NCBI GenBank assembly: GCA_965214705.1
Contig: CBDCCI010000002.1
Coordinates: 1,696,001 to 1,760,000, forward strand
Origin: Alphaproteobacteria bacterium
GTDB taxonomy: Bacteria > Pseudomonadota > Alphaproteobacteria > UBA828
Length of the DNA stretch: 64,000 nt
Direction of reading: 5' to 3'
Within the stretch, counting starts at the first letter, position 1, and each line of letters starts with the position of its first letter. A program made the translations under genes and the position numbers. Of this stretch, positions 1 to 64,000 are shown in pieces. The notes beneath the pieces are model-generated. The model did no database searches. It was given only the letters and a program-made list of their open reading frames with translations, and was not told the origin of the DNA.

Positions 1-389
1 AGCTCGTCCGGCGAGGCGTCGTAGTACCTGGCCAGGTTCTTGATCTCGCAGATGTAGGCCTTGGACGTGCTCGCGGCCAGATTGGCGATGCGGAGCTGCT
101 CCTCCATGCGCTGGCGAAGAGGGGTGACGGTGTTCGTGTCGCACGCGGTCCCGGTCATTATCGATCTCCCTGGATCGCGACGGCGCGCCGCCGGACCGAT
201 CCGGCGACGGTCCGTCGCAGGGGTCGATGCTAACCACTGGTGATCGGGAGGCTGCTGGGGATCCGCCACCCGACGGGCGGAGCGCCACTGACGCAACCGG
301 GAAGCGAACGCACAGAACAAACGGCACCCGCGACGCCTCGGAAATGAATGAACTCTACGCCGCTAACTCCGCGTAGCGGCTTCGTTCAA
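1..389 (-). mobile_element. Tyrosine recombinase + IS91-like element, copy 0 (left end only; runs off the window)
   Basis: Reverse complement of 6348-6736. Starts TTGAACGAAGCCGC at 389. Recombinase N-terminus runs from 158 to the window edge. Interrupts the serine recombinase. Confidence 0.95.
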
Positions 390-1433
390 GCTCTGGACCG
401 ATTCCACCATCCGGGGCCAGGTCAAGCGCGGCACCGGGCTGATCAACAACGAGCTCTATATCGGGCGCCTGGTCTGGAACCGGCTGCGCTACGTCAAGAA
501 CCCGGAGACCGGCAAGCGGGTGTCGCGGATCAACCCGCGCGAGGAGTGGATCGTCACCAAGGTTCCCGAGCTCCGTATCGTTGACAATGCACTCGGGCAA
601 GCGGTGAAACAGCGCCAGGAAGAGCTCACCGCGAAATACGCCACCGTCATCGAGGCCACGCGCACCGCGCGTGCCAATCGCCTGAACGGCACCCACCGCC
701 CCCGGCATCTCCTCTCCGGCCTCCTGGAGTGCGGCGCCTGCGGCGGTCCCTATGCCATGCGCGGGCAGGACCGCTACGGCTGCTCCAACCACGTGATGAA
801 CGGGAGCTGCTCGAACAGTCGGGGCATTCGCCGTGTAGAACTCGAGGGCCGCGTCCTGGTCGGTCTCAAGGATCACCTCATGGCGCCCGAGGCCGCGGAC
901 GCAGCGGTGCGCCCTGGGCGGAGGAGACCAACCGGCTCAACCGCGAGCGCAGCGCCTCAAGCGAGGCGGAATGCAAGGAGCTCGTGGACATCGAGAAGAA
1001 GATCGAAGGCATCGTCGACGCCATCCAGGACGGCGCCTACAGCGCCGTACTTAAGGAACGGCTGCACAAGCTTGAAGCTCGAAAGGAGGAGCTGGCGAAA
1101 CGTCTCGCAACGGTTCCTCCCGAGATCCCGGACATCCACCCGAACGTTGCCGGCGTTTATCGCCGCAAGGTGGCCCGTCTCGCGAGCGCCCTCAGCAAGC
1201 CGGAGGAACGCGATGCAGCCGCGGCCGCAATCCGGGGATTGATCGACGGGATCGTGCTGACGCCCGGCGAAAAGCGCGGCGAACTCCAGGTCACGCTGCG
1301 CGGCGAGCTCGGCAAGATACTGGAGTGGACAGGAACCGGGGCCGAAAAGGAAAAGACCGACACGCCCGTCTCGGGAATGCCGGTCTCGGTGGTAGCGGGG
1401 GAGGGACTCGAACCCCCGACCCATGGATTATGA
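390..1433 (+). pseudogene. Large serine recombinase, C-terminal part (recombinase + Zn-ribbon + coiled coil), interrupted at 389/390 and frameshifted near 915
   Basis: WTDSTIRG..LINNELYIGRLVWNR, LLSGLLECGACGGPY..YGC, coiled coil. The last codons (VVAGEGLEPPTHGL) read into the tRNA. Confidence 0.88.
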
Positions 1434-1465
1434 TTCCACTGCTCTACCGACTGAGCTACCCCGCC
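1390..1465 (-). tRNA. tRNA-Met (CAT)
   Basis: GGCGGGGTAGCTCAGTCGGTAGAGCA-GTGGA-ATCATAA-TCCAT..GTTCGAGTCCCTCCCCCGCTACCA; 76 nt with CCA end. Ile2 (lysidine) identity is not formally excluded. Confidence 0.93.
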
Positions 1466-1544
1466 CCAGGAGCCGGAAGCGCATCGCTATACGCAGCGCC
1501 CTCGCCGCCTGTCAAGCACACTGCAGAAAGGGCGCCCTCGGCTA

Positions 1545-2374
1545 GGGCCTGTTCACACTAATTGTGCGAATCGTGTTACCATTCTGGGATGGAGATCACG
1601 GAAGCTCAATACGCGCGCCTTGCCCCGTACCTTCCGGTGCAACGCGGCAACGTCAGGCTGTCGAACCTGCAGGTGCTGAACGCCATCCTCTACGTGGCCG
1701 AGCACGGCTGCAAGTGGCGCGGACTGCCGGCCCGCTTCGGCAACTGGCACACCATTTACATGCGTATGAACCGGTGGTCGAAGAACGGGGTGCTCGACCG
1801 GGTATTCGAGCAACTGCAGCGGGAGCAGATCGTGCGCATCAGGCTCGAGGCCGTGTCGCTGGACAGCACCATCATCAAGGTCCATCCCGACGGGACGGGG
1901 GCGCTAAAAAAAACGGACCCCAGTCGATCGGCAGGTCACGAGGCGGCTGGACCACCAAGCTTCATATGGTTGCCTCGGATGCCCGGACGGCCGTGACCTT
2001 CTCGCTCTCCCCCGGTCAGGCGCACGTCGCGCCGAAGGCGCGCGTATCCGCGCGACGCGCCGGAGGGGCGCAAACTGTTGCGCCGCCTCGGCCGCCAGCG
2101 CGCCAAGCCAGCGCTGGTGATGGATCGCGCCTACGAGGGCGACGAGACGCGCCAACTGGCGCTCGACCTCGGCTTCACACCCGTGGTTCCGCCGCTCAAG
2201 ACCCGGCGTGACCCCTGGCTATACGACCGGGAGATGTACAAGCGGCGCAACGAGATCGAGCGCCTGTTCAGAAGACTGAAGGGCGTCCGGCGCATCTTCT
2301 CCCGCTTCGAGAAACTCGATGCCCTGTTCCTCGGCTTCGTCCACTTCACACTCATCTACGATGCCCTGCGTTAA
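1545..2374 (+). mobile_element. IS5-family (IS427-like, two-ORF) element, damaged, right end lost
   Basis: ORF A from 1589 (VLNAILYVAEHGCKWRGLPARFGNWHTIY), A8 slippery run 1906-1913, ORF B DRAY..YKRRNEIERLF. A ~28-bp palindromic insert near 2026-2053 breaks the frame. Confidence 0.85.
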
Positions 2375-3576
2375 GGAAGGTCTGATCAAGTCGGGTGTGC
2401 CATGATTTTCGTAGGAGTCGCGGATTGGATGATCGGGCCATGGCACAGGCAAGCTTTGCGGAACTGGAGCACGAGATGAAGAAGCGCCGGACGCGGCGCG
2501 AGCTGTTCCTTGAGAAGATGGACAAGCTGGTTCCGTGGGAGCGGCTGGAGCGACGGATCGAGCCGTTCTATCCGAAGGCGGGGCGCGGTCGGCGCCCGTA
2601 CCCGCTTGGGGTGATGCTGCGGGTTCACTGCGTGCAGTTGTTCTACAACCTGAGCGACCCTGGGATGGAGGACCTGCTCTACGAGGTGGAGTCGGTGAGG
2701 CGTTTCGTGGGGCTGCGCCTGACGGAGGCGCTGCCCGACGAGACCACCATCCTGAACTTCCGGCATCTGCTGGAGAGGCACGATCTGGGCGCGGGTCTGT
2801 TCGAGGAGATCAATGCGCACCTGGCGTCGCGCGGCCATCGGCTGCGCACGGGGACGATCGTTGGCGCGAGCATCATCGAGGCGCCGTCGTCGACGAAGAA
2901 CCGGCGCCGCGCACGGGACCCTGAGATGCGTCAGACGAAGAAGGGCAAGCAGTGGTATTTCGGGATGAAGGCGCACATCGGGGTGGACGCCGGGTCGGGT
3001 CTGGCGCACAGCGTGGTGACGACGGCGGCCAACGCAAGCGACGTGACGCAGGCGGGAGCGCTGCTGCATGGCGCTGAGACGACGGCGTGGGGCGACGCGG
3101 GCTACCAGGGGGTGGAGAAGCGGCCTGAGCACCGGGATGGCGGTGTCAAGTGGCGTGTGGCGATGAAGCCGGGGCGGCGCCGGCTGCTGGGCGAGGGCGG
3201 CGCCGAAGCGGCGGCGGAGACGCGCAAGGCGTCGGTGCGGGCGAAAGTGGAGCATCCGTTCCTGTATGTGAAGCGGCACTTCGGCTACGCCAAGGTGCGC
3301 TACCGGGGCGTGGCGAAGAACAGGCAGCGCATCGCGTTGCTACTGGGGTTCTCGAACCTGCTGATCGCCGGCCGCTACGCGACGCAATGACAGGGGAGCA
3401 GTCTGCCCGGCGCGGCCGGGACGGCGGCAAATGCCGCTGATCGACACGGATATCGCCCGCTCGCAACGCATCCCGTGGCAAAAGTAGCCGCCGGCCTGTC
3501 GAGAATATCGTCGAGCTTCAAATCCAAGCCCCCTCTCCCCCTCGAAGCCGCCAAGATGGGGTTGTTCAGACTTTCC
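2375..3576 (+). mobile_element. IS5-family (IS5 subgroup) element, 1,202 bp, transposase 2440-3390
   Basis: Ends GGAAGGTCTGATCAA / TTGTTCAGACTTTCC; WYFGMKAHIGVD, GDAGY, RAKVEHPF. First catalytic Asp appears mutated (IVGASII versus IVDASII in the second copy). Flanks TTAA/CTAG do not match. Confidence 0.93.
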
Positions 3577-3577
3577 C

Positions 3578-4193
3578 TAGAGCACTATCCGATCAGACAC
3601 GGTCATATCCTGTAGCAGCGAAGTAGTTTTGGCACTCGGCGGGTGTGAAGGTGTCTGTGGCTTGGCCGATGGCGTCCCAGAGTTCCGGGACGGTGCGGGC
3701 GGCGCGTCGCTTGAGGTAGGCCTTGAACTTGGAGAAGGCCATCTCGATCGGGTTGAAGTCGGGTGAGTAGGGCGGCAGGAAGCGCAGCTCGGCCCCGGCC
3801 CTTTGGATAGCCTCTCGGGCGGCGGCACTTCGGTGGGCGGGAAGGTTGTCCATCACCACGATGTCGCCGGGTTTGAGGATGGGCACCAGCACCTTGTCTA
3901 CGTAGGCGAGGAAGGCGGCGCCGTGCATGGCGCCGTCGAGCACCATGGGCGCGGTCATTCCGCTCAGCCTCAGCGCGCCGACGAAGGTCGTGGTCTTCCA
4001 ATGGCCATGAGGCACCGGAGCGCGGCAGCGGTGTCCGCGCAAAGCTCGGCCTGAGCGCCGCGCCATTTTGGTGGAAGCACCGGTCTCATCCACGAAGACC
4101 AGCTTCTCAGGGTCGAGCCCGGGCTGGGCTTCGACCCAGGCGCGCCTGCGCCTGAGCACGTCAGCGCGTTGCTGCTCGCTGGCGTGCGCCGTT
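3578..4193 (-). pseudogene. IS630-family transposase, C-terminal (DDE) half
   Basis: [28 protein letters not shown]. Cut off at the A-run frameshift site by the IS110 remnant. Confidence 0.9.
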
Positions 4194-4894
4194 TTGCCGT
4201 GAAAGTTTCTTCGGGACGGGCACGAGTAGGGGAATTACGACGAGGCGTCGCGTTGTCGGCGTGAGGCCGCGCTCGCGGTGCTTGGAGACGCGGTCGGACT
4301 TCGGGCTGCCCTGGATTGTGGCCCGGTGCCGACCGTGCTCCGACCAGGTAATGCTTCAGGCGGTCGCGGCCATGGCAGTTGGGATACGACCGGGCTCGAG
4401 CAAGCCGTGCCGGCGGAGCATGCGGATCCAGCGCGGGGCATTTCGCCTGACCATGAGGGCTTCGTAGTCGGCTTCCGGATCGTAGTAAGGCTTGGCGTCG
4501 CGCAACACGACGTAGAGGACCCGCAGCATCTTGTGCGCGGTGGCGACGATGGCCCGCTTGTAACCGCGTCGGATCATGAGAGCCTTGTGGTAGCCGCGGA
4601 ACTGGCAGCCATGGGTTCGCGCCGCGCCATGAGCGCATTCGACGAGCACGGCGCGCAGGGTCTTGCTGCCCATGCGTGTGCGGGCGGCACGGCGCTTTCC
4701 GGCGCTTTGGCTGTTGCCGGGACAGAGACCGGCCCATGCGGCAAGCCGATCAGTGGAGCCGAAGGCGTCGAGGTCGGGGCCGATCTCGGCGAGGATGGCG
4801 CAGGCCGAGGCCCGGTCGATCCCGGGGATGGTCTGGAGAAGCAGGATGCGGTCCTCCCAGGGCACGAAGCCATCGTCGATGGCCCGGTCGAACC
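4194..4894 (-). pseudogene. IS110-family transposase, C-terminal remnant plus right end
   Basis: LLQTIPGID..ILAEIG..LAAWAGLCPGNSQSAGK..AIVATAHKML (stop at 4356). 5' part removed at the IS4 end. Confidence 0.9.
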
Positions 4895-6153
4895 CATTGC
4901 TGTCCGGTTTAGATTTTGGCGAAGGGGATTTGGAGCTGGTCATGGGCTTGCGGTGTGTCAGGCGGTGGTTCGAAGAGGTCGGTGAGGGCCCGGCGTTGGA
5001 AGGTCGTCTTGGCGACGAGGCGGGCGATGGCCTGGAGGCCGAGCCCGGTTCCGGTTCCGATCTGCGCCAGCCGCAGCAGCAGGTAGGCGATCAGCGCGGT
5101 GACGATCTGGATGCGCACGGCATTTTCGCTGGTGCCGAGGAAGTGTCTGATCTTGAGGTTCTGCTTGATCCACTTGAAGAACAGCTCGACCTGCCAGCGC
5201 TGCTTGTAGAGCGCCGCGATCTCTTCGGCCGGGGCATTGAGGTCGTTGCTGACCAGCGTGATCTCCCTGCCGCTGTCGATGCGCACGTCGACCAGACGCA
5301 CCGGCTTGTCGAAGGGGTTCTTGCGGCTCGCCGCCAGGCGCTTCGACAGCAAGGCGACGCGGTCGGCCACGACCGGGCCGTCCGGCTTGACCGGGCGGGT
5401 CTCGATCAGGCTTGTGGGCGAGTTCTTCTTCAGGCGGGTGACGAAGCGGCTCCCCTTGGCGTCGATGTCTGCCCAGAAGGTGAAGTCGTAATAGCCTCTG
5501 TCGAAGACGTAAGTCGCGCCGGGCTCGATGGGGAGGCGCTTGGCCGGCGTGATGTCGTTGACCCTGGCCGAGGTCACGGCAAAGCAGACAGGCGCATCTG
5601 CGTCCGGGTCGTAGACCACGTGCAGCTTGACGGCACCGTCGGCCTCCCAGCTCTCGATCCGCTTGCCAACCAGGACCCGGGTCGCATCGACGAGGCGCAG
5701 CATCTCCCGCCCGCGCTGGCCCGCAGATGCGCCCAGCCGGGCGACCAGGGCTTCCAGCACGTCCTCGAACAGGGCCGCCGGACGTACCCGGTTGGCATCC
5801 GCGAGCGTAGACCGCCGCACCGGCGCCAGACCCAGATGGGCGTGGACGCCCGGAAAGCGTTCCAGCGCACCGACCGCCTCGCGCAAGGAGCGCGAGCCCG
5901 ACAGCTGGGCGAACACCATCGCCTGGAACTGGCTCCACGACGAAAGGCGCCGGACCCGGTAGTCCGCTCCGTGGCGCTCTGCCAGCTTGTCGAAGCGCCA
6001 GCGCGGAAACGCCTTCATCAGTTCGCCGAAAACCGTATCCTGGTAGGGCATGGCTTGGGCTCCATTGCGAGCTTCGATTCAACAGGTCTTGCAAAAACCA
6101 AGTTGAATCCAAGCCATGCACCTTGTCTACCCAAGCTAAACCGGACAGCAGTG
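4895..6153 (-). mobile_element. IS4-family element, transposase 4909-6051
   Basis: IRs CATTGCTGTCCGGTTTAG / CTAAACCGGACAGCAGTG; FDRGYYD and YKQRWQVELFFKWIKQNL (YREK) motifs. No matching TSD. Confidence 0.93.
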
Positions 6154-6229
6154 ATCACCGGCCAAGAATGACGTGTAATTCGACAAGAGTGACTGATGTG
6201 CAGATAACGGCGCCAAACGACTGGGAGTA

Positions 6230-6331
6230 TTGCGCGAACCTATCACCGGCGGGAGGGGCGCGTCCTTCGGTAGGCGTGATCGACGCAAGAAGCGGAACTG
6301 GGTGGCCGGGAGCGTTGCGCGAACCCATCAC
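6230..6331. repeat. 17-bp direct repeat TTGCGCGAACCYATCAC x2
   Basis: 6230-6246 and 6315-6331, one mismatch. Confidence 0.7.
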
Positions 6332-6578
6332 TGTCGTGGCTTGTTTCTTGAACGAAGCCGCTACGCGGAGTTAGCGGCGTAGAGTTCATTCATTTCCGAG
6401 GCGTCGCGGGTGCCGTTTGTTCTGTGCGTTCGCTTCCCGGTTGCGTCAGTGGCGCTCCGCCCGTCGGGTGGCGGATCCCCAGCAGCCTCCCGATCACCAG
6501 TGGTTAGCATCGACCCCTGCGACGGACCGTCGCCGGATCGGTCCGGCGGCGCGCCGTCGCGATCCAGGGAGATCGATA

Positions 6579-7457
6579 ATGACCGGGACCGCGTGCGACA
6601 CGAACACCGTCACCCCTCTTCGCCAGCGCATGGAGGAGCAGCTCCGCATCGCCAATCTGGCCGCGAGCACGTCCAAGGCCTACATCTGCGAGATCAAGAA
6701 CCTGGCCAGGTACTACGACGCCTCGCCGGACGAGCTCGACGCCGAGCAGGTGCGCCAGTGGTACCTGGGGCGGATCGACAAGGGGCTCAGTCCGGGCACG
6801 ACCAACGTCTCCTTCGCCGCGCTGAACTTCCTCTACATCGACACACTCGGCTGGCCTGACCATGTCGCCGGCCTGCGCTCCCGCAAGAAGCCCGGCAAGC
6901 TGCCGCGCTACATGTCGGAGCAGGAGGTCGAGCACCTCATCCTTGCGACACCCGACCTCCGCCACCGTGCTGCCATTGTCACCGGCTATGGCGGCGGGCT
7001 CCGCATCTCCGAGACCTTGGCCATCAAGGTCGGCGACATCCTGTCGGAGAAGAAGCTGCTGCACATCCCCTCCGGCAAAGGCGGCACCGAGAGAATGGCA
7101 CCGTTGCCGGACATCGTCATCCACTACTTGCGCGTCTACTACAGGAACATCTGGCCGCGTCCGACGAGCTGGCTCTTCTACGGCGTCTCGCTCGACAGGC
7201 CCATCGCAACGGAGACCTTGCAGGCCGCCTTCAGGAGGGCGCGCGACATTGCCGAGCTCGACCGCAGCTACACCTTCCATTGCCTGCGCCATTCGGCGGC
7301 GACCCATCTCCTCGAGCGCGGCGGCGATATCGAGGTGATCCGGGACATGCTCGGCCATCGAAGCGCGAACACGACCCGTCACTACGCCCGCGTCACCGGC
7401 AAGATGTTCGAGGGCCTCGACCACCCGATCTCAGGCTTCGCAGCGTTGCGCAACTGA
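6579..7457 (+). CDS. Tyrosine recombinase (N-terminal SAM-like domain + phage-integrase catalytic domain)
   Basis: GLRISE, SGKGG, HCLRHSAATHLLE, MLGH, TTRHY (R-K-H-R-H-Y). ATG preceded by AGGGAG. Confidence 0.95.
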   Translation: MTGTACDTNTVTPLRQRMEEQLRIANLAASTSKAYICEIKNLARYYDASPDELDAEQVRQWYLGRIDKGLSPGTTNVSFAALNFLYIDTLGWPDHVAGLRSRKKPGKLPRYMSEQEVEHLILATPDLRHRAAIVTGYGGGLRISETLAIKVGDILSEKKLLHIPSGKGGTERMAPLPDIVIHYLRVYYRNIWPRPTSWLFYGVSLDRPIATETLQAAFRRARDIAELDRSYTFHCLRHSAATHLLERGGDIEVIRDMLGHRSANTTRHYARVTGKMFEGLDHPISGFAALRN

Positions 7458-7463
7458 CGGCGC

Positions 7464-8705
7464 GTGGAGGCCGAACGCGCGGGCGTGGCGGAGATCTTCC
7501 GCCGCGCCGGCGCCGCTTTCCGTGAGCGCCACAAAGGGCGCATCGACGCCGCCCGGCTCAAGGTCATGGGCGCCATCGAGGCGTGCCGCACCGCCGTGCT
7601 CGGCGGCCACATGTACGCCTGCGAGGGCTGCGGGCGCGAGCATCCGCTCTTCAACTCCTGCCGCAACCGCCACTGCCCCACCTGCCAGGGTCTCGCCGCC
7701 AACCTCTGGAGCGAGGAGCGCGCCGGGGACATCCTGCCGGTGCCCTACTTCCATGTGGTCTTCACCCTGCCCAAGGAGGTTGCCGCCATTGCCTTCTGCA
7801 ACCGCAGGGTGGTGTTCGACATCCTCTTCCGGGCCGTCGCCGAGACCCTGCGCACCATCGCCGCCGATCCCCGCCACGGCGGCATGCGCATCGGCGGCAC
7901 CGCGGTCCTCCATACCTGGGATCAGAAGCTCCGCTTCCACCCGCACCTGCACGTGGTCGTGCCCAACGCGGGCTTCGACGTAGACAGTGGCGAGTGGAAG
8001 ACGGGGAGCACCACCTTCCTCGCCCCCGTCAAGGTCCTCGGCAGCCTGTTCCGCCGCCTCTTCCTCGAGGAGCTCGCCCGCGCCCACGGCCGGGGGGACC
8101 TGGAGTTCCACGGCACCCTCGCCCACCTCGCCAATCCCGGCGAGTTCCACGCCACGCTTGCCGCCGCCCGGGCCAGGGACTGGGTGGTCTACGCCAAGCG
8201 GCCCTTCCGCGGGCCTGAGCAGGTCTTCCGGTACCTCTCGCACTACACGCACAGGATCGCCATCTCCGACAGCCGCATCGTCTCCTTCGACGGCGAGACG
8301 GTCTCCTTCCGCCACCGAAAGCCCAAGGCGCCGGGGCAGAGAAAGCCGCGCTACGGCATCGCCACCGTGAGCGCCGACGAGTTCATCCGCCGCTTCCTGA
8401 GGCACGTCCTGCCGGACGGCATGCACCGCATTCGCTACTTCGGCATCCTCGCCAACGGCTGCCGCGCCAGCACGCTGGAGAGAGCACGCCAGGCTCTCGG
8501 CGCCCTCGGCTGCGCCGCCCCCGAGGGAAGCGTGGACGGCGCTCGGGCCGAGCCCGACGAAGAGCCCGAGATCGGCACCGCGCCCGTGGCCTGCCCCCAC
8601 TGCGGCGGCGTCATGCGCCTCGTCCGCGAAATCCGCCGCCGCCATGAGCCCCGCTCGACGCGCGGCCCGCCGGCGCTGCCGCCGACCCACAGGGGGAAAC
8701 CGTGA
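7464..8705 (+). CDS. IS91-family Y2/HUH transposase
   Basis: Zn-binding CEGC..NSCRNRHCPTC, YFHVVFTLP, HUH motif HPHLH, YLSHY (YxxxY), HRIRYFG, C-terminal CPHC. Confidence 0.95.
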   Translation: MEAERAGVAEIFRRAGAAFRERHKGRIDAARLKVMGAIEACRTAVLGGHMYACEGCGREHPLFNSCRNRHCPTCQGLAANLWSEERAGDILPVPYFHVVFTLPKEVAAIAFCNRRVVFDILFRAVAETLRTIAADPRHGGMRIGGTAVLHTWDQKLRFHPHLHVVVPNAGFDVDSGEWKTGSTTFLAPVKVLGSLFRRLFLEELARAHGRGDLEFHGTLAHLANPGEFHATLAAARARDWVVYAKRPFRGPEQVFRYLSHYTHRIAISDSRIVSFDGETVSFRHRKPKAPGQRKPRYGIATVSADEFIRRFLRHVLPDGMHRIRYFGILANGCRASTLERARQALGALGCAAPEGSVDGARAEPDEEPEIGTAPVACPHCGGVMRLVREIRRRHEPRSTRGPPALPPTHRGKP

Positions 8706-9055
8706 GACGCCCGCTCGCTTCGGCCCCGCGCAACGGCGCCAAAGCGCCGACGCACGACCGAACCTGTCTCCGCTTGAGCCGGGCTGACAGCCCTCGGCTC
8801 ACACCCCGCTCAGTCCTCGCAGCGTGCGCCCGCATGCCTGCCGAAAGACCGGCGCGAGCGTCGATTTTATGCGCAACTCTGCTGCCGGTGGATGCCGCCT
8901 GACGCTGACATCAGCGCACTTTCCACATAGCTCAACTTCGCCTCTCGTGGCCCGCGGCTTCGTTCAAAAGGGTTGGGCAGGCTCTCGAGAGAGAGCCTGC
9001 CCAACCCTTAACCTTGTGGCTTATGGGTTGTTTCGCGATGGATGTTCTTTTGGTC

Positions 9056-9136
9056 CTCTATCTGCGTCAATATGCTCTATCTGCATCAATATGCGCCCAA
9101 CAACGCCAAACTGCGCCAATCGACGTCAAACTGCGC
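9056..9136. repeat. 19-bp tandem repeat x2 followed by 14-bp repeat x2
   Basis: CTCTATCTGCRTCAATATG at 9056-9074 and 9075-9093; ACGYCAAACTGCGC at 9103-9116 and 9123-9136. Confidence 0.75.
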
Positions 9137-9728
9137 TCGGCGTGGCGCGCGCCGGAACGGGCCACGGCAGCCCCGCGCGCTCGGCGAAGCGCCGCGCCAT
9201 GCCCCGCGCCGTGCGGTCGCTCGCGTAGCCGAGCCTGCGCGCGATCAGCGGCCACGGCTCGCCGCGCTCCCGACGCTTGTACGCCAGCCGCGCACGGGGA
9301 ATCGTGCCGCCGTCTGCCAGCCGCGCCCGATAGCGTCTCGCCATCTTGCGGGCGGTGGCAGCGTTCGCGTAGCCACAGGAGCGCGCGACATGCGACCACG
9401 ACAGCCCCCGCTGTCTCAGCCAATTCGCCTGCCGGGCGCGAGCCATGTCGGTCGGCCCCCGTGGCGTCCGCCGCCGCAGCCGCTCCCGGTGCTCCACGAG
9501 CCACGAGACGCGGGGATCGCCGGCGTCGGCCGCGCGCAGCGCCAGCCGCTTCACTTGCCAGACGCTCAACCCCGCTGCGCGCGCCGCCGGCGCCCACAGG
9601 GAGGGCGGCAGCACGACCCCGTCCGGTGGCTCGGTCTTGGCGAGCCAACCCAGCGCGCCATGCTCGCGTGACCCCACGCGGGGCGGGAACCAAGTTGCAG
9701 TCTGTCCATCCGTCTGGCCAGCCATCAA
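9126..9728 (-). CDS. Hypothetical basic protein with two tandem HTH-like repeats
   Basis: Internal repeat RARQANWLRQRGLSWSHVARSCGYANAATARKMARRY / RARLAYKRRERGEPWPLIARRLGYASDRTARGMARRF. Start uncertain. Confidence 0.6.
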   Translation of the reverse strand: MMAGQTDGQTATWFPPRVGSREHGALGWLAKTEPPDGVVLPPSLWAPAARAAGLSVWQVKRLALRAADAGDPRVSWLVEHRERLRRRTPRGPTDMARARQANWLRQRGLSWSHVARSCGYANAATARKMARRYRARLADGGTIPRARLAYKRRERGEPWPLIARRLGYASDRTARGMARRFAERAGLPWPVPARATPSAV

Positions 9729-9980
9729 GAATCCCCCCTCGGCTGCTCACTTCGCCGAATGTTGCATACCCCGCAGGGTGCCGATTCGCCAGATGCGTGT
9801 GGGGATCGTGCGGGGATCGCCTCGACGACTGAAACCCTTGAAATCGCTGGTGTTTGGTATGCCGCGCAGTCGATCGCGCAGGGTTCGCCGATCAGTTGGC
9901 CGCGCTGTCGTGTGTGTGGCCCCGTTCACCTCCCAAAACGGGCTGTTGGAGCGCTGTCCGGCTGTGTTGCAGTCCCCTAA

Positions 9981-11182
9981 GGAAAGTCTGAACAACCCCA
10001 TCTTCTCGGCTTCGAGGGGGAGAGGGGGCTTGGATTTGAAGCTCGACGATATTCCCGACAGGCCGGGGGCTGCTTTTGTCGCGGGATGCGTTGCGAACGG
10101 GCGATATCCACGTCGATCCGCCGCATTTGCCGCCGTCCCGCCCGCAGCGCGCAGACTGCTCCCCTGTCATTGCGTCGCGTAGCGGCCGGCGATCAGCAGG
10201 TTCGAGAACCCCAGTAGCAACGCGATGCGCTGCCTGTTCTTCGCCACGCCCCGGTAGCGCACCTTGGCGTAGCCGAAGTGCCGCTTCACGTACAGGAACG
10301 GATGCTCCACCTTCGCCCGCACCGACGCCTTGCGCGTCTCCGCCGCCGCTTCGGCGCCACCCCCGGCCAGCAGCCGGCGCCGCCCCGGCTTCATCGCCAC
10401 ACGCCACTCGACACTGCCATCCCGGTGCTCAGGACGCTTCTCCACCCCCTGGTAGCCTGCGTCGCCCCACGCCGTCACCTCGGCGCCATGCAGCAGCGCT
10501 CCCGCCTGCGTCACGTCGCTTGCGTTGGCCGCCGTCGTCACCACGCTGTGCGCCAGACCAGACCCGGCGTCTACCCCGATGTGCGCCTTCATCCCGAAAT
10601 ACCACTGCTTGCCCTTCCTCGTCTGACGCATCTCAGGGTCCCGTGCGCGGCGCCGGTTCTTCGTCGACGACGGCGCCTCGATGATGCTCGCGTCAACGAT
10701 CGTCCCCGTGCGCAGCCGATGGCCGCGCGACGCTAGGTGCGCATTGATCTCCTCGAACAGACCCGCGCCCAGATCGTGCCTCTCCAGCAGATGCCGGAAG
10801 TTCAGGATGGTGGTCTCGTCGGGCAGCGCCTCCGCCAGCCGCAGCCCCACGAAACGCCTCACCGACTCCACCTCGTAGAGCAGGTCCTCCATCCCCGGGT
10901 CGCTCAGGTTGTAGAACAACTGCACGCAGTGAACGCGCAGCATCACCCTAAGCGGGTACGGGCGCCGACCGCGCCCCGCCTTCGGATAGAACGGCTCGAT
11001 CCGTCGTTCCAGCCGCTCCCAGGGAACCAGCTTGTCCATCTTCTCCAGGAACAGCTCGCGCCGCGTCCGGCGCTTCTTCAAGTCGTGCTCCAGTTCCGCA
11101 AAGCTTGCCTGTGCCATGGCCCGATCATCCAATCCGCGACTCATGCGCGAATTGTGGCACACCCGACTTGATCAGACCTTCC
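9981..11182 (-). mobile_element. IS5-family (IS5 subgroup) element, second copy, transposase 10167-11117 intact
   Basis: Same IRs and 1,202-bp length as 2375-3576; flanks CTAA/CTAG. Confidence 0.94.
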
Positions 11183-11580
11183 CTAGTACTTGAGGCAGAC
11201 CACTTCGTGGAGGGCCGTCATGACCTCGTCCATCGATGCCCCCTCTTCAAGGGGTCGAAACACCACACCCCCTCGGCACATCGCGATGCCGTCGGGAGGA
11301 GACGTCCACTCCAACAGTATTAAATGCCGATCGACATTTGGGCGGAACACTCGCGACCGATCCGACCCGTCTGCCAGTTGTCCGTCACCAGCGGGGCGCG
11401 CTCAGATGGCTCGCAGGGCGGGCGGGGCCGGGGGCAGATCGCGTGAGCGGCTTTATGCGGAGCCCCCAGCTTCTCGTGCGCTGATGGGCCGTTTTCGGGC
11501 CACTGCGGGCCAATCGCTATTTCAGGCCTCTTTCTGTCCACTCGACGAGCACAAAATTGAGCTGGACTGTGTGGCGACCC

Positions 11581-11870
11581 GAGATATGGGGGGGCGGCTG
11601 GTTGCCGCCGGACCTCCCCCTGTACCTCTCACGATGTTTTCTTCGCAGTGAGGTTGCGTTGTGATTGACGGTGCGCTCTCGGGTTCAGCCAGCAGCGGTG
11701 CTGTCCGCCCGCCGGCTTCGCCGAAGCGCGTAGCGCGGAGGGGAAGACGGCGGGCGGATGCAACCTGCGAAGGCTTCCTACCATCATGCGTGTTCCGTCC
11801 CTTGAGGACGGGACGGGCCAAGGGATCGGGAGCAACCGACTGCCCCCTGCGCCGTGAGCACCTGGGGGGG
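11581..11870 (+). other. Possible orphan non-coding left end of an IS110-family element
   Basis: Starts GAGATATGGGGGGGCGGCTGGTTGCCGCC, has several hairpins and GGCTTCCTACCATCATG, and ends at an RBS-like G-run fused to the Dsr1-like gene. Resemblance recalled, not searched. Confidence 0.45.
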
Positions 11871-14041
11871 CGCCGGCCCGACACCAGGAGAGTCTTCGCC
11901 AACCGGATGTCGGACTTCCGATTCTCGGTCAGCGCGTGTAGCGCTAGCCTTCTGAAAAGCGAATGGCCCGACAGCACCCAGCGGCGGACCAGGTTGTCCC
12001 CGCGAGCACGGTCGCTCATTGCGAGTTCCAGATAACTGTCGCGAACTAGGGAACCTCTGATTTATCAGGGGTTCCCGTGGCACAGGGATGTGCCACCATT
12101 TTCGGTGGCTGTAAGTCACTGAAAATGTGAGCAAAGCGGAAAGCGCGCTTCCGCCTTGCGCGTCTGAGAAATGCAGGAGGCACTTATTCAGACCTTCCCT
12201 AGGTCGATGAGGTGGCCGAAACCTTCATTACCGTGATGCCGATTCTGGTCGCTCTCCACGATTGAAGGCCGGTAGAAAGACGAGTTCGATGGGATCTCCT
12301 CGTGTTCCAGCCCGAGTGTCAAGGCGCACTCCAGATGACCTGTCAGCATCTCCGCGTGGCGTGACAGAATGCTTGAGTTATTCAGGATTCCCTCGACGTA
12401 AGACCAGGATTCCTCGTCGACTACCACCAGCTTTGGATGCCCGCATGCATCGATGGGCGGGATTGGTTCCGTTTCTCCGTCGTAGTACCGGCCGAACTCA
12501 AGTCGGGAAGAGGGACCTGGGACCACGATCAGACGTGGCGCCATACCCGCGATTGCCATTTCTTCGATGCGACGTCGCTCGCTATTCCAGTGCGCTTCCT
12601 GGTATTGCTGAAGACTCCAGAGGAATCGATGGGGATCCTTTGGTTCGTGGCTCGACAATATGGTCCAAAGAAGCCTCAAACGAGGCGGGATATCCGCGTT
12701 CGCGCCACTAAGATTCATTCGAACCATGTTCCCGAGACCCGGGTGTAAATGCCCGCCGGCGCGCAAAGCCCAACCGAGGACTTGGGGCACGTGCAGATGA
12801 CGAGCTATCCAGCGCGCGAAGTGCGCCCTGGTCGTGTCCAAGGACTGCGGGTTCAGCGAGAGAAATCCACTGTCGACCAAGCGCACGAACGCGGGGTTCA
12901 AATCGTCTGCATCGGGATTTGCCTCCTCAGCGGCACAGCACAGCCACCCTTCTTGCTGGAATATTTCCAGCCAGCTCTCGATCTTCGGGAAATTGACTTC
13001 GTCAAAGATGGGAACCGCCTCGGCAAGCGCCCTGGAGGCGACCGGGTCATCCAATGCCCATAAGACGCGTTCGACCACCGGGTCGCTTGGCCCAGCGGGG
13101 AGTTTGCTAATGCCGTTGAGCGCGATCTGGGGTCGAAGCTGAATGGGGTCGGTTCGGATGCGGGCCCACTCGATGAGTGTCTCGCCGACCAGGCGATGAC
13201 CCTCCCGGCTGTCATACAGGATCGGTTTGACGTTCTTCGCGAGTCAGCCGTCGCGTGCCTTGTCCTGTCCGGCGGGCGTTCCGTCGTGGGGTGCAAACGC
13301 GAATGCGTTTGCGAACCGTGCGCCCTTGGCGCGTTCCGCGGCAAGGGAATCGACCAAGTAGCTCATGACGGGATCGGACACGCCGTATCCGACGAAGATG
13401 ACGGTGAACTCGCGGAACAACTCGGTGACGAACCGCGCTGCCCAGCGTTCGGTCAGATACGCCCTCCCGAAGTCCGCCGCGGTAAGAACCAGATTCGAGC
13501 CGTCGTTGCCGGGAACGATTCGACCGTGCAAATGGACAAGGCTCGACCAGCTGTGCCGCTTGGGCACGGGCAGCATGGGAGCAGCATCGACGAACTGTTC
13601 CCCAGGTCTGGCTTCCACAAACCGGTTGTCGAAATTTGTGGTAACCAGGCGAGCTCCCTGTTCAGTCCGCGAAAGGTCAAGCAGCGCCTCGTGGACGTGG
13701 AGCGGGGCAGTGGGCTGCGTCGAGAGACAATCGATGACCGTGTGCCGCAGGGCGGACGCTCCCAAGCGTTCTGGTCTCTCCAAGAGGCCCAGGGCCTTGT
13801 CGAATTGAGGCCTCCGGAGACTCGGTTCCGGTGCATCAAGGTGGAGGGCCTCCCGCTCGACATCATCTGGCTCCATACGGTTTTCTTGGTAAACGTGATC
13901 CACGAGTTCGGCGAAGTTCGGAAGACCGGAGCCGCCACCGCGAGAAACGCCCGCGCCGCAGAAGAAGACGACGCTGCCGGTGTCGGCCTCATTCATGAGG
14001 TGGATTGGAATCCTCGGTTCATTCGCCACTAGTTCAAGCAT
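11870..14041 (-). pseudogene. SIR2-domain anti-phage protein, Dsr1-like; frameshifted, MITE-interrupted and 3'-truncated
   Basis: VVFFCGAGVS, LVTTNFD, LHG, DFGRAYLTERWAARFVTELFR, FVGYGVSDP. Fragments at 13244-14041 and 12203-13078; reads LIDL|VRDSYLELA across the MITE. Confidence 0.82.
12050..12198. mobile_element. 149-bp MITE with IS5-type ends
   Basis: GGAACCTCTGA...TCAGACCTTCC, CTAG TSD at 12046-12049 and 12199-12202. Removing it restores the sirtuin reading frame. Confidence 0.88.
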
Positions 14042-14244
14042 TGAGGGCTCTGTCGCGCTCCGTCTCATCTGTTGTTCGGCACTACAAGCTAAAACGGAAT
14101 CTATAGATTGGACTGGAAGTCTTGCTCATTTCGGACAGGTTTGGGGTTTCACGTGTAGCCGTTGGGCTGGTGACATTTTGGTGACATGGCGGCGTTTCAT
14201 CGCATCATAGCCGCTCAGATTACCCACTAAGTATTTGATTTGAT

Positions 14245-14321
14245 TGGTGCGCCCGGCAGGACTCGAACCTGCGACCCCTTGATTAGGAATCAAGTGCTCT
14301 ATCCGGCTGAGCTACGGGCGC
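14245..14321 (-). tRNA. tRNA-Arg (CCT)
   Basis: GCGCCCGTAGCTCAGCCGGATAGAGCA-CTTGA-TTCCTAA-TCAAG..GTTCGAGTCCTGCCGGGCGCACCA; 77 nt. Confidence 0.96.
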
Positions 14322-14390
14322 TCCGGTGCCATCGATAACGGCGGAGCAGCGTTTGTCAATCGGGCCGGTTCGGCACGCGGCGACGCCGCG

Positions 14391-15170
14391 TCAGGCGTCG
14401 GCGAGGGCCGCCGGGCTCTCCGGCAGGATCTGGCCGCCGTCGAGTACCAGCGCCTGGCCGGTGATGTAGCGCGCCTGATCGCTGGCGAGGTAGACGGCGG
14501 CGTAGGCGATGTCCTCGGTCTCGCCGATATAGCCGGCCGGGATGACCGACCTGATTTCCTCCACCTGGTCCCCGCCCAGCTCCACCAGGCCCGGCGTCAT
14601 GATCGAACCGGGGGAGATCGCGTTGACCGTGACGTTGTGCTTGGCGAGCTCCAGCGCAGCGCCCATGACGAAGGCGTTCACGCCGCCCTTCGACGCCATG
14701 TAGTGGGCAAGCCCCGGCCAGCCAACGTTGGGGCCGGTGATGGACGAGATCACGACGATGCGGCCTCGCCCTTGCGCCTTCATCTGCGGGATGCACGCCT
14801 GGACCCCGTAGAAGACGCCCTTGAGGTTGGTGTCCATCACGTCGTCCCAGGTCTCGTCGTCCATGTCCACGATATGGGAGGTGGGAAAGACTCCGGCATT
14901 GGCGCAAAAGACGTCGATAGCGCCGTAGCGCTCGACGCAGGCCGCCGCCATCCGCTCCATGTCGGCGCGTTGCCTGACGTCGGCCTGGAGGAACGATGCC
15001 TCGCCGCCGGCGGCCGCGATCTCATCGGCAGTGGCCTGGCCTGCCTCGGCGCTGCGGTTCACAACCAGCACCTTGGCGCCTTCCTTGGCGAACACGGTCG
15101 CGATGCCCTTGCCGATGCCGCGGCCCGCGCCGGTCACGATCGCGGCCTTGCCCTGTAACGTGATCGCCAT
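14391..15170 (-). CDS. SDR-family oxidoreductase (FabG-like)
   Basis: TGAGRGIG, ANAG, SS, YMASK, NAISPG; RBS GGAGGGGAG. Confidence 0.93.
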   Translation of the reverse strand: MAITLQGKAAIVTGAGRGIGKGIATVFAKEGAKVLVVNRSAEAGQATADEIAAAGGEASFLQADVRQRADMERMAAACVERYGAIDVFCANAGVFPTSHIVDMDDETWDDVMDTNLKGVFYGVQACIPQMKAQGRGRIVVISSITGPNVGWPGLAHYMASKGGVNAFVMGAALELAKHNVTVNAISPGSIMTPGLVELGGDQVEEIRSVIPAGYIGETEDIAYAAVYLASDQARYITGQALVLDGGQILPESPAALADA

Positions 15171-16716
15171 GCTCCCCTCCCGCCGGTTGCGGCGGGACGA
15201 TAACACGAAGCGCGCTCGGCAGGCGCTTGCGACCTTTGCTCCAAGAGCGCGATGCGCTGTCATACAGTCGCAAGGGAGACGAAGCCGTTCTGTCTGGCTG
15301 CTCAACCACCCGGACCATGGTGCGATGCACGGCGATCGCAGCTCGCGCCAGCATCGTGTCATGGAACGCAAGATCGAAGGGGGTGCGGTGCATGAACGCA
15401 GGAAAAGCGGGTGCTTGCTTCTCACACGGATGTCCAGCGAGGGTCATGATCTCCGCAAAATAGAAATTTGCAAAACGAACCCAATTTGGCGTAACGCCTT
15501 GTTTTGTAATGAAATAAGTGATTCCAAGTGAGATTACGCCCCACTTGGAGCCACTGATCGAGTTGCATGCCGCGACTGAGGGGAGAAATCCGGGCTAGCC
15601 CGACCTATTCATGGAGAGCCTTGCACATGAGGCTCGGCTGAGGGGTCGCGTCGTGGCCTGACGCGGTTTGGCGCCGGGATCTGAGGATGGGTCGCTATTG
15701 GGTTGAGGGTTGAACGAGCCTGGGTTGTCGGGGCACATCGCCCCGGCGCTCAGGGGCCTGCTGCGGCGAGGCGGCCTGCGAGCAGTCGGAAGAGAGCGGC
15801 GTCCGGGCAGGCCGAGGCGAAGTGGATGCGGACGCGGGTGGCCTTCTCGATGACGCGGGCGCCGATCTTGAGGAGGCGCAGCCTGAGGGTTGCAAACTCG
15901 GCGCGGGCGAGCGGCGCTGTGCGGGGAATGGCGTCGCGGAGCGCGAGCATCAGCCAGTAGGCTGCGGTGTGGAGCACCAGCCTGAGCTGGTTGGCGAGCG
16001 GGCTCTGGCAGGAGGTGCGGTCCGAGGCGAGCTGGCCCTTGTGCATCTTGATCAGGTTTTCGGCCTGGCCGCGGGCGCAGTAGATGTCTTCGTAGAGGTG
16101 GCGGGGCTCGCCCTTGAGCGAGGTGACGACATAGCGGGCATCGAAGCCGCGCGTCGTCGCCTCCAGCCGAGCCACGACCCGGCGTTCGCGGCTCCAGGAG
16201 CGGGCGGCATAGGCGAAGGCGGCGAAGCTGCGCATCCTGTCCGCGCCGGCCTCGGCGCGGCGGACCTTGAGATCGTCGGCCACCTCGTAGGCCAAGGCGT
16301 TGAGCGCGCGGTTGCCCGCGAGGCCGAAGATGTAGTCGACGCCGTTCTGCTCGCACCAGGCCATGGCTTGCGCGCGGCCATAGTGGCTGTCTCCCCGGAA
16401 GACGATCCGAGTGTGCGGCCAGTGGCGGCGGATGCGGCGGACCAGGTGCTTGATGAGGGTGCGGACCTCGATCCCCGAGGGCGTCTTGAACGAAGCCGCT
16501 ACGCGGAGTTAGCGGCGTAGAGTTCATTCATTTCCGAGGCGTCGCGGGTGCCGTTTGTTCTGTGCGTTCGCTTCCCGGTTGCGTCAGTGGCGCTCCGCCC
16601 GTCGGGTGGCGGATCCCCAGCAGCCTCCCGATCACCAGTGGTTAGCATCGACCCCTGCGACGGACCGTCGCCGGATCGGTCCGGCGGCGCGCCGTCGCGA
16701 TCCAGGGAGATCGATA

Positions 16717-17595
16717 ATGACCGGGACCGCGTGCGACACGAACACCGTCACCCCTCTTCGCCAGCGCATGGAGGAGCAGCTCCGCATCGCCAATCTGGCC
16801 GCGAGCACGTCCAAGGCCTACATCTGCGAGATCAAGAACCTGGCCAGGTACTACGACGCCTCGCCGGACGAGCTCGACGCCGAGCAGGTGCGCCAGTGGT
16901 ACCTGGGGCGGATCGACAAGGGGCTCAGTCCGGGCACGACCAACGTCTCCTTCGCCGCGCTGAACTTCCTCTACATCGACACACTCGGCTGGCCTGACCA
17001 TGTCGCCGGCCTGCGCTCCCGCAAGAAGCCCGGCAAGCTGCCGCGCTACATGTCGGAGCAGGAGGTCGAGCACCTCATCCTTGCGACACCCGACCTCCGC
17101 CACCGTGCTGCCATTGTCACCGGCTATGGCGGCGGGCTCCGCATCTCCGAGACCTTGGCCATCAAGGTCGGCGACATCCTGTCGGAGAAGAAGCTGCTGC
17201 ACATCCCCTCCGGCAAAGGCGGCACCGAGAGAATGGCACCGTTGCCGGACATCGTCATCCACTACTTGCGCGTCTACTACAGGAACATCTGGCCGCGTCC
17301 GACGAGCTGGCTCTTCTACGGCGTCTCGCTCGACAGGCCCATCGCAACGGAGACCTTGCAGGCCGCCTTCAGGAGGGCGCGCGACATTGCCGAGCTCGAC
17401 CGCAGCTACACCTTCCATTGCCTGCGCCATTCGGCGGCGACCCATCTCCTCGAGCGCGGCGGCGATATCGAGGTGATCCGGGACATGCTCGGCCATCGAA
17501 GCGCGAACACGACCCGTCACTACGCCCGCGTCACCGGCAAGATGTTCGAGGGCCTCGACCACCCGATCTCAGGCTTCGCAGCGTTGCGCAACTGA
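16717..17595 (+). CDS. Tyrosine recombinase (copy 2)
   Basis: Same protein as 6579-7457. Confidence 0.95.
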   Translation: MTGTACDTNTVTPLRQRMEEQLRIANLAASTSKAYICEIKNLARYYDASPDELDAEQVRQWYLGRIDKGLSPGTTNVSFAALNFLYIDTLGWPDHVAGLRSRKKPGKLPRYMSEQEVEHLILATPDLRHRAAIVTGYGGGLRISETLAIKVGDILSEKKLLHIPSGKGGTERMAPLPDIVIHYLRVYYRNIWPRPTSWLFYGVSLDRPIATETLQAAFRRARDIAELDRSYTFHCLRHSAATHLLERGGDIEVIRDMLGHRSANTTRHYARVTGKMFEGLDHPISGFAALRN

Positions 17596-17898
17596 CGGCG
17601 CGTGGAGGCCGAACGCGCGGGCGTGGCGGAGATCTTCCGCCGCGCCGGCGCCGCTTTCCGTGAGCGCCACAAAGGGCGCATCGACGCCGCCCGGCTCAAG
17701 GTCATGGGCGCCATCGAGGCGTGCCGCACCGCCGTGCTCGGCGGCCACATGTACGCCTGCGAGGGCTGCGGGCGCGAGCATCCGCTCTTCAGATACCATG
17801 AGCACGGTGGCACCGAATCGATTCTGGCGGTTAGACAAGCTCGGAGAGAAGGCCAGCACCTTCTCTCCGAGCGGAATCGTCAACAACGGAGTGGACGG

Positions 17899-19095
17899 AT
17901 GTCGGATGGTCCAGACACGACCGCGCTGACAGGCGCAAGTAGTAGCACGATTTATGTCGCGGTGGAGATCAGCCTCAAATCGTGGATCGTTGGCGTGCAT
18001 TGCCCGGATGCCTCGGGTGGCAGCATCAGCATCCACACACTGGCTGCTGCCGACACGGCGGGACTGTTGGATCTCGTCGGGTCGGTGCGGGAACGGGTGG
18101 CGAGGGAGCTCGGCGCCCGTCCTCGGGTGATGCTGACCTACGAGGCGGGCTACGAGGGGTTCTGGCTTGCCCGCGATATCGAGCGCCGTGACGCGGAGAT
18201 CGATATCTTCATGAACGATCCGGCGAGCCTGCGGGTGAACCGGCGCGCCAAGAAGAAAAAGACCGACCGTATCGACGCGAGGAGGATGGTTCGGGCTCTG
18301 AAGGCATGGGACCAAGGCGATTCGGAGGCCATGTCCTGGGTGCGCGTGCCCGATGTGGACCAGGAGGATGCCAAGCGCCTGCTGCGCGAGAGGGACACGC
18401 TGATCAGCGAGCGTACCCGCGTCAACAACCGGATCAAAGGGCTCTTGCAGTTGCACGGCATCTTCGATCTGGCGCCGCGCAAGCCGGACTTCCTCGAACG
18501 CCTCGCGACCGCGCGGACGGGCTATGGGGCGCCGTTGCCGCCGCGTGCGCGGGCAGAGATTGAGAGGGCGGTGGGGATGCTTCGCCTGGTTGAGGAGCAT
18601 ATCGAGATGATCGAGGCCGAGAAGAGGGCCCTGCTGAAGGCTGGCCGGAAAGCCCAGGACGCGACCAATCGTGACGGGACGGCGATGATCGCGGCGCTTA
18701 CGCGCATCCATGGCATCGGCCTCAATGACGCCACACTGCTGGCTGGCGAGGTGTTCTATCGGGACTTCCGCAATCGCCGGGAGTTGGGCAGCTGGGCCGG
18801 GTTGACGTCGGTGCCGTGGGCGAGCGGAGATGTCGACCACGATCTTGGCATCAGCAAGGCCGGCCCCTCGCATGTCAGGAAGCACATGATCCAGATGGCT
18901 TGGCGCTGGCTGAAGCTGCAACCGGAAAGCGCGATCACGAAGTGGTTCCACGCCTACGTCGCCAGGGATGCCGGTGGCGGGAGGGACCGGCGAGCGAGGA
19001 AGCGGGCGATCGTGGGGGTCGCGCGCAAGCTGCTGATCGCGCTGTGGCGCTATGCCACCCAAGGACTGGTGCCTGAGGGCGCCATCGTCTCCTGA
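17899..19095 (+). CDS. IS110-family recombinase/transposase
   Basis: YVAVEIS, YEAG, KTDRIDA, IHGIG, WAGLTSVPWASG, GISKAG, AIVGVARKLLIALWR. Confidence 0.92.
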   Translation: MSDGPDTTALTGASSSTIYVAVEISLKSWIVGVHCPDASGGSISIHTLAAADTAGLLDLVGSVRERVARELGARPRVMLTYEAGYEGFWLARDIERRDAEIDIFMNDPASLRVNRRAKKKKTDRIDARRMVRALKAWDQGDSEAMSWVRVPDVDQEDAKRLLRERDTLISERTRVNNRIKGLLQLHGIFDLAPRKPDFLERLATARTGYGAPLPPRARAEIERAVGMLRLVEEHIEMIEAEKRALLKAGRKAQDATNRDGTAMIAALTRIHGIGLNDATLLAGEVFYRDFRNRRELGSWAGLTSVPWASGDVDHDLGISKAGPSHVRKHMIQMAWRWLKLQPESAITKWFHAYVARDAGGGRDRRARKRAIVGVARKLLIALWRYATQGLVPEGAIVS

Positions 19096-19217
19096 GGGCA
19101 CCGGCCGAACGAACGGGAAAATACAGGGTAAGCGGTATCGGGCCCCCATACTTCCAGCGGATCTGATTTCGGGGCTGACTCTCCGCCTTGACCACGAGCC
19201 ACACAGGAGAGATCGCG

Positions 19218-19643
19218 ATGACAGATTCGATTTTGGCATCTGGCGACGGTGTCGCTGTTGCTTCGGTTGAGATCCCAGCTTCTGAGGGAGCCGCCCCGGC
19301 TCCGTCTGAGCCGGCCCCCATGCGACGCTGGCCGGACGATGAGAAGGCGCGGATTGTCTCGGAGAGCTTTGAGCCGGGCTCTTCGGTTGCGGCGGTCGCG
19401 CGCCGCCATGGCGTCAGCGATACGACCCTGACCAAGTGGCGGCGGCGCGCGCGGGAGGGAACTCTTCCGGGCGCTCGGATTGGTGGCTCTGCACCGCCAT
19501 TTGTTCCCGTGGTGGTTGATAGCGTGACGTCCGAGCGGACGGTGGCGATCGAGGCGCTAGGCGTGGTCGTTCGCCTTCCGGTGGAGAGCGCGGTCGATCG
19601 GATTGTTGCGGTGGCCTCGGGCCTGGGCCGGGCGTCGTCATGA
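19218..19643 (+). CDS. tnpA: IS66 TnpA (HTH)
   Basis: RRWPDDEKARIVSESFEPGSSVAAVARRHGV. Confidence 0.9.
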   Translation: MTDSILASGDGVAVASVEIPASEGAAPAPSEPAPMRRWPDDEKARIVSESFEPGSSVAAVARRHGVSDTTLTKWRRRAREGTLPGARIGGSAPPFVPVVVDSVTSERTVAIEALGVVVRLPVESAVDRIVAVASGLGRASS

Positions 19644-19990
19644 TCGCGGCCCCCTCGCTTCGCATCGTGTTGGCGACGCGGCCGGTTGATTTTCGTCGCG
19701 GCCACGACGCGCTTGCGGCGACGGCGGCGGGGGAGCTGGACCTCGATATCTATTCCGGGGTGATCGTGATCTTCCGCTCGCGCCGCGGCGACAGGCTCAA
19801 GCTCCTTGCGTGGGACGGCAGCGGTCTGGTGATGACCTACAAGCGTCTGGAGCAGGGCCGCTTCGCCTGGCCTCGGATCGAGGATGGTGTGATGCGCCTT
19901 ACGAAGGGCCAGTTCGAGGCCCTCTTCGAGGGTCTGGACTGGCGCCGGGTGAAGGCCCGCCCGGTTCGCCGCCCGCTGGCGGCGGAGTGA
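19640..19990 (+). CDS. tnpB: IS66 accessory protein TnpB
   Basis: PVDFRRG..RRGDRLKLLAWDGSGL..KRLEQGRFAWP. Confidence 0.93.
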   Translation: MIAAPSLRIVLATRPVDFRRGHDALAATAAGELDLDIYSGVIVIFRSRRGDRLKLLAWDGSGLVMTYKRLEQGRFAWPRIEDGVMRLTKGQFEALFEGLDWRRVKARPVRRPLAAE

Positions 19991-20083
19991 GGCGGCACGC
20001 AGGCGGGGCCGCAGATTTCGGTCGCGGTCCCGCCTGCACTTTTCCCTGGTCATGCATTGGCGAATCGGATTAAGGGGTGGCCC

Positions 20084-21799
20084 ATGCCGAAGGTCACGCC
20101 CTCACCCCTCAGCAGCGCCGGTTCGCCGTCGCCTGCGGTGGTTTCGGCGGCGCTGGCGGCCCTGCATGCGGAGCTTGACGACGAGCGCGCGGCGCGCCGG
20201 GCGACGGAAGCAGCCCTATGCGAAGCGGAGCAGGCACGCGGCGCGGCGGAGGCGGCGAGGCAGACGGCGGAAGCGCGGGCGGCACGGCTGGAGGCCGAGA
20301 ACGCGCAGAGCGCGGAGCAGATCAGCCGGCTTGAGCATCTCAACAAGGAGCTCAGGAAGGCGCTGTTCGGTCCGCGCTCCGAGAAGCTCGGCGAGGACGA
20401 GCGCCAGCTTACGTTCGAGGAGTTTTGGGCGGCGATCGCTGAAGCCGGCGGTCGGCCCGAGGCAGATGACCAGGAGCAGGACGAGGGGGCTGGCGGCAAG
20501 CGCCGGCGGCGCTCTTCCCGGGGGTCGCGCAGCGGGGTGCGCTTCGGGCCCCAGGTCGACCGGCGCGAGGAGGTGATCGAGCCGGACACGATCATGTGCC
20601 CCTGCGGCTGCGGCGAGATGACGAAGATCGGCGAGGACCGCAGCGAGCGGCTGGACTATGAGCCGGCGAAGTTCACCGTCATCGAGACCGTGCGCCCCCG
20701 CTACGCCTGCAACAAGTGCAAGGGGGGCGGGGTGGTGCAGTCGCCGGCGCCGGCCGCTCTGGTCGAGGGCGGCCTTCCCACCGAGGCTCTTCTGGCGCAG
20801 GTGCTGATCGCGAAGTACGGCGATCATTGCCCGCTCTATCGCCAGTCGCAGATCTACGAGCGCTCGGGGATCGAGGTTCACCGTGCGACGCTGGCGACGT
20901 GGGTGGGCCAGGCGTCGTTTCACCTGCGCCCCGTGGTCGCTTGCCTGGAGGATGAGCTGAAGAAGTCGGATCACCTGGGTCTGGACGAGACCACGATCCG
21001 CGTTCTCGACCCGGGCCGGGGCAAGACGAAGACGGGCTACATGTGGACCCTTGTGCGTGACGAGCGCCACTGGAGCGGCACGGACCCGCCGGGCGTCGTC
21101 TATCGCTATGCGCCCGGCCGCGGCGGCAAGTATGGCGCCGAGCTTATGGAGGGCTTTTCGGGGACGGTGCAGCTCGACGGCTACTCGGGCCACAACATCC
21201 TGGCGCGGCCGGACCGGGCGGAAGGCCCTGTGACGCGGGCCCTCTGTTGGGCGCATGTAAGACGGAAGCTGAAAGAGGTATACGACTCGAGCGCATCGCC
21301 GATCGCGCTGGCCGGTCTGAATCGGATCGCGAAGCTCTATGCGATCGAGAAGAAGATCCGGGGCAAGCCGCCGGCGGAGCGCCGCGCGATCCGTTGGGAG
21401 GAGTCGGCGCCGATCGTGAACACCTTCGGTGTCTGGCTCGACGAGCAGCGCTCGCGCGTCTCACCGCGCTCGCGTCTCGGCGAGAAGCTGACCTATATCG
21501 CCAACCAGTGGGACGGGCTGCTGGAGTTCCTGCACGACGGTCGTGTCGAGATCGACTCGAACCTGGTGGAAAACCGAATCCGGCCGCTGAAGCTCACCGC
21601 CAAGAACGCGCTCTTCGCCGGCAACGACGAGGGTGCGCAAGCCTGGGCCCGCATCGCCTCGCTGATCGAGACCTGCAAGATGAACGGCGTCGAGCCCTAC
21701 GCCTGGATGCGGAGCACGCTCGAGAAGATCGCCAAGGGCCACCCGCAGTCGGGCATCCAGGAGCTTCTGCCGTGGAACTTCCAGCCCGAGGCAAAATGA
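20084..21799 (+). CDS. tnpC: IS66 transposase TnpC
   Basis: Leucine zipper, FGPRSEK, CPCGC, LDETT, LDGY, CWAHVRRK, IDSNLVENRIRP. Confidence 0.95.
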   Translation: MPKVTPSPLSSAGSPSPAVVSAALAALHAELDDERAARRATEAALCEAEQARGAAEAARQTAEARAARLEAENAQSAEQISRLEHLNKELRKALFGPRSEKLGEDERQLTFEEFWAAIAEAGGRPEADDQEQDEGAGGKRRRRSSRGSRSGVRFGPQVDRREEVIEPDTIMCPCGCGEMTKIGEDRSERLDYEPAKFTVIETVRPRYACNKCKGGGVVQSPAPAALVEGGLPTEALLAQVLIAKYGDHCPLYRQSQIYERSGIEVHRATLATWVGQASFHLRPVVACLEDELKKSDHLGLDETTIRVLDPGRGKTKTGYMWTLVRDERHWSGTDPPGVVYRYAPGRGGKYGAELMEGFSGTVQLDGYSGHNILARPDRAEGPVTRALCWAHVRRKLKEVYDSSASPIALAGLNRIAKLYAIEKKIRGKPPAERRAIRWEESAPIVNTFGVWLDEQRSRVSPRSRLGEKLTYIANQWDGLLEFLHDGRVEIDSNLVENRIRPLKLTAKNALFAGNDEGAQAWARIASLIETCKMNGVEPYAWMRSTLEKIAKGHPQSGIQELLPWNFQPEAK

Positions 21800-21887
21800 C
21801 TCGCGCGCTCACGGCGCTCCTCAAGAAATCCCCGTCGTAGTCAAGCCAGATTCCGGTATGGGGTCTGCGTACCGCTTACAATACAGG

Positions 21888-22200
21888 AGGTTCCGACGTG
21901 GTCGGACGCGGCCGCGGAGGATGCCGGGCAAGGCGTGTGACCGGGCAAGAGTTGGGTCGCCGCTTGGCACCGTTCTACAGATGGGTCCCGCCTCCCGGAA
22001 CGTCACCACCGCTTGGATGCGGTATTGGGGTCACGGAGCCGGCAAGCGCCGGAGTTCCGAACCGGATAAGAGCTGAGCAGCGTGGCGGATCGCTGCGTGG
22101 AAACGACGTTCTGCCTGGACATCGGCCGCGGATTCGAGTGGAGAGATTGCGAATGCCATTGACGTAGATGAAGCCGGGCCTTGCGGAGAGAGCTCATAAG
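21888..22200 (+). ncRNA. Putative bridge/seekRNA of the IS1111-type element
   Basis: ~310-bp non-coding right end with four short segments matching target and donor junction halves (see findings). Boundaries approximate. Confidence 0.65.
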
Positions 22201-23882
22201 AACTCCTGCCGCAACCGCCACTGCCCCACCTGCCAGGGTCTCGCCGCCAACCTCTGGAGCGAGGAGCGCGCCGGGGACATCCTGCCGGTGCCCTACTTCC
22301 ATGTGGTCTTCACCCTGCCCAAGGAGGTTGCCGCCATTGCCTTCTGCAACCGCAGGGTGGTGTTCGACATCCTCTTCCGGGCCGTCGCCGAGACCCTGCG
22401 CACCATCGCCGCCGATCCCCGCCACGGCGGCATGCGCATCGGCGGCACCGCGGTCCTCCATACCTGGGATCAGAAGCTCCGCTTCCACCCGCACCTGCAC
22501 GTGGTCGTGCCCAACGCGGGCTTCGACGTAGACAGTGGCGAGTGGAAGACGGGGAGCACCACCTTCCTCGCCCCCGTCAAGGTCCTCGGCAGCCTGTTCC
22601 GCCGCCTCTTCCTCGAGGAGCTCGCCCGCGCCCACGGCCGGGGGGACCTGGAGTTCCACGGCACCCTCGCCCACCTCGCCAATCCCGGCGAGTTCCACGC
22701 CACGCTTGCCGCCGCCCGGGCCAGGGACTGGGTGGTCTACGCCAAGCGGCCCTTCCGCGGGCCTGAGCAGGTCTTCCGGTACCTCTCGCACTACACGCAC
22801 AGGATCGCCATCTCCGACAGCCGCATCGTCTCCTTCGACGGCGAGACGGTCTCCTTCCGCCACCGAAAGCCCAAGGCGCCGGGGCAGAGAAAGCCGCGCT
22901 ACGGCATCGCCACCGTGAGCGCCGACGAGTTCATCCGCCGCTTCCTGAGGCACGTCCTGCCGGACGGCATGCACCGCATTCGCTACTTCGGCATCCTCGC
23001 CAACGGCTGCCGCGCCAGCACGCTGGAGAGAGCACGCCAGGCTCTCGGCGCCCTCGGCTGCGCCGCCCCCGAGGGAAGCGTGGACGGCGCTCGGGCCGAG
23101 CCCGACGAAGAGCCCGAGATCGGCACCGCGCCCGTGGCCTGCCCCCACTGCGGCGGCGTCATGCGCCTCGTCCGCGAAATCCGCCGCCGCCATGAGCCCC
23201 GCTCGACGCGCGGCCCGCCGGCGCTGCCGCCGACCCACAGGGGGAAACCGTGAGACGCCCGCTCGCTTCGGCCCCGCGCAACGGCGCCAAAGCGCCGACG
23301 CACGACCGAACCTGTCTCCGCTTGAGCCGGGCTGACAGCCCTCGGCTCACACCCCGCTCAGTCCTCGCAGCGTGCGCCCGCATGCCTGCCGAAAGACCGG
23401 CGCGAGCGTCGATTTTATGCGCAACTCTGCTGCCGGTGGATGCCGCCTGACGCTGACATCAGCGCACTTTCCACATAGCTCAACTTCGCCTCTCGTGGCC
23501 CGCGGCTTCGTTCAAAAGGGTTGGGCAGGCTCTCGAGAGAGAGCCTGCCCAACCCTTAACCTTGCCGGGGCGCAGGAGGACCGCCACCGGCTTGCCGCTT
23601 TCCACGTGATAGACGTGGATGGGGAGGAAGCAGCGGGTGTCGTAATGAGCGTTGAACGAAGCCGCTACGCGGAGTTAGCGGCGTAGAGTTCATTCATTTC
23701 CGAGGCGTCGCGGGTGCCGTTTGTTCTGTGCGTTCGCTTCCCGGTTGCGTCAGTGGCGCTCCGCCCGTCGGGTGGCGGATCCCCAGCAGCCTCCCGATCA
23801 CCAGTGGTTAGCATCGACCCCTGCGACGGACCGTCGCCGGATCGGTCCGGCGGCGCGCCGTCGCGATCCAGGGAGATCGATA

Positions 23883-24761
23883 ATGACCGGGACCGCGTGC
23901 GACACGAACACCGTCACCCCTCTTCGCCAGCGCATGGAGGAGCAGCTCCGCATCGCCAATCTGGCCGCGAGCACGTCCAAGGCCTACATCTGCGAGATCA
24001 AGAACCTGGCCAGGTACTACGACGCCTCGCCGGACGAGCTCGACGCCGAGCAGGTGCGCCAGTGGTACCTGGGGCGGATCGACAAGGGGCTCAGTCCGGG
24101 CACGACCAACGTCTCCTTCGCCGCGCTGAACTTCCTCTACATCGACACACTCGGCTGGCCTGACCATGTCGCCGGCCTGCGCTCCCGCAAGAAGCCCGGC
24201 AAGCTGCCGCGCTACATGTCGGAGCAGGAGGTCGAGCACCTCATCCTTGCGACACCCGACCTCCGCCACCGTGCTGCCATTGTCACCGGCTATGGCGGCG
24301 GGCTCCGCATCTCCGAGACCTTGGCCATCAAGGTCGGCGACATCCTGTCGGAGAAGAAGCTGCTGCACATCCCCTCCGGCAAAGGCGGCACCGAGAGAAT
24401 GGCACCGTTGCCGGACATCGTCATCCACTACTTGCGCGTCTACTACAGGAACATCTGGCCGCGTCCGACGAGCTGGCTCTTCTACGGCGTCTCGCTCGAC
24501 AGGCCCATCGCAACGGAGACCTTGCAGGCCGCCTTCAGGAGGGCGCGCGACATTGCCGAGCTCGACCGCAGCTACACCTTCCATTGCCTGCGCCATTCGG
24601 CGGCGACCCATCTCCTCGAGCGCGGCGGCGATATCGAGGTGATCCGGGACATGCTCGGCCATCGAAGCGCGAACACGACCCGTCACTACGCCCGCGTCAC
24701 CGGCAAGATGTTCGAGGGCCTCGACCACCCGATCTCAGGCTTCGCAGCGTTGCGCAACTGA
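23883..24761 (+). CDS. Tyrosine recombinase (copy 3)
   Basis: Same protein as 6579-7457. Confidence 0.95.
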   Translation: MTGTACDTNTVTPLRQRMEEQLRIANLAASTSKAYICEIKNLARYYDASPDELDAEQVRQWYLGRIDKGLSPGTTNVSFAALNFLYIDTLGWPDHVAGLRSRKKPGKLPRYMSEQEVEHLILATPDLRHRAAIVTGYGGGLRISETLAIKVGDILSEKKLLHIPSGKGGTERMAPLPDIVIHYLRVYYRNIWPRPTSWLFYGVSLDRPIATETLQAAFRRARDIAELDRSYTFHCLRHSAATHLLERGGDIEVIRDMLGHRSANTTRHYARVTGKMFEGLDHPISGFAALRN

Positions 24762-25502
24762 CGGCGCGTGGAGGCCGAACGCGCGGGCGTGGCGGAGATC
24801 TTCCGCCGCGCCGGCGCCGCTTTCCGTGAGCGCCACAAAGGGCGCATCGACGCCGCCCGGCTCAAGGTCATGGGCGCCATCGAGGCGTGCCGCACCGCCG
24901 TGCTCGGCGGCCACATGTACGCCTGCGAGGGCTGCGGGCGCGAGCATCCGCTCTTCAACTCCTGCCGCAACCGCCACTGCCCCACCTGCCAGGGTCTCGC
25001 CGCCAACCTCTGGAGCGAGGAGCGCGCCGGGGACATCCTGCCGGTGCCCTACTTCCATGTGGTCTTCACCCTGCCCAAGGAGGTTGCCGCCATTGCCTTC
25101 TGCAACCGCAGGGTGGTGTGGTCCTAAACTTGATATTATTGGGGTACGTCAGGTAGTGGAGTGGGTCGTTTTCTCTCCTGCATATGTGTTACATTACAGG
25201 TGATTGGTTCGTTTCGCAAGAGGATTGTGGCGGCTCTTATCTGATATAAAATTTTGTGCCGTGAACCGATCAGTTGCATTTTGGGAAGTGAAGGCGTATG
25301 TCAGGAGCGGTGAGTCTGTCATTGCGGAGACACGCACGATGGATATTCGTGCTTGTAGAGGGTATAAGGCGGTGGGTATTCGTGACGTATGCGGATGGGC
25401 GGTTCGTAACTGTTTTATATGGTGTTATGCAGGTGGTTTCGGCACGAACGCGGGTCCTTCGAGGTTTGTCACGCAGTATTGCACCGTCCCCGGGGTGCCC
25501 TC

Positions 25503-25812
25503 ATGAGCCGCCGGCCGGTGGAGCGCCGCAAACAGCACGCGGTAATGGCGACGGCGAGCGAGTGGGTGCGAATCCGCGAACTCGCGGCCGACGCAGGCAT
25601 GGATCTCTCGCGCTACATCGTGCACAGGGCGAGCGCGCCGGACCCGCTGCCGGATAGCGTTCTGCGCCGCGCGGTGCGCGAGCTTCTGCTGCTCGCGAAG
25701 ATCGAGCAGCAGCGTATGGCCGACATGGGGCTGGAGGAGCGCTGGAAGGCGCTCGGCGATGCCGTCGACGCGTGGCTCGACCGCGAGGCGGAGCTCGACC
25801 GGCTGATCGATC
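25503..25812 (+). pseudogene. Small ribbon-helix-helix (MobC-like) protein, cut by IS66
   Basis: RRKQHAVMATASEWVRIRELAADAGMDLSRYIVHRA; paralogue at 37124. Confidence 0.6.
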
Positions 25813-28227
25813 GTAAGCGGTATTGGGCCCCCATACTTCCAGCGAATCTGATTTCGGGGCTGACTCTCCGCCTTGACCACGAGCCACACAGGAGAGATCG
25901 CGATGACAGATTCGATTTTGGCATCTGGCGACGGTGTCGCTGTTGCTTCGGTTGAGATCCCAGCTTCTGAGGGAGCCGCCCCGGCTCCGTCTGAGCCGGC
26001 CCCCATGCGACGCTGGCCGGACGATGAGAAGGCGCGGATTGTCTCGGAGAGCTTTGAGCCGGGCTCTTCGGTTGCGGCGGTCGCGCGCCGCCATGGCGTC
26101 AGCGATACGACCCTGACCAAGTGGCGGCGGCGCGCGCGGGAGGGAACTCTTCCGGGCGCTCGGATTGGTGGCTCTGCACCGCCATTTGTTCCCGTGGTGG
26201 TTGATAGCGTGACGTCCGAGCGGACGGTGGCGATCGAGGCGCTGGGCGTCGTCGTGCGGCTTCCGGTGGAGAGCGCGGTCGATCGGATCGTGGCGGTGGC
26301 CTCGGGCCTGGGCCGGGCGTCGTCATGATCGCGGCCCCCTCGCTTCGCATCGTGCTGGCGACGCGGCCGGTTGATTTTCGTCGCGGCCACGACGCGCTTG
26401 CGGCGACGGCGGCGGGGGAGCTGGACCTCGATATCTATTCCGGGGTGATCGTGATCTTCCGCTCGCGCCGCGGCGACAGGCTCAAGCTCCTTGCGTGGGA
26501 CGGCAGCGGTCTGGTGATGACCTACAAGCGTCTGGAGCAGGGCCGCTTCGCCTGGCCCCGGATCGAGGATGGTGTGATGCGCCTTACGAAGGGCCAGTTC
26601 GAGGCCCTGTTCGAGGGCCTTGACTGGCGCCGGGTCAAGGCCCTCCCGGTTCGCCGCCCGCTGGCGGCGGAGTGAGGCGGCACGCAGGCGGGGCCGCAGA
26701 TTTCGGTCGCGGTCCCGCCTGCACTTTTCCCTGGTCATGCATTGGCGAATCGGATTAAGGGATCGGCCATGCCGAAGGTCACGCCCTCACCCCTCAGCAG
26801 CGCCGGTTGGCCGTCGCCTGCGGTGGTTTCGGCGGCGCTGGCGGCCCTGCATGCGGAGCTTGACGACGAGCGCGCGGCGCGCCGGGCGACGGAAGCAGCC
26901 CTATGCGAAGCGGAGCAGGCACGCGGCGCGGCGGAGGCGGCGAGGCAGACGGCGGAAGCGCGGGCGGCACGGCTGGAGGCCGAGAACGCGCACAGCGCGG
27001 AGCAGATCAGCCGGCTTGAGCATCTCAACAAGGAACTCAGGAAGGCGCTGTTCGGTCCGCGCTCCGAGAAGCTCAACGAGGACGAGCGCCAGCTTACGTT
27101 CGAGGAGTTTTGGGCGGCGATCGCTGAAGCCGGCGGTCGGCCCGAGGCAGATGACCAGGAGCAGGACGAGGGGGCTGGCGGCAAGCGCCGGCGGCGCTCT
27201 TCCCGGGGGTCGCGCAGCGGGGTGCGCTTCGGGCCCCAGGTCGACCGGCGCGAGGAGGTGATCGAGCCGGACACGATCATGTGCCCCTGCGGCTGCGGCG
27301 AGATGACGAAGATCGGCGAGGACCGAGTGCAGCGAGACTAGCTGCTGTGCTTGCAGGTGAAAGTCCTGCCGGCGCAATTCTCAGTTTGGCGCCGTAGTCA
27401 TATCCGGCAGGCATCTGGGGCGACCCGATGACCTGAAAGCCCGGACGGAAAAGCCTCGGGGGGCCGGGGAACCCAGTGGGTCCCAAGGTCTGGTCAGCTC
27501 GGTGAGGCGAGCGAACAGGAGGGCCGCAGCGAAAGCGAACGGACTAGACGCCGAAAATGCCGATCCGCATGAAGCTGATTCGAGCGGGACTATTGGAGCT
27601 GCCAAGGGTTTCTGTGGTCTACCCGATGGCCAGTGCCGATGCGGAAGAACTGAGGCGCACGTATCGGGGCTCCCGGCGTAAGCTGATGGTGGCAATTCTG
27701 GAAAGCACAGTAGTGAAAGTCCGGAAGGTGTGGAGGTTGGACAGGATGACCCTACGAATGTCGAAGACCGTCGCTATAACCGGGCGATCCGGGAAATGAG
27801 ACGGAGATCTTCACACTGGCGGATGAGGTCGCCAAGCGTAGAGGGGCGGGACAACATAACCCGTCCTGAGCGAGGACCTCTGGGCACAGGTGGGCGACGC
27901 CGTAGCAGGCAATCCGCACACAGAGGCGGGCTAACGTGCCGCGCAGGGTGGCGTCTTGAGGACGGAGTAAACGTGGGTCTCGTTCGGGGGCATGGCGGGG
28001 TCGGCCTTAATCCCGGCGGTCCTGCGGAAGGCTCCGCTCCAAACTTCGCGGTGCCTGTTGCTTGAAGCCGTACCGTGGGAAAACCCGATGTACGGAATTT
28101 TAGGGGGGGCGGCTGGAAACGTGGCCTACGGCGGAACTGTGACCCCACCCTGCAACCGAAAGGGCAGGGATGGAAACCCTCCGCCTACGGGTGCGCGCGC
28201 CAGTGCCCTACCCGACAGCGAGCGGCT
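25813..28227 (+). mobile_element. IS66 second copy, truncated (tnpA 25903-26328, tnpB 26325-26675, tnpC from 26769 interrupted)
   Basis: Starts GTAAGCGGTA; near-identical to 19128 onward; tnpC broken by the intron and then by an IS110 end. Confidence 0.92.
27327..28216 (+). ncRNA. ORF-less group II intron, 890 nt (alternative register 27326-28215)
   Basis: 5' GTGCAGCG; domain V GAAGCCGTACCGTGGGAAAACCCGATGTACGG (~28064-28100) with AGC triad; extended domain VI ending CCCTACCCGAC. Flanks rejoin tnpC (ED-R-SERL). Confidence 0.88.
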
Positions 28228-28521
28228 TCCGTAATGGGGCGGTTGATGTCAAGCACCGATCTTCACAACGTTCCGGCCTGGCACGGCCATTCGAACATGG
28301 GGCACCGTCGCCTGCGGTTGGGCCTCTCGCAGGCATGGTCAACATGATCGACACAGGTGGTTGCCTTGGCGGCTTCCGTAATGGGGCGGTTGATGTCAAG
28401 CACCGATCTTCACAACGTTCCGGCCTGGCACGGCCATTCGAACATGGGGCACCGTCGCCTGCGGTTGGGCCTCTCGCAGGCATGGTCACCATGATAGACA
28501 CAGGTGGTTGCCTTGGCGGCT
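28222..28521. repeat. 147-bp tandem duplication (2 units, 2 SNPs) of an IS110 right end
   Basis: Units start at 28222 and 28369; a partial third GCGGCT at 28516. Confidence 0.92.
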
Positions 28522-28982
28522 AACGGGCTCGTCGACGCGGCACGGTGAAGGAAGCGGGACCCCCGGATATGTCCCCGTCGCCAGGCTCTCGCTTCCGTCC
28601 GTGGTCAGCGCAGAGCGGCTGCCAACTTCATGCCTGGTGCAAGACGATTCCCGAGTGCCGATCTGGTGTGCGTGCTCGAACGCCAAGAGGCGATTCGGCA
28701 ACAGCCGCTAGCACGTGCATCATCGGGAACCGCGTCCCGGCGAGGGGATAGCGGTGGATCGCCACCTTCAGGCGCGGCTCTTTCCTCCTCTCGCTGCTGA
28801 TTGCCGGTGGGATGCAGCCGCGCCTATGCCGTCTGGAGCGCCATCGCCTCCTCGCGCGTGAAGCGGAACTCGGTGCCGTCCCGCCACATCCGGTGAAGTA
28901 CCACGCCGATGCGCCGGGCCAAGGCGACGGTCGCCCGCTTCTTGCCGCGGAGCTTCGCCAGACGCAGCGTCCAGGCCTTCAG
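28226..28982 (-). pseudogene. IS110/IS1111-type remnant: transposase C-terminus (28982->28824) plus long right non-coding end
   Basis: LKAWTLRLAKLRGKKRATVALARRIGVVLHRMWRDGTEF; terminal CTTGACATCAACCGCCCCATTACGGAAG. Confidence 0.82.
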
Positions 28983-29012
28983 ATCCTATGGGGCCGACTC
29001 GGAGACCGGCAC

Positions 29013-31201
29013 TACGGTGTCGTTCTCGCTAGACCTCATCAGGAGACAAGAGATGTCCCCAACGAACGCAGGGCGGATTTGTACTTCAGCCTTTGGCTAG
29101 GCCGGCCAGCGAGTTGCCTGAAATAGTGGACTTGCTCCCCGTGTCCTGATATGAGTGCCGCGAGGCAGCCGTGGGGACTGGCAAGCTGTGGCAGCTCTAT
29201 CGGAGGTGGCGGTCGACATCGTGGCGGCGGAGGACGAGGCCCGCTTCCGCGACTTGATGCAGACACACCACTACCTCGGCGCGGTGCCGGGGATGGGCGA
29301 GACCGTGCGCTATGTCGCGCACCATCGAGGGCGATGGCTGGCGTTGGCGGTCTTCTCGGCACCGGCGCTGAAGTGCGGTGCGCGCGATCGCTGGATTGGC
29401 TGGGACCGCGGCCTTCAGTTCGGTCGTCTTCACCTGGTCACCAACAACTCGCGCTTCCTGATCCTGCCCGGCGGTCCGCGCAATCTCGGCTCGCGGGTGC
29501 TGTCTTTGTGCACGCGCCGTCTGGTGAGGGATTGGCCGATCCGCTTCGGTCACGACGTGCTGCTGGCGGAGACGTTCGTGGACCCGGCGCTCTTCCGGGG
29601 CACGGTCTACCGCGCGGCCAACTGGATCGAGGTCGGGCGCACCCGCGGCTTCGCTCGCGGCGGGGCCGGCTACAGCGAGCACGCACGGCCCAAGCGCGTG
29701 TTCCTTCTTCCCCTGTCCCGCACCGCGCGGGCCCGGCTGCGGGCCGACGATCTCGACCCCCGTCTGCGACATGGAGTGCCGAAGATGACGCTCACCGCCG
29801 CACAGATGCGATCCCTCCCCGAGTTCTTCCAGGGCATCGACGATCCCCGCCGCCGCCAGGGCCGGCGCCATGCGCTGCCCACGGTACTGGCGCTCGCCGC
29901 CGCCGCGACGTTCTGTGGCATGCGCGGCTACAAGGCGATCAGCGAATGGGTCGACGACCTCAGTCCCAGGGTGCTGCAGCGCTTCCGCGTGCGCCGCCGC
30001 GACGGCCGGTACCGCCCGCCCAGCCTGTCGGCGATGCGCAGCCTGCTGATCCGCGTCGATCCGGTCCAGCTCGACGCCGCGCTCAGGGCCTGGCACGAGG
30101 CCCACGGCTCGGGCGACAGCGCGCTGGCCATCGACGGCAAGACCATCCGCGGCGCCATCGATGACGATGGCAGGCAGGCTCATGTGCTCGGCATCATAGG
30201 CCACGACACCAAGGCGCCCCGGGGGCAAAAAAAATCGGCATGAGGCCCGACGCCAACGAAGGGGAGAAGCGCACCAACGAGATCGGCACCATCATCCCCC
30301 TGCTCGAGACGGTGCCCGACATCGCGGGTCGCACCGTCACCGCCGATGCTCTGCTCACCCAGCGGGCGCTGGCCTCCTAATCTGCGCGACCGCGGCGCCG
30401 ACTATCTGTTCACCGTCAAGGGCAACCAGCCCACCTTGCTCGACGACATCCGGCTCACTCTCGACGAGGCCATCGCAGGCCGCGCGCCGGACTTCGCGGA
30501 CGAGAGCCCCAAGCCCGAGCATGGCCGCCGCGAGCGGCGCTCCATCTGGGTCTCCAGCGAGCTCAACGACTACCTCAACTTCCCCGGCGTCGGACAGATC
30601 TTCGCCGTGCGGCGCGAAACCCGGCACGTCAAATCCGGCAAGAGAAGCTGCGAGACGGCTTACGGCGTCACCAGCCTGAGTGCGCAGGCCGCATCGCCGG
30701 AACGCCTGCTCACCCTCAATCGCGGGCACTGGACCATCGAGGCGACCCATCACATCCTCGACTGGAGCTTCGACGAGGACCGATGCCGTATCCGTTCAGG
30801 CTACGGTCCGGAGAACATGACCCTGCTGCGGCGCTTCGCCATCGGCGTTATCAAGGGGCGCGGGCTCGCCGTCGCCGAGACCATGCGCAATCTGGCCAGG
30901 AAACCGAGGCGGGTTCTCGACTTCCTGAAAATGACCGACAACGTCGCTCCGAGGACAGCGCCCAGCTGACCGCCCCCTCCGGGCCGCGTCCATCGCCGCG
31001 ACGCCAACCCTCGGAACGCCGGGGGCGAGCGGTCATGTCCAGATGAAGCCGTGCTCGACTCTCGCGGCCAAGGGCAGCGCTATGCGGCGGCGCCATGGCG
31101 GCCAAATCCGGTGGCCAGCCCCGCAAGGTCCTCAACGAAAGCGCGTGGAGCATGATTGAGTGCCGTCAGCCAGCGGCGAAAATCAGAACGATTTTGCCGT
31201 G
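29013..31201 (+). mobile_element. ISAs1-family element with N-terminal DUF4338 (DruA-like) domain; ORFs 29155-30243 and ~30240-30969, frameshifted
   Basis: HHYLG..GETVRYV..RDRWIGW..NNSRFLILP..NLGSRVL..ETFVDP..GTVYRAANW, then DDPRRRQGRRH, AIDGKT, VKGNQPTL, HGRRERR, RGHWTIE. A8 run at 30227-30234 and a second break near 30378. Confidence 0.85.
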
Positions 31202-32373
31202 GGGTCATCGCCTCCCTCGACCCCGAGCAGATCGAGGCGGCGCTGCAACGCTTCTCGATGCCGAGACTGAACCTTGGCCGCGCGATCGCGCTCGACGGAG
31301 AGCGCATTCGCGGCGCCAACCGCAACGGCGAGGGCCACCACGAGACCGCGACCCTGGTCGACCACGCAACCGGCGCGCCGCTCGCAAGCCTCGCCTTCAA
31401 CGACGCAGGCGGCGAGATCGCGGCCGTGTGCGCGCTGCTCGACGAGGTTCCCGTCGAAGGCCGCGTGATCACCATCGACGCGCTCCACACCAAGCCCGTT
31501 TCAAGATCTTCACACCAAGCCCGTTTCAAGATCTTCACACCACCCGCGACACCACCCGCGACACCACCCGCGACACCGCGCGCACCATCAAGGAAACCCA
31601 CGGCGCCGACTATCTCATGACGGTCAAGGAAAACGCGCCCGAGACCTGCGAGACCCTCGCCTCCATCGACTGGGAGCGCGACGCGAGCGGACACTTCGAG
31701 GAAGATGTCGCCAAGGCCCATGGCCGCATCGAGCAACGCCGCATCGAGACCCTGACCCCGCTTCCAGGCCTGATCAACTATCCTCATGTCGCGCAGATCT
31801 TCCGTGTCACCCGCAAGCGCACCGACGCACGGCGCAACGGCACAGGCGAGACCAGCATCGAGCACGCCTACGGCATCACCTCGGTGCCGGCAGAGCGCGC
31901 CTCGCCTCAGGACCTTCTCGCCTGGAACCGCGGCCACTGGTCGGTCGAGGTCAACCACCACGTCAGGGACAAGCTCTTCGCCGAGGACGCCTGCCTCGCG
32001 CGCACCGGCTTCGCGCCCGAGAACAACGCGCTCTGCACCAACATCGCGATCGCGCTCATCATCCACAAAACCGACTTCGACAGCGTCGCCTCGGCAACCC
32101 GCCACTTCGCGCTCCAGCGCGAGGACGCCTTCGCCGCGATCCTTTCCCCCTGAGCGCCACCACGCCGTCCGATCCGGACGGCAGACAATGGCGGTGTGCA
32201 ACCTCGTCACCGCTCAGCTGTCAGCACTGACGTTCATTGCGGCCAAGCCAACGTCTCGCCCGAACCGAGAGCCGTGAGCCTGCGAATCGGGCTATCGCGC
32301 GGGAGCCGCAACACCCGAAATCGCCCGAACGCGGCCCAGATCGTCCGCATTTGGGGAGCGTGGGATAGTCCTG
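31202..32373 (+). pseudogene. Second ISAs1-family transposase, 5'-truncated, with micro-tandem insertions
   Basis: IALDGERIRG, ITIDALHT, VKEN, HGRIEQR, RGHWSVE; right end GTGGGATAGTCCTG. Confidence 0.85.
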
Positions 32374-32629
32374 GACGATGCGCTGTCGGACCTTGCCGCC
32401 GTCGCGCACGCCCTCGACGAGTTGCACCGAGCGGCGCGGGCTGTTGGGGGTGGTCTTGATACGCACGAACATGGGGGAAGCATAGCGAGCGGCGGCGCCA
32501 TAGACAACTCAAAATAACTACTAGGCACAACAAGGCGGCTTGACCGCACCGTAACTGCCAAGTCATTGTCTTTACTGGAATCCCGAACCGGGATTCCAGC
32601 GTAAACTCGGCTCAACCGTCGAAGTCAGG
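32374..32629 (-). pseudogene. IS1634-family left end and N-terminal remnant
   Basis: CCTGACTTCGAC end; MFVRIKTTPNSPRRSVQLVEGVRDGGKVRQRIV. Confidence 0.75.
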
Positions 32630-32692
32630 AATACTCCTACTCGCCATCTCCATGCTCCATGTGGAGTTCCTTCGACCCTGGAGACAAGCTCA

Positions 32693-33979
32693 GTGGCACG
32701 ATTTCGAGAAGACCTCAGCGAATGGGCACTGCATTTTATTCACGACCACAATCCGGATACCGACCCCACGGACAACGAAATCGACTACGAATTCTACGGT
32801 GGCCTCCCCTACCACGAGAGTAAGGAAGTCAACGACCGCTTTGACGCGTGGAGAATCAGCGATGAATTCTATCCTATCGATCCCGACTCAGATGCCTTGC
32901 AGGTATTGCTGAAGATCATTGCCGATGGCCACATTAGGGCGAGCTGGGCTTTCAGAAACAATCGGCCCACAATTTATGGACCCCGGGCCGCAGTATGCTT
33001 CACGGAAATGCCACTATACGCGTTGCTTGATTATGCCAGCCAAAGGGAGAAACACGCCGTCGCACCTTATGCGATTGGACTCTACAAACAAGAGCTGTTC
33101 CGCGCTGGCGCGAGACCCGTCATTTATGGGCTGACCGGAAAACACGCCGAGCAAAGAGATGGCTCGGTATCCTCCAGGTCATGGCCAAGAAAACTCACGC
33201 TGTCATGTGGGCTCGCCGAATCCGAACAATACCGCTATGTCGCAATGTCCTCCGATCCCATGCGAGCAATCAACTGGTCCCATGAGCGGGAATGGCGATG
33301 GGCCGATCACCAGGATCGATGTTCCTGCCCCGGAGTGCCAATTTGGCTGTCCGACGAGCCTACTTGGTTCACGCGTGTATTCATTGTGGTGCCGAATTCC
33401 GTAGCCATGGACCGCGTACTGAACAGACTGAAGGAGCTTCACGACGCGGGAGCGAATGACGCGGACCACGCGTTCTCGAGAAAAATGCTGCGTTCGACCG
33501 CAGTAGTCGCACTGGATCGTCTGGAACAGGGGATTGGAGACAAACCAATCAATCAATTGCGTCTCGACGACATCTCGCCGTCATATATGCAAGTCTTCGA
33601 GCGGCCGCCTGCATCCCGCGAATTGTTGAAGAAGGCAAGCAATGTCCTGAAGGAGGCGAGAATTTCGGCCGACCAAGCGGGCGCCACCCATTACGAGTCG
33701 GCCCCAAGAACGAAAGACGGCCACCACATCGCGGATGTTGCCGGCTGGGCTCACCTTGTCATCCATGACGGCCAAACTCCCTTGATCTCCGCACTCTTGG
33801 AGTTGAACGAAATCTATTCCGTTCCCGGGGAAGGATATTACTTTCGCAATGTCGGTGGCCTTGGCTGGAAAGACCACCAGGCACTCTCGCTAGCTGAGGC
33901 CGCTGTACGCGCCGCCATGGAAGTCTTCGAGAAACACTTTCCAGAGACCTCGTTCAGCATGACGACAAGATGGGACTGA
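32693..33979 (+). CDS. DUF4427/AbiGi-like protein, candidate defence gene (428 aa, lower GC)
   Basis: REDLSEWALHF, ASWAFRNNRPTIYGPRAAVCFTEMP, GARPVIYGL, EQYRYV, NWSHEREWRW. Confidence 0.7.
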   Translation: MARFREDLSEWALHFIHDHNPDTDPTDNEIDYEFYGGLPYHESKEVNDRFDAWRISDEFYPIDPDSDALQVLLKIIADGHIRASWAFRNNRPTIYGPRAAVCFTEMPLYALLDYASQREKHAVAPYAIGLYKQELFRAGARPVIYGLTGKHAEQRDGSVSSRSWPRKLTLSCGLAESEQYRYVAMSSDPMRAINWSHEREWRWADHQDRCSCPGVPIWLSDEPTWFTRVFIVVPNSVAMDRVLNRLKELHDAGANDADHAFSRKMLRSTAVVALDRLEQGIGDKPINQLRLDDISPSYMQVFERPPASRELLKKASNVLKEARISADQAGATHYESAPRTKDGHHIADVAGWAHLVIHDGQTPLISALLELNEIYSVPGEGYYFRNVGGLGWKDHQALSLAEAAVRAAMEVFEKHFPETSFSMTTRWD

Positions 33980-34113
33980 TGCTGTTGTACGTCGCGGCGT
34001 AGCTATTCGCGAAGAGGCTTCTCCCTTTGATTCCAGTTACGAAAGATGTTGGGGGCAGTTTGCGAATGGGGTGGACGAGGCGCGGGGCTCTTGGTCCTGG
34101 CAAGGCGCCGTCA

Positions 34114-35334
34114 TACCAAACGCAAATCATATGAACCGATACGGTGAGGCATCGGGATCAGCATGATGGCGCGACGGCCCAGTTGCGCCGGGTCGTTTTC
34201 GTGATGACGTCGGGCTGGTCGGTCAGCCATTGCCACCCCGCCCAGCAGGCCTCCTTCAGGGCAGCCACATCCTTGAACACGCGGTTGGCGAAGCGGTTCG
34301 ATTTCAGGAACAGAATGATCTGCTCCATCGGATTGAGTTCCGGACTGTAGGGCGGCAGATGCAGGAGCGTCAGGTTGGGTGGCACAACCAGATCGCCCGA
34401 GCGATGCCAGCCTGCGCCGTCCAGCACGATCACCCCGTGCGTACCCGGCGCCACGGCCGCGCCGATCGCCGCCAGATGCTCGTTCATCGACGCCGTGTTC
34501 GCCCTGTCCGCCACATGGGCGATGCCGACGCCGCGCTGTGCGCAGGTGGCGCCGAACAGATAGACGTAGCCATAGCGATGGTCGCGCACGATGCGCGGAC
34601 GCTGCTTCCCATGCGCCCACACCCGCGTCGTCATCCCCTTCTGGCCGACGCGCGCTTCGTCCTGGAACCAGATCTCGATCGGACCCGCCAGCGCCTCAGG
34701 GCTGAGCATCGACGCCAACGTTGCCTCGAAGTCCGTCACGAACTCCTTCTGCCGCTCTTGATCGGCTTTGGGGTGGACCGGTCGTCCCGAGACAAAGCGA
34801 AACCCGGCCCTCCGGAGCATCATACGGGCGCCGCTCTCCGTATAGATGACCCCGAAGGCCTCCTCGATTTTCCCGACGATGTCCTGAACCCGCCAGCGCG
34901 TCACCCCGTCCCGCTCAAGATCGGGACCCGCCTTGAGCCACGCGCCGACCTCGGCGATTTGCGCCTCCGTCAACCGGCCCTCGCTCCCGCCGCGAGGACG
35001 ATCCGCAAGGCCGTCGAAGCCCTCCGCGTTGTAGCGCAACACCCAGTCGCGCAGGATTTGAAGCTCCATGCCCTGCGCCCGCGCCGCCTCCGTACGAGAC
35101 GCGCCATCCATGATCATCGCGATCGCACGCGCGCGCGAGGCTTGCTTGGCGTCCCCGCACTGCTTTGCCAGCTCATGGACCTCGTCCGCCGTGTGTTCCG
35201 TCCAGGTTATCGGCGTTGCCGCACTCATCGTCCTCCTCCGGCGCTGGTGAGTCGATCACCACAGTCTATGGAGGTGGTCCAGCTCGTCACCACAACATAT
35301 TGGGCCGGTGAGTCAATTTGGAACGCGCTTGGTA
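34114..35334 (-). mobile_element. IS630-family element, transposase 34158-35228 intact
   Basis: WFQDEAR, VLDGAGWH, LPPYSPELNPME; ends TACCAA..TTGGTA flanked by TCA/TCA. Confidence 0.93.
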
Positions 35335-35769
35335 TCAGATGCCGTCTGGCGAGCTGGGGAGCCGCTGTGGCGGCGCTGATCGGATTGGCTTGGCGAACGG
35401 CGGCGAGCGGCCGCTGAGATCAGGCGCGTTGTTTGACGATGTCGCGGTAGCTGGCGGGTGGCACTCGGGTGCCGATGGCAAGCAGGGTATCGAAACAAAG
35501 GGAATTATATACCAACGCAGGACCAATTTTTTGTCGTCATCAAGTGCCAAGAATCAGTGCGGAGTGGCCGCCTGCGAGGTTGGTGCTACCTCCATGAGGC
35601 CCAAACCGGCGCTCAGACAACAAAATGCGTCCCAAAATGGGTCGCTGAATACGCCCACGCCGCGCCTTGTCGGACAAAAAACGAGCCCTGTATACCAACG
35701 TTGACGGCGACCAGTTAGCCCGCTAGCCTGTCGCGCGTACCCACTTGCGCACTGCGTGAATCGGGAGGG

Positions 35770-36528
35770 TTGGCGATGGGACGGGTTTCCCTGTGGGCGA
35801 TTATGGCGCTCGCAATTGCCTTAGTGCCTGGAATTGCGAAAGCGGATGCCGTCGACTGCAAATTGTCGGAGGTGACGAGTCTCCTGGACGAGGCGAAACA
35901 AATCACAAGCAAAGTAAAACGTGGCAATTATTTAAGTCCTTTTGACGAAATCAAAGCCGATTATGTCTACAATATGGGTATCAATTGTTACAAGGCCGGG
36001 AAAAGACCAGAGGCGCGCTCGTTGTTTAGAAGCCTGCATTTAATAGACAGAATCGATTCAAACTATATGGCTCTGAGGATAGATCTCGAGGACGAAAATA
36101 TGGCTCTGGGCACCAACATTCGTCTTGCCATACTTCACCACATGGCGGAGGCGGGATATGGGCCGGCCCAACAGTATTTGGGTGCTGTTTACTGCGGCCT
36201 CGCCCCCCTGGCTCGCCCTGTCTCCCAAGACTTCCCCGAATGCGCGAGGTGGCTCAAGAAAGCTGCAGAGCTTGGGGAAACTTGGTCACAGGCATACTTG
36301 GCGGGCATGTATGCCATGGGGGAAGGAGTTCCGCAGCACCGCATTCGGGCATACGCTTGGGTGAGCATCGCCGTCGCCAATGGTTTCGACGGGATCGAGG
36401 CTCGTGACGAACTCGCCAGCATGCTGAGTGAGGCAGAACTTACCAAAGCTCAGGAGCTGTCCGCTGAGCTTTGGGAACAGATCCAAGATCGCAAGAACAA
36501 TCCAGCACCCAAGGGAGACACACCATGA
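35770..36528 (+). CDS. Secreted Sel1-repeat protein
   Basis: N-terminal signal peptide (AKA|D); AEAGYGPAQQYLG, WLKKAAELG..QAYLAGMYAMGEGVPQ..AYAW. Confidence 0.85.
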   Translation: MAMGRVSLWAIMALAIALVPGIAKADAVDCKLSEVTSLLDEAKQITSKVKRGNYLSPFDEIKADYVYNMGINCYKAGKRPEARSLFRSLHLIDRIDSNYMALRIDLEDENMALGTNIRLAILHHMAEAGYGPAQQYLGAVYCGLAPLARPVSQDFPECARWLKKAAELGETWSQAYLAGMYAMGEGVPQHRIRAYAWVSIAVANGFDGIEARDELASMLSEAELTKAQELSAELWEQIQDRKNNPAPKGDTP

Positions 36529-36543
36529 CAATCGAAACGGTGT

Positions 36544-37123
36544 GGTCCTGAACTCGATATTGTTGGGGTGCGTCAGGTAGTGGAGTAGGTCGTTTTCTCT
36601 CCTGCATATATGTTACATTACAGGTGATTGGGTCGTTTCGCAAGAGAATTGTGGCGGCTTTTATCTGATATAAAATTTTACGCTTCGAACCGATCGGTTG
36701 CAATCTGGGAAGTGAAGGCGTATGTCAGGGGTGGTGAGGCTGTCTGTGCGCAGAAACACACGATGGATATTCTTGTTGGTAGAGGGGGTAAGGCGGTGGG
36801 TGCTCGTGACGTATGCGGATGGGCAGTCCGTAACTGTTTTAAAGGCTTATCCCTCTGGCTCCGGTTCCCCAACATGTTGTACCGATCACCTCGGCGGCGG
36901 TATCCGACACGGTCGCAGTTCCTTCCGTGTCTCAACGGGTTGCCCGTAAAGTGCCCAGCGATCCGGCACCCCACATATGGAGAAGCCGGATGTAAGGGGA
37001 TAAGCCTTCTGTTTTATATGGTGTTATGAACTGTTTTATATGGTGTTATGCAGGTGTTTGCGGCACGAACGCGGGTCCTTCGAGGTTTGTCACGCAGTAT
37101 TGCACCGTCCCCGGGGTGCCCTC
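36544..37123. repeat. Second, diverged left end of the dual-recombinase element
   Basis: Colinear with 25120-25502; preceded by GAAACGGTGT (36534-36543). Confidence 0.88.
36842..37008. mobile_element. 167-bp MITE (8-bp TSD, possibly IS1595-type)
   Basis: IR AAGGCTTATCCC / GGGATAAGCCTT; TSD CTGTTTTA (36834-36841, 37009-37016); absent from the paralogous site near 25410. Confidence 0.9.
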
Positions 37124-37396
37124 ATGAGCAGCCGGCCGGCGGAGCGCCGCAAACAGCACGCGGTGATGACGACGGCAAGCGAATGGGCGCGAATCCGCGA
37201 ACTCGCTGCCGACGCAGGCATGGATCTCTCGCGCTACATCGTGCACAGGGCGAGCGCGCCGGACCCGCTGCCGGGTGCCGTTCTGCGCCGCGCGGTGCGC
37301 GAGCTTCTGCTGCTCGCCAGGATCGAGCAACAGCGCATGGCCGACATGGGGCTGGAGGAGCGCTGGAACGCGCTTGGCGATGCCGTCGATGCCTAG
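37124..37396 (+). pseudogene. RHH (MobC-like) paralogue, 3'-truncated
   Basis: Near-identical to the 25503 protein up to DAVDA*. Confidence 0.6.
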
Positions 37397-37770
37397 GAGG
37401 ATGCCCTCTCGCGGCCGAGCGCACGATCGCCTCTCGTATACGCCCTTCGGAGCAAGGGATCGGTGAGCCGTCCCACGCGCTGGGCAGCTCTCGGTGCCAT
37501 CGCGCCTGCTTGCGATCATTGACGAAGCCGCATTGCGGGAGGGGGTATCCCGCTCCGGACTCATCGCCTGCGCGGCACTCAGTTTCGTGGAACGGCGGGC
37601 GAGGGAGCGATAGAAGCGCGTGCGTTCGCCGGAGCGGGGTTGTCCGGCGGCCCGCTTCGGACCTCCCGCCACAGACGGAGGGCCAGGTCGAACTCGCCAT
37701 CGACGAGCGCGACCGCGGCGCGCAGGGTGTTGTTCGGCGTGCAACTTGGACCCCCCAGTATCGAGCCGCT

Positions 37771-38727
37771 TCAATGGCTTATCGCGCCGATCAGCGCGCA
37801 ATCCACGCGCCGAACAACAATGGTATCGGCGTCGGCCTTGATGCCCCGGTGGCGGAGCGCCGCCAGGTGCTCCGGGTCGCGCTCGCCGTCGACGATCGCG
37901 CGCAGGATGCGCTGGCCGGTCAGCCCCACGATGTTGGCGATCACCGAATCAAGCCTGACGTTCATCTCGGTCAGCGCCTTCTGCATGTGCAGGACGCAGC
38001 GGGAGCGGTCCTCGGTCAGCCGCCTCATCTGGCGTGCGTAGGAGCGCAGCGGGCAAACCTCGTCGCCCGGACGGAACGCGCCACGCAGCAGCCCGTAGGA
38101 CATCAGCTGCCAGATCCACTGGCAGTCCAGCACGTCGCTCTTGCGCCCGCCGATCTGCTTCGTCATGCGCGGCGGCACGAGCATCACCTCGAAGCCCGCG
38201 CGCTCCAGCGTCTCGTAGACCGGGATCCAGTAAACCGAGGTCGACTCCATCGCCACCTTCGTCACCCCGCACGACGCCAGCCACGCCGCCATCGCCTCCA
38301 GATCGCGGGTGAAGGAGCCGAACGAACGCACCGGCTCATCGCTGCGTTCCGGGTCGACTGCCACGAAGTGCCGATCCTTGCCGATGTCGATCCCTGCGCA
38401 GTCCGGGTTCACCACCCTGAGGCGCCGGGTTCTGCGAGACTTGCGCGCCATGGAACATCCTCCCGCCTTTCGTCTCCGCCGCGGGCGGGGAGGAACCATG
38501 GTCGAAGTCCCATTCTCTTGAACGAGGTCGCGGGAAACCCGCGCCATCGGTGACCGGCGGCGACTATATGGTTCGGGCCAAGCTTAACAGCGGGTGCCGC
38601 TACAGCACGCCAGTGCGCGAACGGCCTCTTCACCCCACCCGCGGCCAGTTCACGACCGAGCCGTCGCAGACACAAGCCCCCGTTACTCCCCGCGACCGAG
38701 CCGGAGCGACGCACAGGTGGAGGCTTA
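37771..38727 (-). pseudogene. IS110-family element, 3'-truncated; transposase starts at 38451 with ~275-bp left non-coding end
   Basis: CAGIDIGK, VAMESTSVYWIPVY, GRKSDVLDCQW; homology lost after KADADTI. Confidence 0.88.
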
Positions 38728-38728
38728 A

Positions 38729-38880
38729 CAGCACCGCTGGAAGCCGCGCACCCTGAAGGTGAACCGCGACTACCTCCATCTGCAGATCCTGCCCTTTTTC
38801 GCGGGCAGGCCCATCGGAGAGATAACCTAGGAGGACGTGCGGGCCTGGTTCCGTGGGCTGCACGCGGCGCCCGCCGCAAC
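38729..38880 (+). pseudogene. Fragment of a third paralogue of integrase A
   Basis: HRWKPRTLKVNRDYLHLQILPFFAGRPIGEIT*EDVRAWF aligns with 44742-45866. Confidence 0.75.
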
Positions 38881-38994
38881 GAGTTTGGCCACAGCCAACC
38901 CCCATCCACTTGACTTACATCGGTTTCCCATCAGGACACAGATTCTCTGTAGCACAAAGAGTCGTCTTCTGCCAAGATCGCAGAGTTAAGTCTT

Positions 38995-39962
38995 ATGAGC
39001 TTCAGCTTTGGAGTTAGAGACGTGTCTAGTGCATACTCCGTCGCCAACACCATCAAGGTGGCCAGTCACCGCAGTTTTCGCAACTTCTATCAAGCGGCTT
39101 GCTACCTTCAGGGCAAAGAACATTCCCCTTTCGGGACGCTCAAGGTAAAGGAGACTTCGATAAGCTACACGCGAAAGATTATGCGTGAGACAGGTATGAC
39201 ACTGGCTCAAGTGGAAGAGTGGGCCGCTAGCAGAATGCAGTAGTGCATTTTGGAGGTCCGCACTAGCCTGTATCGGTTTCAGATAAAGACTTCCTACTGA
39301 ACAATTTTCGATGGGACAACTGTTGGAACGTATGAAATGACGGTATGATCGCAAGACACTATCCCTACTCCGCCAAATCGCAAAGGTGATGGATGTGGTG
39401 CCGTCTAAACCCTCGAAGGCGTCCCAGCCTAAGAGCGACGACGATCCAGATATCGAAGATGGCGAAGCATCTGATCTTGACCAAATTGACGCCAATCAGA
39501 GAGACCAAGAAGCCAGAAAGTCTTCGAGAAATTCTCGTCCATGAGATGGTGCCTCCTGGATGGGAGCTTGCCCATGAGCTCTCTCCCCGTGGGTTGAGCC
39601 AGCGCGCGACCACCGCGCGCTTCCAAGGCCGGCTCCGTTGCTGCGGAGCCGACCCCACTTCTGACATGTGGTGAAGACCAAAGTCAAGGTGGCGTAGAAT
39701 GGTCGGAGAAGCCTGGAAGAACGTCGTGACTCACAAGCGTTTTTGCGCTGATATTCAAGGTCTGGTGAACAAAGCGCAAGCTATCGGTGATCCATCAGAA
39801 CAAGAATTGAATAAGGCGCTTGAACGTGTGAAATCACGAGAGCTTATTCGTGCGCAGAATGCTACAGTTGATCTTGGTCGAGTGAAAGGTCTCTGTTCAG
39901 ATGAACAGTTGCGCAAGCAGATCGAGACTATTGGGCGCGAACTTGATACGGTGGTCTATTAG
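38995..39962 (+). other. Low-GC patch with short hypothetical ORFs (38995-39243, 39699-39962)
   Basis: Composition shift only; no motif recognised. Confidence 0.35.
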
Positions 39963-39969
39963 GAACTAA

Positions 39970-40901
39970 GTGTCCGGCCCGAAACGAATTGAGTGATTTC
40001 AGTTGGTTATGCTTCACTGGTTGTGTCCGAGCAATCAGCGAGGCACAAGATGTGGACTGAAATCACTCGACCGAAGTATGACCGTACGGGGCTTCGTTAC
40101 GCAAGCGATCTGACCGATGCCGAATGGCGCGTGATCGAACCGCATATGCCGGCGCCGCAGGCTCTGGGCCGGCCGCGGACGACGGACCTGCGGGAGGTGG
40201 TAAACGCCATCCTGTATGTCTTGCGCTCGGGCTGCCCCTGGCGGTTGCTGCCGAAGGACTTTCCGCCGCGTTCGACGGTGCAGCGCTATTTCGCCGCGTG
40301 GCGGGACGACGAGCGGTGGGCGCGCATCAATCACCATCTCCTGATGGCGGCCCGCGAGGCCGAGGGGCGCGAGGCCAGCCCATCGGCCGGCGTCATCGAC
40401 AGCCAGTCGGTCAAGACCACGGAAAGTGGCGGTCCACGGGGCTTTGACGCGGGCAAGAAGATCAAGGGCCGCAAGCGCCACATCCTCACCGACACCGGCG
40501 GTCTGCTGGTTGCCGCTCAGGTCCACGCCGCCAACATCCAGGATCGCGACGGCGCCCCCTCGGTGCTCGCGTCCATCCGCCACGCCTTCCCCTGGCTGCG
40601 TCGCGTCTTCGCCGACGGCGCCTATGCCGGCCCCAAGCTCGCGGCGGCTTTGCAGCGGATCGGTCGGTGGACCCTGGAGATTGTCAAACGCCCGCACGGC
40701 GCACGAGGTTTCGACGTCCTGCCGCGCCGCTGGGTGGTCGAGCGCACCCTGGCTTGGTTGAACCGCAATCGACGGCTCGCCAAGGACTTCGAGGCCAGCG
40801 TCGCCACTGCCCAAGCGTGGCTCTTCATCGCCAGCGTTCAAGCTCCTTACCAGAAGACTGGTAAGATATCGCAAATCAATACCTTATTATGGGCCAGACT
40901 C
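39970..40901 (+). mobile_element. IS5-family (IS1031-like) element, transposase from 40050
   Basis: YASDLTDAEW, IDSQSVKT, GFDAGKKIKGRKRH, FADGAY, PRRWVVERT; TAA TSD. Confidence 0.92.
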
Positions 40902-40922
40902 TAAAGTAGCTAAAGGCAGAAT

Positions 40923-42588
40923 GTAACTGCCCAGGTTGTCTGATTTGTCATTTTGGGCCAGTGAGTTGAGGTGCGGTTCGCTCGGAATTGACGCGAAGGG
41001 CTTGACGGGAGTTTCGGAAAATGACTCAACAACGACATGACCAATCCCGAGTCGCCGCGCGGCCCTTCGACGGGGGCACAGCCCGAAAGTTCCGAGCAGA
41101 AGATCGCTCGCCTGGAGGAGGAGAACGCCTGGCTTCGGCAGCAGAATGCGCGGCTGGAGGAACAAAACACGCGTCTTGTCGAGCGTATCGAGGAGTTGGA
41201 ACGCCGTCTCGGACTGAGCAGTCGCAACAGCGCCAAGCCGCCGTCGAGCGATGGGTTGAAGAAGCCGAGGGCCAAGCGGCGAACCCAAAGCCAGCGGGGC
41301 AAATCGGGGCGCAAGCCGGGCGGTCAGCCCGGCCACAAGGGCGAGACGTTGCGCCGCACGGATCACCCGGACCGGGTGGAGAACCACGTTCCGGCTGCCT
41401 GCGAGGGATGCGGTTCGTCCCTGTCGGCGGCGGCCACGGCAGGGGTGTCGCACGCCCGCCAAGTCTTCGACCTGCCCGAGGCGCGTGCGCTGGAGGTGAC
41501 CGAGCACCGGGCGCATGCCAAGTGCTGCGGGCATTGCGGGACGGTGACGCGGGCGGCGTTCCCCGAGGGGGTGTCGGCGCCGGTGCAGTACGGGTCGCGC
41601 ATTGCCGGAGTGGCGGTCTACCTTCAGCACGCCCACTTCCTGCCGGAGGACCGGCTGTCGCAGGTGATGGCGGAGCTGTTCGGCGCGCCGGTGACGGCTG
41701 CGACGCTGGCGGCGATGAGCGACCGGGCGGCCGATCGGCTGCGGGGAGTTGCCACCCACATACAGGAGCTTGCGGCGGGCACGGCGCGGGTGAAGCACCT
41801 CGACGAGACCGGGTTGCGGATTGGCGGGCAAACGCAGTGGCTCCATGTGATCTGCACGCCGCATCTGGCGGCATTCCGGGTCAGCGCCAGGCGCGGCGAC
41901 CTGCTCTCGGGTGTTTCCGGCATCGTCGTTCACGATCACTGGAAGCCGTACTTCACGTTGGAGGGGGTGGAGCACGGCTTGTGCAACGCCCACCACCTGC
42001 GGGAGTTGCAGGCGCTGGTGGACATCGAAGGGGAAGGCTGGGCCGGATGCATGCAGCAGCTCCTGCGCCGGGCCAATCGCGCCGCCCGGATCGCGCAGGA
42101 CAAGGATATCGCCGTTCCGGCGAGGCTTGTGGCGCTGATCGAGCGCCGCTACGACAGGATCGTCGCCGAGGCGCTGGCCTTCCACGAGAGCCAGCCGCCG
42201 CTCTCGCCTCCCAAGCCCGGAAAGCGGGGACGCAGGAAGCGGCGGATCGGCCACAACCTCGCCCTGCGCCTGCGCGATCGAAAATGCGCGGTTCTCCGCT
42301 TCCTGACCGACCCCGAAGTGGCGTTCACCAACAACGAGGCCGAGCGCGACCTGCGGATGATGAAGCTGCGCCAGAAGATCTCCGGCGGCTTCCGATCCGC
42401 AAAGGGGGCCGAGAACTTCGCCATCCTGCGCAGCGTGATCACCACCGCCAGAAAGCAGGGCTGGAACATCATCGAAGCCCTGATGAGCCCATCGGATCGG
42501 CTCATCGCCACCGTCAAGTGCGCGTGAGCCTACCGGGCAAGAACTCCCCAACACCGGAATCACCTCAGTAAGCGACCTGGGCAGTTAC
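40923..42588 (+). mobile_element. IS66-family single-ORF (ISBst12-like) element, transposase 41037-42527
   Basis: IRs GTAACTGCCCAGGT / ACCTGGGCAGTTAC; NSAKPPSSD, GGQPGHKG, DETG, HDHW, CNAHHLREL, TNNEAERDLR. No TSD. Confidence 0.93.
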
Positions 42589-42619
42589 TTCCGGTCATCG
42601 GTTTCTCTCCCTCAGTAGT

Positions 42620-42945
42620 CCTGACTTCGACGGTTGAGCCGAGTTTTCGCTGGAATCCCGGTACGGGATTCCAATAAAGACAATGACTTGGCAAGTGCGG
42701 CGCGGTCAAGACGCTTTGTTGTGCCTAGTATGTATTGTGGGTTGTCCATGGCGCCGCCGCTCGCTATGCTTCCCCATGTTCGTGCGCATCAAGACCACCC
42801 CCAACAGCCCGCGCCGCTCGGTGCAACTCGTCGAGGGCGTGCGCGACGGCGGCAAGGTCCGCCAGCGCATCGTCCGCCACATCGGCGTGGCCATGGACGA
42901 GGACGAGCGCCTGGGGCAACTCGGCGAGTACGTCAAGGCGAAGCT
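42620..42945 (+). pseudogene. IS1634-family left end and N-terminal remnant (second)
   Basis: Inverted, diverged paralogue of 32374-32629. Confidence 0.75.
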
Positions 42946-42955
42946 GACCTCCCTC

Positions 42956-43130
42956 CAGGACTATCCCACGCTGGCCGAGCATCCGCTCCAGGGGTGGGTC
43001 GGGGCGATCCCATCCGTGCCGTGATGGCGGTCTGTGGGCTCTGTGGGCGTCGCCAATCGGCCATATCTCGTTCGGAACCCGTCATCCGGGCGACCGATTC
43101 CGGTCTGGGCCGTAGCGTGGGATCACCCTG
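42956..43130. mobile_element. 175-bp MITE with ISAs1-type ends
   Basis: CAGGACTATCCCACGCT...AGCGTGGGATCACCCTG; 10-bp TSD GACCTCCCTC (42946-42955, 43131-43140). Confidence 0.9.
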
Positions 43131-43140
43131 GACCTCCCTC

Positions 43141-43362
43141 TCCGGCCCGTGTCCATCGCCTCGCCAACCCTCGGCACGCCGGGGGCGAGCGGTCATGCCC
43201 AGATGAAGCCGTGCTCGACCCTCAGCGGCCAGGAGGACCGCTATACGGCGGCACCATGGTGGCCAAATCCGTTGCCCAGCCCCCGCAACGACCGCACCAA
43301 AGCGGGTGGACCATGATTGGGTGCCGCGAAGCAGCGACGAAAATCAGAACGAATTTGTCGCG
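43141..43362 (+). repeat. Relic right end of a DUF4338-ISAs1-type element
   Basis: Colinear with 30975-31201. Confidence 0.75.
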
Positions 43363-43364
43363 CC

Positions 43365-43570
43365 TAACAATGGCCATCGGGGTGTTCGGCCAAGCCATCG
43401 GCGCGCCGGGATGGGCTGACATGCCGCTCGTGGGCGGGCGCTTCGCCACCGGCGCCGCCGGCACGGACTACATAGCCGGCGCCTTCCGCGGGCCTGACCA
43501 GGAGGAGGTCTGGGGCGTGCTCGACACCGGGGCGTATGTCGGCGCGTTCGGGGCCAGGCGGGAGCGCTGA
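43365..43570 (+). pseudogene. C-terminal beta-barrel fragment of a TbpB-like surface lipoprotein
   Basis: IAGAFRGPDQEEVWGVLDTGAYVGAFGARR matches the G-x-F-x-GP..E..G..GAFGAK pattern. Confidence 0.5.
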
Positions 43571-43592
43571 ACGGCAGGGCCGTATCGATTGC

Positions 43593-44738
43593 CTACATGC
43601 CGATGATGTCTGCGATGGCCTTTCCGACCCTCTCGGCCGCCGCTTCGATGTCACGATCGCCGAGGTGGGCATACCGCAGAGTCATGCGGACGTTGGCGTG
43701 ACCGAGAAGGCGGGAGACGACGGGGACCGGCACGCCCTTCATCACGGCGTGGCTGGCATGGGTATGCCGGAGATCGTGAAGGCGGACGTCCTCGATGCCG
43801 GCCTCGCGGCGCACCCGGGACCAGAGCCCGAGATTATCTCCGAGCGGCCGCGCCGGATCGCGCGGCGAGGGAAACACGAAGGCGCTCCCCTGCCGCGGTT
43901 GCCGTTCGATGATTCTCCGGGCATGGGAGTTGAGCGGAACCTTTCGCGGTCCGGTCTTGGCTTCGGCCAGCATCAGCGCGTCGCCCTGGACCTCGGACCA
44001 GCGGAGGCGCACGATCTCGCCCTTGCGGCAGCCGGTCAGCAGCAGAAGCCGGACGATGTCGGCCTGCTGTCGGTCGCTCTCGCGGGGTAGTCCGTCGAGC
44101 GCCCGGTGCAGGCGGCCGATCTCCTCGCGGGACAGGAAGCGGGTGAGCGGCTGGCGGCGGTTCCCCTTGATGCCGCGCGTCGGGTTGGCGTCGATGTAGC
44201 CGCAGGCCATGGCGAAGTTCATGATCTGCCTGAGAAGCTTGAGGGCGCTGTTGGCATTGCCCGGCGCAGTCCGGCTGAACGCATGGAACCATTGCGCGGC
44301 CTGAGCCGGGGTGATGCGGTCGAGCGGCTTCGATCCGAAGGCGGGCAGGATGCGGCCTTCAAGCACGGAGCGGACGCCCCGTTTCGTGGACGGCTTGTAT
44401 CGGTCGAAATGAGCCTGCTTCCACTCGTTTGCGACGAAGTCCCGCATCAGCGGCGCAGCGCGCGTCGGCGCGGCCTCCCTGTCGGGCTCGGGGCCGGCCT
44501 GCCGGGCGAGGCACTCGCGGCGCGCCTCGGCGACGCTCGCGGTCTCCACCGGGCCGAGCGACACGCGTCTCGATCCGCCCGCGGATTGCCGCAGGAGAAC
44601 CCAGCTCTTCCCGCCGGTGGGCCTGACCCGGACGCCGAGCCCCGGCGCGCGGCTGTCCCATACGGTATATTCCCGCTCGCGGGGCCGCAGGCGGGCAACG
44701 GCGGCGTCGGTGAGGCGCATGCGTTTTCTGCCGGACAT
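43593..44738 (-). CDS. Arm-type tyrosine recombinase B (381 aa)
   Basis: Arm-binding N-terminus LTDAAVARLRP..WDSRAPGLGVRV; TGCRKGEI, KTGPR, HDLRHT, LLGH, TLRY. Confidence 0.95.
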   Translation of the reverse strand: MSGRKRMRLTDAAVARLRPREREYTVWDSRAPGLGVRVRPTGGKSWVLLRQSAGGSRRVSLGPVETASVAEARRECLARQAGPEPDREAAPTRAAPLMRDFVANEWKQAHFDRYKPSTKRGVRSVLEGRILPAFGSKPLDRITPAQAAQWFHAFSRTAPGNANSALKLLRQIMNFAMACGYIDANPTRGIKGNRRQPLTRFLSREEIGRLHRALDGLPRESDRQQADIVRLLLLTGCRKGEIVRLRWSEVQGDALMLAEAKTGPRKVPLNSHARRIIERQPRQGSAFVFPSPRDPARPLGDNLGLWSRVRREAGIEDVRLHDLRHTHASHAVMKGVPVPVVSRLLGHANVRMTLRYAHLGDRDIEAAAERVGKAIADIIGM

Positions 44739-44741
44739 GGC

Positions 44742-45866
44742 TCATGTTCCCCCCAGCGCGTCGCCGACGGTCTCGGCGGCCTCGGCGATCATGCTGTCGG
44801 CGAGATGAATGTATTTGAGGGTGGTCTCGGGGCTGGCGTGGCCGAGCAGGCGGGCGATGGCGAGGACGGTCTCGCCGCTCCGCAGGGCGATGCTGGCATA
44901 GGTATGGCGGAGGTCGTGAAGGCGCACATCCGCCAACCCGGCCTCGGCGCGAAGCTCGCGCCAGAATGTGTCGAGCCAGACGGCGCCCCGCGGCCCTCCG
45001 GTGCGGGGCGCCGGGAAGACCCACCGCCCGGTCCGCTCGATGCGGTCGAGGACGTTCCGCGCCGGGCTGGAGAGCCAGACGGTTCGGGGACCCGTCTTGC
45101 TGTCGCGCAGGAAGAGACGGCCTTCGCGATAGTCGGACCAACGCAGCGTCAGGATCTCGCCCTTGCGGCACCCCGTGAGGAGAAGAAGGCGGATCGCCGC
45201 GACCTGAAGCGGCTGCCCGTCGGCATGAGCGGACAACACCGTGGAGAGGCGGCGGATCTCGCCGTCGGACAGGAAGCGCTCGCGCCCCTTGCGGCGGTAG
45301 CGCCGGATGCCTCGGCAGGGGTTGGAGCCCTCGGGACGAAGGCCCATGGTTTCCGCCTCGCGCATGATGACCGAGAGAACCGGCATGGACCTGTCTGCTG
45401 CGACCGGGGTCGCACGCAGGGCAAGGAACCAGTCGCGGACGTCCTGAGCGCCGATGTCGGCGATCTGCCGTCCCGAGAAATGAGGCAGGATCCGGCTGCG
45501 CAGGTAGCGGCGGTTGACGTTGAGGGTTCCGGTCTTCCAGAGGTGGCGGTGACGCTCGAACACGGTCTCGGCGACGGCCTCGAAGAGGGTTTCGGCGGAA
45601 TCGCGGGGGACTTCCTCGCCCCGCCGCATGGCGGCGAGCGTCTCGCGCGCGCAAGAGCGCGCGTCGTCCACGCTCATGGTCCCGGCGTCGCCTATGATCT
45701 TCCAGACCCGCTCGCCGCGGTGCTGGCAGTGGACGAAAAAGCGCTTGCGTGCGGAGGGCAGGATCCGGACGCCGAAGCCCCTGAGGGCACCGTCGCGGAG
45801 GTCGTAGGTGGCCTTGCGGGGCTTGAGCCTGCGGACGCGGGCCTCGGTGAGGGTGATCCTGGGCAT
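44742..45866 (-). CDS. Arm-type tyrosine recombinase A (374 aa)
   Basis: LTEARVRRLKP..RDGALRGFGVRI; TGCRKGEI, KTGPR, HDLRHT, LLGH, TLKY. 3 bp upstream of B. Confidence 0.95.
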   Translation of the reverse strand: MPRITLTEARVRRLKPRKATYDLRDGALRGFGVRILPSARKRFFVHCQHRGERVWKIIGDAGTMSVDDARSCARETLAAMRRGEEVPRDSAETLFEAVAETVFERHRHLWKTGTLNVNRRYLRSRILPHFSGRQIADIGAQDVRDWFLALRATPVAADRSMPVLSVIMREAETMGLRPEGSNPCRGIRRYRRKGRERFLSDGEIRRLSTVLSAHADGQPLQVAAIRLLLLTGCRKGEILTLRWSDYREGRLFLRDSKTGPRTVWLSSPARNVLDRIERTGRWVFPAPRTGGPRGAVWLDTFWRELRAEAGLADVRLHDLRHTYASIALRSGETVLAIARLLGHASPETTLKYIHLADSMIAEAAETVGDALGGT

Positions 45867-47862
45867 GAATTTGCTCCCGGCTGCGGTTGCAGGCGGGGAA
45901 CGGCCGGTCTCCGGATTGGCCCCGCTGCAACAAGTGTCAGGAGAAAAAACGACCCTGTGTCAGACAGTTAGCACCGAAGGTGCGTAGGGTGGTGTTCGAC
46001 ATCCTCTTCCGGGCCGTCGCCGAGACCCTGCGCACCATCGCCGCCGATCCCCGCCACGGCGGCATGCGCATCGGCGGCACCGCGGTCCTCCATACCTGGG
46101 ATCAGAAGCTCCGCTTCCACCCGCACCTGCACGTGGTCGTGCCCAACGCGGGCTTCGACGTAGACAGTGGCGAGTGGAAGACGGGGAGCACCACCTTCCT
46201 CGCCCCCGTCAAGGTCCTCGGCAGCCTGTTCCGCCGCCTCTTCCTCAAGGAGCTCGCCCGCGCCCACGGCCGGGGGGACCTGGAGTTCCACGGCACCCTC
46301 GCCCACCTCGCCAATCCCGGCGAGTTCCACGCCACGCTTGCCGCCGCCCGGGCCAGGGACTGGGTGGTCTACGCCAAGCGGCCCTTCCGCGGGCCTGAGC
46401 AGGTCTTCCGGTACCTCTCGCACTACACGCACAGGATCGCCATCTCCGACAGCCGCATCGTCTCCTTCGACGGCGAGACGGTCTCCTTCCGCCACCGAAA
46501 GCCCAAGGCGCCGGGGCAGAGAAAGCCGCGCTACGGCATCGCCACCGTGAGCGCCGACGAGTTCATCCGCCGCTTCCTGAGGCACGTCCTGCCGGACGGC
46601 ATGCACCGCACTCGCTACTTCGGCATCCTCGCCAACGGCTGCCGCGCCAGCACGCTGGAGAGAGCACGCCAGGCTCTCGGCGCCCTCGGCTGCGCCGCCC
46701 CCGAGGGAAGCGTGGACGGCGCTCGGGCCGAGCCCGACGAAGAGCCCGAGATCGGCACCGCGCCCGTGGCCTGCCCCCACTGCGGCGGCGTCATGCGCCT
46801 CGTCCGCGAAATCCGCCGCCGCCATGAGCCCCGCTCGACGCGCGGCCCGCCGGCGCTGCCGCCGACCCACAGGGGGAAACCGTGAGACGCCCGCTCGCTT
46901 CGGCCCCGCGCAACGGCGCCAAAGCGCCGACGCACGACCGAACCTGTCTCCGCTTGAGCCGGGCTGACAGCCCTCGGCTCACACCCCGCTCAGTCCTCGC
47001 AGCGTGCGCCCGCATGCCTGCCGAAAGACCGGCGCGAGCGTCGATTTTATGCGCAACTCTGCTGCCGGTGGATGCCGCCTGACGCTGACATCAGCGCACT
47101 TTCCACATAGCTCAACTTCGCCTCTCGTGGCCCGCGGCTTCGTTCAAAAGGGTTGGGCAGGCTCTCGAGAGAGAGCCTGCCCAACCCTTAACCTTGAACA
47201 GCGACAGCTGCTGGTGCCCGTGCACGGCATCGCAGGTGTCGTCGATATCCAGCGTGATGGCGGCGGGTGGGGCTGAGAAGGAGCGGCAGAAGAGATCGAC
47301 CAGGGCGGCCGTCATGCGCGCCACCTCGATGCGAGACGGAGCGTTCTCCAGGCGGCTCATGGTGGGCTGGGAACAGAGATCGCGGCCGTTCTCCGGCGCC
47401 CGGCCTGAGGCCAGCTTGAACAGAGGGTCCGCGCGCAGCGTGTCGCAGTCGTCGGCGTCCTCGTACCCGCAGGCGATGGCCAACATGCGAAAGCGGAGCA
47501 TGGCCGAGAGCGAGTGGATCACCTGCGCCTGATTGCGCCGGTCCCGGATGCAGCCCGCCAGGGTCTCGGCGAGACGCAAGCGGCGTTCCGCTTCGCGCAG
47601 CAGGACGAGGCCGCCGTCAGACGAGATCAGGCCGCCGTCGAAGGCGGCGCTCACCTTCTTGCGCGCGACGGCTGGCAGATCGAAGGGGAGAAGGCTATCG
47701 TCGGTCATGGCGGGCGTGGCGTGGCGTGGCTCGGAGAGGAAGACGCTCGGACAACGAATTCCTACCCGATGGCAACGGCTTACGCTACGTTCGCCACCCC
47801 AAAATCAGACCTGCCATGAATAATCCGGGCTAGAGTGGCGGCGCGGCAAGGCGAGGGCGCGG

Positions 47863-50800
47863 ATGAGGGGCGAGGAGCTGGTCTTTTTCGGATGGCCCGA
47901 TCTGGCCGGCCTCATGCGCGGGCGCGGATTCCCGGCGGCCGATCTCGACCAACGCCTTTTGAACGAAGCCGCTACGCGGAGTTAGCGGCGTAGAGTTCAT
48001 TCATTTCCGAGGCGTCGCGGGTGCCGTTTGTTCTGTGCGTTCGCTTCCCGGTTGCGTCAGTGGCGCTCCGCCCGTCGGGTGGCGGATCCCCAGCAGCCTC
48101 CCGATCACCAGTGGTTAGTATCGACCCCTGCGACGGACCGTCGCCGGATCGGTCCGGCGGCGCGCCGTCGCGATCCAGGGAGATCGATAATGACCGGGAC
48201 CGCGTGCGACACGAACACCGTCACCCCTCTTCGCCAGCGCATGGAGGAGCAGCTCCGCATCGCCAATCTGGCCGCGAGCACGTCCAAGGCCTACATCTGC
48301 GAGATCAAGAACCTGGCCAGGTACTACGACGCCTCGCCGGACGAGCTCGACGCCGAGCAGGTGCGCCAGTGGTACCTGGGGCGGATCGACAAGGGGCTCA
48401 GTCCGGGCACGACCAACGTCTCCTTCGCCGCGCTGAACTTCCTCTACATCGACACACTCGGCTGGCCTGACCATGTCGCCGGCCTGCGCTCCCGCAAGAA
48501 GCCCGGCAAGCTGCCGCGCTACATGTCGGAGCAGGAGGTCGAGCACCTCATCCTTGCGACACCCGACCTCCGCCACCGTGCTGCCATTGTCACCGGCTAT
48601 GGCGGCGGGCTCCGCATCTCCGAGACCTTGGCCATCAAGGTCGGCGACATCCTGTCGGAGAAGAAGCTGCTGCACATCCCCTCCGGCAAAGGCGGCACCG
48701 AGAGAATGGCACCGTTGCCGGACATCGTCATCCACTACTTGCGCGTCTACTACAGGAACATCTGGCCGCGTCCGACGAGCTGGCTCTTCTACGGCGTCTC
48801 GCTCGACAGGCCCATCGCAACGGAGACCTTGCAGGCCGCCTTCAGGAGGGCGCGCGACATTGCCGAGCTCGACCGCAGCTACACCTTCCATTGCCTGCGC
48901 CATTCGGCGGCGACCCATCTCCTCGAGCGCGGCGGCGATATCGAGGTGATCCGGGACATGCTCGGCCATCGAAGCGCGAACACGACCCGTCACTACGCCC
49001 GCGTCACCGGCAAGATGTTCGAGGGCCTCGACCACCCGATCTCAGGCTTCGCAGCGTTGCGCAACTGACGGCGCGTGGAGGCCGAACGCGCGGGCGTGGC
49101 GGAGATCTTCCGCCGCGCCGGCGCCGCTTTCCGTGAGCGCCACAAAGGGCGCATCGACGCCGCCCGGCTCAAGGTCATGGGCGCCATCGAGGCGTGCCGC
49201 ACCGCCGTGCTCGGCGGCCACATGTACGCCTGCGAGGGCTGCGGGCGCGAGCATCCGCTCTCCAACTCCTGCCGCAACCGCCACTGCCCCACCTGCCAGG
49301 GTCTCGCCGCCAACCTCTGGAGCGAGGAGCGCGCCGGGGACATCCTGCCGGTGCCCTACTTCCATGTGGTCTTCACCCTGCCCAAGGAGGTTGCCGCCAT
49401 TGCCTTCTGCAACCGCAGGGTGGTGTTCGACATCCTCTTCCGGGCCGTCGCCGAGACCCTGCGCACCATCGCCGCCGATCCCCGCCACGGCGGCATGCGC
49501 ATCGGCGGCACCGCGGTCCTCCATACCTGGGATCAGAAGCTCCGCTTCCACCCGCACCTGCACGTGGTCGTGCCCAACGCGGGCTTCGACGTAGACAGTG
49601 GCGAGTGGAAGACGGGGAGCACCACCTTCCTCGCCCCCGTCAAGGTCCTCGGCAGCCTGTTCCGCCGCCTCTTCCTCGAGGAGCTCGCCCGCGCCCACGG
49701 CCGGGGGGACCTGGAGTTCCACGGCACCCTCGCCCACCTCGCCAATCCCGGCGAGTTCCACGCCACGCTTGCCGCCGCCCGGGCCAGGGACTGGGTGGTC
49801 TACGCCAAGCGGCCCTTCCGCGGGCCTGAGCAGGTCTTCCGGTACCTCTCGCACTACACGCACAGGATCGCCATCTCCGACAGCCGCATCGTCTCCTTCG
49901 ACGGCGAGACGGTCTCCTTCCGCCACCGAAAGCCCAAGGCGCCGGGGCAGAGAAAGCCGCGCTACGGCATCGCCACCGTGAGCGCCGACGAGTTCATCCG
50001 CCGCTTCCTGAGGCACGTCCTGCCGGACGGCATGCACCGCATTCGCTACTTCGGCATCCTCGCCAACGGCTGCCGCGCCAGCACGCTGGAGAGAGCACGC
50101 CAGGCTCTCGGCGCCCTCGGCTGCGCCGCCCCCGAGGGAAGCGTGGACGGCGCTCGGGCCGAGCCCGACGAAGAGCCCGAGATCGGCACCGCGCCCGTGG
50201 CCTGCCCCCACTGCGGCGGCGTCATGCGCCTCGTCCGCGAAATCCGCCGCCGCCATGAGCCCCGCTCGACGCGCGGCCCGCCGGCGCTGCCGCCGACCCA
50301 CAGGGGGAAACCGTGAGACGCCCGCTCGCTTCGGCCCCGCGCAACGGCGCCAAAGCGCCGACGCACGACCGAACCTGTCTCCGCTTGAGCCGGGCTGACA
50401 GCCCTCGGCTCACACCCCGCTCAGTCCTCGCAGCGTGCGCCCGCATGCCTGCCGAAAGACCGGCGCGAGCGTCGATTTTATGCGCAACTCTGCTGCCGGT
50501 GGATGCCGCCTGACGCTGACATCAGCGCACTTTCCACATAGCTCAACTTCGCCTCTCGTGGCCCGCGGCTTCGTTCAAAAGGGTTGGGCAGGCTCTCGAG
50601 AGAGAGCCTGCCCAACCCTTAACCGAAACCGGCATCGGCTGGGTGCCGGTGGCGCAGGCGATCGGCCCGCTCTCGACGCTGGCGCCGAGCCCGTGGGGTG
50701 CGCTGGGGGATGTCTGGCTGGTCGCCGACCGGGAGGCCCACGCCAGGGTCGACCTGTGGCCGGAGCAGCCGCCGTTCCACGCCTACATCTGCGATGGCAT

Positions 50801-51842
50801 CGCGCCGGACGGTGCGCCCTGGGAGGCGTGTCTCAGAGCCTTGCTGCGGCGTGCGCTTGACGCCCTCGAGCAAGAGTTCGGCCTGCGGCTCATGGCTGCC
50901 TTCGAGCAGGAGTTCTATCTGGTGGAGGGGCTGGAGCGGCTCGGACCCAACTACAGTATCATCGCCCACGAGCAGGCATTGGGTTTCGGCGCCGTGCTGG
51001 TGGCGGCGTTGCGCGCGGCGGGGCTGGAGCCCGAGACCTTCGAGCCGGAAGGAGGGCCCGGCCAGTACGAGGTGAACTGTCGCCCTGTGCTCGGCCTCGC
51101 CGCCGCAGACCGGGCACTGCTGGTGCGCGAGCTCGTGCGCGCCGTCGCAACGCGCGAAGGGTACCGCGCGACCTTCACGCCGATGATCGCGGCGCAGGGT
51201 TTTGGGAACGGCGTTCACGTGCACTTCAGCCTGCAGGACCTCGACGGCGCGCCGGTCTCGCACGATCCGGCTCAGCCGGCGGGTGTGGCGGCGCAGGCCG
51301 GCAGCTTCGTCGCGGGGATCATGCGCCGGCTGCCCGCGCTCGCGGCGTTCACGGCGCCCTCGCCGGTCTCCTACCTGCGGCTCGCGCCGGGCCATTGGGC
51401 GGGCGGGGCCGCGGCCTTCGGCGCCGACAACCGCGAGGCGGCGCTCCGCATCTGCGCCGGCCGGCATGGGCCCGGCGGGGTCGACCCTGGCCAGTACAAC
51501 TTCGAATTTCGCCCGGCCGATGCCGCCGCTTCGCCCCACGTGACGCTGGCCGTGCTGGTCCAGGCGGGGCTCGAAGGCCTGCGCGAGGACCTGCCGACAC
51601 CGCCGCTGGTCGAGCGCGATCCGTCCGATCTGAGCGATGAGGAGCGCGAGGCGCTCGACGTGCGCTGGCTGCCACGCTCGCTGGAGGAGGCGCTGGCGGC
51701 GGCGGGGGCCGACGAGGCGGTGCACGGCTGGTTTTCCGATCCGCTCTGGCAGGCCTATGTTTCGCTCAAGCGCCATGAACTCGCGGCGGCGGGCGAGCTT
51801 TCCCCCGACGCCGTAATTCGGAGTTATCTCGATGCCTATTAG
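47863..51842 (+). pseudogene. Glutamine-synthetase-like (gamma-glutamyl ligase) gene interrupted after codon 32
   Basis: MRGEELVFFGWPDLAGLMRGRGFPAADLDQRL (47863-47958) | ETGIGWVP (50625 onward); AFEQEF, EGGPGQYE, GNGVHVHFS, NREAALR, FEFRPAD. Confidence 0.92.
47959..50624 (+). mobile_element. Tyrosine recombinase + IS91-like element, copy 4 (recombinase 48190-49068; transposase 49075-50316)
   Basis: 2,666 bp; inserted precisely in CTT|GAA with no duplication. Confidence 0.96.
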
Positions 51843-52974
51843 CGACATCACCGCAACGCTGCCGCTGGTCGACCATCACTGCCATGGTCTCTTTCCCGTG
51901 GACCTGGATGACGAGCGACTCGCCGATTCGCTGAGCGAGGCGTTTGCGCCGGCGCCTCCCGGCACGAACCACTGGGACAAGCCGGTGGCGCTGAGCGTCC
52001 GGCGCTGGTGCGCGCCGCTGCTGGACCTGGAGCCGTTCTGCGCACCGGCGGCGTATGCCGAGCGCCGCCGGGTGATCGGCGCAGCGGAGGTGAACCGGCG
52101 CTTCCTCGCCGCATCGGGGATCGGCACCTATGTCGTGGACAGCGGCAACCGGCCGGAGGAGCTCTGCAGCGTCTCCGAAGTGGGCGCGATCGCCGGGGCG
52201 CCGGCGCGGGAGATCGTGCGCATGGAATCCGTCGCCGAGCGCGTCGCGCAGGGCGGCGTGTCGGCGGCGGGCTTCGCGCAGGCGTTCGAGACGGCGTTGC
52301 GCGCCTCACTCGGTGAGGAGGTGGTGGGTCTCAAGTCGATCCTGGCCTACCGCGCGACGCTCCGCATCGACTACGCGAAGCCCACGCCTGCCGAGGTCGA
52401 GGCGGCAGCAGGACGCTGGCTCGCCGAGATCGAGCAGACCGGCACGGTGCGCCTCACCGACCCGGTGCTCGAGCGGCACCTGATCTGGACCGGAGCCGAC
52501 ATCGCGCGCGAGCGGGGCTTCCCGATCCAGTTCCACATCGGCATTGGCGATCCCGACATCGAGCTGCACCGCGTGGACCCCAGCCATCTCACGCCCTGGA
52601 TCAAGGCGGTGGAGCCCTGGGGCTTTCCCATCACGCTGCTGCACTGCTACCCCTTCCACCGCGAAGCGGGCTTGATGTCGGAGAACTTCCCGCAGGTCTA
52701 TTTCGACGTGGGTTTCGCGCTGAACTGGGTGGGGCCGAGCTATCAGCGGATCATGGACGAGGCGCTGGAGCTCGTGCCTTTCACGAAGCAACTCTTCAGC
52801 ACCGACGCCTTCGGCCTCGCGGAGCTCTACTACCTGGGCGCGCTGCGCTTCCGCACCGCGCTCGCCCGCGCGCTCGGGCGCTGGGTGGAAGACGACGAGT
52901 GCTCGGTGGCGGACGCCGAGCGCATCGCGGCTCTGATCGGCGTCGAGAACGCCCGGCGCATCTACAAGGTCTAG
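51832..52974 (+). CDS. Amidohydrolase family protein
   Basis: LVDHHCH, GLKSILAYR, IQFHIGIGD, LLHCYPFHREA, LFSTDA. Confidence 0.9.
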   Translation: MPISDITATLPLVDHHCHGLFPVDLDDERLADSLSEAFAPAPPGTNHWDKPVALSVRRWCAPLLDLEPFCAPAAYAERRRVIGAAEVNRRFLAASGIGTYVVDSGNRPEELCSVSEVGAIAGAPAREIVRMESVAERVAQGGVSAAGFAQAFETALRASLGEEVVGLKSILAYRATLRIDYAKPTPAEVEAAAGRWLAEIEQTGTVRLTDPVLERHLIWTGADIARERGFPIQFHIGIGDPDIELHRVDPSHLTPWIKAVEPWGFPITLLHCYPFHREAGLMSENFPQVYFDVGFALNWVGPSYQRIMDEALELVPFTKQLFSTDAFGLAELYYLGALRFRTALARALGRWVEDDECSVADAERIAALIGVENARRIYKV

Positions 52975-52982
52975 GCGTGCCG

Positions 52983-53777
52983 ATGCCTGCGACGCTGCTC
53001 GGGCCCGACGATCCGCCGCCCTTCGAGACCCTCAACGAGGGGAGCACATCGCGCGTGTTGCTGGTGTGCGACCACGCGAGCTGCCGGGTTCCCGCCGCGC
53101 TCGACGACCTCGGCTTGAGCGAGATCGAGCGCACCGAGCACATCGGCTGGGATATCGGGGCAGGGGCCGTGGCCCGGCGGCTTTCGGCGCTGCTCGACGC
53201 GCCGGCGATCCTCGCCGGCTATTCCCGCCTGGTGATCGACTGCAACCGGCCCGTGGGCGCGCCGGACAGGATCCCGCCGGTGAGCGACACGGTGCCGGTG
53301 CCCGGCAACATGGACCTCGATCAGGCGGCAGTGGATGCGCGGATTGCCGAAATCTTCGAGCCCTATCACGACGCGATCGCCGCTGCGCTGGACCGCATGG
53401 CCGCTGCTGACCAGGTGCCGTTTCTGGTAGCGGTCCACAGCTTCACGCCGCAGCTTGTCGGCGGCGATCCGCGGCCCTGGGAGATCGGCATCTGCTGGGA
53501 CAAGGACCAGCGCATGTCGACGCCCTTGATCGAGCGCCTGCGGACGGAGGGGCTCGTCGTCGGCGCCAACGAGCCTTACGACTTCGGGGTGCTCACCGAC
53601 CACACGCTGCCGGTTCACGCCGAGCGTCGCGGGCTCCCGTCGCTGCTCATCGAAATCCGCAATAACGAAATCCGCACGTCGGAGGCGGTGGAGGCCTGGG
53701 CGGAGCGCCTCGCCGGCCACATCCGCGCGCTGCTCACGCTGCCAGAGGCGCAGCGCCTGGAGTACGTCTTGGTCTGA
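52983..53777 (+). CDS. N-formylglutamate amidohydrolase family protein
   Basis: VCDHAS, HIGWDIGA, SRLVIDCNR, PYH, VHSFTP, NEPY, IEIRNN. Confidence 0.93.
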   Translation: MPATLLGPDDPPPFETLNEGSTSRVLLVCDHASCRVPAALDDLGLSEIERTEHIGWDIGAGAVARRLSALLDAPAILAGYSRLVIDCNRPVGAPDRIPPVSDTVPVPGNMDLDQAAVDARIAEIFEPYHDAIAAALDRMAAADQVPFLVAVHSFTPQLVGGDPRPWEIGICWDKDQRMSTPLIERLRTEGLVVGANEPYDFGVLTDHTLPVHAERRGLPSLLIEIRNNEIRTSEAVEAWAERLAGHIRALLTLPEAQRLEYVLV

Positions 53778-53818
53778 CGCCGGTGCGGCGCCCGATTACT
53801 CGTAGGGGAGTGGATCGA

Positions 53819-53899
53819 TTATGTTGCGCCGGTGGTTATGTTGCGGCCCGGCGCTGGGCGGCGCAGCTGCACGCGCTTTGCGGTTTCTCGGCAACATAA
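53819..53899. repeat. RIT-like terminal repeats
   Basis: TTATGTTGCG at 53819-53828 and 53836-53845; inverted GCAACATAA at 53891-53899. Confidence 0.6.
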
Positions 53900-53926
53900 C
53901 CTCAGTCCCGCGGGGAGGGTCGCGTG

Positions 53927-54970
53927 ATGCCGCGCGACGCTTCCGAGCTGGCACGGCGCCTCGCGCGCGACGCCGAGGCGGTCTGCCGCCACTATCTGTC
54001 GAAGGGTCGGCGTCAGGGCCGCTACTGGATGGTGGGCGACGTGCGCAACACGCCCGGCCGGTCGATGTACGTGCGGCTGAGCGGGCCGGAGGCCGGCCCT
54101 GGGGCCGCCGGGCGCTGGAGCGATGCGGCCTCGGCCGAGCACGGCGACCTGCTCGACGTGATCCGCGAGAGCTGCGGGCTCACGGAGTTCCGCGAGGTCG
54201 CCGAGGAGGCGCGGCGCTTCCTGTCGCTGCCCCGGGCCGAACCGCCGGTCGCGTCAAGAGCGCCCGCCCCGAGGGGCTCGGCCGAAGCTGCGCGCAGGCT
54301 CTGGGCGATCGCCAGACCGATCGCCGGCACGCTGGCCGAGGCGTACCTGCGCAACCGCGGGATCGTACATCTGACGAGCTGCGAAGCGCTCCGCTTCCAT
54401 CCGCGCTGCTGGTATCGCCCGGATGGGCATGCGCCGACCGAGACCTGGCCGGCGATGATCGCCGCCGTCACCGACCTCTCGGGCGCGATCACCGGCGTGC
54501 ATCGCACCTGGATCGCCCCGGACGGGTTGGGCAAGGCGCCGATCGATACGCCGCGACGCGCGATGGGCGACCTTCTCGGCCATGCCGTCCGGTTCGGTGC
54601 GGCCGGCAACGTCCTCGCCGCCGGCGAAGGCATCGAGACGATGCTGTCGCTGCGATGCGCGCTGCCCGCCATGCCCATGGCGGCGGCGCTCTCGGCGAAC
54701 CACCTCGCCGCCCTCGAACTGGCTGCCGGTCTGCGACGGCTCTACATCGCGCGAGACAACGATCCCGCAGGCGATACGGCGGTCGCGGTGCTCACCGAAC
54801 GAGCCGAAGCGGCCGGCATCGAAGCGCTAGCCCTCGCTCCGCGCCTCGGCGACCTCAACGAGGATCTGCAAGCGTTCGACTTGGGCGCCGTCCGCGCATT
54901 TGTGCGCATCCAACTCGCCCCCGAGGACGCGGTTCGCTTCATGCGCCGGCGGACAGTTGGGACGGGGTGA
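53927..54970 (+). CDS. Toprim-domain DNA primase-like protein (plasmid/ICE type)
   Basis: AEAYLRNRGI, LRFHP, GVHRTW, AGEGIETMLS, ARDNDPAG. Confidence 0.85.
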   Translation: MPRDASELARRLARDAEAVCRHYLSKGRRQGRYWMVGDVRNTPGRSMYVRLSGPEAGPGAAGRWSDAASAEHGDLLDVIRESCGLTEFREVAEEARRFLSLPRAEPPVASRAPAPRGSAEAARRLWAIARPIAGTLAEAYLRNRGIVHLTSCEALRFHPRCWYRPDGHAPTETWPAMIAAVTDLSGAITGVHRTWIAPDGLGKAPIDTPRRAMGDLLGHAVRFGAAGNVLAAGEGIETMLSLRCALPAMPMAAALSANHLAALELAAGLRRLYIARDNDPAGDTAVAVLTERAEAAGIEALALAPRLGDLNEDLQAFDLGAVRAFVRIQLAPEDAVRFMRRRTVGTG

Positions 54971-54994
54971 CCGAGGCCGGTGCCCCGTCGCCGC

Positions 54995-55274
54995 TTACAA
55001 CGCCTTCAGGAAGGCCATGAGGTCCTTGTCCTCCTTCCATGACCGAGCGGGTCGCGGCTGGCCCACCTCGCACATCGCGACGGCGTTGGCCTTCAGCGTC
55101 AGGTCGATCTCGGTATAGATGTTGGTCGTGCTGATCGAGACGTGTCCGAGCCAGGCACGGATGGTGTTGATGTCCACATCGGCGAGGGCCAGGTGGCAGG
55201 CCGTGGTGTGCCGGATCACGTGCGGCGTCACCGTCCGATCGGCCAGTTCCGGGACCTGGGCCGCACACCGCTCG
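54995..55274 (-). pseudogene. C-terminus of a RIT-type tyrosine recombinase, interrupted at 55274/55275
   Basis: ERCAAQVPELADRTVTPHVIRHTTACHL..WLGHVSISTTNIY..WKEDKDLMAFLKAL. Confidence 0.8.
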
Positions 55275-56242
55275 GCGCACCTGCGGTGCTAAGTATCTGA
55301 CTAAGGGTCGCTTTTTCTCCCGCATATTGTTGCATCCGGACGGATCGGTCAACGCCCGGTTCCCCGGCTGCAACCGCAACCGGGAGAGAGGATATGCCCA
55401 AAACCAACCTCACCGACGCCCGCATCGGGGCGCTCAAGCCCCGCAAGGCCGCCTACGACGTCCGCGACGGCAAGCTCAAGGGTTTCGGCGTCCGGGTGCT
55501 GCCCTCGGGCGGCAAGCGCTTCTTCGTCCACTGCCAGCATCGCGGCAAACGAGTGTGGAAGATCGTCGGAGACGCCGAGGCGGTCGGCGTGATCGAGGCG
55601 CGCTCGCGCGCGAGCGGGATGCTGGCCGCGATCGGGCGGGGCGACACCGCGCCGCCCCGTCCCGAGGAGGCGCTCTTCGAGGCCGTCGCGGAGACCGTAT
55701 TCCGACAACACGAGCGGACATGGAAGCCGCGCACGCTCGCTGTCAACCGGGGCTACCTCCGCAACCAGATCATGCCCCATTTCGCGGGGCGCAATGTCGC
55801 CGATATCGACCGGCGCGAGGTGCGCGACTGGTTCGCATCGCTGGCCGCCACGCCGGCTGCCGCCGACAGGTCCATGCCGATCCTCTCGGTCATCATGCGC
55901 GAGGCGGAACGGATGGGGCTGCGGCCCGAGGGCTCCAACCCATGCCGGGGCATCCGGCGCTACCGCCGCAAGGGGCGCGAGCGGTTCCTGTCGGACGACG
56001 AGATCCGGAGGCTCTCCCGGGCGCTCGCGGCGCACGCCGAGGCGTGTCCGGGGCAGGTCGCCGCGATCCGCCTGCTCCTTTTGACCGGATGCCGCAAGAG
56101 CGAGATCCTGACGCTGCGCTGGTCCGACTACCGCGAGGGCCGCCTGTTCCTGCGCGACTCCAAGACCGGACCGAGGACCGTCTGGCTGTCCGCGCCCTCG
56201 CGGGCCGTCCTCGACGGCATCGCGCGGACCGGCCGTTGGGTC

Positions 56243-59200
56243 TTGAACGAAGCCGCTACGCGGAGTTAGCGGCGTAGAGTTCATTCATTTCCGAGGCGTC
56301 GCGGGTGCCGTTTGTTCTGTGCGTTCGCTTCCCGGTTGCGTCAGTGGCGCTCCGCCCGTCGGGTGGCGGATCCCCAGCAGCCTCCCGATCACCAGTGGTT
56401 AGTATCGACCCCTGCGACGGACCGTCGCCGGATCGGTCCGGCGGCGCGCCGTCGCGATCCAGGGAGATCGATAATGACCGGGACCGCGTGCGACACGAAC
56501 ACCGTCACCCCTCTTCGCCAGCGCATGGAGGAGCAGCTCCGCATCGCCAATCTGGCCGCGAGCACGTCCAAGGCCTACATCTGCGAGATCAAGAACCTGG
56601 CCAGGTACTACGACGCCTCGCCGGACGAGCTCGACGCCGAGCAGGTGCGCCAGTGGTACCTGGGGCGGATCGACAAGGGGCTCAGTCCGGGCACGACCAA
56701 CGTCTCCTTCGCCGCGCTGAACTTCCTCTACATCGACACACTCGGCTGGCCTGACCATGTCGCCGGCCTGCGCTCCCGCAAGAAGCCCGGCAAGCTGCCG
56801 CGCTACATGTCGGAGCAGGAGGTCGAGCACCTCATCCTTGCGACACCCGACCTCCGCCACCGTGCTGCCATTGTCACCGGCTATGGCGGCGGGCTCCGCA
56901 TCTCCGAGACCTTGGCCATCAAGGTCGGCGACATCCTGTCGGAGAAGAAGCTGCTGCACATCCCCTCCGGCAAAGGCGGCACCGAGAGAATGGCACCGTT
57001 GCCGGACATCGTCATCCACTACTTGCGCGTCTACTACAGGAACATCTGGCCGCGTCCGACGAGCTGGCTCTTCTACGGCGTCTCGCTCGACAGGCCCATC
57101 GCAACGGAGACCTTGCAGGCCGCCTTCAGGAGGGCGCGCGACATTGCCGAGCTCGACCGCAGCTACACCTTCCATTGCCTGCGCCATTCGGCGGCGACCC
57201 ATCTCCTCGAGCGCGGCGGCGATATCGAGGTGATCCGGGACATGCTCGGCCATCGAAGCGCGAACACGACCCGTCACTACGCCCGCGTCACCGGCAAGAT
57301 GTTCGAGGGCCTCGACCACCCGATCTCAGGCTTCGCAGCGTTGCGCAACTGACGGCGCGTGGAGGCCGAACGCGCGGGCGTGGCGGAGATCTTCCGCCGC
57401 GCCGGCGCCGCTTTCCGTGAGCGCCACAAAGGGCGCATCGACGCCGCCCGGCTCAAGGTCATGGGCGCCATCGAGGCGTGCCGCACCGCCGTGCTCGGCG
57501 GCCACATGTACGCCTGCGAGGGCTGCGGGCGCGAGCATCCGCTCTTCAACTCCTACCGCAACCGCCACTGCCCCACCTGCCAGGGTCTCGCCGCCAACCT
57601 CTGGAGCGAGGAGCGCGCCGGGGACATCCTGCCGGTGCCCTACTTCCATGTGGTCTTCACCCTGCCCAAGGAGGTTGCCGCCATTGCCTTCTGCAACCGC
57701 AGGGTGGTGTTCGACATCCTCTTCCGGGCCGTCGCCGAGACCCTGCGCACCATCGCCGCCGATCCCCGCCACGGCGGCATGCGCATCGGCGGCACCGCGG
57801 TCCTCCATACCTGGGATCAGAAGCTCCGCTTCCACCCGCACCTGCACGTGGTCGTGCCCAACGCGGGCTTCGACGTAGACAGTGGCGAGTGGAAGACGGG
57901 GAGCACCACCTTCCTCGCCCCCGTCAAGGTCCTCGGCAGCCTGTTCCGCCGCCTCTTCCTCGAGGAGCTCGCCCGCGCCCACGGCCGGGGGGACCTGGAG
58001 TTCCACGGCACCCTCGCCCACCTCGCCAATCCCGGCGAGTTCCACGCCACGCTTGCCGCCGCCCGGGCCAGGGACTGGGTGGTCTACGCCAAGCGGCCCT
58101 TCCGCGGGCCTGAGCAGGTCTTCCGGTACCTCTCGCACTACACGCACAGGATCGCCATCTCCGACAGCCGCATCGTCTCCTTCGACGGCGAGACGGTCTC
58201 CTTCCGCCACCGAAAGCCCAAGGCGCCGGGGCAGAGAAAGCCGCGCTACGGCATCGCCACCGTGAGCGCCGACGAGTTCATCCGCCGCTTCCTGAGGCAC
58301 GTCCTGCCGGACGGCATGCACCGCATTCGCTACTTCGGCATCCTCGCCAACGGCTGCCGCGCCAGCACGCTGGAGAGAGCACGCCAGGCTCTCGGCGCCC
58401 TCGGCTGCGCCGCCCCCGAGGGAAGCGTGGACGGCGCTCGGGCCGAGCCCGACGAAGAGCCCGAGATCGGCACCGCGCCCGTGGCCTGCCCCCACTGCGG
58501 CGGCGTCATGCGCCTCGTCCGCGAAATCCGCCGCCGCCATGAGCCCCGCTCGACGCGCGGCCCGCCGGCGCTGCCGCCGACCCACAGGGGGAAACCGTGA
58601 GACGCCCGCTCGCTTCGGCCCCGCGCAACGGCGCCAAAGCGCCGACGCACGACCGAACCTGTCTCCGCTTGAGCCGGGCTGACAGCCCTCGGCTCACACC
58701 CCGCTCAGTCCTCGCAGCGTGCGCCCGCATGCCTGCCGAAAGACCGGCGCGAGCGTCGATTTTATGCGCAACTCTGCTGCCGGTGGATGCCGCCTGACGC
58801 TGACATCAGCGCACTTTCCACATAGCTCAACTTCGCCTCTCGTGGCCCGCGGCTTCGTTCAAAAGGGTTGGGCAGGCTCTCGAGAGAGAGCCTGCCCAAC
58901 CCTTAACCCGAACTTCCAGTGTGGGATAGTCAAAGAACCGTTGTGCGGCAGGGGTTTCGGCGAGTTTCGAAGCGACGATTACTGGACAGGTTTGGCGGTG
59001 GTCATCCCCTTTTCGGTGAGCGCGGGCGCAGGATGGGGCCGCAGCCCGAGCAATGCGAACGCCCTTTCCTGCAGTTCGGTCGGCTTGGTCAGGGCGGGCA
59101 CGGCGAAGTCGGTTCCGGTGGCGATCTCAGTGGCAGCAAGCGTGCCGAGATGGCCGAGGAGATCGCGGAAGTCGCACACCGCAAGTCCATCATCCGTCTT

Positions 59201-61006
59201 TCGGCGCTTGTCCTTGCGCCGGGCCTTTTCCGAGCGTTCCGGCGGCGCCACCGGGTTCGCGGACAGCGGCGCTCCGTCCTCCTCGGCGAACAGCAGCGGC
59301 GCCAGCCTGCGGCGCATGTGCCACTCGACATACCAAGCCAGCATGCAGATCAGAAGATGCGCCCGTACTCGGTCGTCGCGCCAGTGGAAGATCGGGCGGA
59401 TCCGCAACGACACCGTCTTGAGCGAGCGGAAGGCGCGCTCGACGCGTGACAGGCTCTTGTAGACGCGGACCGCCTCGACGTCCTCGATCTCGTCCTCGTC
59501 CACGTTGGTGCGTATGACGTAGAGACCGTCGAGGGCGGCCTCGGCGTCGATCGACGCCCGGTCGCGTTCGCAACTGAAGGTGCCGCTGCCCTCGTCGAAT
59601 TCGAAGCGGAAGTGCTTGGCCATCTTGCGGCGGCGCAAGGTTCCCAGCCGACGGTTCAACTCGTCGCGGTCGATGTCGCCGGCGGCGTGGCGCGCGGCGA
59701 AATCGCGCGCGTCCGTCTCGGTCGCATTGAGCAGCCCGTCGCGGTTGCGCTTGCGCTCGGCCGCCAGAACCGGGTTGTAGCAGACGATCAGCCTCTCGCC
59801 GGGATAGTCCGGCGTGGTCACCCGCGCGAGGCCCCAGGTGTCGAACAGGCCGGGCGTGACATGCCCCCGGTCGACGAGCTTGCGGATCGAGGATGCGCGC
59901 AGCGCCGTGATCCAGTCGATGCCGTTGGGCGCGAGGTCGCGGTCGATGCGGGTCTGCGCGATCATGCCGCGGTCCCCCACCAACACCACCCGCCGGATGC
60001 CGAAGCTGTCGCGGACCTTGCGCACCTGGCTGGCCAGAGTCATCGGGTCGCCGGTGTTGCCGGCGAAGGCCTCGATCGAGACCGGACAGCCATCGCGGGT
60101 GCAGAGGAGGCCGTAGACGATCTGCGGGCGGTCGCCCCGGCGATCCCTCGAATAGCCGCGCTTCGCCATGGGGCAGGCGTTGCCCTCCATGTAGCTCGAG
60201 GACACGTCGTAGAGGACGAGATCGTCCTCTCCGAGATGGCGCCGGGCGAGCTTGCGCTCGATCGCGCCCTGTCGCGCGCCCAGCCAGTCCATGGCGGCGT
60301 AGAGTTCGTCGACGCTGACGCCTTCGACGCCGAGCAGGGCGGCGAGGGTGGTTGTGCCGGCCGCTCCCAGTTCGCGCTCGACGCGCAGCTTGGCGCCGGG
60401 CCGGATCAGGCGGGCGACGATCATGGCGATGACGAGGGCCCTGCGGCGATCGGGCCGGTGGAAGATGACGCGGTCGAGGCCGATGTCGCGAAGGGTGCCG
60501 AGAACGGCGCTGACGGCGCCGTGCGCCCGGCTGGCGCGCAGTTCGACGTCGGCGCTGTCGGGATTGAGGGCGGGTCCGCGCTTGAGGGCGCGTTTGAGGG
60601 CTTCGATGGCGTGTTCCGGGAGGGCGGAGAGGTTGCACAGGGTGCGCTTCTTGGGTTTTCCGTCCTGCCAGTAGGACTGTCTGAGGAGGTGGCAGCGGGA
60701 GTTTCCGGACCGGGTGGTTTCGATGTGCATATCGATCTGCCTAGCGAATCGCGGCAATCATATCGGAAAGGCTTGGGAATGCGGAGCAATTATCGTAACG
60801 AGAAAACTATCTACTGACTAGTATTCAGGTTTTGGTGGATGCGCCGGGACGGCGTGATCCAGCGCTGGAGCGCCGAATCGCGGCGGTTTCGGCGATCATT
60901 TCGGGAATTTCGCGCCAAACCGGGCGCTAAACTGCGCAGAAAGGGCGGAAACAGGCAAAATCCGGCCAGATCGGCAATCAGATGCTAACGGAAGTTCGGC
61001 TTAACC
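56243..61006 (+). mobile_element. Tyrosine recombinase + IS91-like element, copy 5 (recombinase 56474-57352; transposase 57359-58600), tip interrupted by IS1634
   Basis: Same ends as the other copies; transposase has NSC->NSY in the Zn motif. Confidence 0.94.
58908..60999 (-). mobile_element. IS1634-family element, transposase 58979-60730
   Basis: IR CCGAACTTCC / GGAAGTTCGG; 6-bp TSD CTTAAC (58902-58907, 61000-61005); LYDVSSSY, GYSRD, VGDRGM, YKSLSRVERAFRSLK, RPIFHW. Confidence 0.94.
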
Positions 61007-61281
61007 TTCCGTCGCCGCATACCGGACGCGCGCACTGCGAACACTGGCTGGACAGATTCTGGTGGCGCATCCGGGCGGAGGCCGATCTCGGCGACGCCCG
61101 TCTTCACGATCTCCGCCATACCCATGCCAGCATCGCGCTGCGCGAGGGCGAGACCGTGCTCGCCATCGGCAGACTGCTCGGACATGCCGATCCGGGGACC
61201 ACCCTCAAGTATGCCCACCCGGCCGACGCCATGACGCGGCAGGCCGCCGAGACCGTCGGCGCCGTGCTGGGGAGCTGAGCC

Positions 61282-62442
61282 GTGCCGGCAAGGGAACGCA
61301 GGAAGCTCACCGACGACGCCGTCGCAGGTCTCCGCCCCCGCGCGCGGGAGTATGCCGTCTGGGACAAGAGCGTGCCCGGCCTCGGGGTCCGGGTCCGTCC
61401 GAGCGGCGGAAAGACCTGGGTTCTGCTGGAGCGCGCCGGGGGGCGCTCCAGGCGCGTCTCCCTCGGCCCGGTCTCGACCAGGACCGTGGAGCAGGCGCGG
61501 CGGGAGTGCCATGAGCGCCGGGCAAGCCCGGAGACGGACAAGCCCGTCCGTCCGGCGCCCGCCGCCCCCCTGTTCCGGGAGTTCGTGGAGGGTCCATGGA
61601 AGGAGGCGATTTTCGGGCGCTGCAAGCCCGCGACCGGGAAGTCCTATGCCTGCCTGCTCGATACCCGCCTCCTCCCCGCCTTCGGCGCGACCCCGCTCGA
61701 GCGCATAACGCCTGCGCAGGTCAGGCGCTGGTTCGACGCATTCAGCTGCGCCGCGCCCGGCAACGCCAACAATGCGCTCAAGCTGCTTCGCTCGATACTC
61801 AACCTCGCCATCGCCCGCGGCCTCCTCGACAGCAACCCCGCGCAGGGCATCGCGCCCAACCGCCGGCCGCCGATGACGCGCTTCCTGTCGCGCGAGGAGA
61901 TCGCGCGTCTTCACGCCGTCCTCGACGAAGAGGCCAAGCGGGGAGAGCGGTTCAGGCCGCAGGCCGACATCGTCCGCCTGCTGCTTCTCACCGGATGCCG
62001 CAGGGGAGAAATCGCCGGGCTCCGCTGGTCCGAGGTCCAGGGCGGCGCGCTGATGCTTGCCGACAGCAAGACCGGGCCGAGAAAGGTTCCCCTCAACGCC
62101 CAGGCCAGGAGCATCCTGGACCGCCAGAAGCGGGGAGAAAGCCGGTTCGTGTTCCCTTCGCCGCGCGATCCGTCGCGGCCGCGCGGGTCCGAACTCTCTC
62201 TCTGGTACCGGGTCCGCCGCAAGGCCGGCATCGAGGACGCGCGCCTTCATGACCTGCGCCATACCGTGGCGAGCCACGCCGTGATGAACGGCGTGCCGGT
62301 CCCTGTCGTCTCCCGGCTGCTTGGCCACTCCAATTCGCGCATGACGCTCCGCTACGCCCACCTCGGCGACCGCGACATCGAAGCCGCCGCCGAGAGGGTC
62401 GGAAAGGCCATCGCGGACACCATGGGCATGCAGGCTCGGTAG
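61282..62442 (+). CDS. Tyrosine recombinase B paralogue (386 aa)
   Basis: Colinear with 43593-44738; catalytic residues intact; again 3 bp downstream of A. Confidence 0.95.
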   Translation: MPARERRKLTDDAVAGLRPRAREYAVWDKSVPGLGVRVRPSGGKTWVLLERAGGRSRRVSLGPVSTRTVEQARRECHERRASPETDKPVRPAPAAPLFREFVEGPWKEAIFGRCKPATGKSYACLLDTRLLPAFGATPLERITPAQVRRWFDAFSCAAPGNANNALKLLRSILNLAIARGLLDSNPAQGIAPNRRPPMTRFLSREEIARLHAVLDEEAKRGERFRPQADIVRLLLLTGCRRGEIAGLRWSEVQGGALMLADSKTGPRKVPLNAQARSILDRQKRGESRFVFPSPRDPSRPRGSELSLWYRVRRKAGIEDARLHDLRHTVASHAVMNGVPVPVVSRLLGHSNSRMTLRYAHLGDRDIEAAAERVGKAIADTMGMQAR

Positions 62443-62821
62443 CCGCGAGGCGAAAGTCCCTTCGCGTTCCACTCGCCGCGCGACCGGCCGCGCCGACCGT
62501 GCATACGTCGGCCGCGTTAGCGCATGCGCAGATAGAGGAAGACACCGGAGCTTCACCGTGATCGAAATTGACACCGGGATCGATCGCGGCACCTGCGCCT
62601 ACGAGACCGAGGCCGAGATCCTCGCCTGCCTGGCGCTCGCGCGGCTGGCGCCCGACCGGGTGAAGATCGTCCAAGACGTCTCCGAATGCACGTCCCTTGG
62701 CTCTTGGTGATCGGCTGCGCCGACGCCCCCCCCTCGGCCGCCGCCCGCCGGCTGGTTTGGGATCCCGTCATTGGGCATCCGCGATGCCCGACACGGGGGT
62801 TCGCAGACCGCGGGCGCCGCT

Positions 62822-63142
62822 TCACCGCAGAGACGGCCCGGGCATGAGCCCGGCCGGCCCGTTGCCGATCGACTTCTTCAGCTTCTGCGACGCGCGGAAC
62901 ACCACGACCCGGCGCGGCGATATCGCAGCCGGTTCACCGGTCTTCGGGTTGCGGCCCATGCGCGCCTTCTTGGCCCGCACGGCGAAGCTGCCGAAGCCGG
63001 AGATCTTCACCGGCTTCCCGGCGGACAGCCGCTCGGCGACGGCCTCGATGACGGTATCGACAAGCGCCGCCGCCTCGTTGCGCGGCAGCCCGATCTCGTG
63101 GTGGACCGCGTCTCTCAAGTCGGCCCGCTTCAGCGTCGCCAT
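62822..63142 (-). CDS. ihfA: Integration host factor alpha-like protein
   Basis: VKISGFGSF..ARMGRNPKTGE..ISPRRVVVFRASQKLK; RBS GAGGTG. Confidence 0.88.
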   Translation of the reverse strand: MATLKRADLRDAVHHEIGLPRNEAAALVDTVIEAVAERLSAGKPVKISGFGSFAVRAKKARMGRNPKTGEPAAISPRRVVVFRASQKLKKSIGNGPAGLMPGPSLR

Positions 63143-63260
63143 GCCAGCACCTCCCTCAGGTTCGCCGACACCCTAGCCGCGCCGCCTTTGCGATCAAGCG
63201 GAATGCGGGCTAGTCCAGCGCCACCTGATCGGCCCAATCATGGCTGGTAATCGTAGACCA

Positions 63261-64000
63261 TCATCGGGGATTCGCATGTTCTGGCAGGATGACTGCCGCG
63301 GCCCGGTCTATGGCGGCAAAAACGCCCTGCTCGTCCAGCAGCGAGCGAATCCGACTCGATGCGGCGACCTGACCATATCGAGCGGTTTGCCGGGAGAGCC
63401 AAGTCCTAGCGGCCCGCTCAGCTCGATTGCACAGACGCGCCAGGTCGCGATGCACCTCGTCGGTGGCATCGTAGCGGGGGATCGGGATCGTGCGCCAGGG
63501 ATGTTGATGGAAGTCCCGGCCGCTCGTTCGAGATTCCTGGAATGCCCGCGACAGGCAAGGAGCATTCAGGAGTGCGGTCAGATATCCAGCTTCTCCGGCG
63601 CTGGCTGCGTTGAAGTAGTAGAGGGTGTCGTCAACGACAAACGACCTCGCTTGGCTCCGAGCTCCCCGCATGATGTCTCCCGACTTCGGATACAGGACGA
63701 GGGTTCGCCGTGTGCCCGCGCGGGCTAACTGCCCGGAGAGCTTGCCGTTGTGGTCAAGCTGCGCAATCAGCCTTTCCGGGGTATTGCGGCCGCGTCCGCG
63801 GAACTCGTCATAGGCGGCATCCAGAACCCGCCAGAAAGGAGAGAAGCGTTCGGGAGCCTCTTCCAGTTGCCCGTCGGCGTCCGTCGGGATGATCGCGCGC
63901 GGCAACTCTGGAAGGATTGCAAACGCGAACATCTCCTTCGAGGTCAGCAGCTCCCGAGCCCAGCGTGCGGGAACGACACCGGTCTGCGGCTCAAGTTCCG
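63261..64000 (-). CDS. C-terminal (target-recognition-like) part of a probable N6-adenine methyltransferase / type IIG R-M protein, partial
   Basis: VVDDTLYY..EAGYLTALLNA..RDFHQHPW..IPIPRYD..HRDLARL pattern. Catalytic motifs lie outside the window. Confidence 0.6.
   Translation of the reverse strand, partial: ELEPQTGVVPARWARELLTSKEMFAFAILPELPRAIIPTDADGQLEEAPERFSPFWRVLDAAYDEFRGRGRNTPERLIAQLDHNGKLSGQLARAGTRRTLVLYPKSGDIMRGARSQARSFVVDDTLYYFNAASAGEAGYLTALLNAPCLSRAFQESRTSGRDFHQHPWRTIPIPRYDATDEVHRDLARLCNRAERAARTWLSRQTARYGQVAASSRIRSLLDEQGVFAAIDRAAAVILPEHANPR

What the first reader, a model, noticed from the sequence alone, without database searches (positions are those of the whole stretch)
6348..9013. 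HUH transposase + tyrosine recombinase element whose joined ends form a bulged hairpin that may guide target choice
Seen: the element starts TTGAACGAAGCCGC. Its perfect 14-bp complement (8954-8967) sits directly before a perfect 19-bp hairpin (8968-9009), followed by terminal AACC. Joining the right end to the left end gives a 33-bp hairpin with a single 4-nt AACC bulge at the junction. Empty sites rebuilt from the flanks are TTTC|TTGTGG, CGTC|TTGCCG, AGCG|TTGAAC, GGTC|TTCCGT and GCCTT|GAAACC. There is no duplication, and each target mimics the left tip, so it could pair with the subterminal ..GTTCAA. Established: IS91 moves by ssDNA rolling circle, IS608 picks targets by pairing with a guide at a hairpin foot, integron integrases act on folded ssDNA with extrahelical bases, and IS91-like elements with an upstream recombinase are catalogued. 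To my knowledge the role of that recombinase is unresolved. Inference: a two-enzyme ssDNA system with DNA-guided, possibly reprogrammable targeting, in which the recombinase may act on the folded junction.
Basis: partly seen in the sequence, partly recalled or inferred. Interest (0 to 1): 0.82.

Follow-up and report, generated by a model that had tools for sequence, protein, structure and literature searches.

The report
IS91-type insertion sequence carrying a recombinase

Summary
Window 6348-9013 is a 2666-bp element with the left tip TTGAACGAAGCCGC. Its perfect complement lies at 8954-8967, followed by a 19-bp-stem hairpin and a terminal AACC. It encodes a tyrosine recombinase and an IS91-family Y2 HUH transposase in one tight operon.

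The genome holds 94 left and 92 right ends. Of 28 informative paralogous empty sites, 20 show clean insertion with no duplication.

The target is essentially TT (T at +1 in 68 of 82 sites, at +2 in 79 of 82), with a weak G..CG pattern. Positions +4 and +5 show no complementarity to the proposed guide. Relatives with the same GTTCAA sequence choose TTCC or TTATG instead. So guided, reprogrammable targeting is unsupported beyond the TT.

Target resemblance to the left (terIS) tip is already a known IS91-family trait. What does hold is that the left tip and the right subterminal repeat covary, and the joined ends fold into a long interrupted hairpin in most relatives resolved. The one natural tandem junction has been converted into a perfect palindrome.

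The recombinase keeps its catalytic residues in 25 of 25 homologues. Its role remains open.

Verdict: a new member of a catalogued kind and a good experimental system, with moderate interest.

The parts
6348..9013 (+). Complete 2666-bp copy of the element (family A)
   Evidence: Ends fixed by 94 left and 92 right ends in the genome and by paralogous empty sites.
6348..6361 (+). Left tip TTGAACGAAGCCGC, the terIS-side repeat, complementary to 8954-8967
   Evidence: Covaries with the right subterminal repeat in relatives.
6349..6388 (+). Subterminal imperfect palindrome of the left end (TGAAC...GTTCA with an inner GCCGCTA/TAGCGGC stem)
   Evidence: DNA fold. This matches the description of terIS in PMC13181058 (passages).
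6579..7457 (+). Tyrosine recombinase gene (292 aa; R142 K167 H234 R237 H260 Y269)
   Evidence: Pfam Phage_integrase 4.4e-33 and Phage_int_SAM_4 4.8e-12. NCBIfam Xer and integron-integrase models all score below their cut-offs.
7464..8705 (+). IS91-family Y2 HUH transposase gene (413 aa; H159-P-H161, Y257 and Y261, zinc-binding cysteines)
   Evidence: Pfam Y2_Tnp 2.7e-54 and Zn_Tnp_IS91 4.3e-30. NCBIfam transpos_IS91 scores 382.5 bits against a cut-off of 125.
8954..8967 (+).
8968..9009 (+). Perfect hairpin, 19-bp arms with loop GAGA (oriIS-side palindrome)
   Evidence: The loop is flipped to TCTC in 6 of the 86 copies that have repeat + hairpin + AACC.
9010..9013 (+). Terminal AACC, the bulge of the joined-end fold and part of the family-wide tail motif CCCTnAAnn
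9014..9020 (+). Target sequence TTGTGGC immediately 3' of this copy
16486..23561 (+). Second copy, interrupted at element position 1306 by a 4409-bp insert (window 17792-22200) holding IS110-family and IS66-family transposase domains
   Evidence: Its empty site is confirmed at 100% identity in 4 paralogous places.
23652..47193 (+). Third copy, split by about 20.8 kb of inserted DNA at element positions 1456-1468
   Evidence: C3 1719652-1721119 and 1741983-1743193.
47959..50624 (+). Fourth copy, complete
56243..58908 (+). Fifth copy, complete, with a 2.09-kb unrelated IS inserted in its terminal CTTAAC (58909-60998)
1..389 (-). Left 389 bp of a further copy that runs off the window start
   Evidence: C3 1696389-1693724.

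Best explanation
The element is an insertion sequence of the IS91 family, of the subgroup that carries a tyrosine recombinase gene just upstream of the transposase gene. It most likely moves as IS91 does. This pathway is inferred from the family, not shown here. The Y2 HUH transposase nicks the bottom strand at the right end, next to the hairpin and the conserved tail. The strand is peeled off by replication and cut again at the left tip (...GTTCAA-3' on that strand). The two ends are joined into a single-stranded circle, which is pasted without duplication just 5' of a TT in the target. The target looks like the left tip because the same nuclease must cut the left tip, the joined ends and the target, not because a programmable DNA guide reads it. 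The complementary left tip and right subterminal repeat, together with the hairpin, let the joined ends fold into one long interrupted hairpin that places the joint at the edge of an unpaired bulge. This fold is a conserved recognition structure. The recombinase is a working enzyme that has travelled with the transposase for a long time. Its most likely job is to process the joined-end or tandem junction, for example resolving head-to-tail multimers or improving termination, as the unrelated Orf121 of IS91 does. This last step is unproven.
For: Identity. The transposase matches NCBIfam transpos_IS91 at 382.5 bits (cut-off 125) and Pfam Y2_Tnp plus Zn_Tnp_IS91. HPH and YxxxY are invariant in 21 of 21 aligned homologues.

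No duplication and exact ends. 20 of 28 informative empty sites are exact.

Oriented insertion 5' of a short target. T is at +1 in 68 of 82 sites and at +2 in 79 of 82.

Family traits read in passages of PMC13181058 and of PMC10288648. There is no target duplication. The target is a tetranucleotide with T at its second position. The terIS cleavage tetranucleotide equals the target in IS801 and IS1294. Both ends carry subterminal palindromes. Circles have terIS-oriIS junctions. The bottom-strand single-stranded circle is the functional form. An upstream ORF improves termination accuracy. IS91 inserts 5' of its target.

Conserved architecture. The left tip ..GAACGAA(G/C)CCGC, its complement, a hairpin of unrelated sequence and a tail CCCTnAAnn occur in relatives down to 46% transposase identity. 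The joined ends fold with z of -3.5 or lower in 23 of 25 resolved cases. The two exceptions are L051 (z -0.3) and L002, where the left tip was mis-picked.

Compensatory changes keep the left tip paired with the right repeat. Position 8 is G.C, A.T or C.G.

In vivo folding. The only tandem junction in the genome has GGTT added opposite the AACC bulge and a flipped loop, giving a perfect 37-bp palindrome.

Recombinase. RKHRHY is kept in 25 of 25 homologues down to 31% identity. The gap between the recombinase stop and the transposase start is 4-13 nt in 20 of 21 loci.

Activity. There are 61 copies of exactly 2666 bp at 97.9% identity or more, most at 99.8% or more. None of 18 same-genus genomes searched has a copy above 81% identity.
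Against: No circle, nick or strand was observed. The only sequencing data served were assembled contigs, which showed no joints.

The target (TT, then weak G..CG) is not the canonical GTTC or CTTG of IS91, IS801 and IS1294. The cut lies 2 nt outside the family's GTTC motif.

Eight of 28 empty sites show small anomalies confined to the first 1-3 nt of the right flank: TC or GT read as TT after insertion, a swapped first base, +TT and +T. A simple single-cut model does not explain these.

Sites that match the left tip fully (TTGAAC) are enriched, 4 of 41 TTG sites against 1.4% genome-wide. A guide model would also predict this.

Nothing here shows what the recombinase does. No relative lacking the recombinase was found among the 80 loci, so whether it is dispensable is untested (withdrew two apparent cases).
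Confidence: 0.62

Rival explanations
1. Integron-like two-enzyme system. The HUH transposase only makes the single-stranded circle. The joined ends fold into an attC-like site (paired repeats, unpaired bases, upper stem). The Xer/IntI-like recombinase inserts the circle by a single strand exchange at N|TT, and replication resolves the product.
For: A bioRxiv preprint (10.1101/542381, passage read) places the recombinases of IS91 elements in the 'integron-like' subgroup, as the closest homologues of IntI. The left tip TTGAAC fits the integron core TTRRRY, and the crossover lies just 5' of the TT, the position I recall for G|TTRRRY in integrons (recalled, not from a call). The catalytic hexad is conserved in 25 of 25 homologues. 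The fold with an unpaired bulge next to the joint recurs across the family. The functional IS91 intermediate is a bottom-strand single-stranded circle (PMC13181058). Targets resemble the junction on both sides of the crossover: -1 is C or T in 76 of 93 sites where the junction has CC, and subgroup I has GGA|TT where its junction has AGA|TT.
Against: The protein scores below the cut-off of every integron-integrase model, and its match is split in two, which is consistent with the IntI-specific insertion being absent. The preprint says the same. The published version (PMC8138268, searched) no longer mentions IS91. The base 5' of the crossover is G in only 3 of 93 sites. One subgroup has no TT at the tip or in the target. 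IS91, IS801 and IS1294 transpose without any recombinase (PMC13181058). In one event at a true left tip of another family member, the crossover fell after the dinucleotide, at the family's GTTC cut.
Confidence: 0.13
2. The subterminal GTTCAA at the hairpin foot base-pairs with the target, as the guide does in IS608, so changing it would retarget the element.
For: Positions +1, +2, +3, +6 and +7 of the target logo all agree with the left tip. Mean matches at +3 to +14 are 4.49 against 3.34 at random TT sites (z 5.9). TTGAAC makes up 4 of 41 TTG sites against 1.4% expected. Members with ..CAA at the end of the repeat have TT targets, and the subgroup whose tip starts at GAAC does not.
Against: There is no enrichment of A at +4 (11 of 82) or +5 (19 of 82), and none at +8 to +14, so contiguous pairing is not seen. 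With the same GTTCAA and the same tip, subgroup I uses TTCC: +3 is C in 13 of 15 contexts, against G in 44 of 82 here. Family C uses TTATG. Close relatives with the same tip show no C at +6 or G at +7. The cut is not held in one register relative to the motif: 4 of 13 non-TT targets have TT just 5' of the insertion point. The transposase is a Y2 IS91-type enzyme, not the Y1 enzyme of IS608.
Confidence: 0.1
3. The recombinase is a passenger or a purely regulatory DNA-binding protein with no strand-exchange role, and the fold of the joined ends is an incidental result of having terminal inverted repeats next to a palindrome.
For: IS91-family members work without it. Orf121 of IS91, which is not a recombinase, already provides the accuracy function (PMC13181058). 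Inverted repeats covary in any transposon whose ends are bound by one protein.
Against: All six catalytic residues are kept in 25 of 25 homologues over a divergence down to 31% identity, and the operon spacing is kept. In a single-strand pathway the two repeats are complementary rather than identical on the transferred strand, so one single-strand-binding site cannot explain their covariation. The tandem junction was corrected to a perfect palindrome, which needs fold-back pairing.
Confidence: 0.12

Closest known systems
IS91, IS801 and IS1294 (IS91 family, rolling-circle HUH insertion sequences)
   Same: Y2 HUH transposase with an N-terminal zinc domain. No target duplication. Oriented insertion 5' of a short target with T at its second position. 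A left (terIS) tip that resembles the target and contains GAAC (GTTC on the transferred strand). Subterminal palindromes at both ends. An accessory ORF directly upstream of the transposase gene.
   Different: The upstream ORF is a full tyrosine recombinase rather than the small Orf121. The target is TT(G..CG), not GTTC or CTTG. The left tip carries two extra bases (TT) outside GAAC. A 14-bp left-tip repeat abuts a perfect 19-bp hairpin.
IS91-family members listed in ISfinder with an upstream phage-integrase-like gene (I recall ISAzo26, ISMno23, ISSde12, ISShvi3 and ISWz1; the names are recalled, and only ISShvi3 and ISWz1 appeared in search listings or passages)
   Same: The same two-gene layout. 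The preprint 10.1101/542381 notes tyrosine recombinases in IS91 elements and groups them with integron integrases.
   Different: No close nucleotide relative was found in 72,556 plasmid records or in 18 congeneric genomes. My six literature searches found no functional study of the recombinase or of the ends.
IS608 and the IS200/IS605 family
   Same: Single-strand HUH transposition, subterminal hairpins, no duplication, and a short target that resembles an element-end cleavage site.
   Different: IS608 has a Y1 enzyme, inserts 3' of its target, and reads the target with a 4-nt guide by base pairing. Here the enzyme is Y2, insertion is 5' of the target, and pairing with the proposed guide is not supported beyond TT.
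Integron attC x attI recombination by IntI
   Same: A Xer/IntI-like recombinase, a folded single-strand site made of paired repeats with unpaired bases, a crossover just 5' of TT, and a tip that fits TTRRRY.
   Different: No IntI-specific insertion. C or T rather than G lies before the crossover. A 4-nt bulge replaces single extrahelical bases. An HUH transposase is present. No cassette array.
Helitrons
   Same: A Y2 Rep-type transposase, a hairpin a few bases from one end, insertion at a dinucleotide (AT or TT) without duplication (PMC10288648, passage), and occasional fuzzy ends.
   Different: Helitrons are eukaryotic, have a fused helicase and have no recombinase. Their hairpin marks the terminating end.

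Membership tests
IS91 family | Transposase of the Y2 HUH type with the IS91 zinc-binding N-terminus | tested here: met
   NCBIfam NF033538 scores 382.5 bits against a cut-off of 125. Pfam Y2_Tnp and Zn_Tnp_IS91 match. HPH and YxxxY are invariant in 21 of 21 homologues.
IS91 family | No target-site duplication | tested here: met
   20 of 28 informative empty sites are exact. The other 8 differ by 1-3 nt at the right junction and none shows a duplication of flanking DNA.
IS91 family | Oriented insertion next to a specific tetranucleotide (GTTC, CTTG or GTCC) | tested here: inconclusive
   Insertion is oriented and lies 5' of the target, but the motif is TT(G..CG). C|TTG spans the insertion point in about half of the sites.
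IS91 family | Distinct oriIS and terIS ends with subterminal palindromes, and a terIS tip that resembles the target | tested here: met
   Right-end hairpin plus a conserved tail, a left-end imperfect palindrome, and a tip TTGAAC against a target TTG..C.
IS91 family | Single- and double-stranded circles with a terIS-oriIS junction; one-ended transposition | not testable with these tools
   Only assembled contigs were served and they showed no joints. One tandem junction exists in this genome and one in a Bradyrhizobium relative.
Integron integrase (IntI) | Score above the curated cut-off of the integron-integrase models, including the extra helices in the catalytic domain | tested here: not met
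   TIGR02249 scores 130.2 bits against a cut-off of 265, in two stretches. NF011946 scores 74.6 against 435.
Integron integrase (IntI) | Substrate is a folded single strand with R''/R' boxes (RYYYAAC / GTTRRRY) and extrahelical bases | tested here: inconclusive
   GTTCAA/TTGAAC fit the boxes apart from the outer base, and a 4-nt bulge is present. The consensus is recalled and binding was not tested.
XerC/XerD chromosome dimer resolvases | Score above the equivalog cut-offs | tested here: not met
   XerC scores 134.4 against 335, XerD 118 against 330 and archaeal XerA 143.6 against 220. The gene sits inside a mobile element.
IS200/IS605 (IS608-type guided targeting) | Y1 HUH TnpA | tested here: not met
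   The transposase has two conserved tyrosines and matches the IS91 models.
IS200/IS605 (IS608-type guided targeting) | Target and cleavage sites complementary to a guide at the hairpin foot, covarying among relatives | tested here: not met
   There is no signal at +4 or +5. Relatives with the same GTTCAA have different targets.

The most novel reading that the evidence does not exclude
The element is a two-enzyme single-strand system. The HUH transposase peels off a bottom-strand circle. Its joined ends fold into an attC-like bulged hairpin. The integron-related tyrosine recombinase then inserts the circle at N|TT by a single strand exchange. Under this reading the two enzymes cut on either side of the TT, which would explain the 2-nt zone of ambiguity. 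That would make these elements a living link between rolling-circle transposons and integron cassette recombination.
Probability: 0.12. Interest if true: 0.85.

Novelty: new member of a known kind. Interest (0 to 1): 0.45.

Why it matters
IS91-family elements and their ISCR relatives move adjacent genes, including resistance genes, yet their end recognition and target choice are still poorly understood. The recombinase carried by one subgroup has no assigned function.

This genome offers an unusually rich natural data set. It has about 90 near-identical copies with exact ends, 82 distinct insertion sites and 28 informative empty sites. It also holds two diverged sister families, a tandem junction whose bulge was corrected into a perfect palindrome, and copies with a flipped hairpin loop.

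The data give a clear and cheap set of experiments: tyrosine mutants of each enzyme, compensatory mutations of the tip and repeat, and bottom-strand junction oligonucleotides. These would settle whether the recombinase resolves, terminates or integrates.

The data also remove one attractive but unsupported idea, programmable DNA-guided targeting.

Tried and rejected
Circle junction by read mining. The look-up of sequencing runs listed 20 runs holding the stretch or part of it, 18 of them with at least half of the element's sampled words, from 12 studies. All 20 are kept as Logan contigs. The 4 runs laid showed contig breaks at 6348 and at 9013 or 9015, and no joints. Contigs cannot show circles, so this counts neither for nor against.

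Orientation relative to replication. A first count seemed to show 66 of 94 copies lying against the local GC skew. After masking the element, whose own skew is -0.11, the split was 47/47, 53/41, 47/47, 49/45 and 49/45 at five window sizes. The first count was an artefact and is rejected.

Recombinase-transposase complex. Complex prediction with 21-row alignments of both proteins returned 'no answer' (score 0.00, mark 0.32). This is not evidence either way.

Relatives without the recombinase. L052/L058 and L071/L074 first looked like mobile derivatives lacking it. tblastn showed that one copy of each pair is simply truncated, so the claim is withdrawn.

Guide extension pairing with the left flank. 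In subgroup I the TCC between GTTCAA and the hairpin is complementary to the GGA left of the element. However, the right-end tail AGA supplies the same bases, and a tandem junction (AGA|TTGAAC, L098) shows that GGA is target sequence that mimics the tail. In subgroup II only a CA/TG match recurs, with no locus-by-locus covariation on inspection. In close relatives the spacer is not complementary to the flank.

Loose motif pairing. 76 of 83 sources gave a left/right pair, but about a dozen combinations with 9 or fewer of 12 matches are probably chance picks of the 3-mismatch search. The covariation claim rests on the well-paired combinations.

In one search, 5 of 25 recombinase ORFs were wrong-frame picks (11-15% identity). 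They were re-extracted.

Named close relative. The plasmid collection gave only 6 weak partial matches.

Papers. PMC43276 (Mendiola 1994) is not held.
Full report
**1. What is in the sequence**

- TTGAACGAAGCCGC begins at 6348.
- Its reverse complement lies at 8954-8967.
- 8968-9009 is a hairpin with two perfect 19-nt arms and a GAGA loop.
- AACC ends the element at 9013.

Two genes lie between the ends, 6 nt apart.
- 6579-7457 encodes a 292-aa tyrosine recombinase (Pfam Phage_integrase 4.4e-33, Phage_int_SAM_4 4.8e-12).
- 7464-8705 encodes a 413-aa transposase (Pfam Y2_Tnp 2.7e-54, Zn_Tnp_IS91 4.3e-30; NCBIfam transpos_IS91 382.5 bits against a cut-off of 125).

The window holds five copies plus the tip of a sixth.

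**2. Copy number, ends and empty sites**

The window's genome has 3 contigs, 7.92 Mb and 67% G+C.
- It gave 160 blastn matches to the element.
- 94 left ends and 92 right ends are at 95% identity or more.
- After pairing ends, 61 copies are exactly 2666 bp, 9 are 4316 bp and 3 are 7076 bp.

Many copies sit inside other repeated sequences, so uninterrupted paralogues serve as empty sites.
- 30 elements had such a hit. Two of these are self-hits at a tandem.
- Of the other 28, 20 are exact at the junction with nothing gained or lost. Eleven of those are 100% identical over 160 bp, representing 10 distinct sites.

The element is therefore TTGAAC...AACC and makes no target duplication. GGTC|TTCCGT needs removal of a 2.09-kb unrelated IS that inserted into the element's terminal CTTAAC.

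**3. The target**

There were 84 unique right flanks. Two were dropped because they are ends of that unrelated IS, which left 82.

| Position | Preferred base | Sites of 82 | Information (bits) |
|---|---|---|---|
| +1 | T | 68 | 1.57 |
| +2 | T | 79 | 2.37 |
| +3 | G | 44 | 0.22 |
| +6 | C | 60 | 0.51 |
| +7 | G | 48 | 0.19 |

- Positions +4 and +5 show no preference for the A of the left tip (11 and 19 of 82).
- Positions +8 to +14 are at background.
- On the left flank, -1 is C in 47 sites, T in 29, A in 14 and G in 3, of 93.
- TT sites match the left tip at +3 to +14 slightly more than random TT sites do (4.49 against 3.34, z 5.9).
- Full TTGAAC occurs in 4 of 41 TTG sites against 1.4% genome-wide. 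Two of those four are left tips of IS91-like elements themselves.

'The target mimics the left tip' is therefore true for TT, weakly true for G3, C6 and G7, and untrue for the middle of the proposed pairing.

**4. A 2-nt zone of ambiguity**

Eight of the 28 empty sites differ from a clean insertion only in the first 1-3 nt of the right flank. Five of these were re-examined against all their empty copies:
- TC in the target reads TT after insertion (4 of 4 empty copies have TC).
- GT reads TT (1 of 1).
- One target, the left tip CTGAAC of a sister element, gave a left tip CTGAAC and a right flank TTGAAC (1 of 1).
- One site has an extra TT (36 of 36 empty copies lack it).
- One site has an extra T (2 of 2).

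The other three rest on paralogues only 85-87% identical and are weaker.

Two further observations fit here.
- Four of 94 copies have left tips AT, CT, CT or TA instead of TT.
- Of the 13 non-TT targets with a usable left flank, 4 have TT immediately 5' of the insertion point.

Two readings fit: cuts on either side of the TT, or a 2-nt heteroduplex repaired in either direction. Neither is shown.

**5. Relatives**

The genome holds two sister families with the same two-gene layout.
- Family B has about 80% transposase identity. It has the same left tip, the same GTTCAA, an imperfect hairpin and the tail CCCTAAAGA. Its flanks are TTT, TTG and TTG.
- Family C has 40% transposase identity. Its left tip is (TT/CT/AT)GAACTGAGCCGC. 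Its right end is GCGGCTCAGCTCAA, one base, a 13-bp hairpin of unrelated sequence and the tail CAATTCA. Its flank is TTATGTT in 6 of 8 distinct right flanks, next to small palindromic repeats.

A scan of one genome per species found 541 relatives. The best 80 were fetched (46-78% identity). Copies within one genome fixed the ends of several members.

Three groups emerge.
- Close relatives have the tip TTGAAC..., GTTCAA plus a 1-3-nt spacer, a hairpin and the tail CTTAAGA. Their flank starts with TT.
- Subgroup I includes a Bradyrhizobium genome with 25 full-length matches and one tandem. It has the same tip and GTTCAATCC, and the tail CTCAAGA. TT is present in 15 of 15 distinct contexts, but +3 is C in 13 of 15.
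- Subgroup II has the tip GAACGAACCCGC without TT and the tail CCCTCAACA. Its flank is AAnGCnGACA-like, again without TT.

The hairpin sequences are unrelated between groups. The tip, its complement and the tail motif CCCTnAAnn are conserved.

**6. The fold of the joined ends**

- Joined in silico, the ends of this element give 33 bp with a 4-nt bulge (dG -42.9, z -13.1).
- The same kind of long interrupted hairpin appears in 13 of 13 members resolved and in 10 of 12. In the two exceptions (L051, L002) the left tip was mis-picked.
- The left tip and the right repeat keep their complementarity through double changes. Position 8 is G.C, A.T or C.G; position 10 is C.G or T.A; position 9 is C.G or G.C (using the well-paired combinations).
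- On a pathway that handles one strand, the two repeats are complementary rather than identical on that strand. Their covariation therefore argues for pairing.
- The one tandem in the genome (C2 646570-646643) reads GTTCAA-GGTT-hairpin (loop TCTC)-AACC-TTGAAC. This is a perfect 37-bp palindrome (dG -52). It is the product expected if a fold-back copied the bulge onto the other arm.
- Of the 86 copies with repeat + hairpin + AACC, 79 have loop GAGA, 6 have the loop flipped to TCTC, and 1 is the tandem variant with GGTT.

**7. What is known**

Passages of PMC13181058 state the following for the IS91 family.
- It makes no duplication.
- Its targets are CTTG, GTTC or GTCC, with T at the second position.
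- The terIS cleavage tetranucleotide of IS801 and IS1294 equals their target.
- Both ends have subterminal palindromes.
- Single- and double-stranded circles carry a terIS-oriIS junction.
- The bottom-strand single-stranded circle is the functional form.
- The upstream Orf121 improves termination accuracy.

PMC10288648 (passage) says IS91 inserts 5' of its tetranucleotide. The preprint 10.1101/542381 (passage) says that tyrosine recombinases occur in IS91 elements, that they group with integron integrases, and that they lack the IntI insertion. The published version does not mention IS91.

Six searches found no functional study of this recombinase. That ISfinder lists such elements is my recollection.

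**8. Weighing the models**

The guide model predicts contiguous complementarity and covariation between target and guide. Neither is seen. Only TT tracks the presence of ..CAA in the repeat, and that is a single contrast between subgroups.

A nuclease that must cut the left tip, the joined ends and the target explains the resemblance, and this is the established family pattern.

The recombinase is clearly a working enzyme.
- RKHRHY is kept in 25 of 25 homologues down to 31% identity.
- Operon spacing of 4-13 nt is kept in 20 of 21 loci.

It is not an IntI, XerC or XerD by curated cut-offs. Its closest solved relatives are an XerC-like protein, XerD and IntI4.

The integron-like reading rests on several points. 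The tip fits TTRRRY, the crossover lies 5' of TT, there is a bulged fold, and the functional circle is the bottom strand. This reading is not excluded, and I put it at about 0.12.

**9. Verdict**

- The element is a new, highly expanded member of the catalogued integrase-bearing IS91 subgroup.
- None of 18 congeneric genomes searched holds it above 81% identity, and no plasmid record holds a close copy.
- Interest is moderate. The programmable-guide idea falls. The data set makes the open question of the recombinase's role directly testable.

Noticed in passing
window 17792-22200 (inside the copy at 16486-23561); genome-wide at element position 1306: At least 17 family A copies and one family B copy are interrupted at exactly the same element coordinate, 1306, in the transposase zinc-domain region. 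The basic insert is about 1650 bp. In the window copy the insert is 4409 bp and carries IS110-family transposase domains (DEDD_Tnp_IS110, Transposase_20) with an IS66-family transposase (ORF at window 20057-21799) in the same insert. Recurrence in a family only about 85% identical suggests site-specific targeting of one IS by another.
   Followed up: partly
window 58909-60998; 15 copies in the genome: A 2.09-kb IS with ends CGAACTTCC... inserts at TTAA(A/G/C)C-like sites. It has hit the terminal CTTAAC of the IS91-like element 8 times, which masks the true right flank of those copies.
   Followed up: partly
genome C2:646570-646643 (outside the window): Head-to-tail tandem of two copies. Its junction carries an extra GGTT opposite the AACC bulge and a flipped loop, making a perfect 37-bp palindrome. 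This may be why this tandem has persisted.
   Followed up: partly
genome C1:3505985-3506037 (outside the window): A solitary right-end hairpin with GGTT on one side and AACC on the other, lying directly 5' of the left tip of a family C element. It looks like the remains of two inverted right ends fused in the palindrome.
   Followed up: no
six copies, e.g. genome C1:325802-325843 and C3:1787574-1787615: The 4-nt hairpin loop is inverted (TCTC instead of GAGA) in 6 of the 86 copies with an intact right end. Whether this was one event or several was not examined.
   Followed up: partly
genome C1:1526490-1529090 and about 11 further places: A third int + tnpA family (40% transposase identity) sits next to short palindromic repeats of the type ATGTTGAGCTCAACAT. 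Family A has inserted directly 5' of its left tip at three places.
   Followed up: partly
window 23652-47193: One copy is split by about 20.8 kb of DNA at element positions 1456-1468, with 13 nt present on both sides. The nature of the insert was not examined.
   Followed up: no
whole genome: The genome is the largest of the 19 congeners compared (7.9 Mb against 2.8-6.3 Mb). It is crowded with several multi-copy ISs nested in one another, and its GC skew is weak and irregular.
   Followed up: no
L081-L104 (Bradyrhizobium genome G001): 25 full-length matches to a subgroup I element lie in only a handful of flank contexts that are themselves repeated (GAATC...GATTC-like). This points to very strict insertion into a small repeated palindromic element. 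One tandem there has a normal junction AGA|TTGAAC.
   Followed up: partly

What the first reader, a model, noticed from the sequence alone, without database searches (positions are those of the whole stretch)
25110..45995. Candidate new transposon family: tandem arm-type tyrosine recombinases, N5-GGTGT targets and a 10-bp direct repeat
Seen: 20,866 bp inserted in a target whose empty sequence is present in the sister IS91-like copies, leaving AGGGTGGTGT on both sides. All four junctions share GGTGT in the same register: AGGGT-GGTGT|GGTCCT (25110), GAAAC-GGTGT|GGTCCT (36534), GGTGCGT|AGGGT-GGTGT (45986) and GGTGCGC|CGAGC-GGTGT (55274, minus strand). The ends are asymmetric. The right tip is a GCACC-N3-GGTGC hairpin whose stem is conserved and loop varies (45971-45983, 55277-55289). 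An 18-bp motif, RGGTCGYTTTYTCTCCYG or a close variant, is inverted at the two ends (25163, 36587, 45938, 55305). Two catalytically complete integrases 3 bp apart read inward from the right end, and an RHH gene follows a ~380-bp AT-rich left end. Established: tyrosine recombinases do not normally create duplications; Tn554 and RIT use several recombinases but have different layouts. Inference: a heteromeric recombinase transposon with a short target motif that hops into other mobile genes and carries cargo.
Basis: partly seen in the sequence, partly recalled or inferred. Interest (0 to 1): 0.86.

Follow-up and report, generated by a model that had tools for sequence, protein, structure and literature searches.

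The report
Two-integrase mobilizable island family, GGTGT core
The 20.9-kb insert is a decayed member of a large, apparently undescribed family of mobilizable genomic islands that move with two adjacent tyrosine integrases, and its 10-bp flanking repeat is a crossover sequence shared by island and target, not a transposon-style target duplication.

Summary

The genome holds 37 such right ends and 33 left ends. Every right end is followed by N5-GGTGT (CGTGT in two). Nearly every left end is preceded by it.

I paired 24 elements: 14 have a perfect 10-bp repeat, 7 have one mismatch and 3 have two. Ten of the 13 mismatches lie at N4 or N5.

Paralogous empty sites carry exactly one copy of the 10-mer. 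Where the two junctions differ, one carries the target's allele and the other a foreign one. N5 is therefore carried by the element. The repeat is a shared crossover core with segregated heteroduplex, not a fill-in duplication.

Intact members carry three NikA-like RHH genes and a 1592-aa TrwC relaxase next to the left end. The family is thus integrative and mobilizable. The window copy has lost that module.

One public run holds both the occupied and the precisely empty site of an intact member.

Five literature searches found no description. I rate it a new variant of a known kind.

The parts
23652..25109 (+). Left part of the interrupted IS91-like unit (integrase-like orfA 23721-24761; start of the Y2 transposase gene from 24768)
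   Evidence: 100% identical to 6348-7815. Pfam on the intact copy 48028-50316: Phage_integrase, then Zn_Tnp_IS91 + Y2_Tnp.
25110..25119 (+). Left copy of the 10-bp core AGGGTGGTGT (N5 + GGTGT)
   Evidence: intact IS91-like copies hold a single copy.
25120..25502 (+). Left end (LE1): tip GGTCCTAAAC, subterminal motif GGGTCGTTTTCTCTCCTG at 25163-25180, 50% G+C
   Evidence: same architecture in 33 left ends genome-wide.
25503..25812 (+). NikA-like RHH gene; its 3' end is replaced by an IS66 copy that begins at 25813
   Evidence: weak Pfam NikA-like hit, E 6.6e-4, below the curated cutoff; residues 1-103 match homologues, and the rest matches an IS end present at many places; 25813-27325 is 98% identical to 19128-20640.
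25813..36533 (.). Cargo 1, mostly IS debris: IS66 orfs, group II intron fragment (27351-27534), DruA-like/DDE_Tnp_1 ORFs, IS630-like transposase (34158-35228), Sel1-repeat ORF (35770-36528)
36534..36543 (+). Internal core copy GAAACGGTGT in front of a second left end; no right end precedes it
36544..37123 (+). Second left end (LE2), 89-95% identical to LE1, with an insertion of about 187 bp at 36842-37028
37124..37396 (+). Second NikA-like RHH gene copy, also cut short (an IS110-type transposase ORF follows at 37771-38547, minus strand)
37397..43592 (.). Cargo 2: IS110, IS4/5 and IS66-family transposase genes
43593..44738 (-). intB, 381 aa, arm-binding tyrosine recombinase with a complete catalytic set
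44742..45866 (-). intA, 374 aa, arm-binding tyrosine recombinase with a complete catalytic set, 3 nt upstream of intB
   Evidence: the 3-nt gap is seen in 10 of 10 pairs with clear ORF calls.
45867..45985 (-). Right end (RE): inverted subterminal motif at 45938-45955, palindrome GCACCGAAGGTGC at 45971-45983, terminus ...GGTGCGT
45986..45995 (+). Right copy of the 10-bp core AGGGTGGTGT
45996..47196 (+). Right part of the interrupted IS91-like unit
   Evidence: 99.8% identical to 7803-9016.
55265..55393 (+). Third copy, opposite orientation: core ACACC-GCTCG (55265-55274), then the right end (55275-55393). It sits inside a tyrosine-recombinase-like gene.
   Evidence: three paralogous empty sites carry CGAGCGGTGT.
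55394..56240 (+). intA of the third copy, 5' part (residues 1-284), cut by an IS91-like copy (56241-58908) and a DDE_Tnp_1 IS (58979-60757)
61006..62442 (+). intA 3' part (61006-61272) and intB (61282-62442) of the third copy. Its left end lies outside the window at G000 C3 1780844 (window coordinate about 84844).

Best explanation
The insert is a degenerate member of a family of integrative mobilizable elements.

A full member consists of: a left end of about 380 bp (inferred to be oriT-like), one to three NikA-like RHH genes, a TrwC-type relaxase-helicase, cargo, intB, intA, and a 119-bp right end.

The element excises as a circle whose joint reads RE-N5-GGTGT-LE (inferred). It integrates by tyrosine recombination into sites that have GGTGT, usually followed by a purine, preceded by five bases like its own N5.

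Strand exchange spans at least N1 to the first G of GGTGT, an overlap of roughly 6-8 bp. A fully matching target therefore gives a perfect 10-bp repeat, as at 25110/45986. A partly matching target gives heteroduplex that replication sorts, leaving the target's allele at one junction and the element's at the other. Each jump can thus change the spacer, and so the next target, which makes the element behave like a transposon with many possible sites.

IntA and IntB probably act together, each on different half-sites, as XerC and XerD do (inferred).

The window copy kept both ends and both integrases but lost its relaxase, and both of its RHH genes are cut by IS elements. Its second internal left end marks either capture of neighbouring DNA through an upstream orphan left end, or a nested insertion followed by a deletion between the two integrase modules.
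For: Family and ends
- About 30 intA-intB tandems are found by tblastn.
- 37 right ends all read flank-ACAC[CG]-N5-|RCGYACC-N3-GGTKCTA.
- 33 left ends match a profile built from 21 of them. Nearly all are preceded by GGTGT.
- The same right-end register appears in 29 of 79 loci from other assemblies that pass the strict pattern: 22 with exact ACACC, 4 with one substitution, 3 shifted by one base.

Repeat
- I paired 24 elements by position and orientation: 14 perfect, 7 with one mismatch, 3 with two.
- Mismatch positions: N1 1, N3 1, N4 5, N5 5, position 6 1, positions 7-10 none.

Empty sites
- Left flank + one 10-mer + right flank exists as an exact paralogue for six elements: the AGGGT, TTGTC, GACGT, AAAGA, CGCCA and CGGGT sites.
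- GGCAT (one exact paralogue) and CAGAC (best 1 mismatch) match sites inside sibling integrase genes.
- 3 of 11 queries found none.

Element-borne spacer
- Third window copy: target CGAGCGGTGT in 3 paralogues with 50 of 50 flank bases identical. The right junction has it; the left junction has CGCGA, which is also at the left junction of sibling C1 2534726.
- C2 610227/640507: target CCGGTGGTGT in 3 paralogues. The left junction has it; the right has CCGAT.
- C1 1337680/1355106: the target paralogue has TTGAATGTGT. The left junction reads CTGAATGTGT, one base from that paralogue; the right has CTGATGGTGT.

Spacer inheritance
- Seven copies 96-98.6% identical lie in seven different flanks with N5 = CGTCC, CGTCA, CGCAC, CGCGC, CGTCT, CGCAT, CGAGC.
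- Among 23 pairs of right ends at least 95% identical but in different flanks, N1 and N2 agree in 96% of pairs. Among 626 distant pairs they agree in 24-25%.

Mobilization module
- L096 and L097 carry NikA-like RHH genes plus a TrwC + AAA_30 protein of 1592/1598 aa next to the left end.
- Relaxase homologues lie near many left ends.

Mobility
- Run X1 has a contig joining L096 126 to 14042, exactly the element plus one 10-mer removed. It also has a contig across the occupied right junction.

Coupled integrases
- The 3-nt gap is seen in 10 of 10 pairs.
- Pairwise identities of IntA and IntB correlate at r = 0.96 over 24 tandems. The 276 comparisons are not independent.
Against: - No circle joint was seen. 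There was none among the contigs laid. The one metagenome match to an RE-core-LE pattern is an ordinary right junction.
- Pairing of six of the ten mismatched elements rests on position and orientation alone.
- One pair of right ends at least 95% identical has wholly unrelated spacers, GGCAC and AAAGA. Their IntB proteins are only 70% identical. So the spacer is not simply inherited, or modules are shuffled.
- Several lineages share the same targets (GTTAAGGTGT, TTGTCGGTGT), which protein-determined hot spots could also explain.
- The conserved CG at N1-N2 of the young subfamily could be a protein preference rather than homology.
- No experiment shows that both integrases are needed, or that they bind each other.
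- The empty-site contig could come from a related strain rather than from excision.
- The attempt to repeat the census in a second genome found no left end within 20 kb of any of 12 right ends.
Confidence: 0.72

Rival explanations
1. One reading: a transposon whose recombinases make staggered cuts 10 bp apart in an N5-GGTGT target, with the gaps filled in, so that the repeat is a true target-site duplication and the element carries no core of its own.
For: 14 of 24 paired elements have a perfect 10-bp repeat. Empty paralogous sites hold one copy. A young subfamily occupies seven different sites. One closely related pair of right ends has unrelated N5.
Against: At three elements with known empty sites, one junction carries a non-target N5 while the flanks are unchanged; a fill-in cannot produce that. 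The 13 mismatches cluster at N4 and N5 rather than spreading over 10 positions. The spacer is inherited among close relatives. No polymerase-dependent or DDE-type function belongs to the conserved module.
Confidence: 0.1
2. An ordinary site-specific island. Each lineage has one fixed attachment site, and the many copies reflect many lineages plus duplications of the target-bearing repeats, not repeated hopping.
For: Older lineages are only 55-78% identical. Several sit in the same target sequence in different copies of a repeat: TTGTCGGTGT with 36 empty paralogues, and GTTAAGGTGT. Two 10-mers with similar flanks recur in a second species of the genus.
Against: Seven copies at 96-98.6% identity lie in seven unrelated flanks with different N5. 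Beyond GGTGT plus a purine, the target flanks show no conserved bases. Targets include IS91, integrase and other genes.
Confidence: 0.1
3. Only one of the two integrases performs integration and excision. The other serves another task, such as directionality control, multimer resolution or exclusion of rivals, so the recombinase is not heteromeric.
For: Both are catalytically complete and about 40% identical paralogues. One pair of elements shows IntA 94% but IntB 70% identity, so the two can be exchanged separately. No recognisable excisionase was found in the minimal 4.1-kb member.
Against: The 3-nt spacing is fixed in 10 of 10 pairs and the two proteins co-diverge at r = 0.96. The junctions carry two different words, GGTGCGY and GGTGT, 12 bp apart, which suits two specificities. 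These are inferences only.
Confidence: 0.25
4. The 10-bp repeat at 25110/45986 is a by-product of recombination between IS91-like copies, or a chance match.
For: The host IS has many copies (91 site matches).
Against: The same N5-GGTGT repeat flanks 13 other elements in unrelated hosts. The IS halves abut exactly as in intact copies with one 10-mer. Controls: 15 of 37 against 4 of 37.
Confidence: 0.01

Closest known systems
CTnDOT / IntDOT (Bacteroides conjugative transposon)
   Same: An arm-binding tyrosine integrase whose targets share a short conserved word next to the overlap region. It recombines substrates with mismatches in the overlap provided there is identity at the site of first cleavage (PMC2817482, abstract read). 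This is the closest match in mechanism: here GGTGT is fixed and N4/N5 mismatches are tolerated.
   Different: CTnDOT has one integrase, not a conserved pair, and belongs to a different integrase subgroup (IntCTnDOT against the DUF4102 IntSXT-type; PMC8138268, passages read). CTnDOT is self-transmissible. Here most junction pairs are fully identical, so homology seems to be preferred much more strongly.
GInt islands (ginABCD) and strand-biased circularizing elements (SE); Tn554
   Same: Integrative elements with several tyrosine recombinases at one end, asymmetric ends and an AT-rich far end. They have imperfect flanking repeats, and excision creates variants of the attachment site through heteroduplex of a few bases (PMC5385486, abstract and section 6 read; PMC10214605, part 1 of 10 read).
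   Different: GInt has three integrase-like genes plus a small helix-loop-helix gene. SE has intA-tfp-intB-srap, is confined to Gammaproteobacteria and leaves a 6-bp footprint without a repeat. Both are described as putatively non-mobilizable. Here there are exactly two DUF4102-type integrases 3 nt apart, no gene between them, and a relaxase module.
P4/SXT-type (DUF4102) integrases of genomic islands, ICEs and mobilizable islands
   Same: The same domain architecture: Arm-DNA-bind_3, central domain and catalytic domain.
   Different: Described clusters drive their elements into specific places next to tRNA or conserved genes (PMC8138268, passages read) and work as single integrases. Here the integrases come as a fixed pair, and targets are any N5-GGTGT resembling the element's spacer.
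XerC/XerD
   Same: Two paralogous tyrosine recombinases acting on one site with two different half-sites. This is the model for the inferred IntA/IntB heteromer.
   Different: Xer proteins have no arm-binding domain and act on a chromosomal site. The NCBIfam Xer models hit IntA and IntB far below their cutoffs.
RIT (recombinase in trio) and BIM (bipartite module) elements
   Same: Multi-gene recombinase modules noted in alpha- and betaproteobacterial genomes (PMC3414803, passages read).
   Different: RIT has three recombinases with overlapping genes. BIM is one recombinase plus a second conserved non-recombinase protein. Neither has reported ends or repeats like these.

Membership tests
Tyrosine recombinase superfamily (Phage_integrase) | Catalytic domain with the R, K, HxxR, H/W and Y residues | tested here: met
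   PF00589 hits: IntA E 6.6e-19, IntB E 9.9e-24. Invariant in IntA: R234, K257, H317, R320, H343, Y352; in IntB: R238, K261, H321, R324, H347, Y356. They align to XerA box I/II. Assigning these columns to the catalytic roles rests on the recalled canonical motif.
IntSXT / P4-like integrase subgroup | N-terminal DUF4102 (Arm-DNA-bind_3) arm-binding domain | tested here: met
   PF13356 hits: IntA E 3.4e-9, IntB E 2e-9. Subgroup definition from PMC8138268.
IntSXT / P4-like integrase subgroup | Insertion at one specific site next to a tRNA or conserved gene | tested here: not met
   35 distinct flanks for 37 right ends, with no conserved flank bases beyond GGTGT plus a purine. Targets lie in IS and integrase genes.
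Integrative mobilizable element (IME) | Own integration/excision module plus relaxase and accessory genes, but no mating-pore genes | tested here: met
   L096 (13.9 kb) and L097 (15.5 kb) carry three NikA-like RHH genes (L096), a TrwC + AAA_30 relaxase-helicase, intB and intA. No ORF large enough for a type IV secretion set appears in the ORF lists, but the remaining cargo ORFs were not scanned against Pfam. The window copy itself lacks the relaxase.
Integrative mobilizable element (IME) | Excision as a circle and transfer with a helper | not testable with these tools
   Only a presence/absence polymorphism was seen. No circle joint was found.
Transposons that make target-site duplications | Both copies of the repeat derive from the target | tested here: not met
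   A foreign N5 sits at one junction in three elements whose empty sites are known.
Tn554 / GInt / SE multi-recombinase elements | Their gene sets: tnpABC; ginABCD; intA-tfp-intB-srap | tested here: not met
   Exactly two integrase genes 3 nt apart with nothing between them. Both have a DUF4102 domain. Gene sets are as described in PMC10214605 and PMC5385486. No direct sequence comparison with those proteins was run.
RIT elements | Three different recombinases in a row | tested here: not met
   Two only, in 24 tandems.
BIM elements | One recombinase plus a conserved second protein of another kind | tested here: not met
   Both genes here are recombinases. BIM definition from PMC3414803; its supplementary tables were not available.

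The most novel reading that the evidence does not exclude
A widespread, unnamed superfamily of elements uses a heteromeric pair of arm-type integrases. One integrase reads a fixed GGTGT word. Target choice is otherwise set by base-pairing with a 5-base spacer that the element carries and rewrites at each imperfect jump. This would be an evolvable, sequence-programmable site specificity. The same logic lets members insert into conserved codons of rivals' integrase genes, and tandem integrase pairs on Vibrio, Shewanella, Photobacterium, Paracoccus and sphingomonad plasmids would be distant members.
Probability: 0.35. Interest if true: 0.75.

Novelty: new variant of a known kind. Interest (0 to 1): 0.6.

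Why it matters
The finding turns an apparent paradox, a tyrosine recombinase that duplicates its target, into a testable and conventional mechanism.

It also defines a large family that current annotation labels only 'site-specific integrase'. No NCBIfam model reaches its cutoff.

The family is abundant. All 18 other genomes searched in the genus have matches, with up to 53 per genome against 62 in this one (IntA- and IntB-type hits counted together).

The many natural copies, with both junctions and paralogous empty sites, amount to a ready-made data set on how much heterology an integrase tolerates at each overlap position.

If spacer homology does set the target, a pair of integrases with a 5-bp fixed word and a 5-bp free word would be of practical interest for directing insertions.

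The family also shapes these genomes: its members break IS transposase genes and each other's integrase genes.

Tried and rejected
- Hairpin at the right tip: no compensatory change in the 6 of 37 copies with GGTTC, so I did not adopt it.
- Chance or IS91 recombination as the source of the repeat: rejected.
- Circle joint: no 'goes back' joint from the right end to the left end among the contigs of four runs. Contigs cannot show rare forms, so this says nothing.
- One scan of metagenome contigs for RE-N6-GGTGT-LE tip gave a single match, an ordinary right junction followed by coding-like sequence.
- Repeat of the census in a second genome (G004): 12 right ends found (control 0), but no left end and no second 10-mer within 20 kb on the element side of any. 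It was uninformative, probably because those elements are longer.
- Left ends in the 79 loci from other assemblies: only two profile hits, both in the wrong orientation.
- Empty sites: none found for the GTTAA hot spot, the ACGCT element or the C3 512979 element.
- Two candidate left/right pairs with three mismatches (C1 1542550/1573073 and C3 1646579/1682337) were left out of the 24, because nothing but proximity links them.
- Distant tandem pairs on plasmids: two adjacent integrase genes in 5 of 5 annotated records inspected. The sixth record, from Novosphingobium, has no annotation and I did not check its second gene. ACACC lies 130-190 bp upstream of the first gene in 5 of 6. That is weak evidence, since one such word per 330 bp is expected about a quarter of the time. 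In two records the IntA-like gene is the second of the pair.
- Literature: searches found no description of paired DUF4102 integrases with these ends. The library lacks most subscription journals, and supplementary tables were closed (for example the BIM and RIT lists of PMC3414803), so a prior mention cannot be excluded.
- Complex prediction, structure prediction and the large protein searches were not used. A pass for two paralogous recombinases would mostly reflect likeness to solved recombinase tetramers.

Full report
**What is in the window**

A 20,866-bp segment (25120-45985) splits a 2668-bp IS91-like unit, and AGGGTGGTGT lies on both sides. Three intact copies of that unit in the window hold one copy of the 10-mer. 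The 36-bp stretch around it occurs 91 times in the genome.

The two genes at the right end are arm-type tyrosine recombinases with all catalytic positions conserved, and they lie 3 nt apart. A 383-bp left end with 50% G+C (window 66%) precedes a small RHH gene.

Most of the interior is IS debris: IS66, IS110, IS630-like and IS4/5 elements and a group II intron fragment. A second left end with its own GAAACGGTGT lies inside at 36534. A third, more distant copy lies inverted at 55265 onward, with its intA cut by another IS91-like copy.

**It is a family**

The window lies in a 7.9-Mb genome of three contigs. tblastn finds about 30 complete intA-intB tandems, 55-78% identical to the window pair.

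In all 35 intA genes with an intact start, the DNA upstream reads flank, ACACC (ACACG in two), five variable bases, then RCGCACC-TNC-GGTKCTAA. A pattern search gives 37 such ends and three unrelated hits.

Left ends differ at the tip: GGTCCT, GAGTCCT, GCACTA, GCACTTACA, GAACC, AGAAA or GACAAA. A profile of 21 left ends finds 33 in the genome, nearly all directly preceded by GGTGT.

The right-end register is the same in other assemblies. Of 79 loci fetched with an IntA profile, 29 pass the strict pattern: 22 have ACACC in register, 4 have one substitution and 3 are shifted by one base. All 18 other genomes searched in the same genus have matches, up to 53 per genome.

**The repeat is systematic**

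Fifteen of 37 right ends find their own 10-mer within 100 kb on the element side. The controls give 4 of 37 on the outer side and 4 of 37 inverted.

Pairing ends by position and orientation gives 24 elements: 14 with a perfect 10-bp repeat, 7 with one mismatch and 3 with two. Two further candidate pairs with three mismatches were left out.

Reconstructed empty sites (left flank, one 10-mer, right flank) exist as exact paralogues for six elements. For two more they match sites inside sibling integrase genes, one exactly. Three of 11 queries found none. So insertion does go into a pre-existing N5-GGTGT and leaves it on both sides.

**The repeat is not a target duplication**

The 13 mismatches are not spread over the 10 positions: N1 1, N3 1, N4 5, N5 5, position 6 1, positions 7-10 none.

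For three mismatched elements, paralogous empty sites show which allele belonged to the target.

- The window's third copy sits in a site that reads CGAGCGGTGT in three paralogues, with all 50 flanking bases identical. The right junction at 55265-55274 has that allele. The left junction, at G000 C3 1780844 outside the window, reads CGCGAGGTGT. The same CGCGA stands at the left junction of a sibling element.
- In a second element the target allele is at the left junction and the foreign one at the right.
- In a third, the target paralogue has TGTGT at positions 6-10, as does the left junction, which differs from that paralogue by one base at N1. The right junction has the canonical GGTGT.

A fill-in duplication cannot put non-target bases between an unchanged flank and the element end. 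Recombination between a joint that carries its own N5-GGTGT and a similar target can. The overlap becomes heteroduplex, and replication leaves one parent's bases at one junction and the other's at the other.

The spacer is also inherited. Seven copies 96-98.6% identical lie in seven different flanks, all with CG at N1-N2. Across 23 closely related pairs in different flanks, N1 and N2 agree in 96%, against 24-25% in 626 distant pairs.

One close pair breaks the rule, with GGCAC against AAAGA. It is also the one pair whose IntB proteins are only 70% identical while IntA is 94%. That points to module exchange.

**What kind of element**

Two intact members of 13.9 and 15.5 kb with perfect repeats carry NikA-like RHH genes behind the left end, three of them in the 13.9-kb member. 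Next comes a 1592- or 1598-aa protein with TrwC relaxase and AAA_30 helicase domains, then cargo, intB and intA. Relaxase homologues lie next to many other left ends.

A 4.1-kb member has only the left end, a short RHH gene, one cargo gene, intB, intA and the right end.

The family is therefore integrative and mobilizable.

**Evidence of movement**

When contigs of four public runs are laid on the 13.9-kb member, one run holds a contig that joins position 126 to 14042. That is the element plus one 10-mer removed exactly. The same run holds a contig across the occupied right junction. This shows a presence/absence polymorphism. It cannot tell excision from a strain that never had the element.

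**Two integrases**

The 3-nt gap is kept in 10 of 10 pairs with clear ORF calls. Pairwise identities of IntA and IntB co-vary at r = 0.96 over 24 tandems, though these comparisons are not independent. Each right junction carries two different words in direct order 12 bp apart, GGTGCGY and GGTGT.

A heteromer with two half-site specificities, as in XerC/XerD, is the simplest reading, but nothing here tests it.

**Comparison with known systems**

The mechanism is closest to IntDOT, which needs identity only at the site of first cleavage and tolerates mismatches elsewhere in the overlap (PMC2817482, abstract). It also resembles GInt islands, whose excision makes attachment-site variants through short heteroduplexes (PMC5385486, abstract and section 6).

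It is not a member of the GInt, SE, Tn554, RIT or BIM groups, whose gene sets differ.

The proteins fall in the DUF4102 IntSXT-type subgroup. Its described members are single integrases with fixed sites (PMC8138268, passages), so both the pairing and the loose targets are departures.

No NCBIfam model names the proteins. Five full-text searches found no description, within the limits of that library and without supplements.

Adjacent pairs of related integrases (31-42% identity) are also annotated on plasmids of Shewanella, Vibrio, Photobacterium, Aurantiacibacter and Paracoccus. Whether they work the same way is open.

**The inner left end**

Nothing resembling a right end precedes 36534, so this is not a tandem array.

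One possibility is that an upstream orphan left end recombined with the right end and carried the intervening DNA along. The other is that a second element inserted inside the first and a deletion between the two similar integrase modules followed. The perfect repeat at 25110/45986 shows that the whole 20.9-kb unit was what entered the IS91-like copy.

**Verdict**

It is wrong in the key mechanistic claim of a target duplication. I place the finding as a new variant of a known kind, with interest 0.6.

Noticed in passing
G000 C1 360393-360464 and C3 about 2760672-2760756 (outside the window): Two family members have 12-bp tandem arrays exactly at the left junction. One is (CGCGGGTGGTGT)x6 just outside the left-end tip, where paralogous empty sites have only one unit. 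The other is (GACAAAACATGA)x7 inside the tip. Twelve bp is also the spacing of GGTGCGY and GGTGT at every right junction. Unexplained; possibly mis-registered crossovers.
   Followed up: partly
G000 C1 365447-381014 within 360465-382340; C1 614735-654614 within 597587-655650: Family members are nested in each other's integrase genes. One sits in the conserved EYTVW codons of an intB, where TACACCGTCTGG contains ACACC plus N5. Another sits in an intA. Paralogous integrase genes provide the matching empty sites.
   Followed up: partly
window 6346-9013, 16484-17791 + 22201-23564, 23652-25119 + 45986-47196, 47959-50624, 56241-58908: An IS91-like unit with an integrase-like orfA (346 aa) ahead of the Y2 transposase (413 aa) is present five times in the window, twice interrupted. 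Its target stretch is found 91 times in the genome, a very large expansion.
   Followed up: partly
window 55150-55264 (minus strand): The third copy is inserted in a tyrosine-recombinase-like gene: the flank encodes HVIRHT, a box II-like stretch by my reading. Three intact paralogous sites exist elsewhere.
   Followed up: no
window 27351-27534: Group II intron D1-D4 fragment (Rfam RF02003, 57 bits) directly behind the IS66 copy that ends at 27325, inside the cargo.
   Followed up: no
window 28222-28521: Two tandem copies of a 147-bp unit, 98.7% identical, in non-coding cargo.
   Followed up: no
window 29155-30243: ORF with a DruA (Druantia) domain fused to a DDE_Tnp_1-associated domain, followed by a DDE_Tnp_1 ORF. 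Probably an IS-type gene rather than a defence gene.
   Followed up: no
window 36842-37028: An insertion of about 187 bp with GGCTTATCC...GGATAAGCC ends sits in the second left end. A similar end (GATAAGCC) adjoins the GTTAAGGTGT hot-spot target used by several elements elsewhere.
   Followed up: no
G004 (same genus), right ends at C1 678209 and 1364171: Two right junctions have the same or nearly the same 10-mer and similar flanks as two in G000: GAGCACGTGT, and GCTAAGGTGT against GTTAAGGTGT. These may be old insertions inherited within the genus or shared preferred targets.
   Followed up: no
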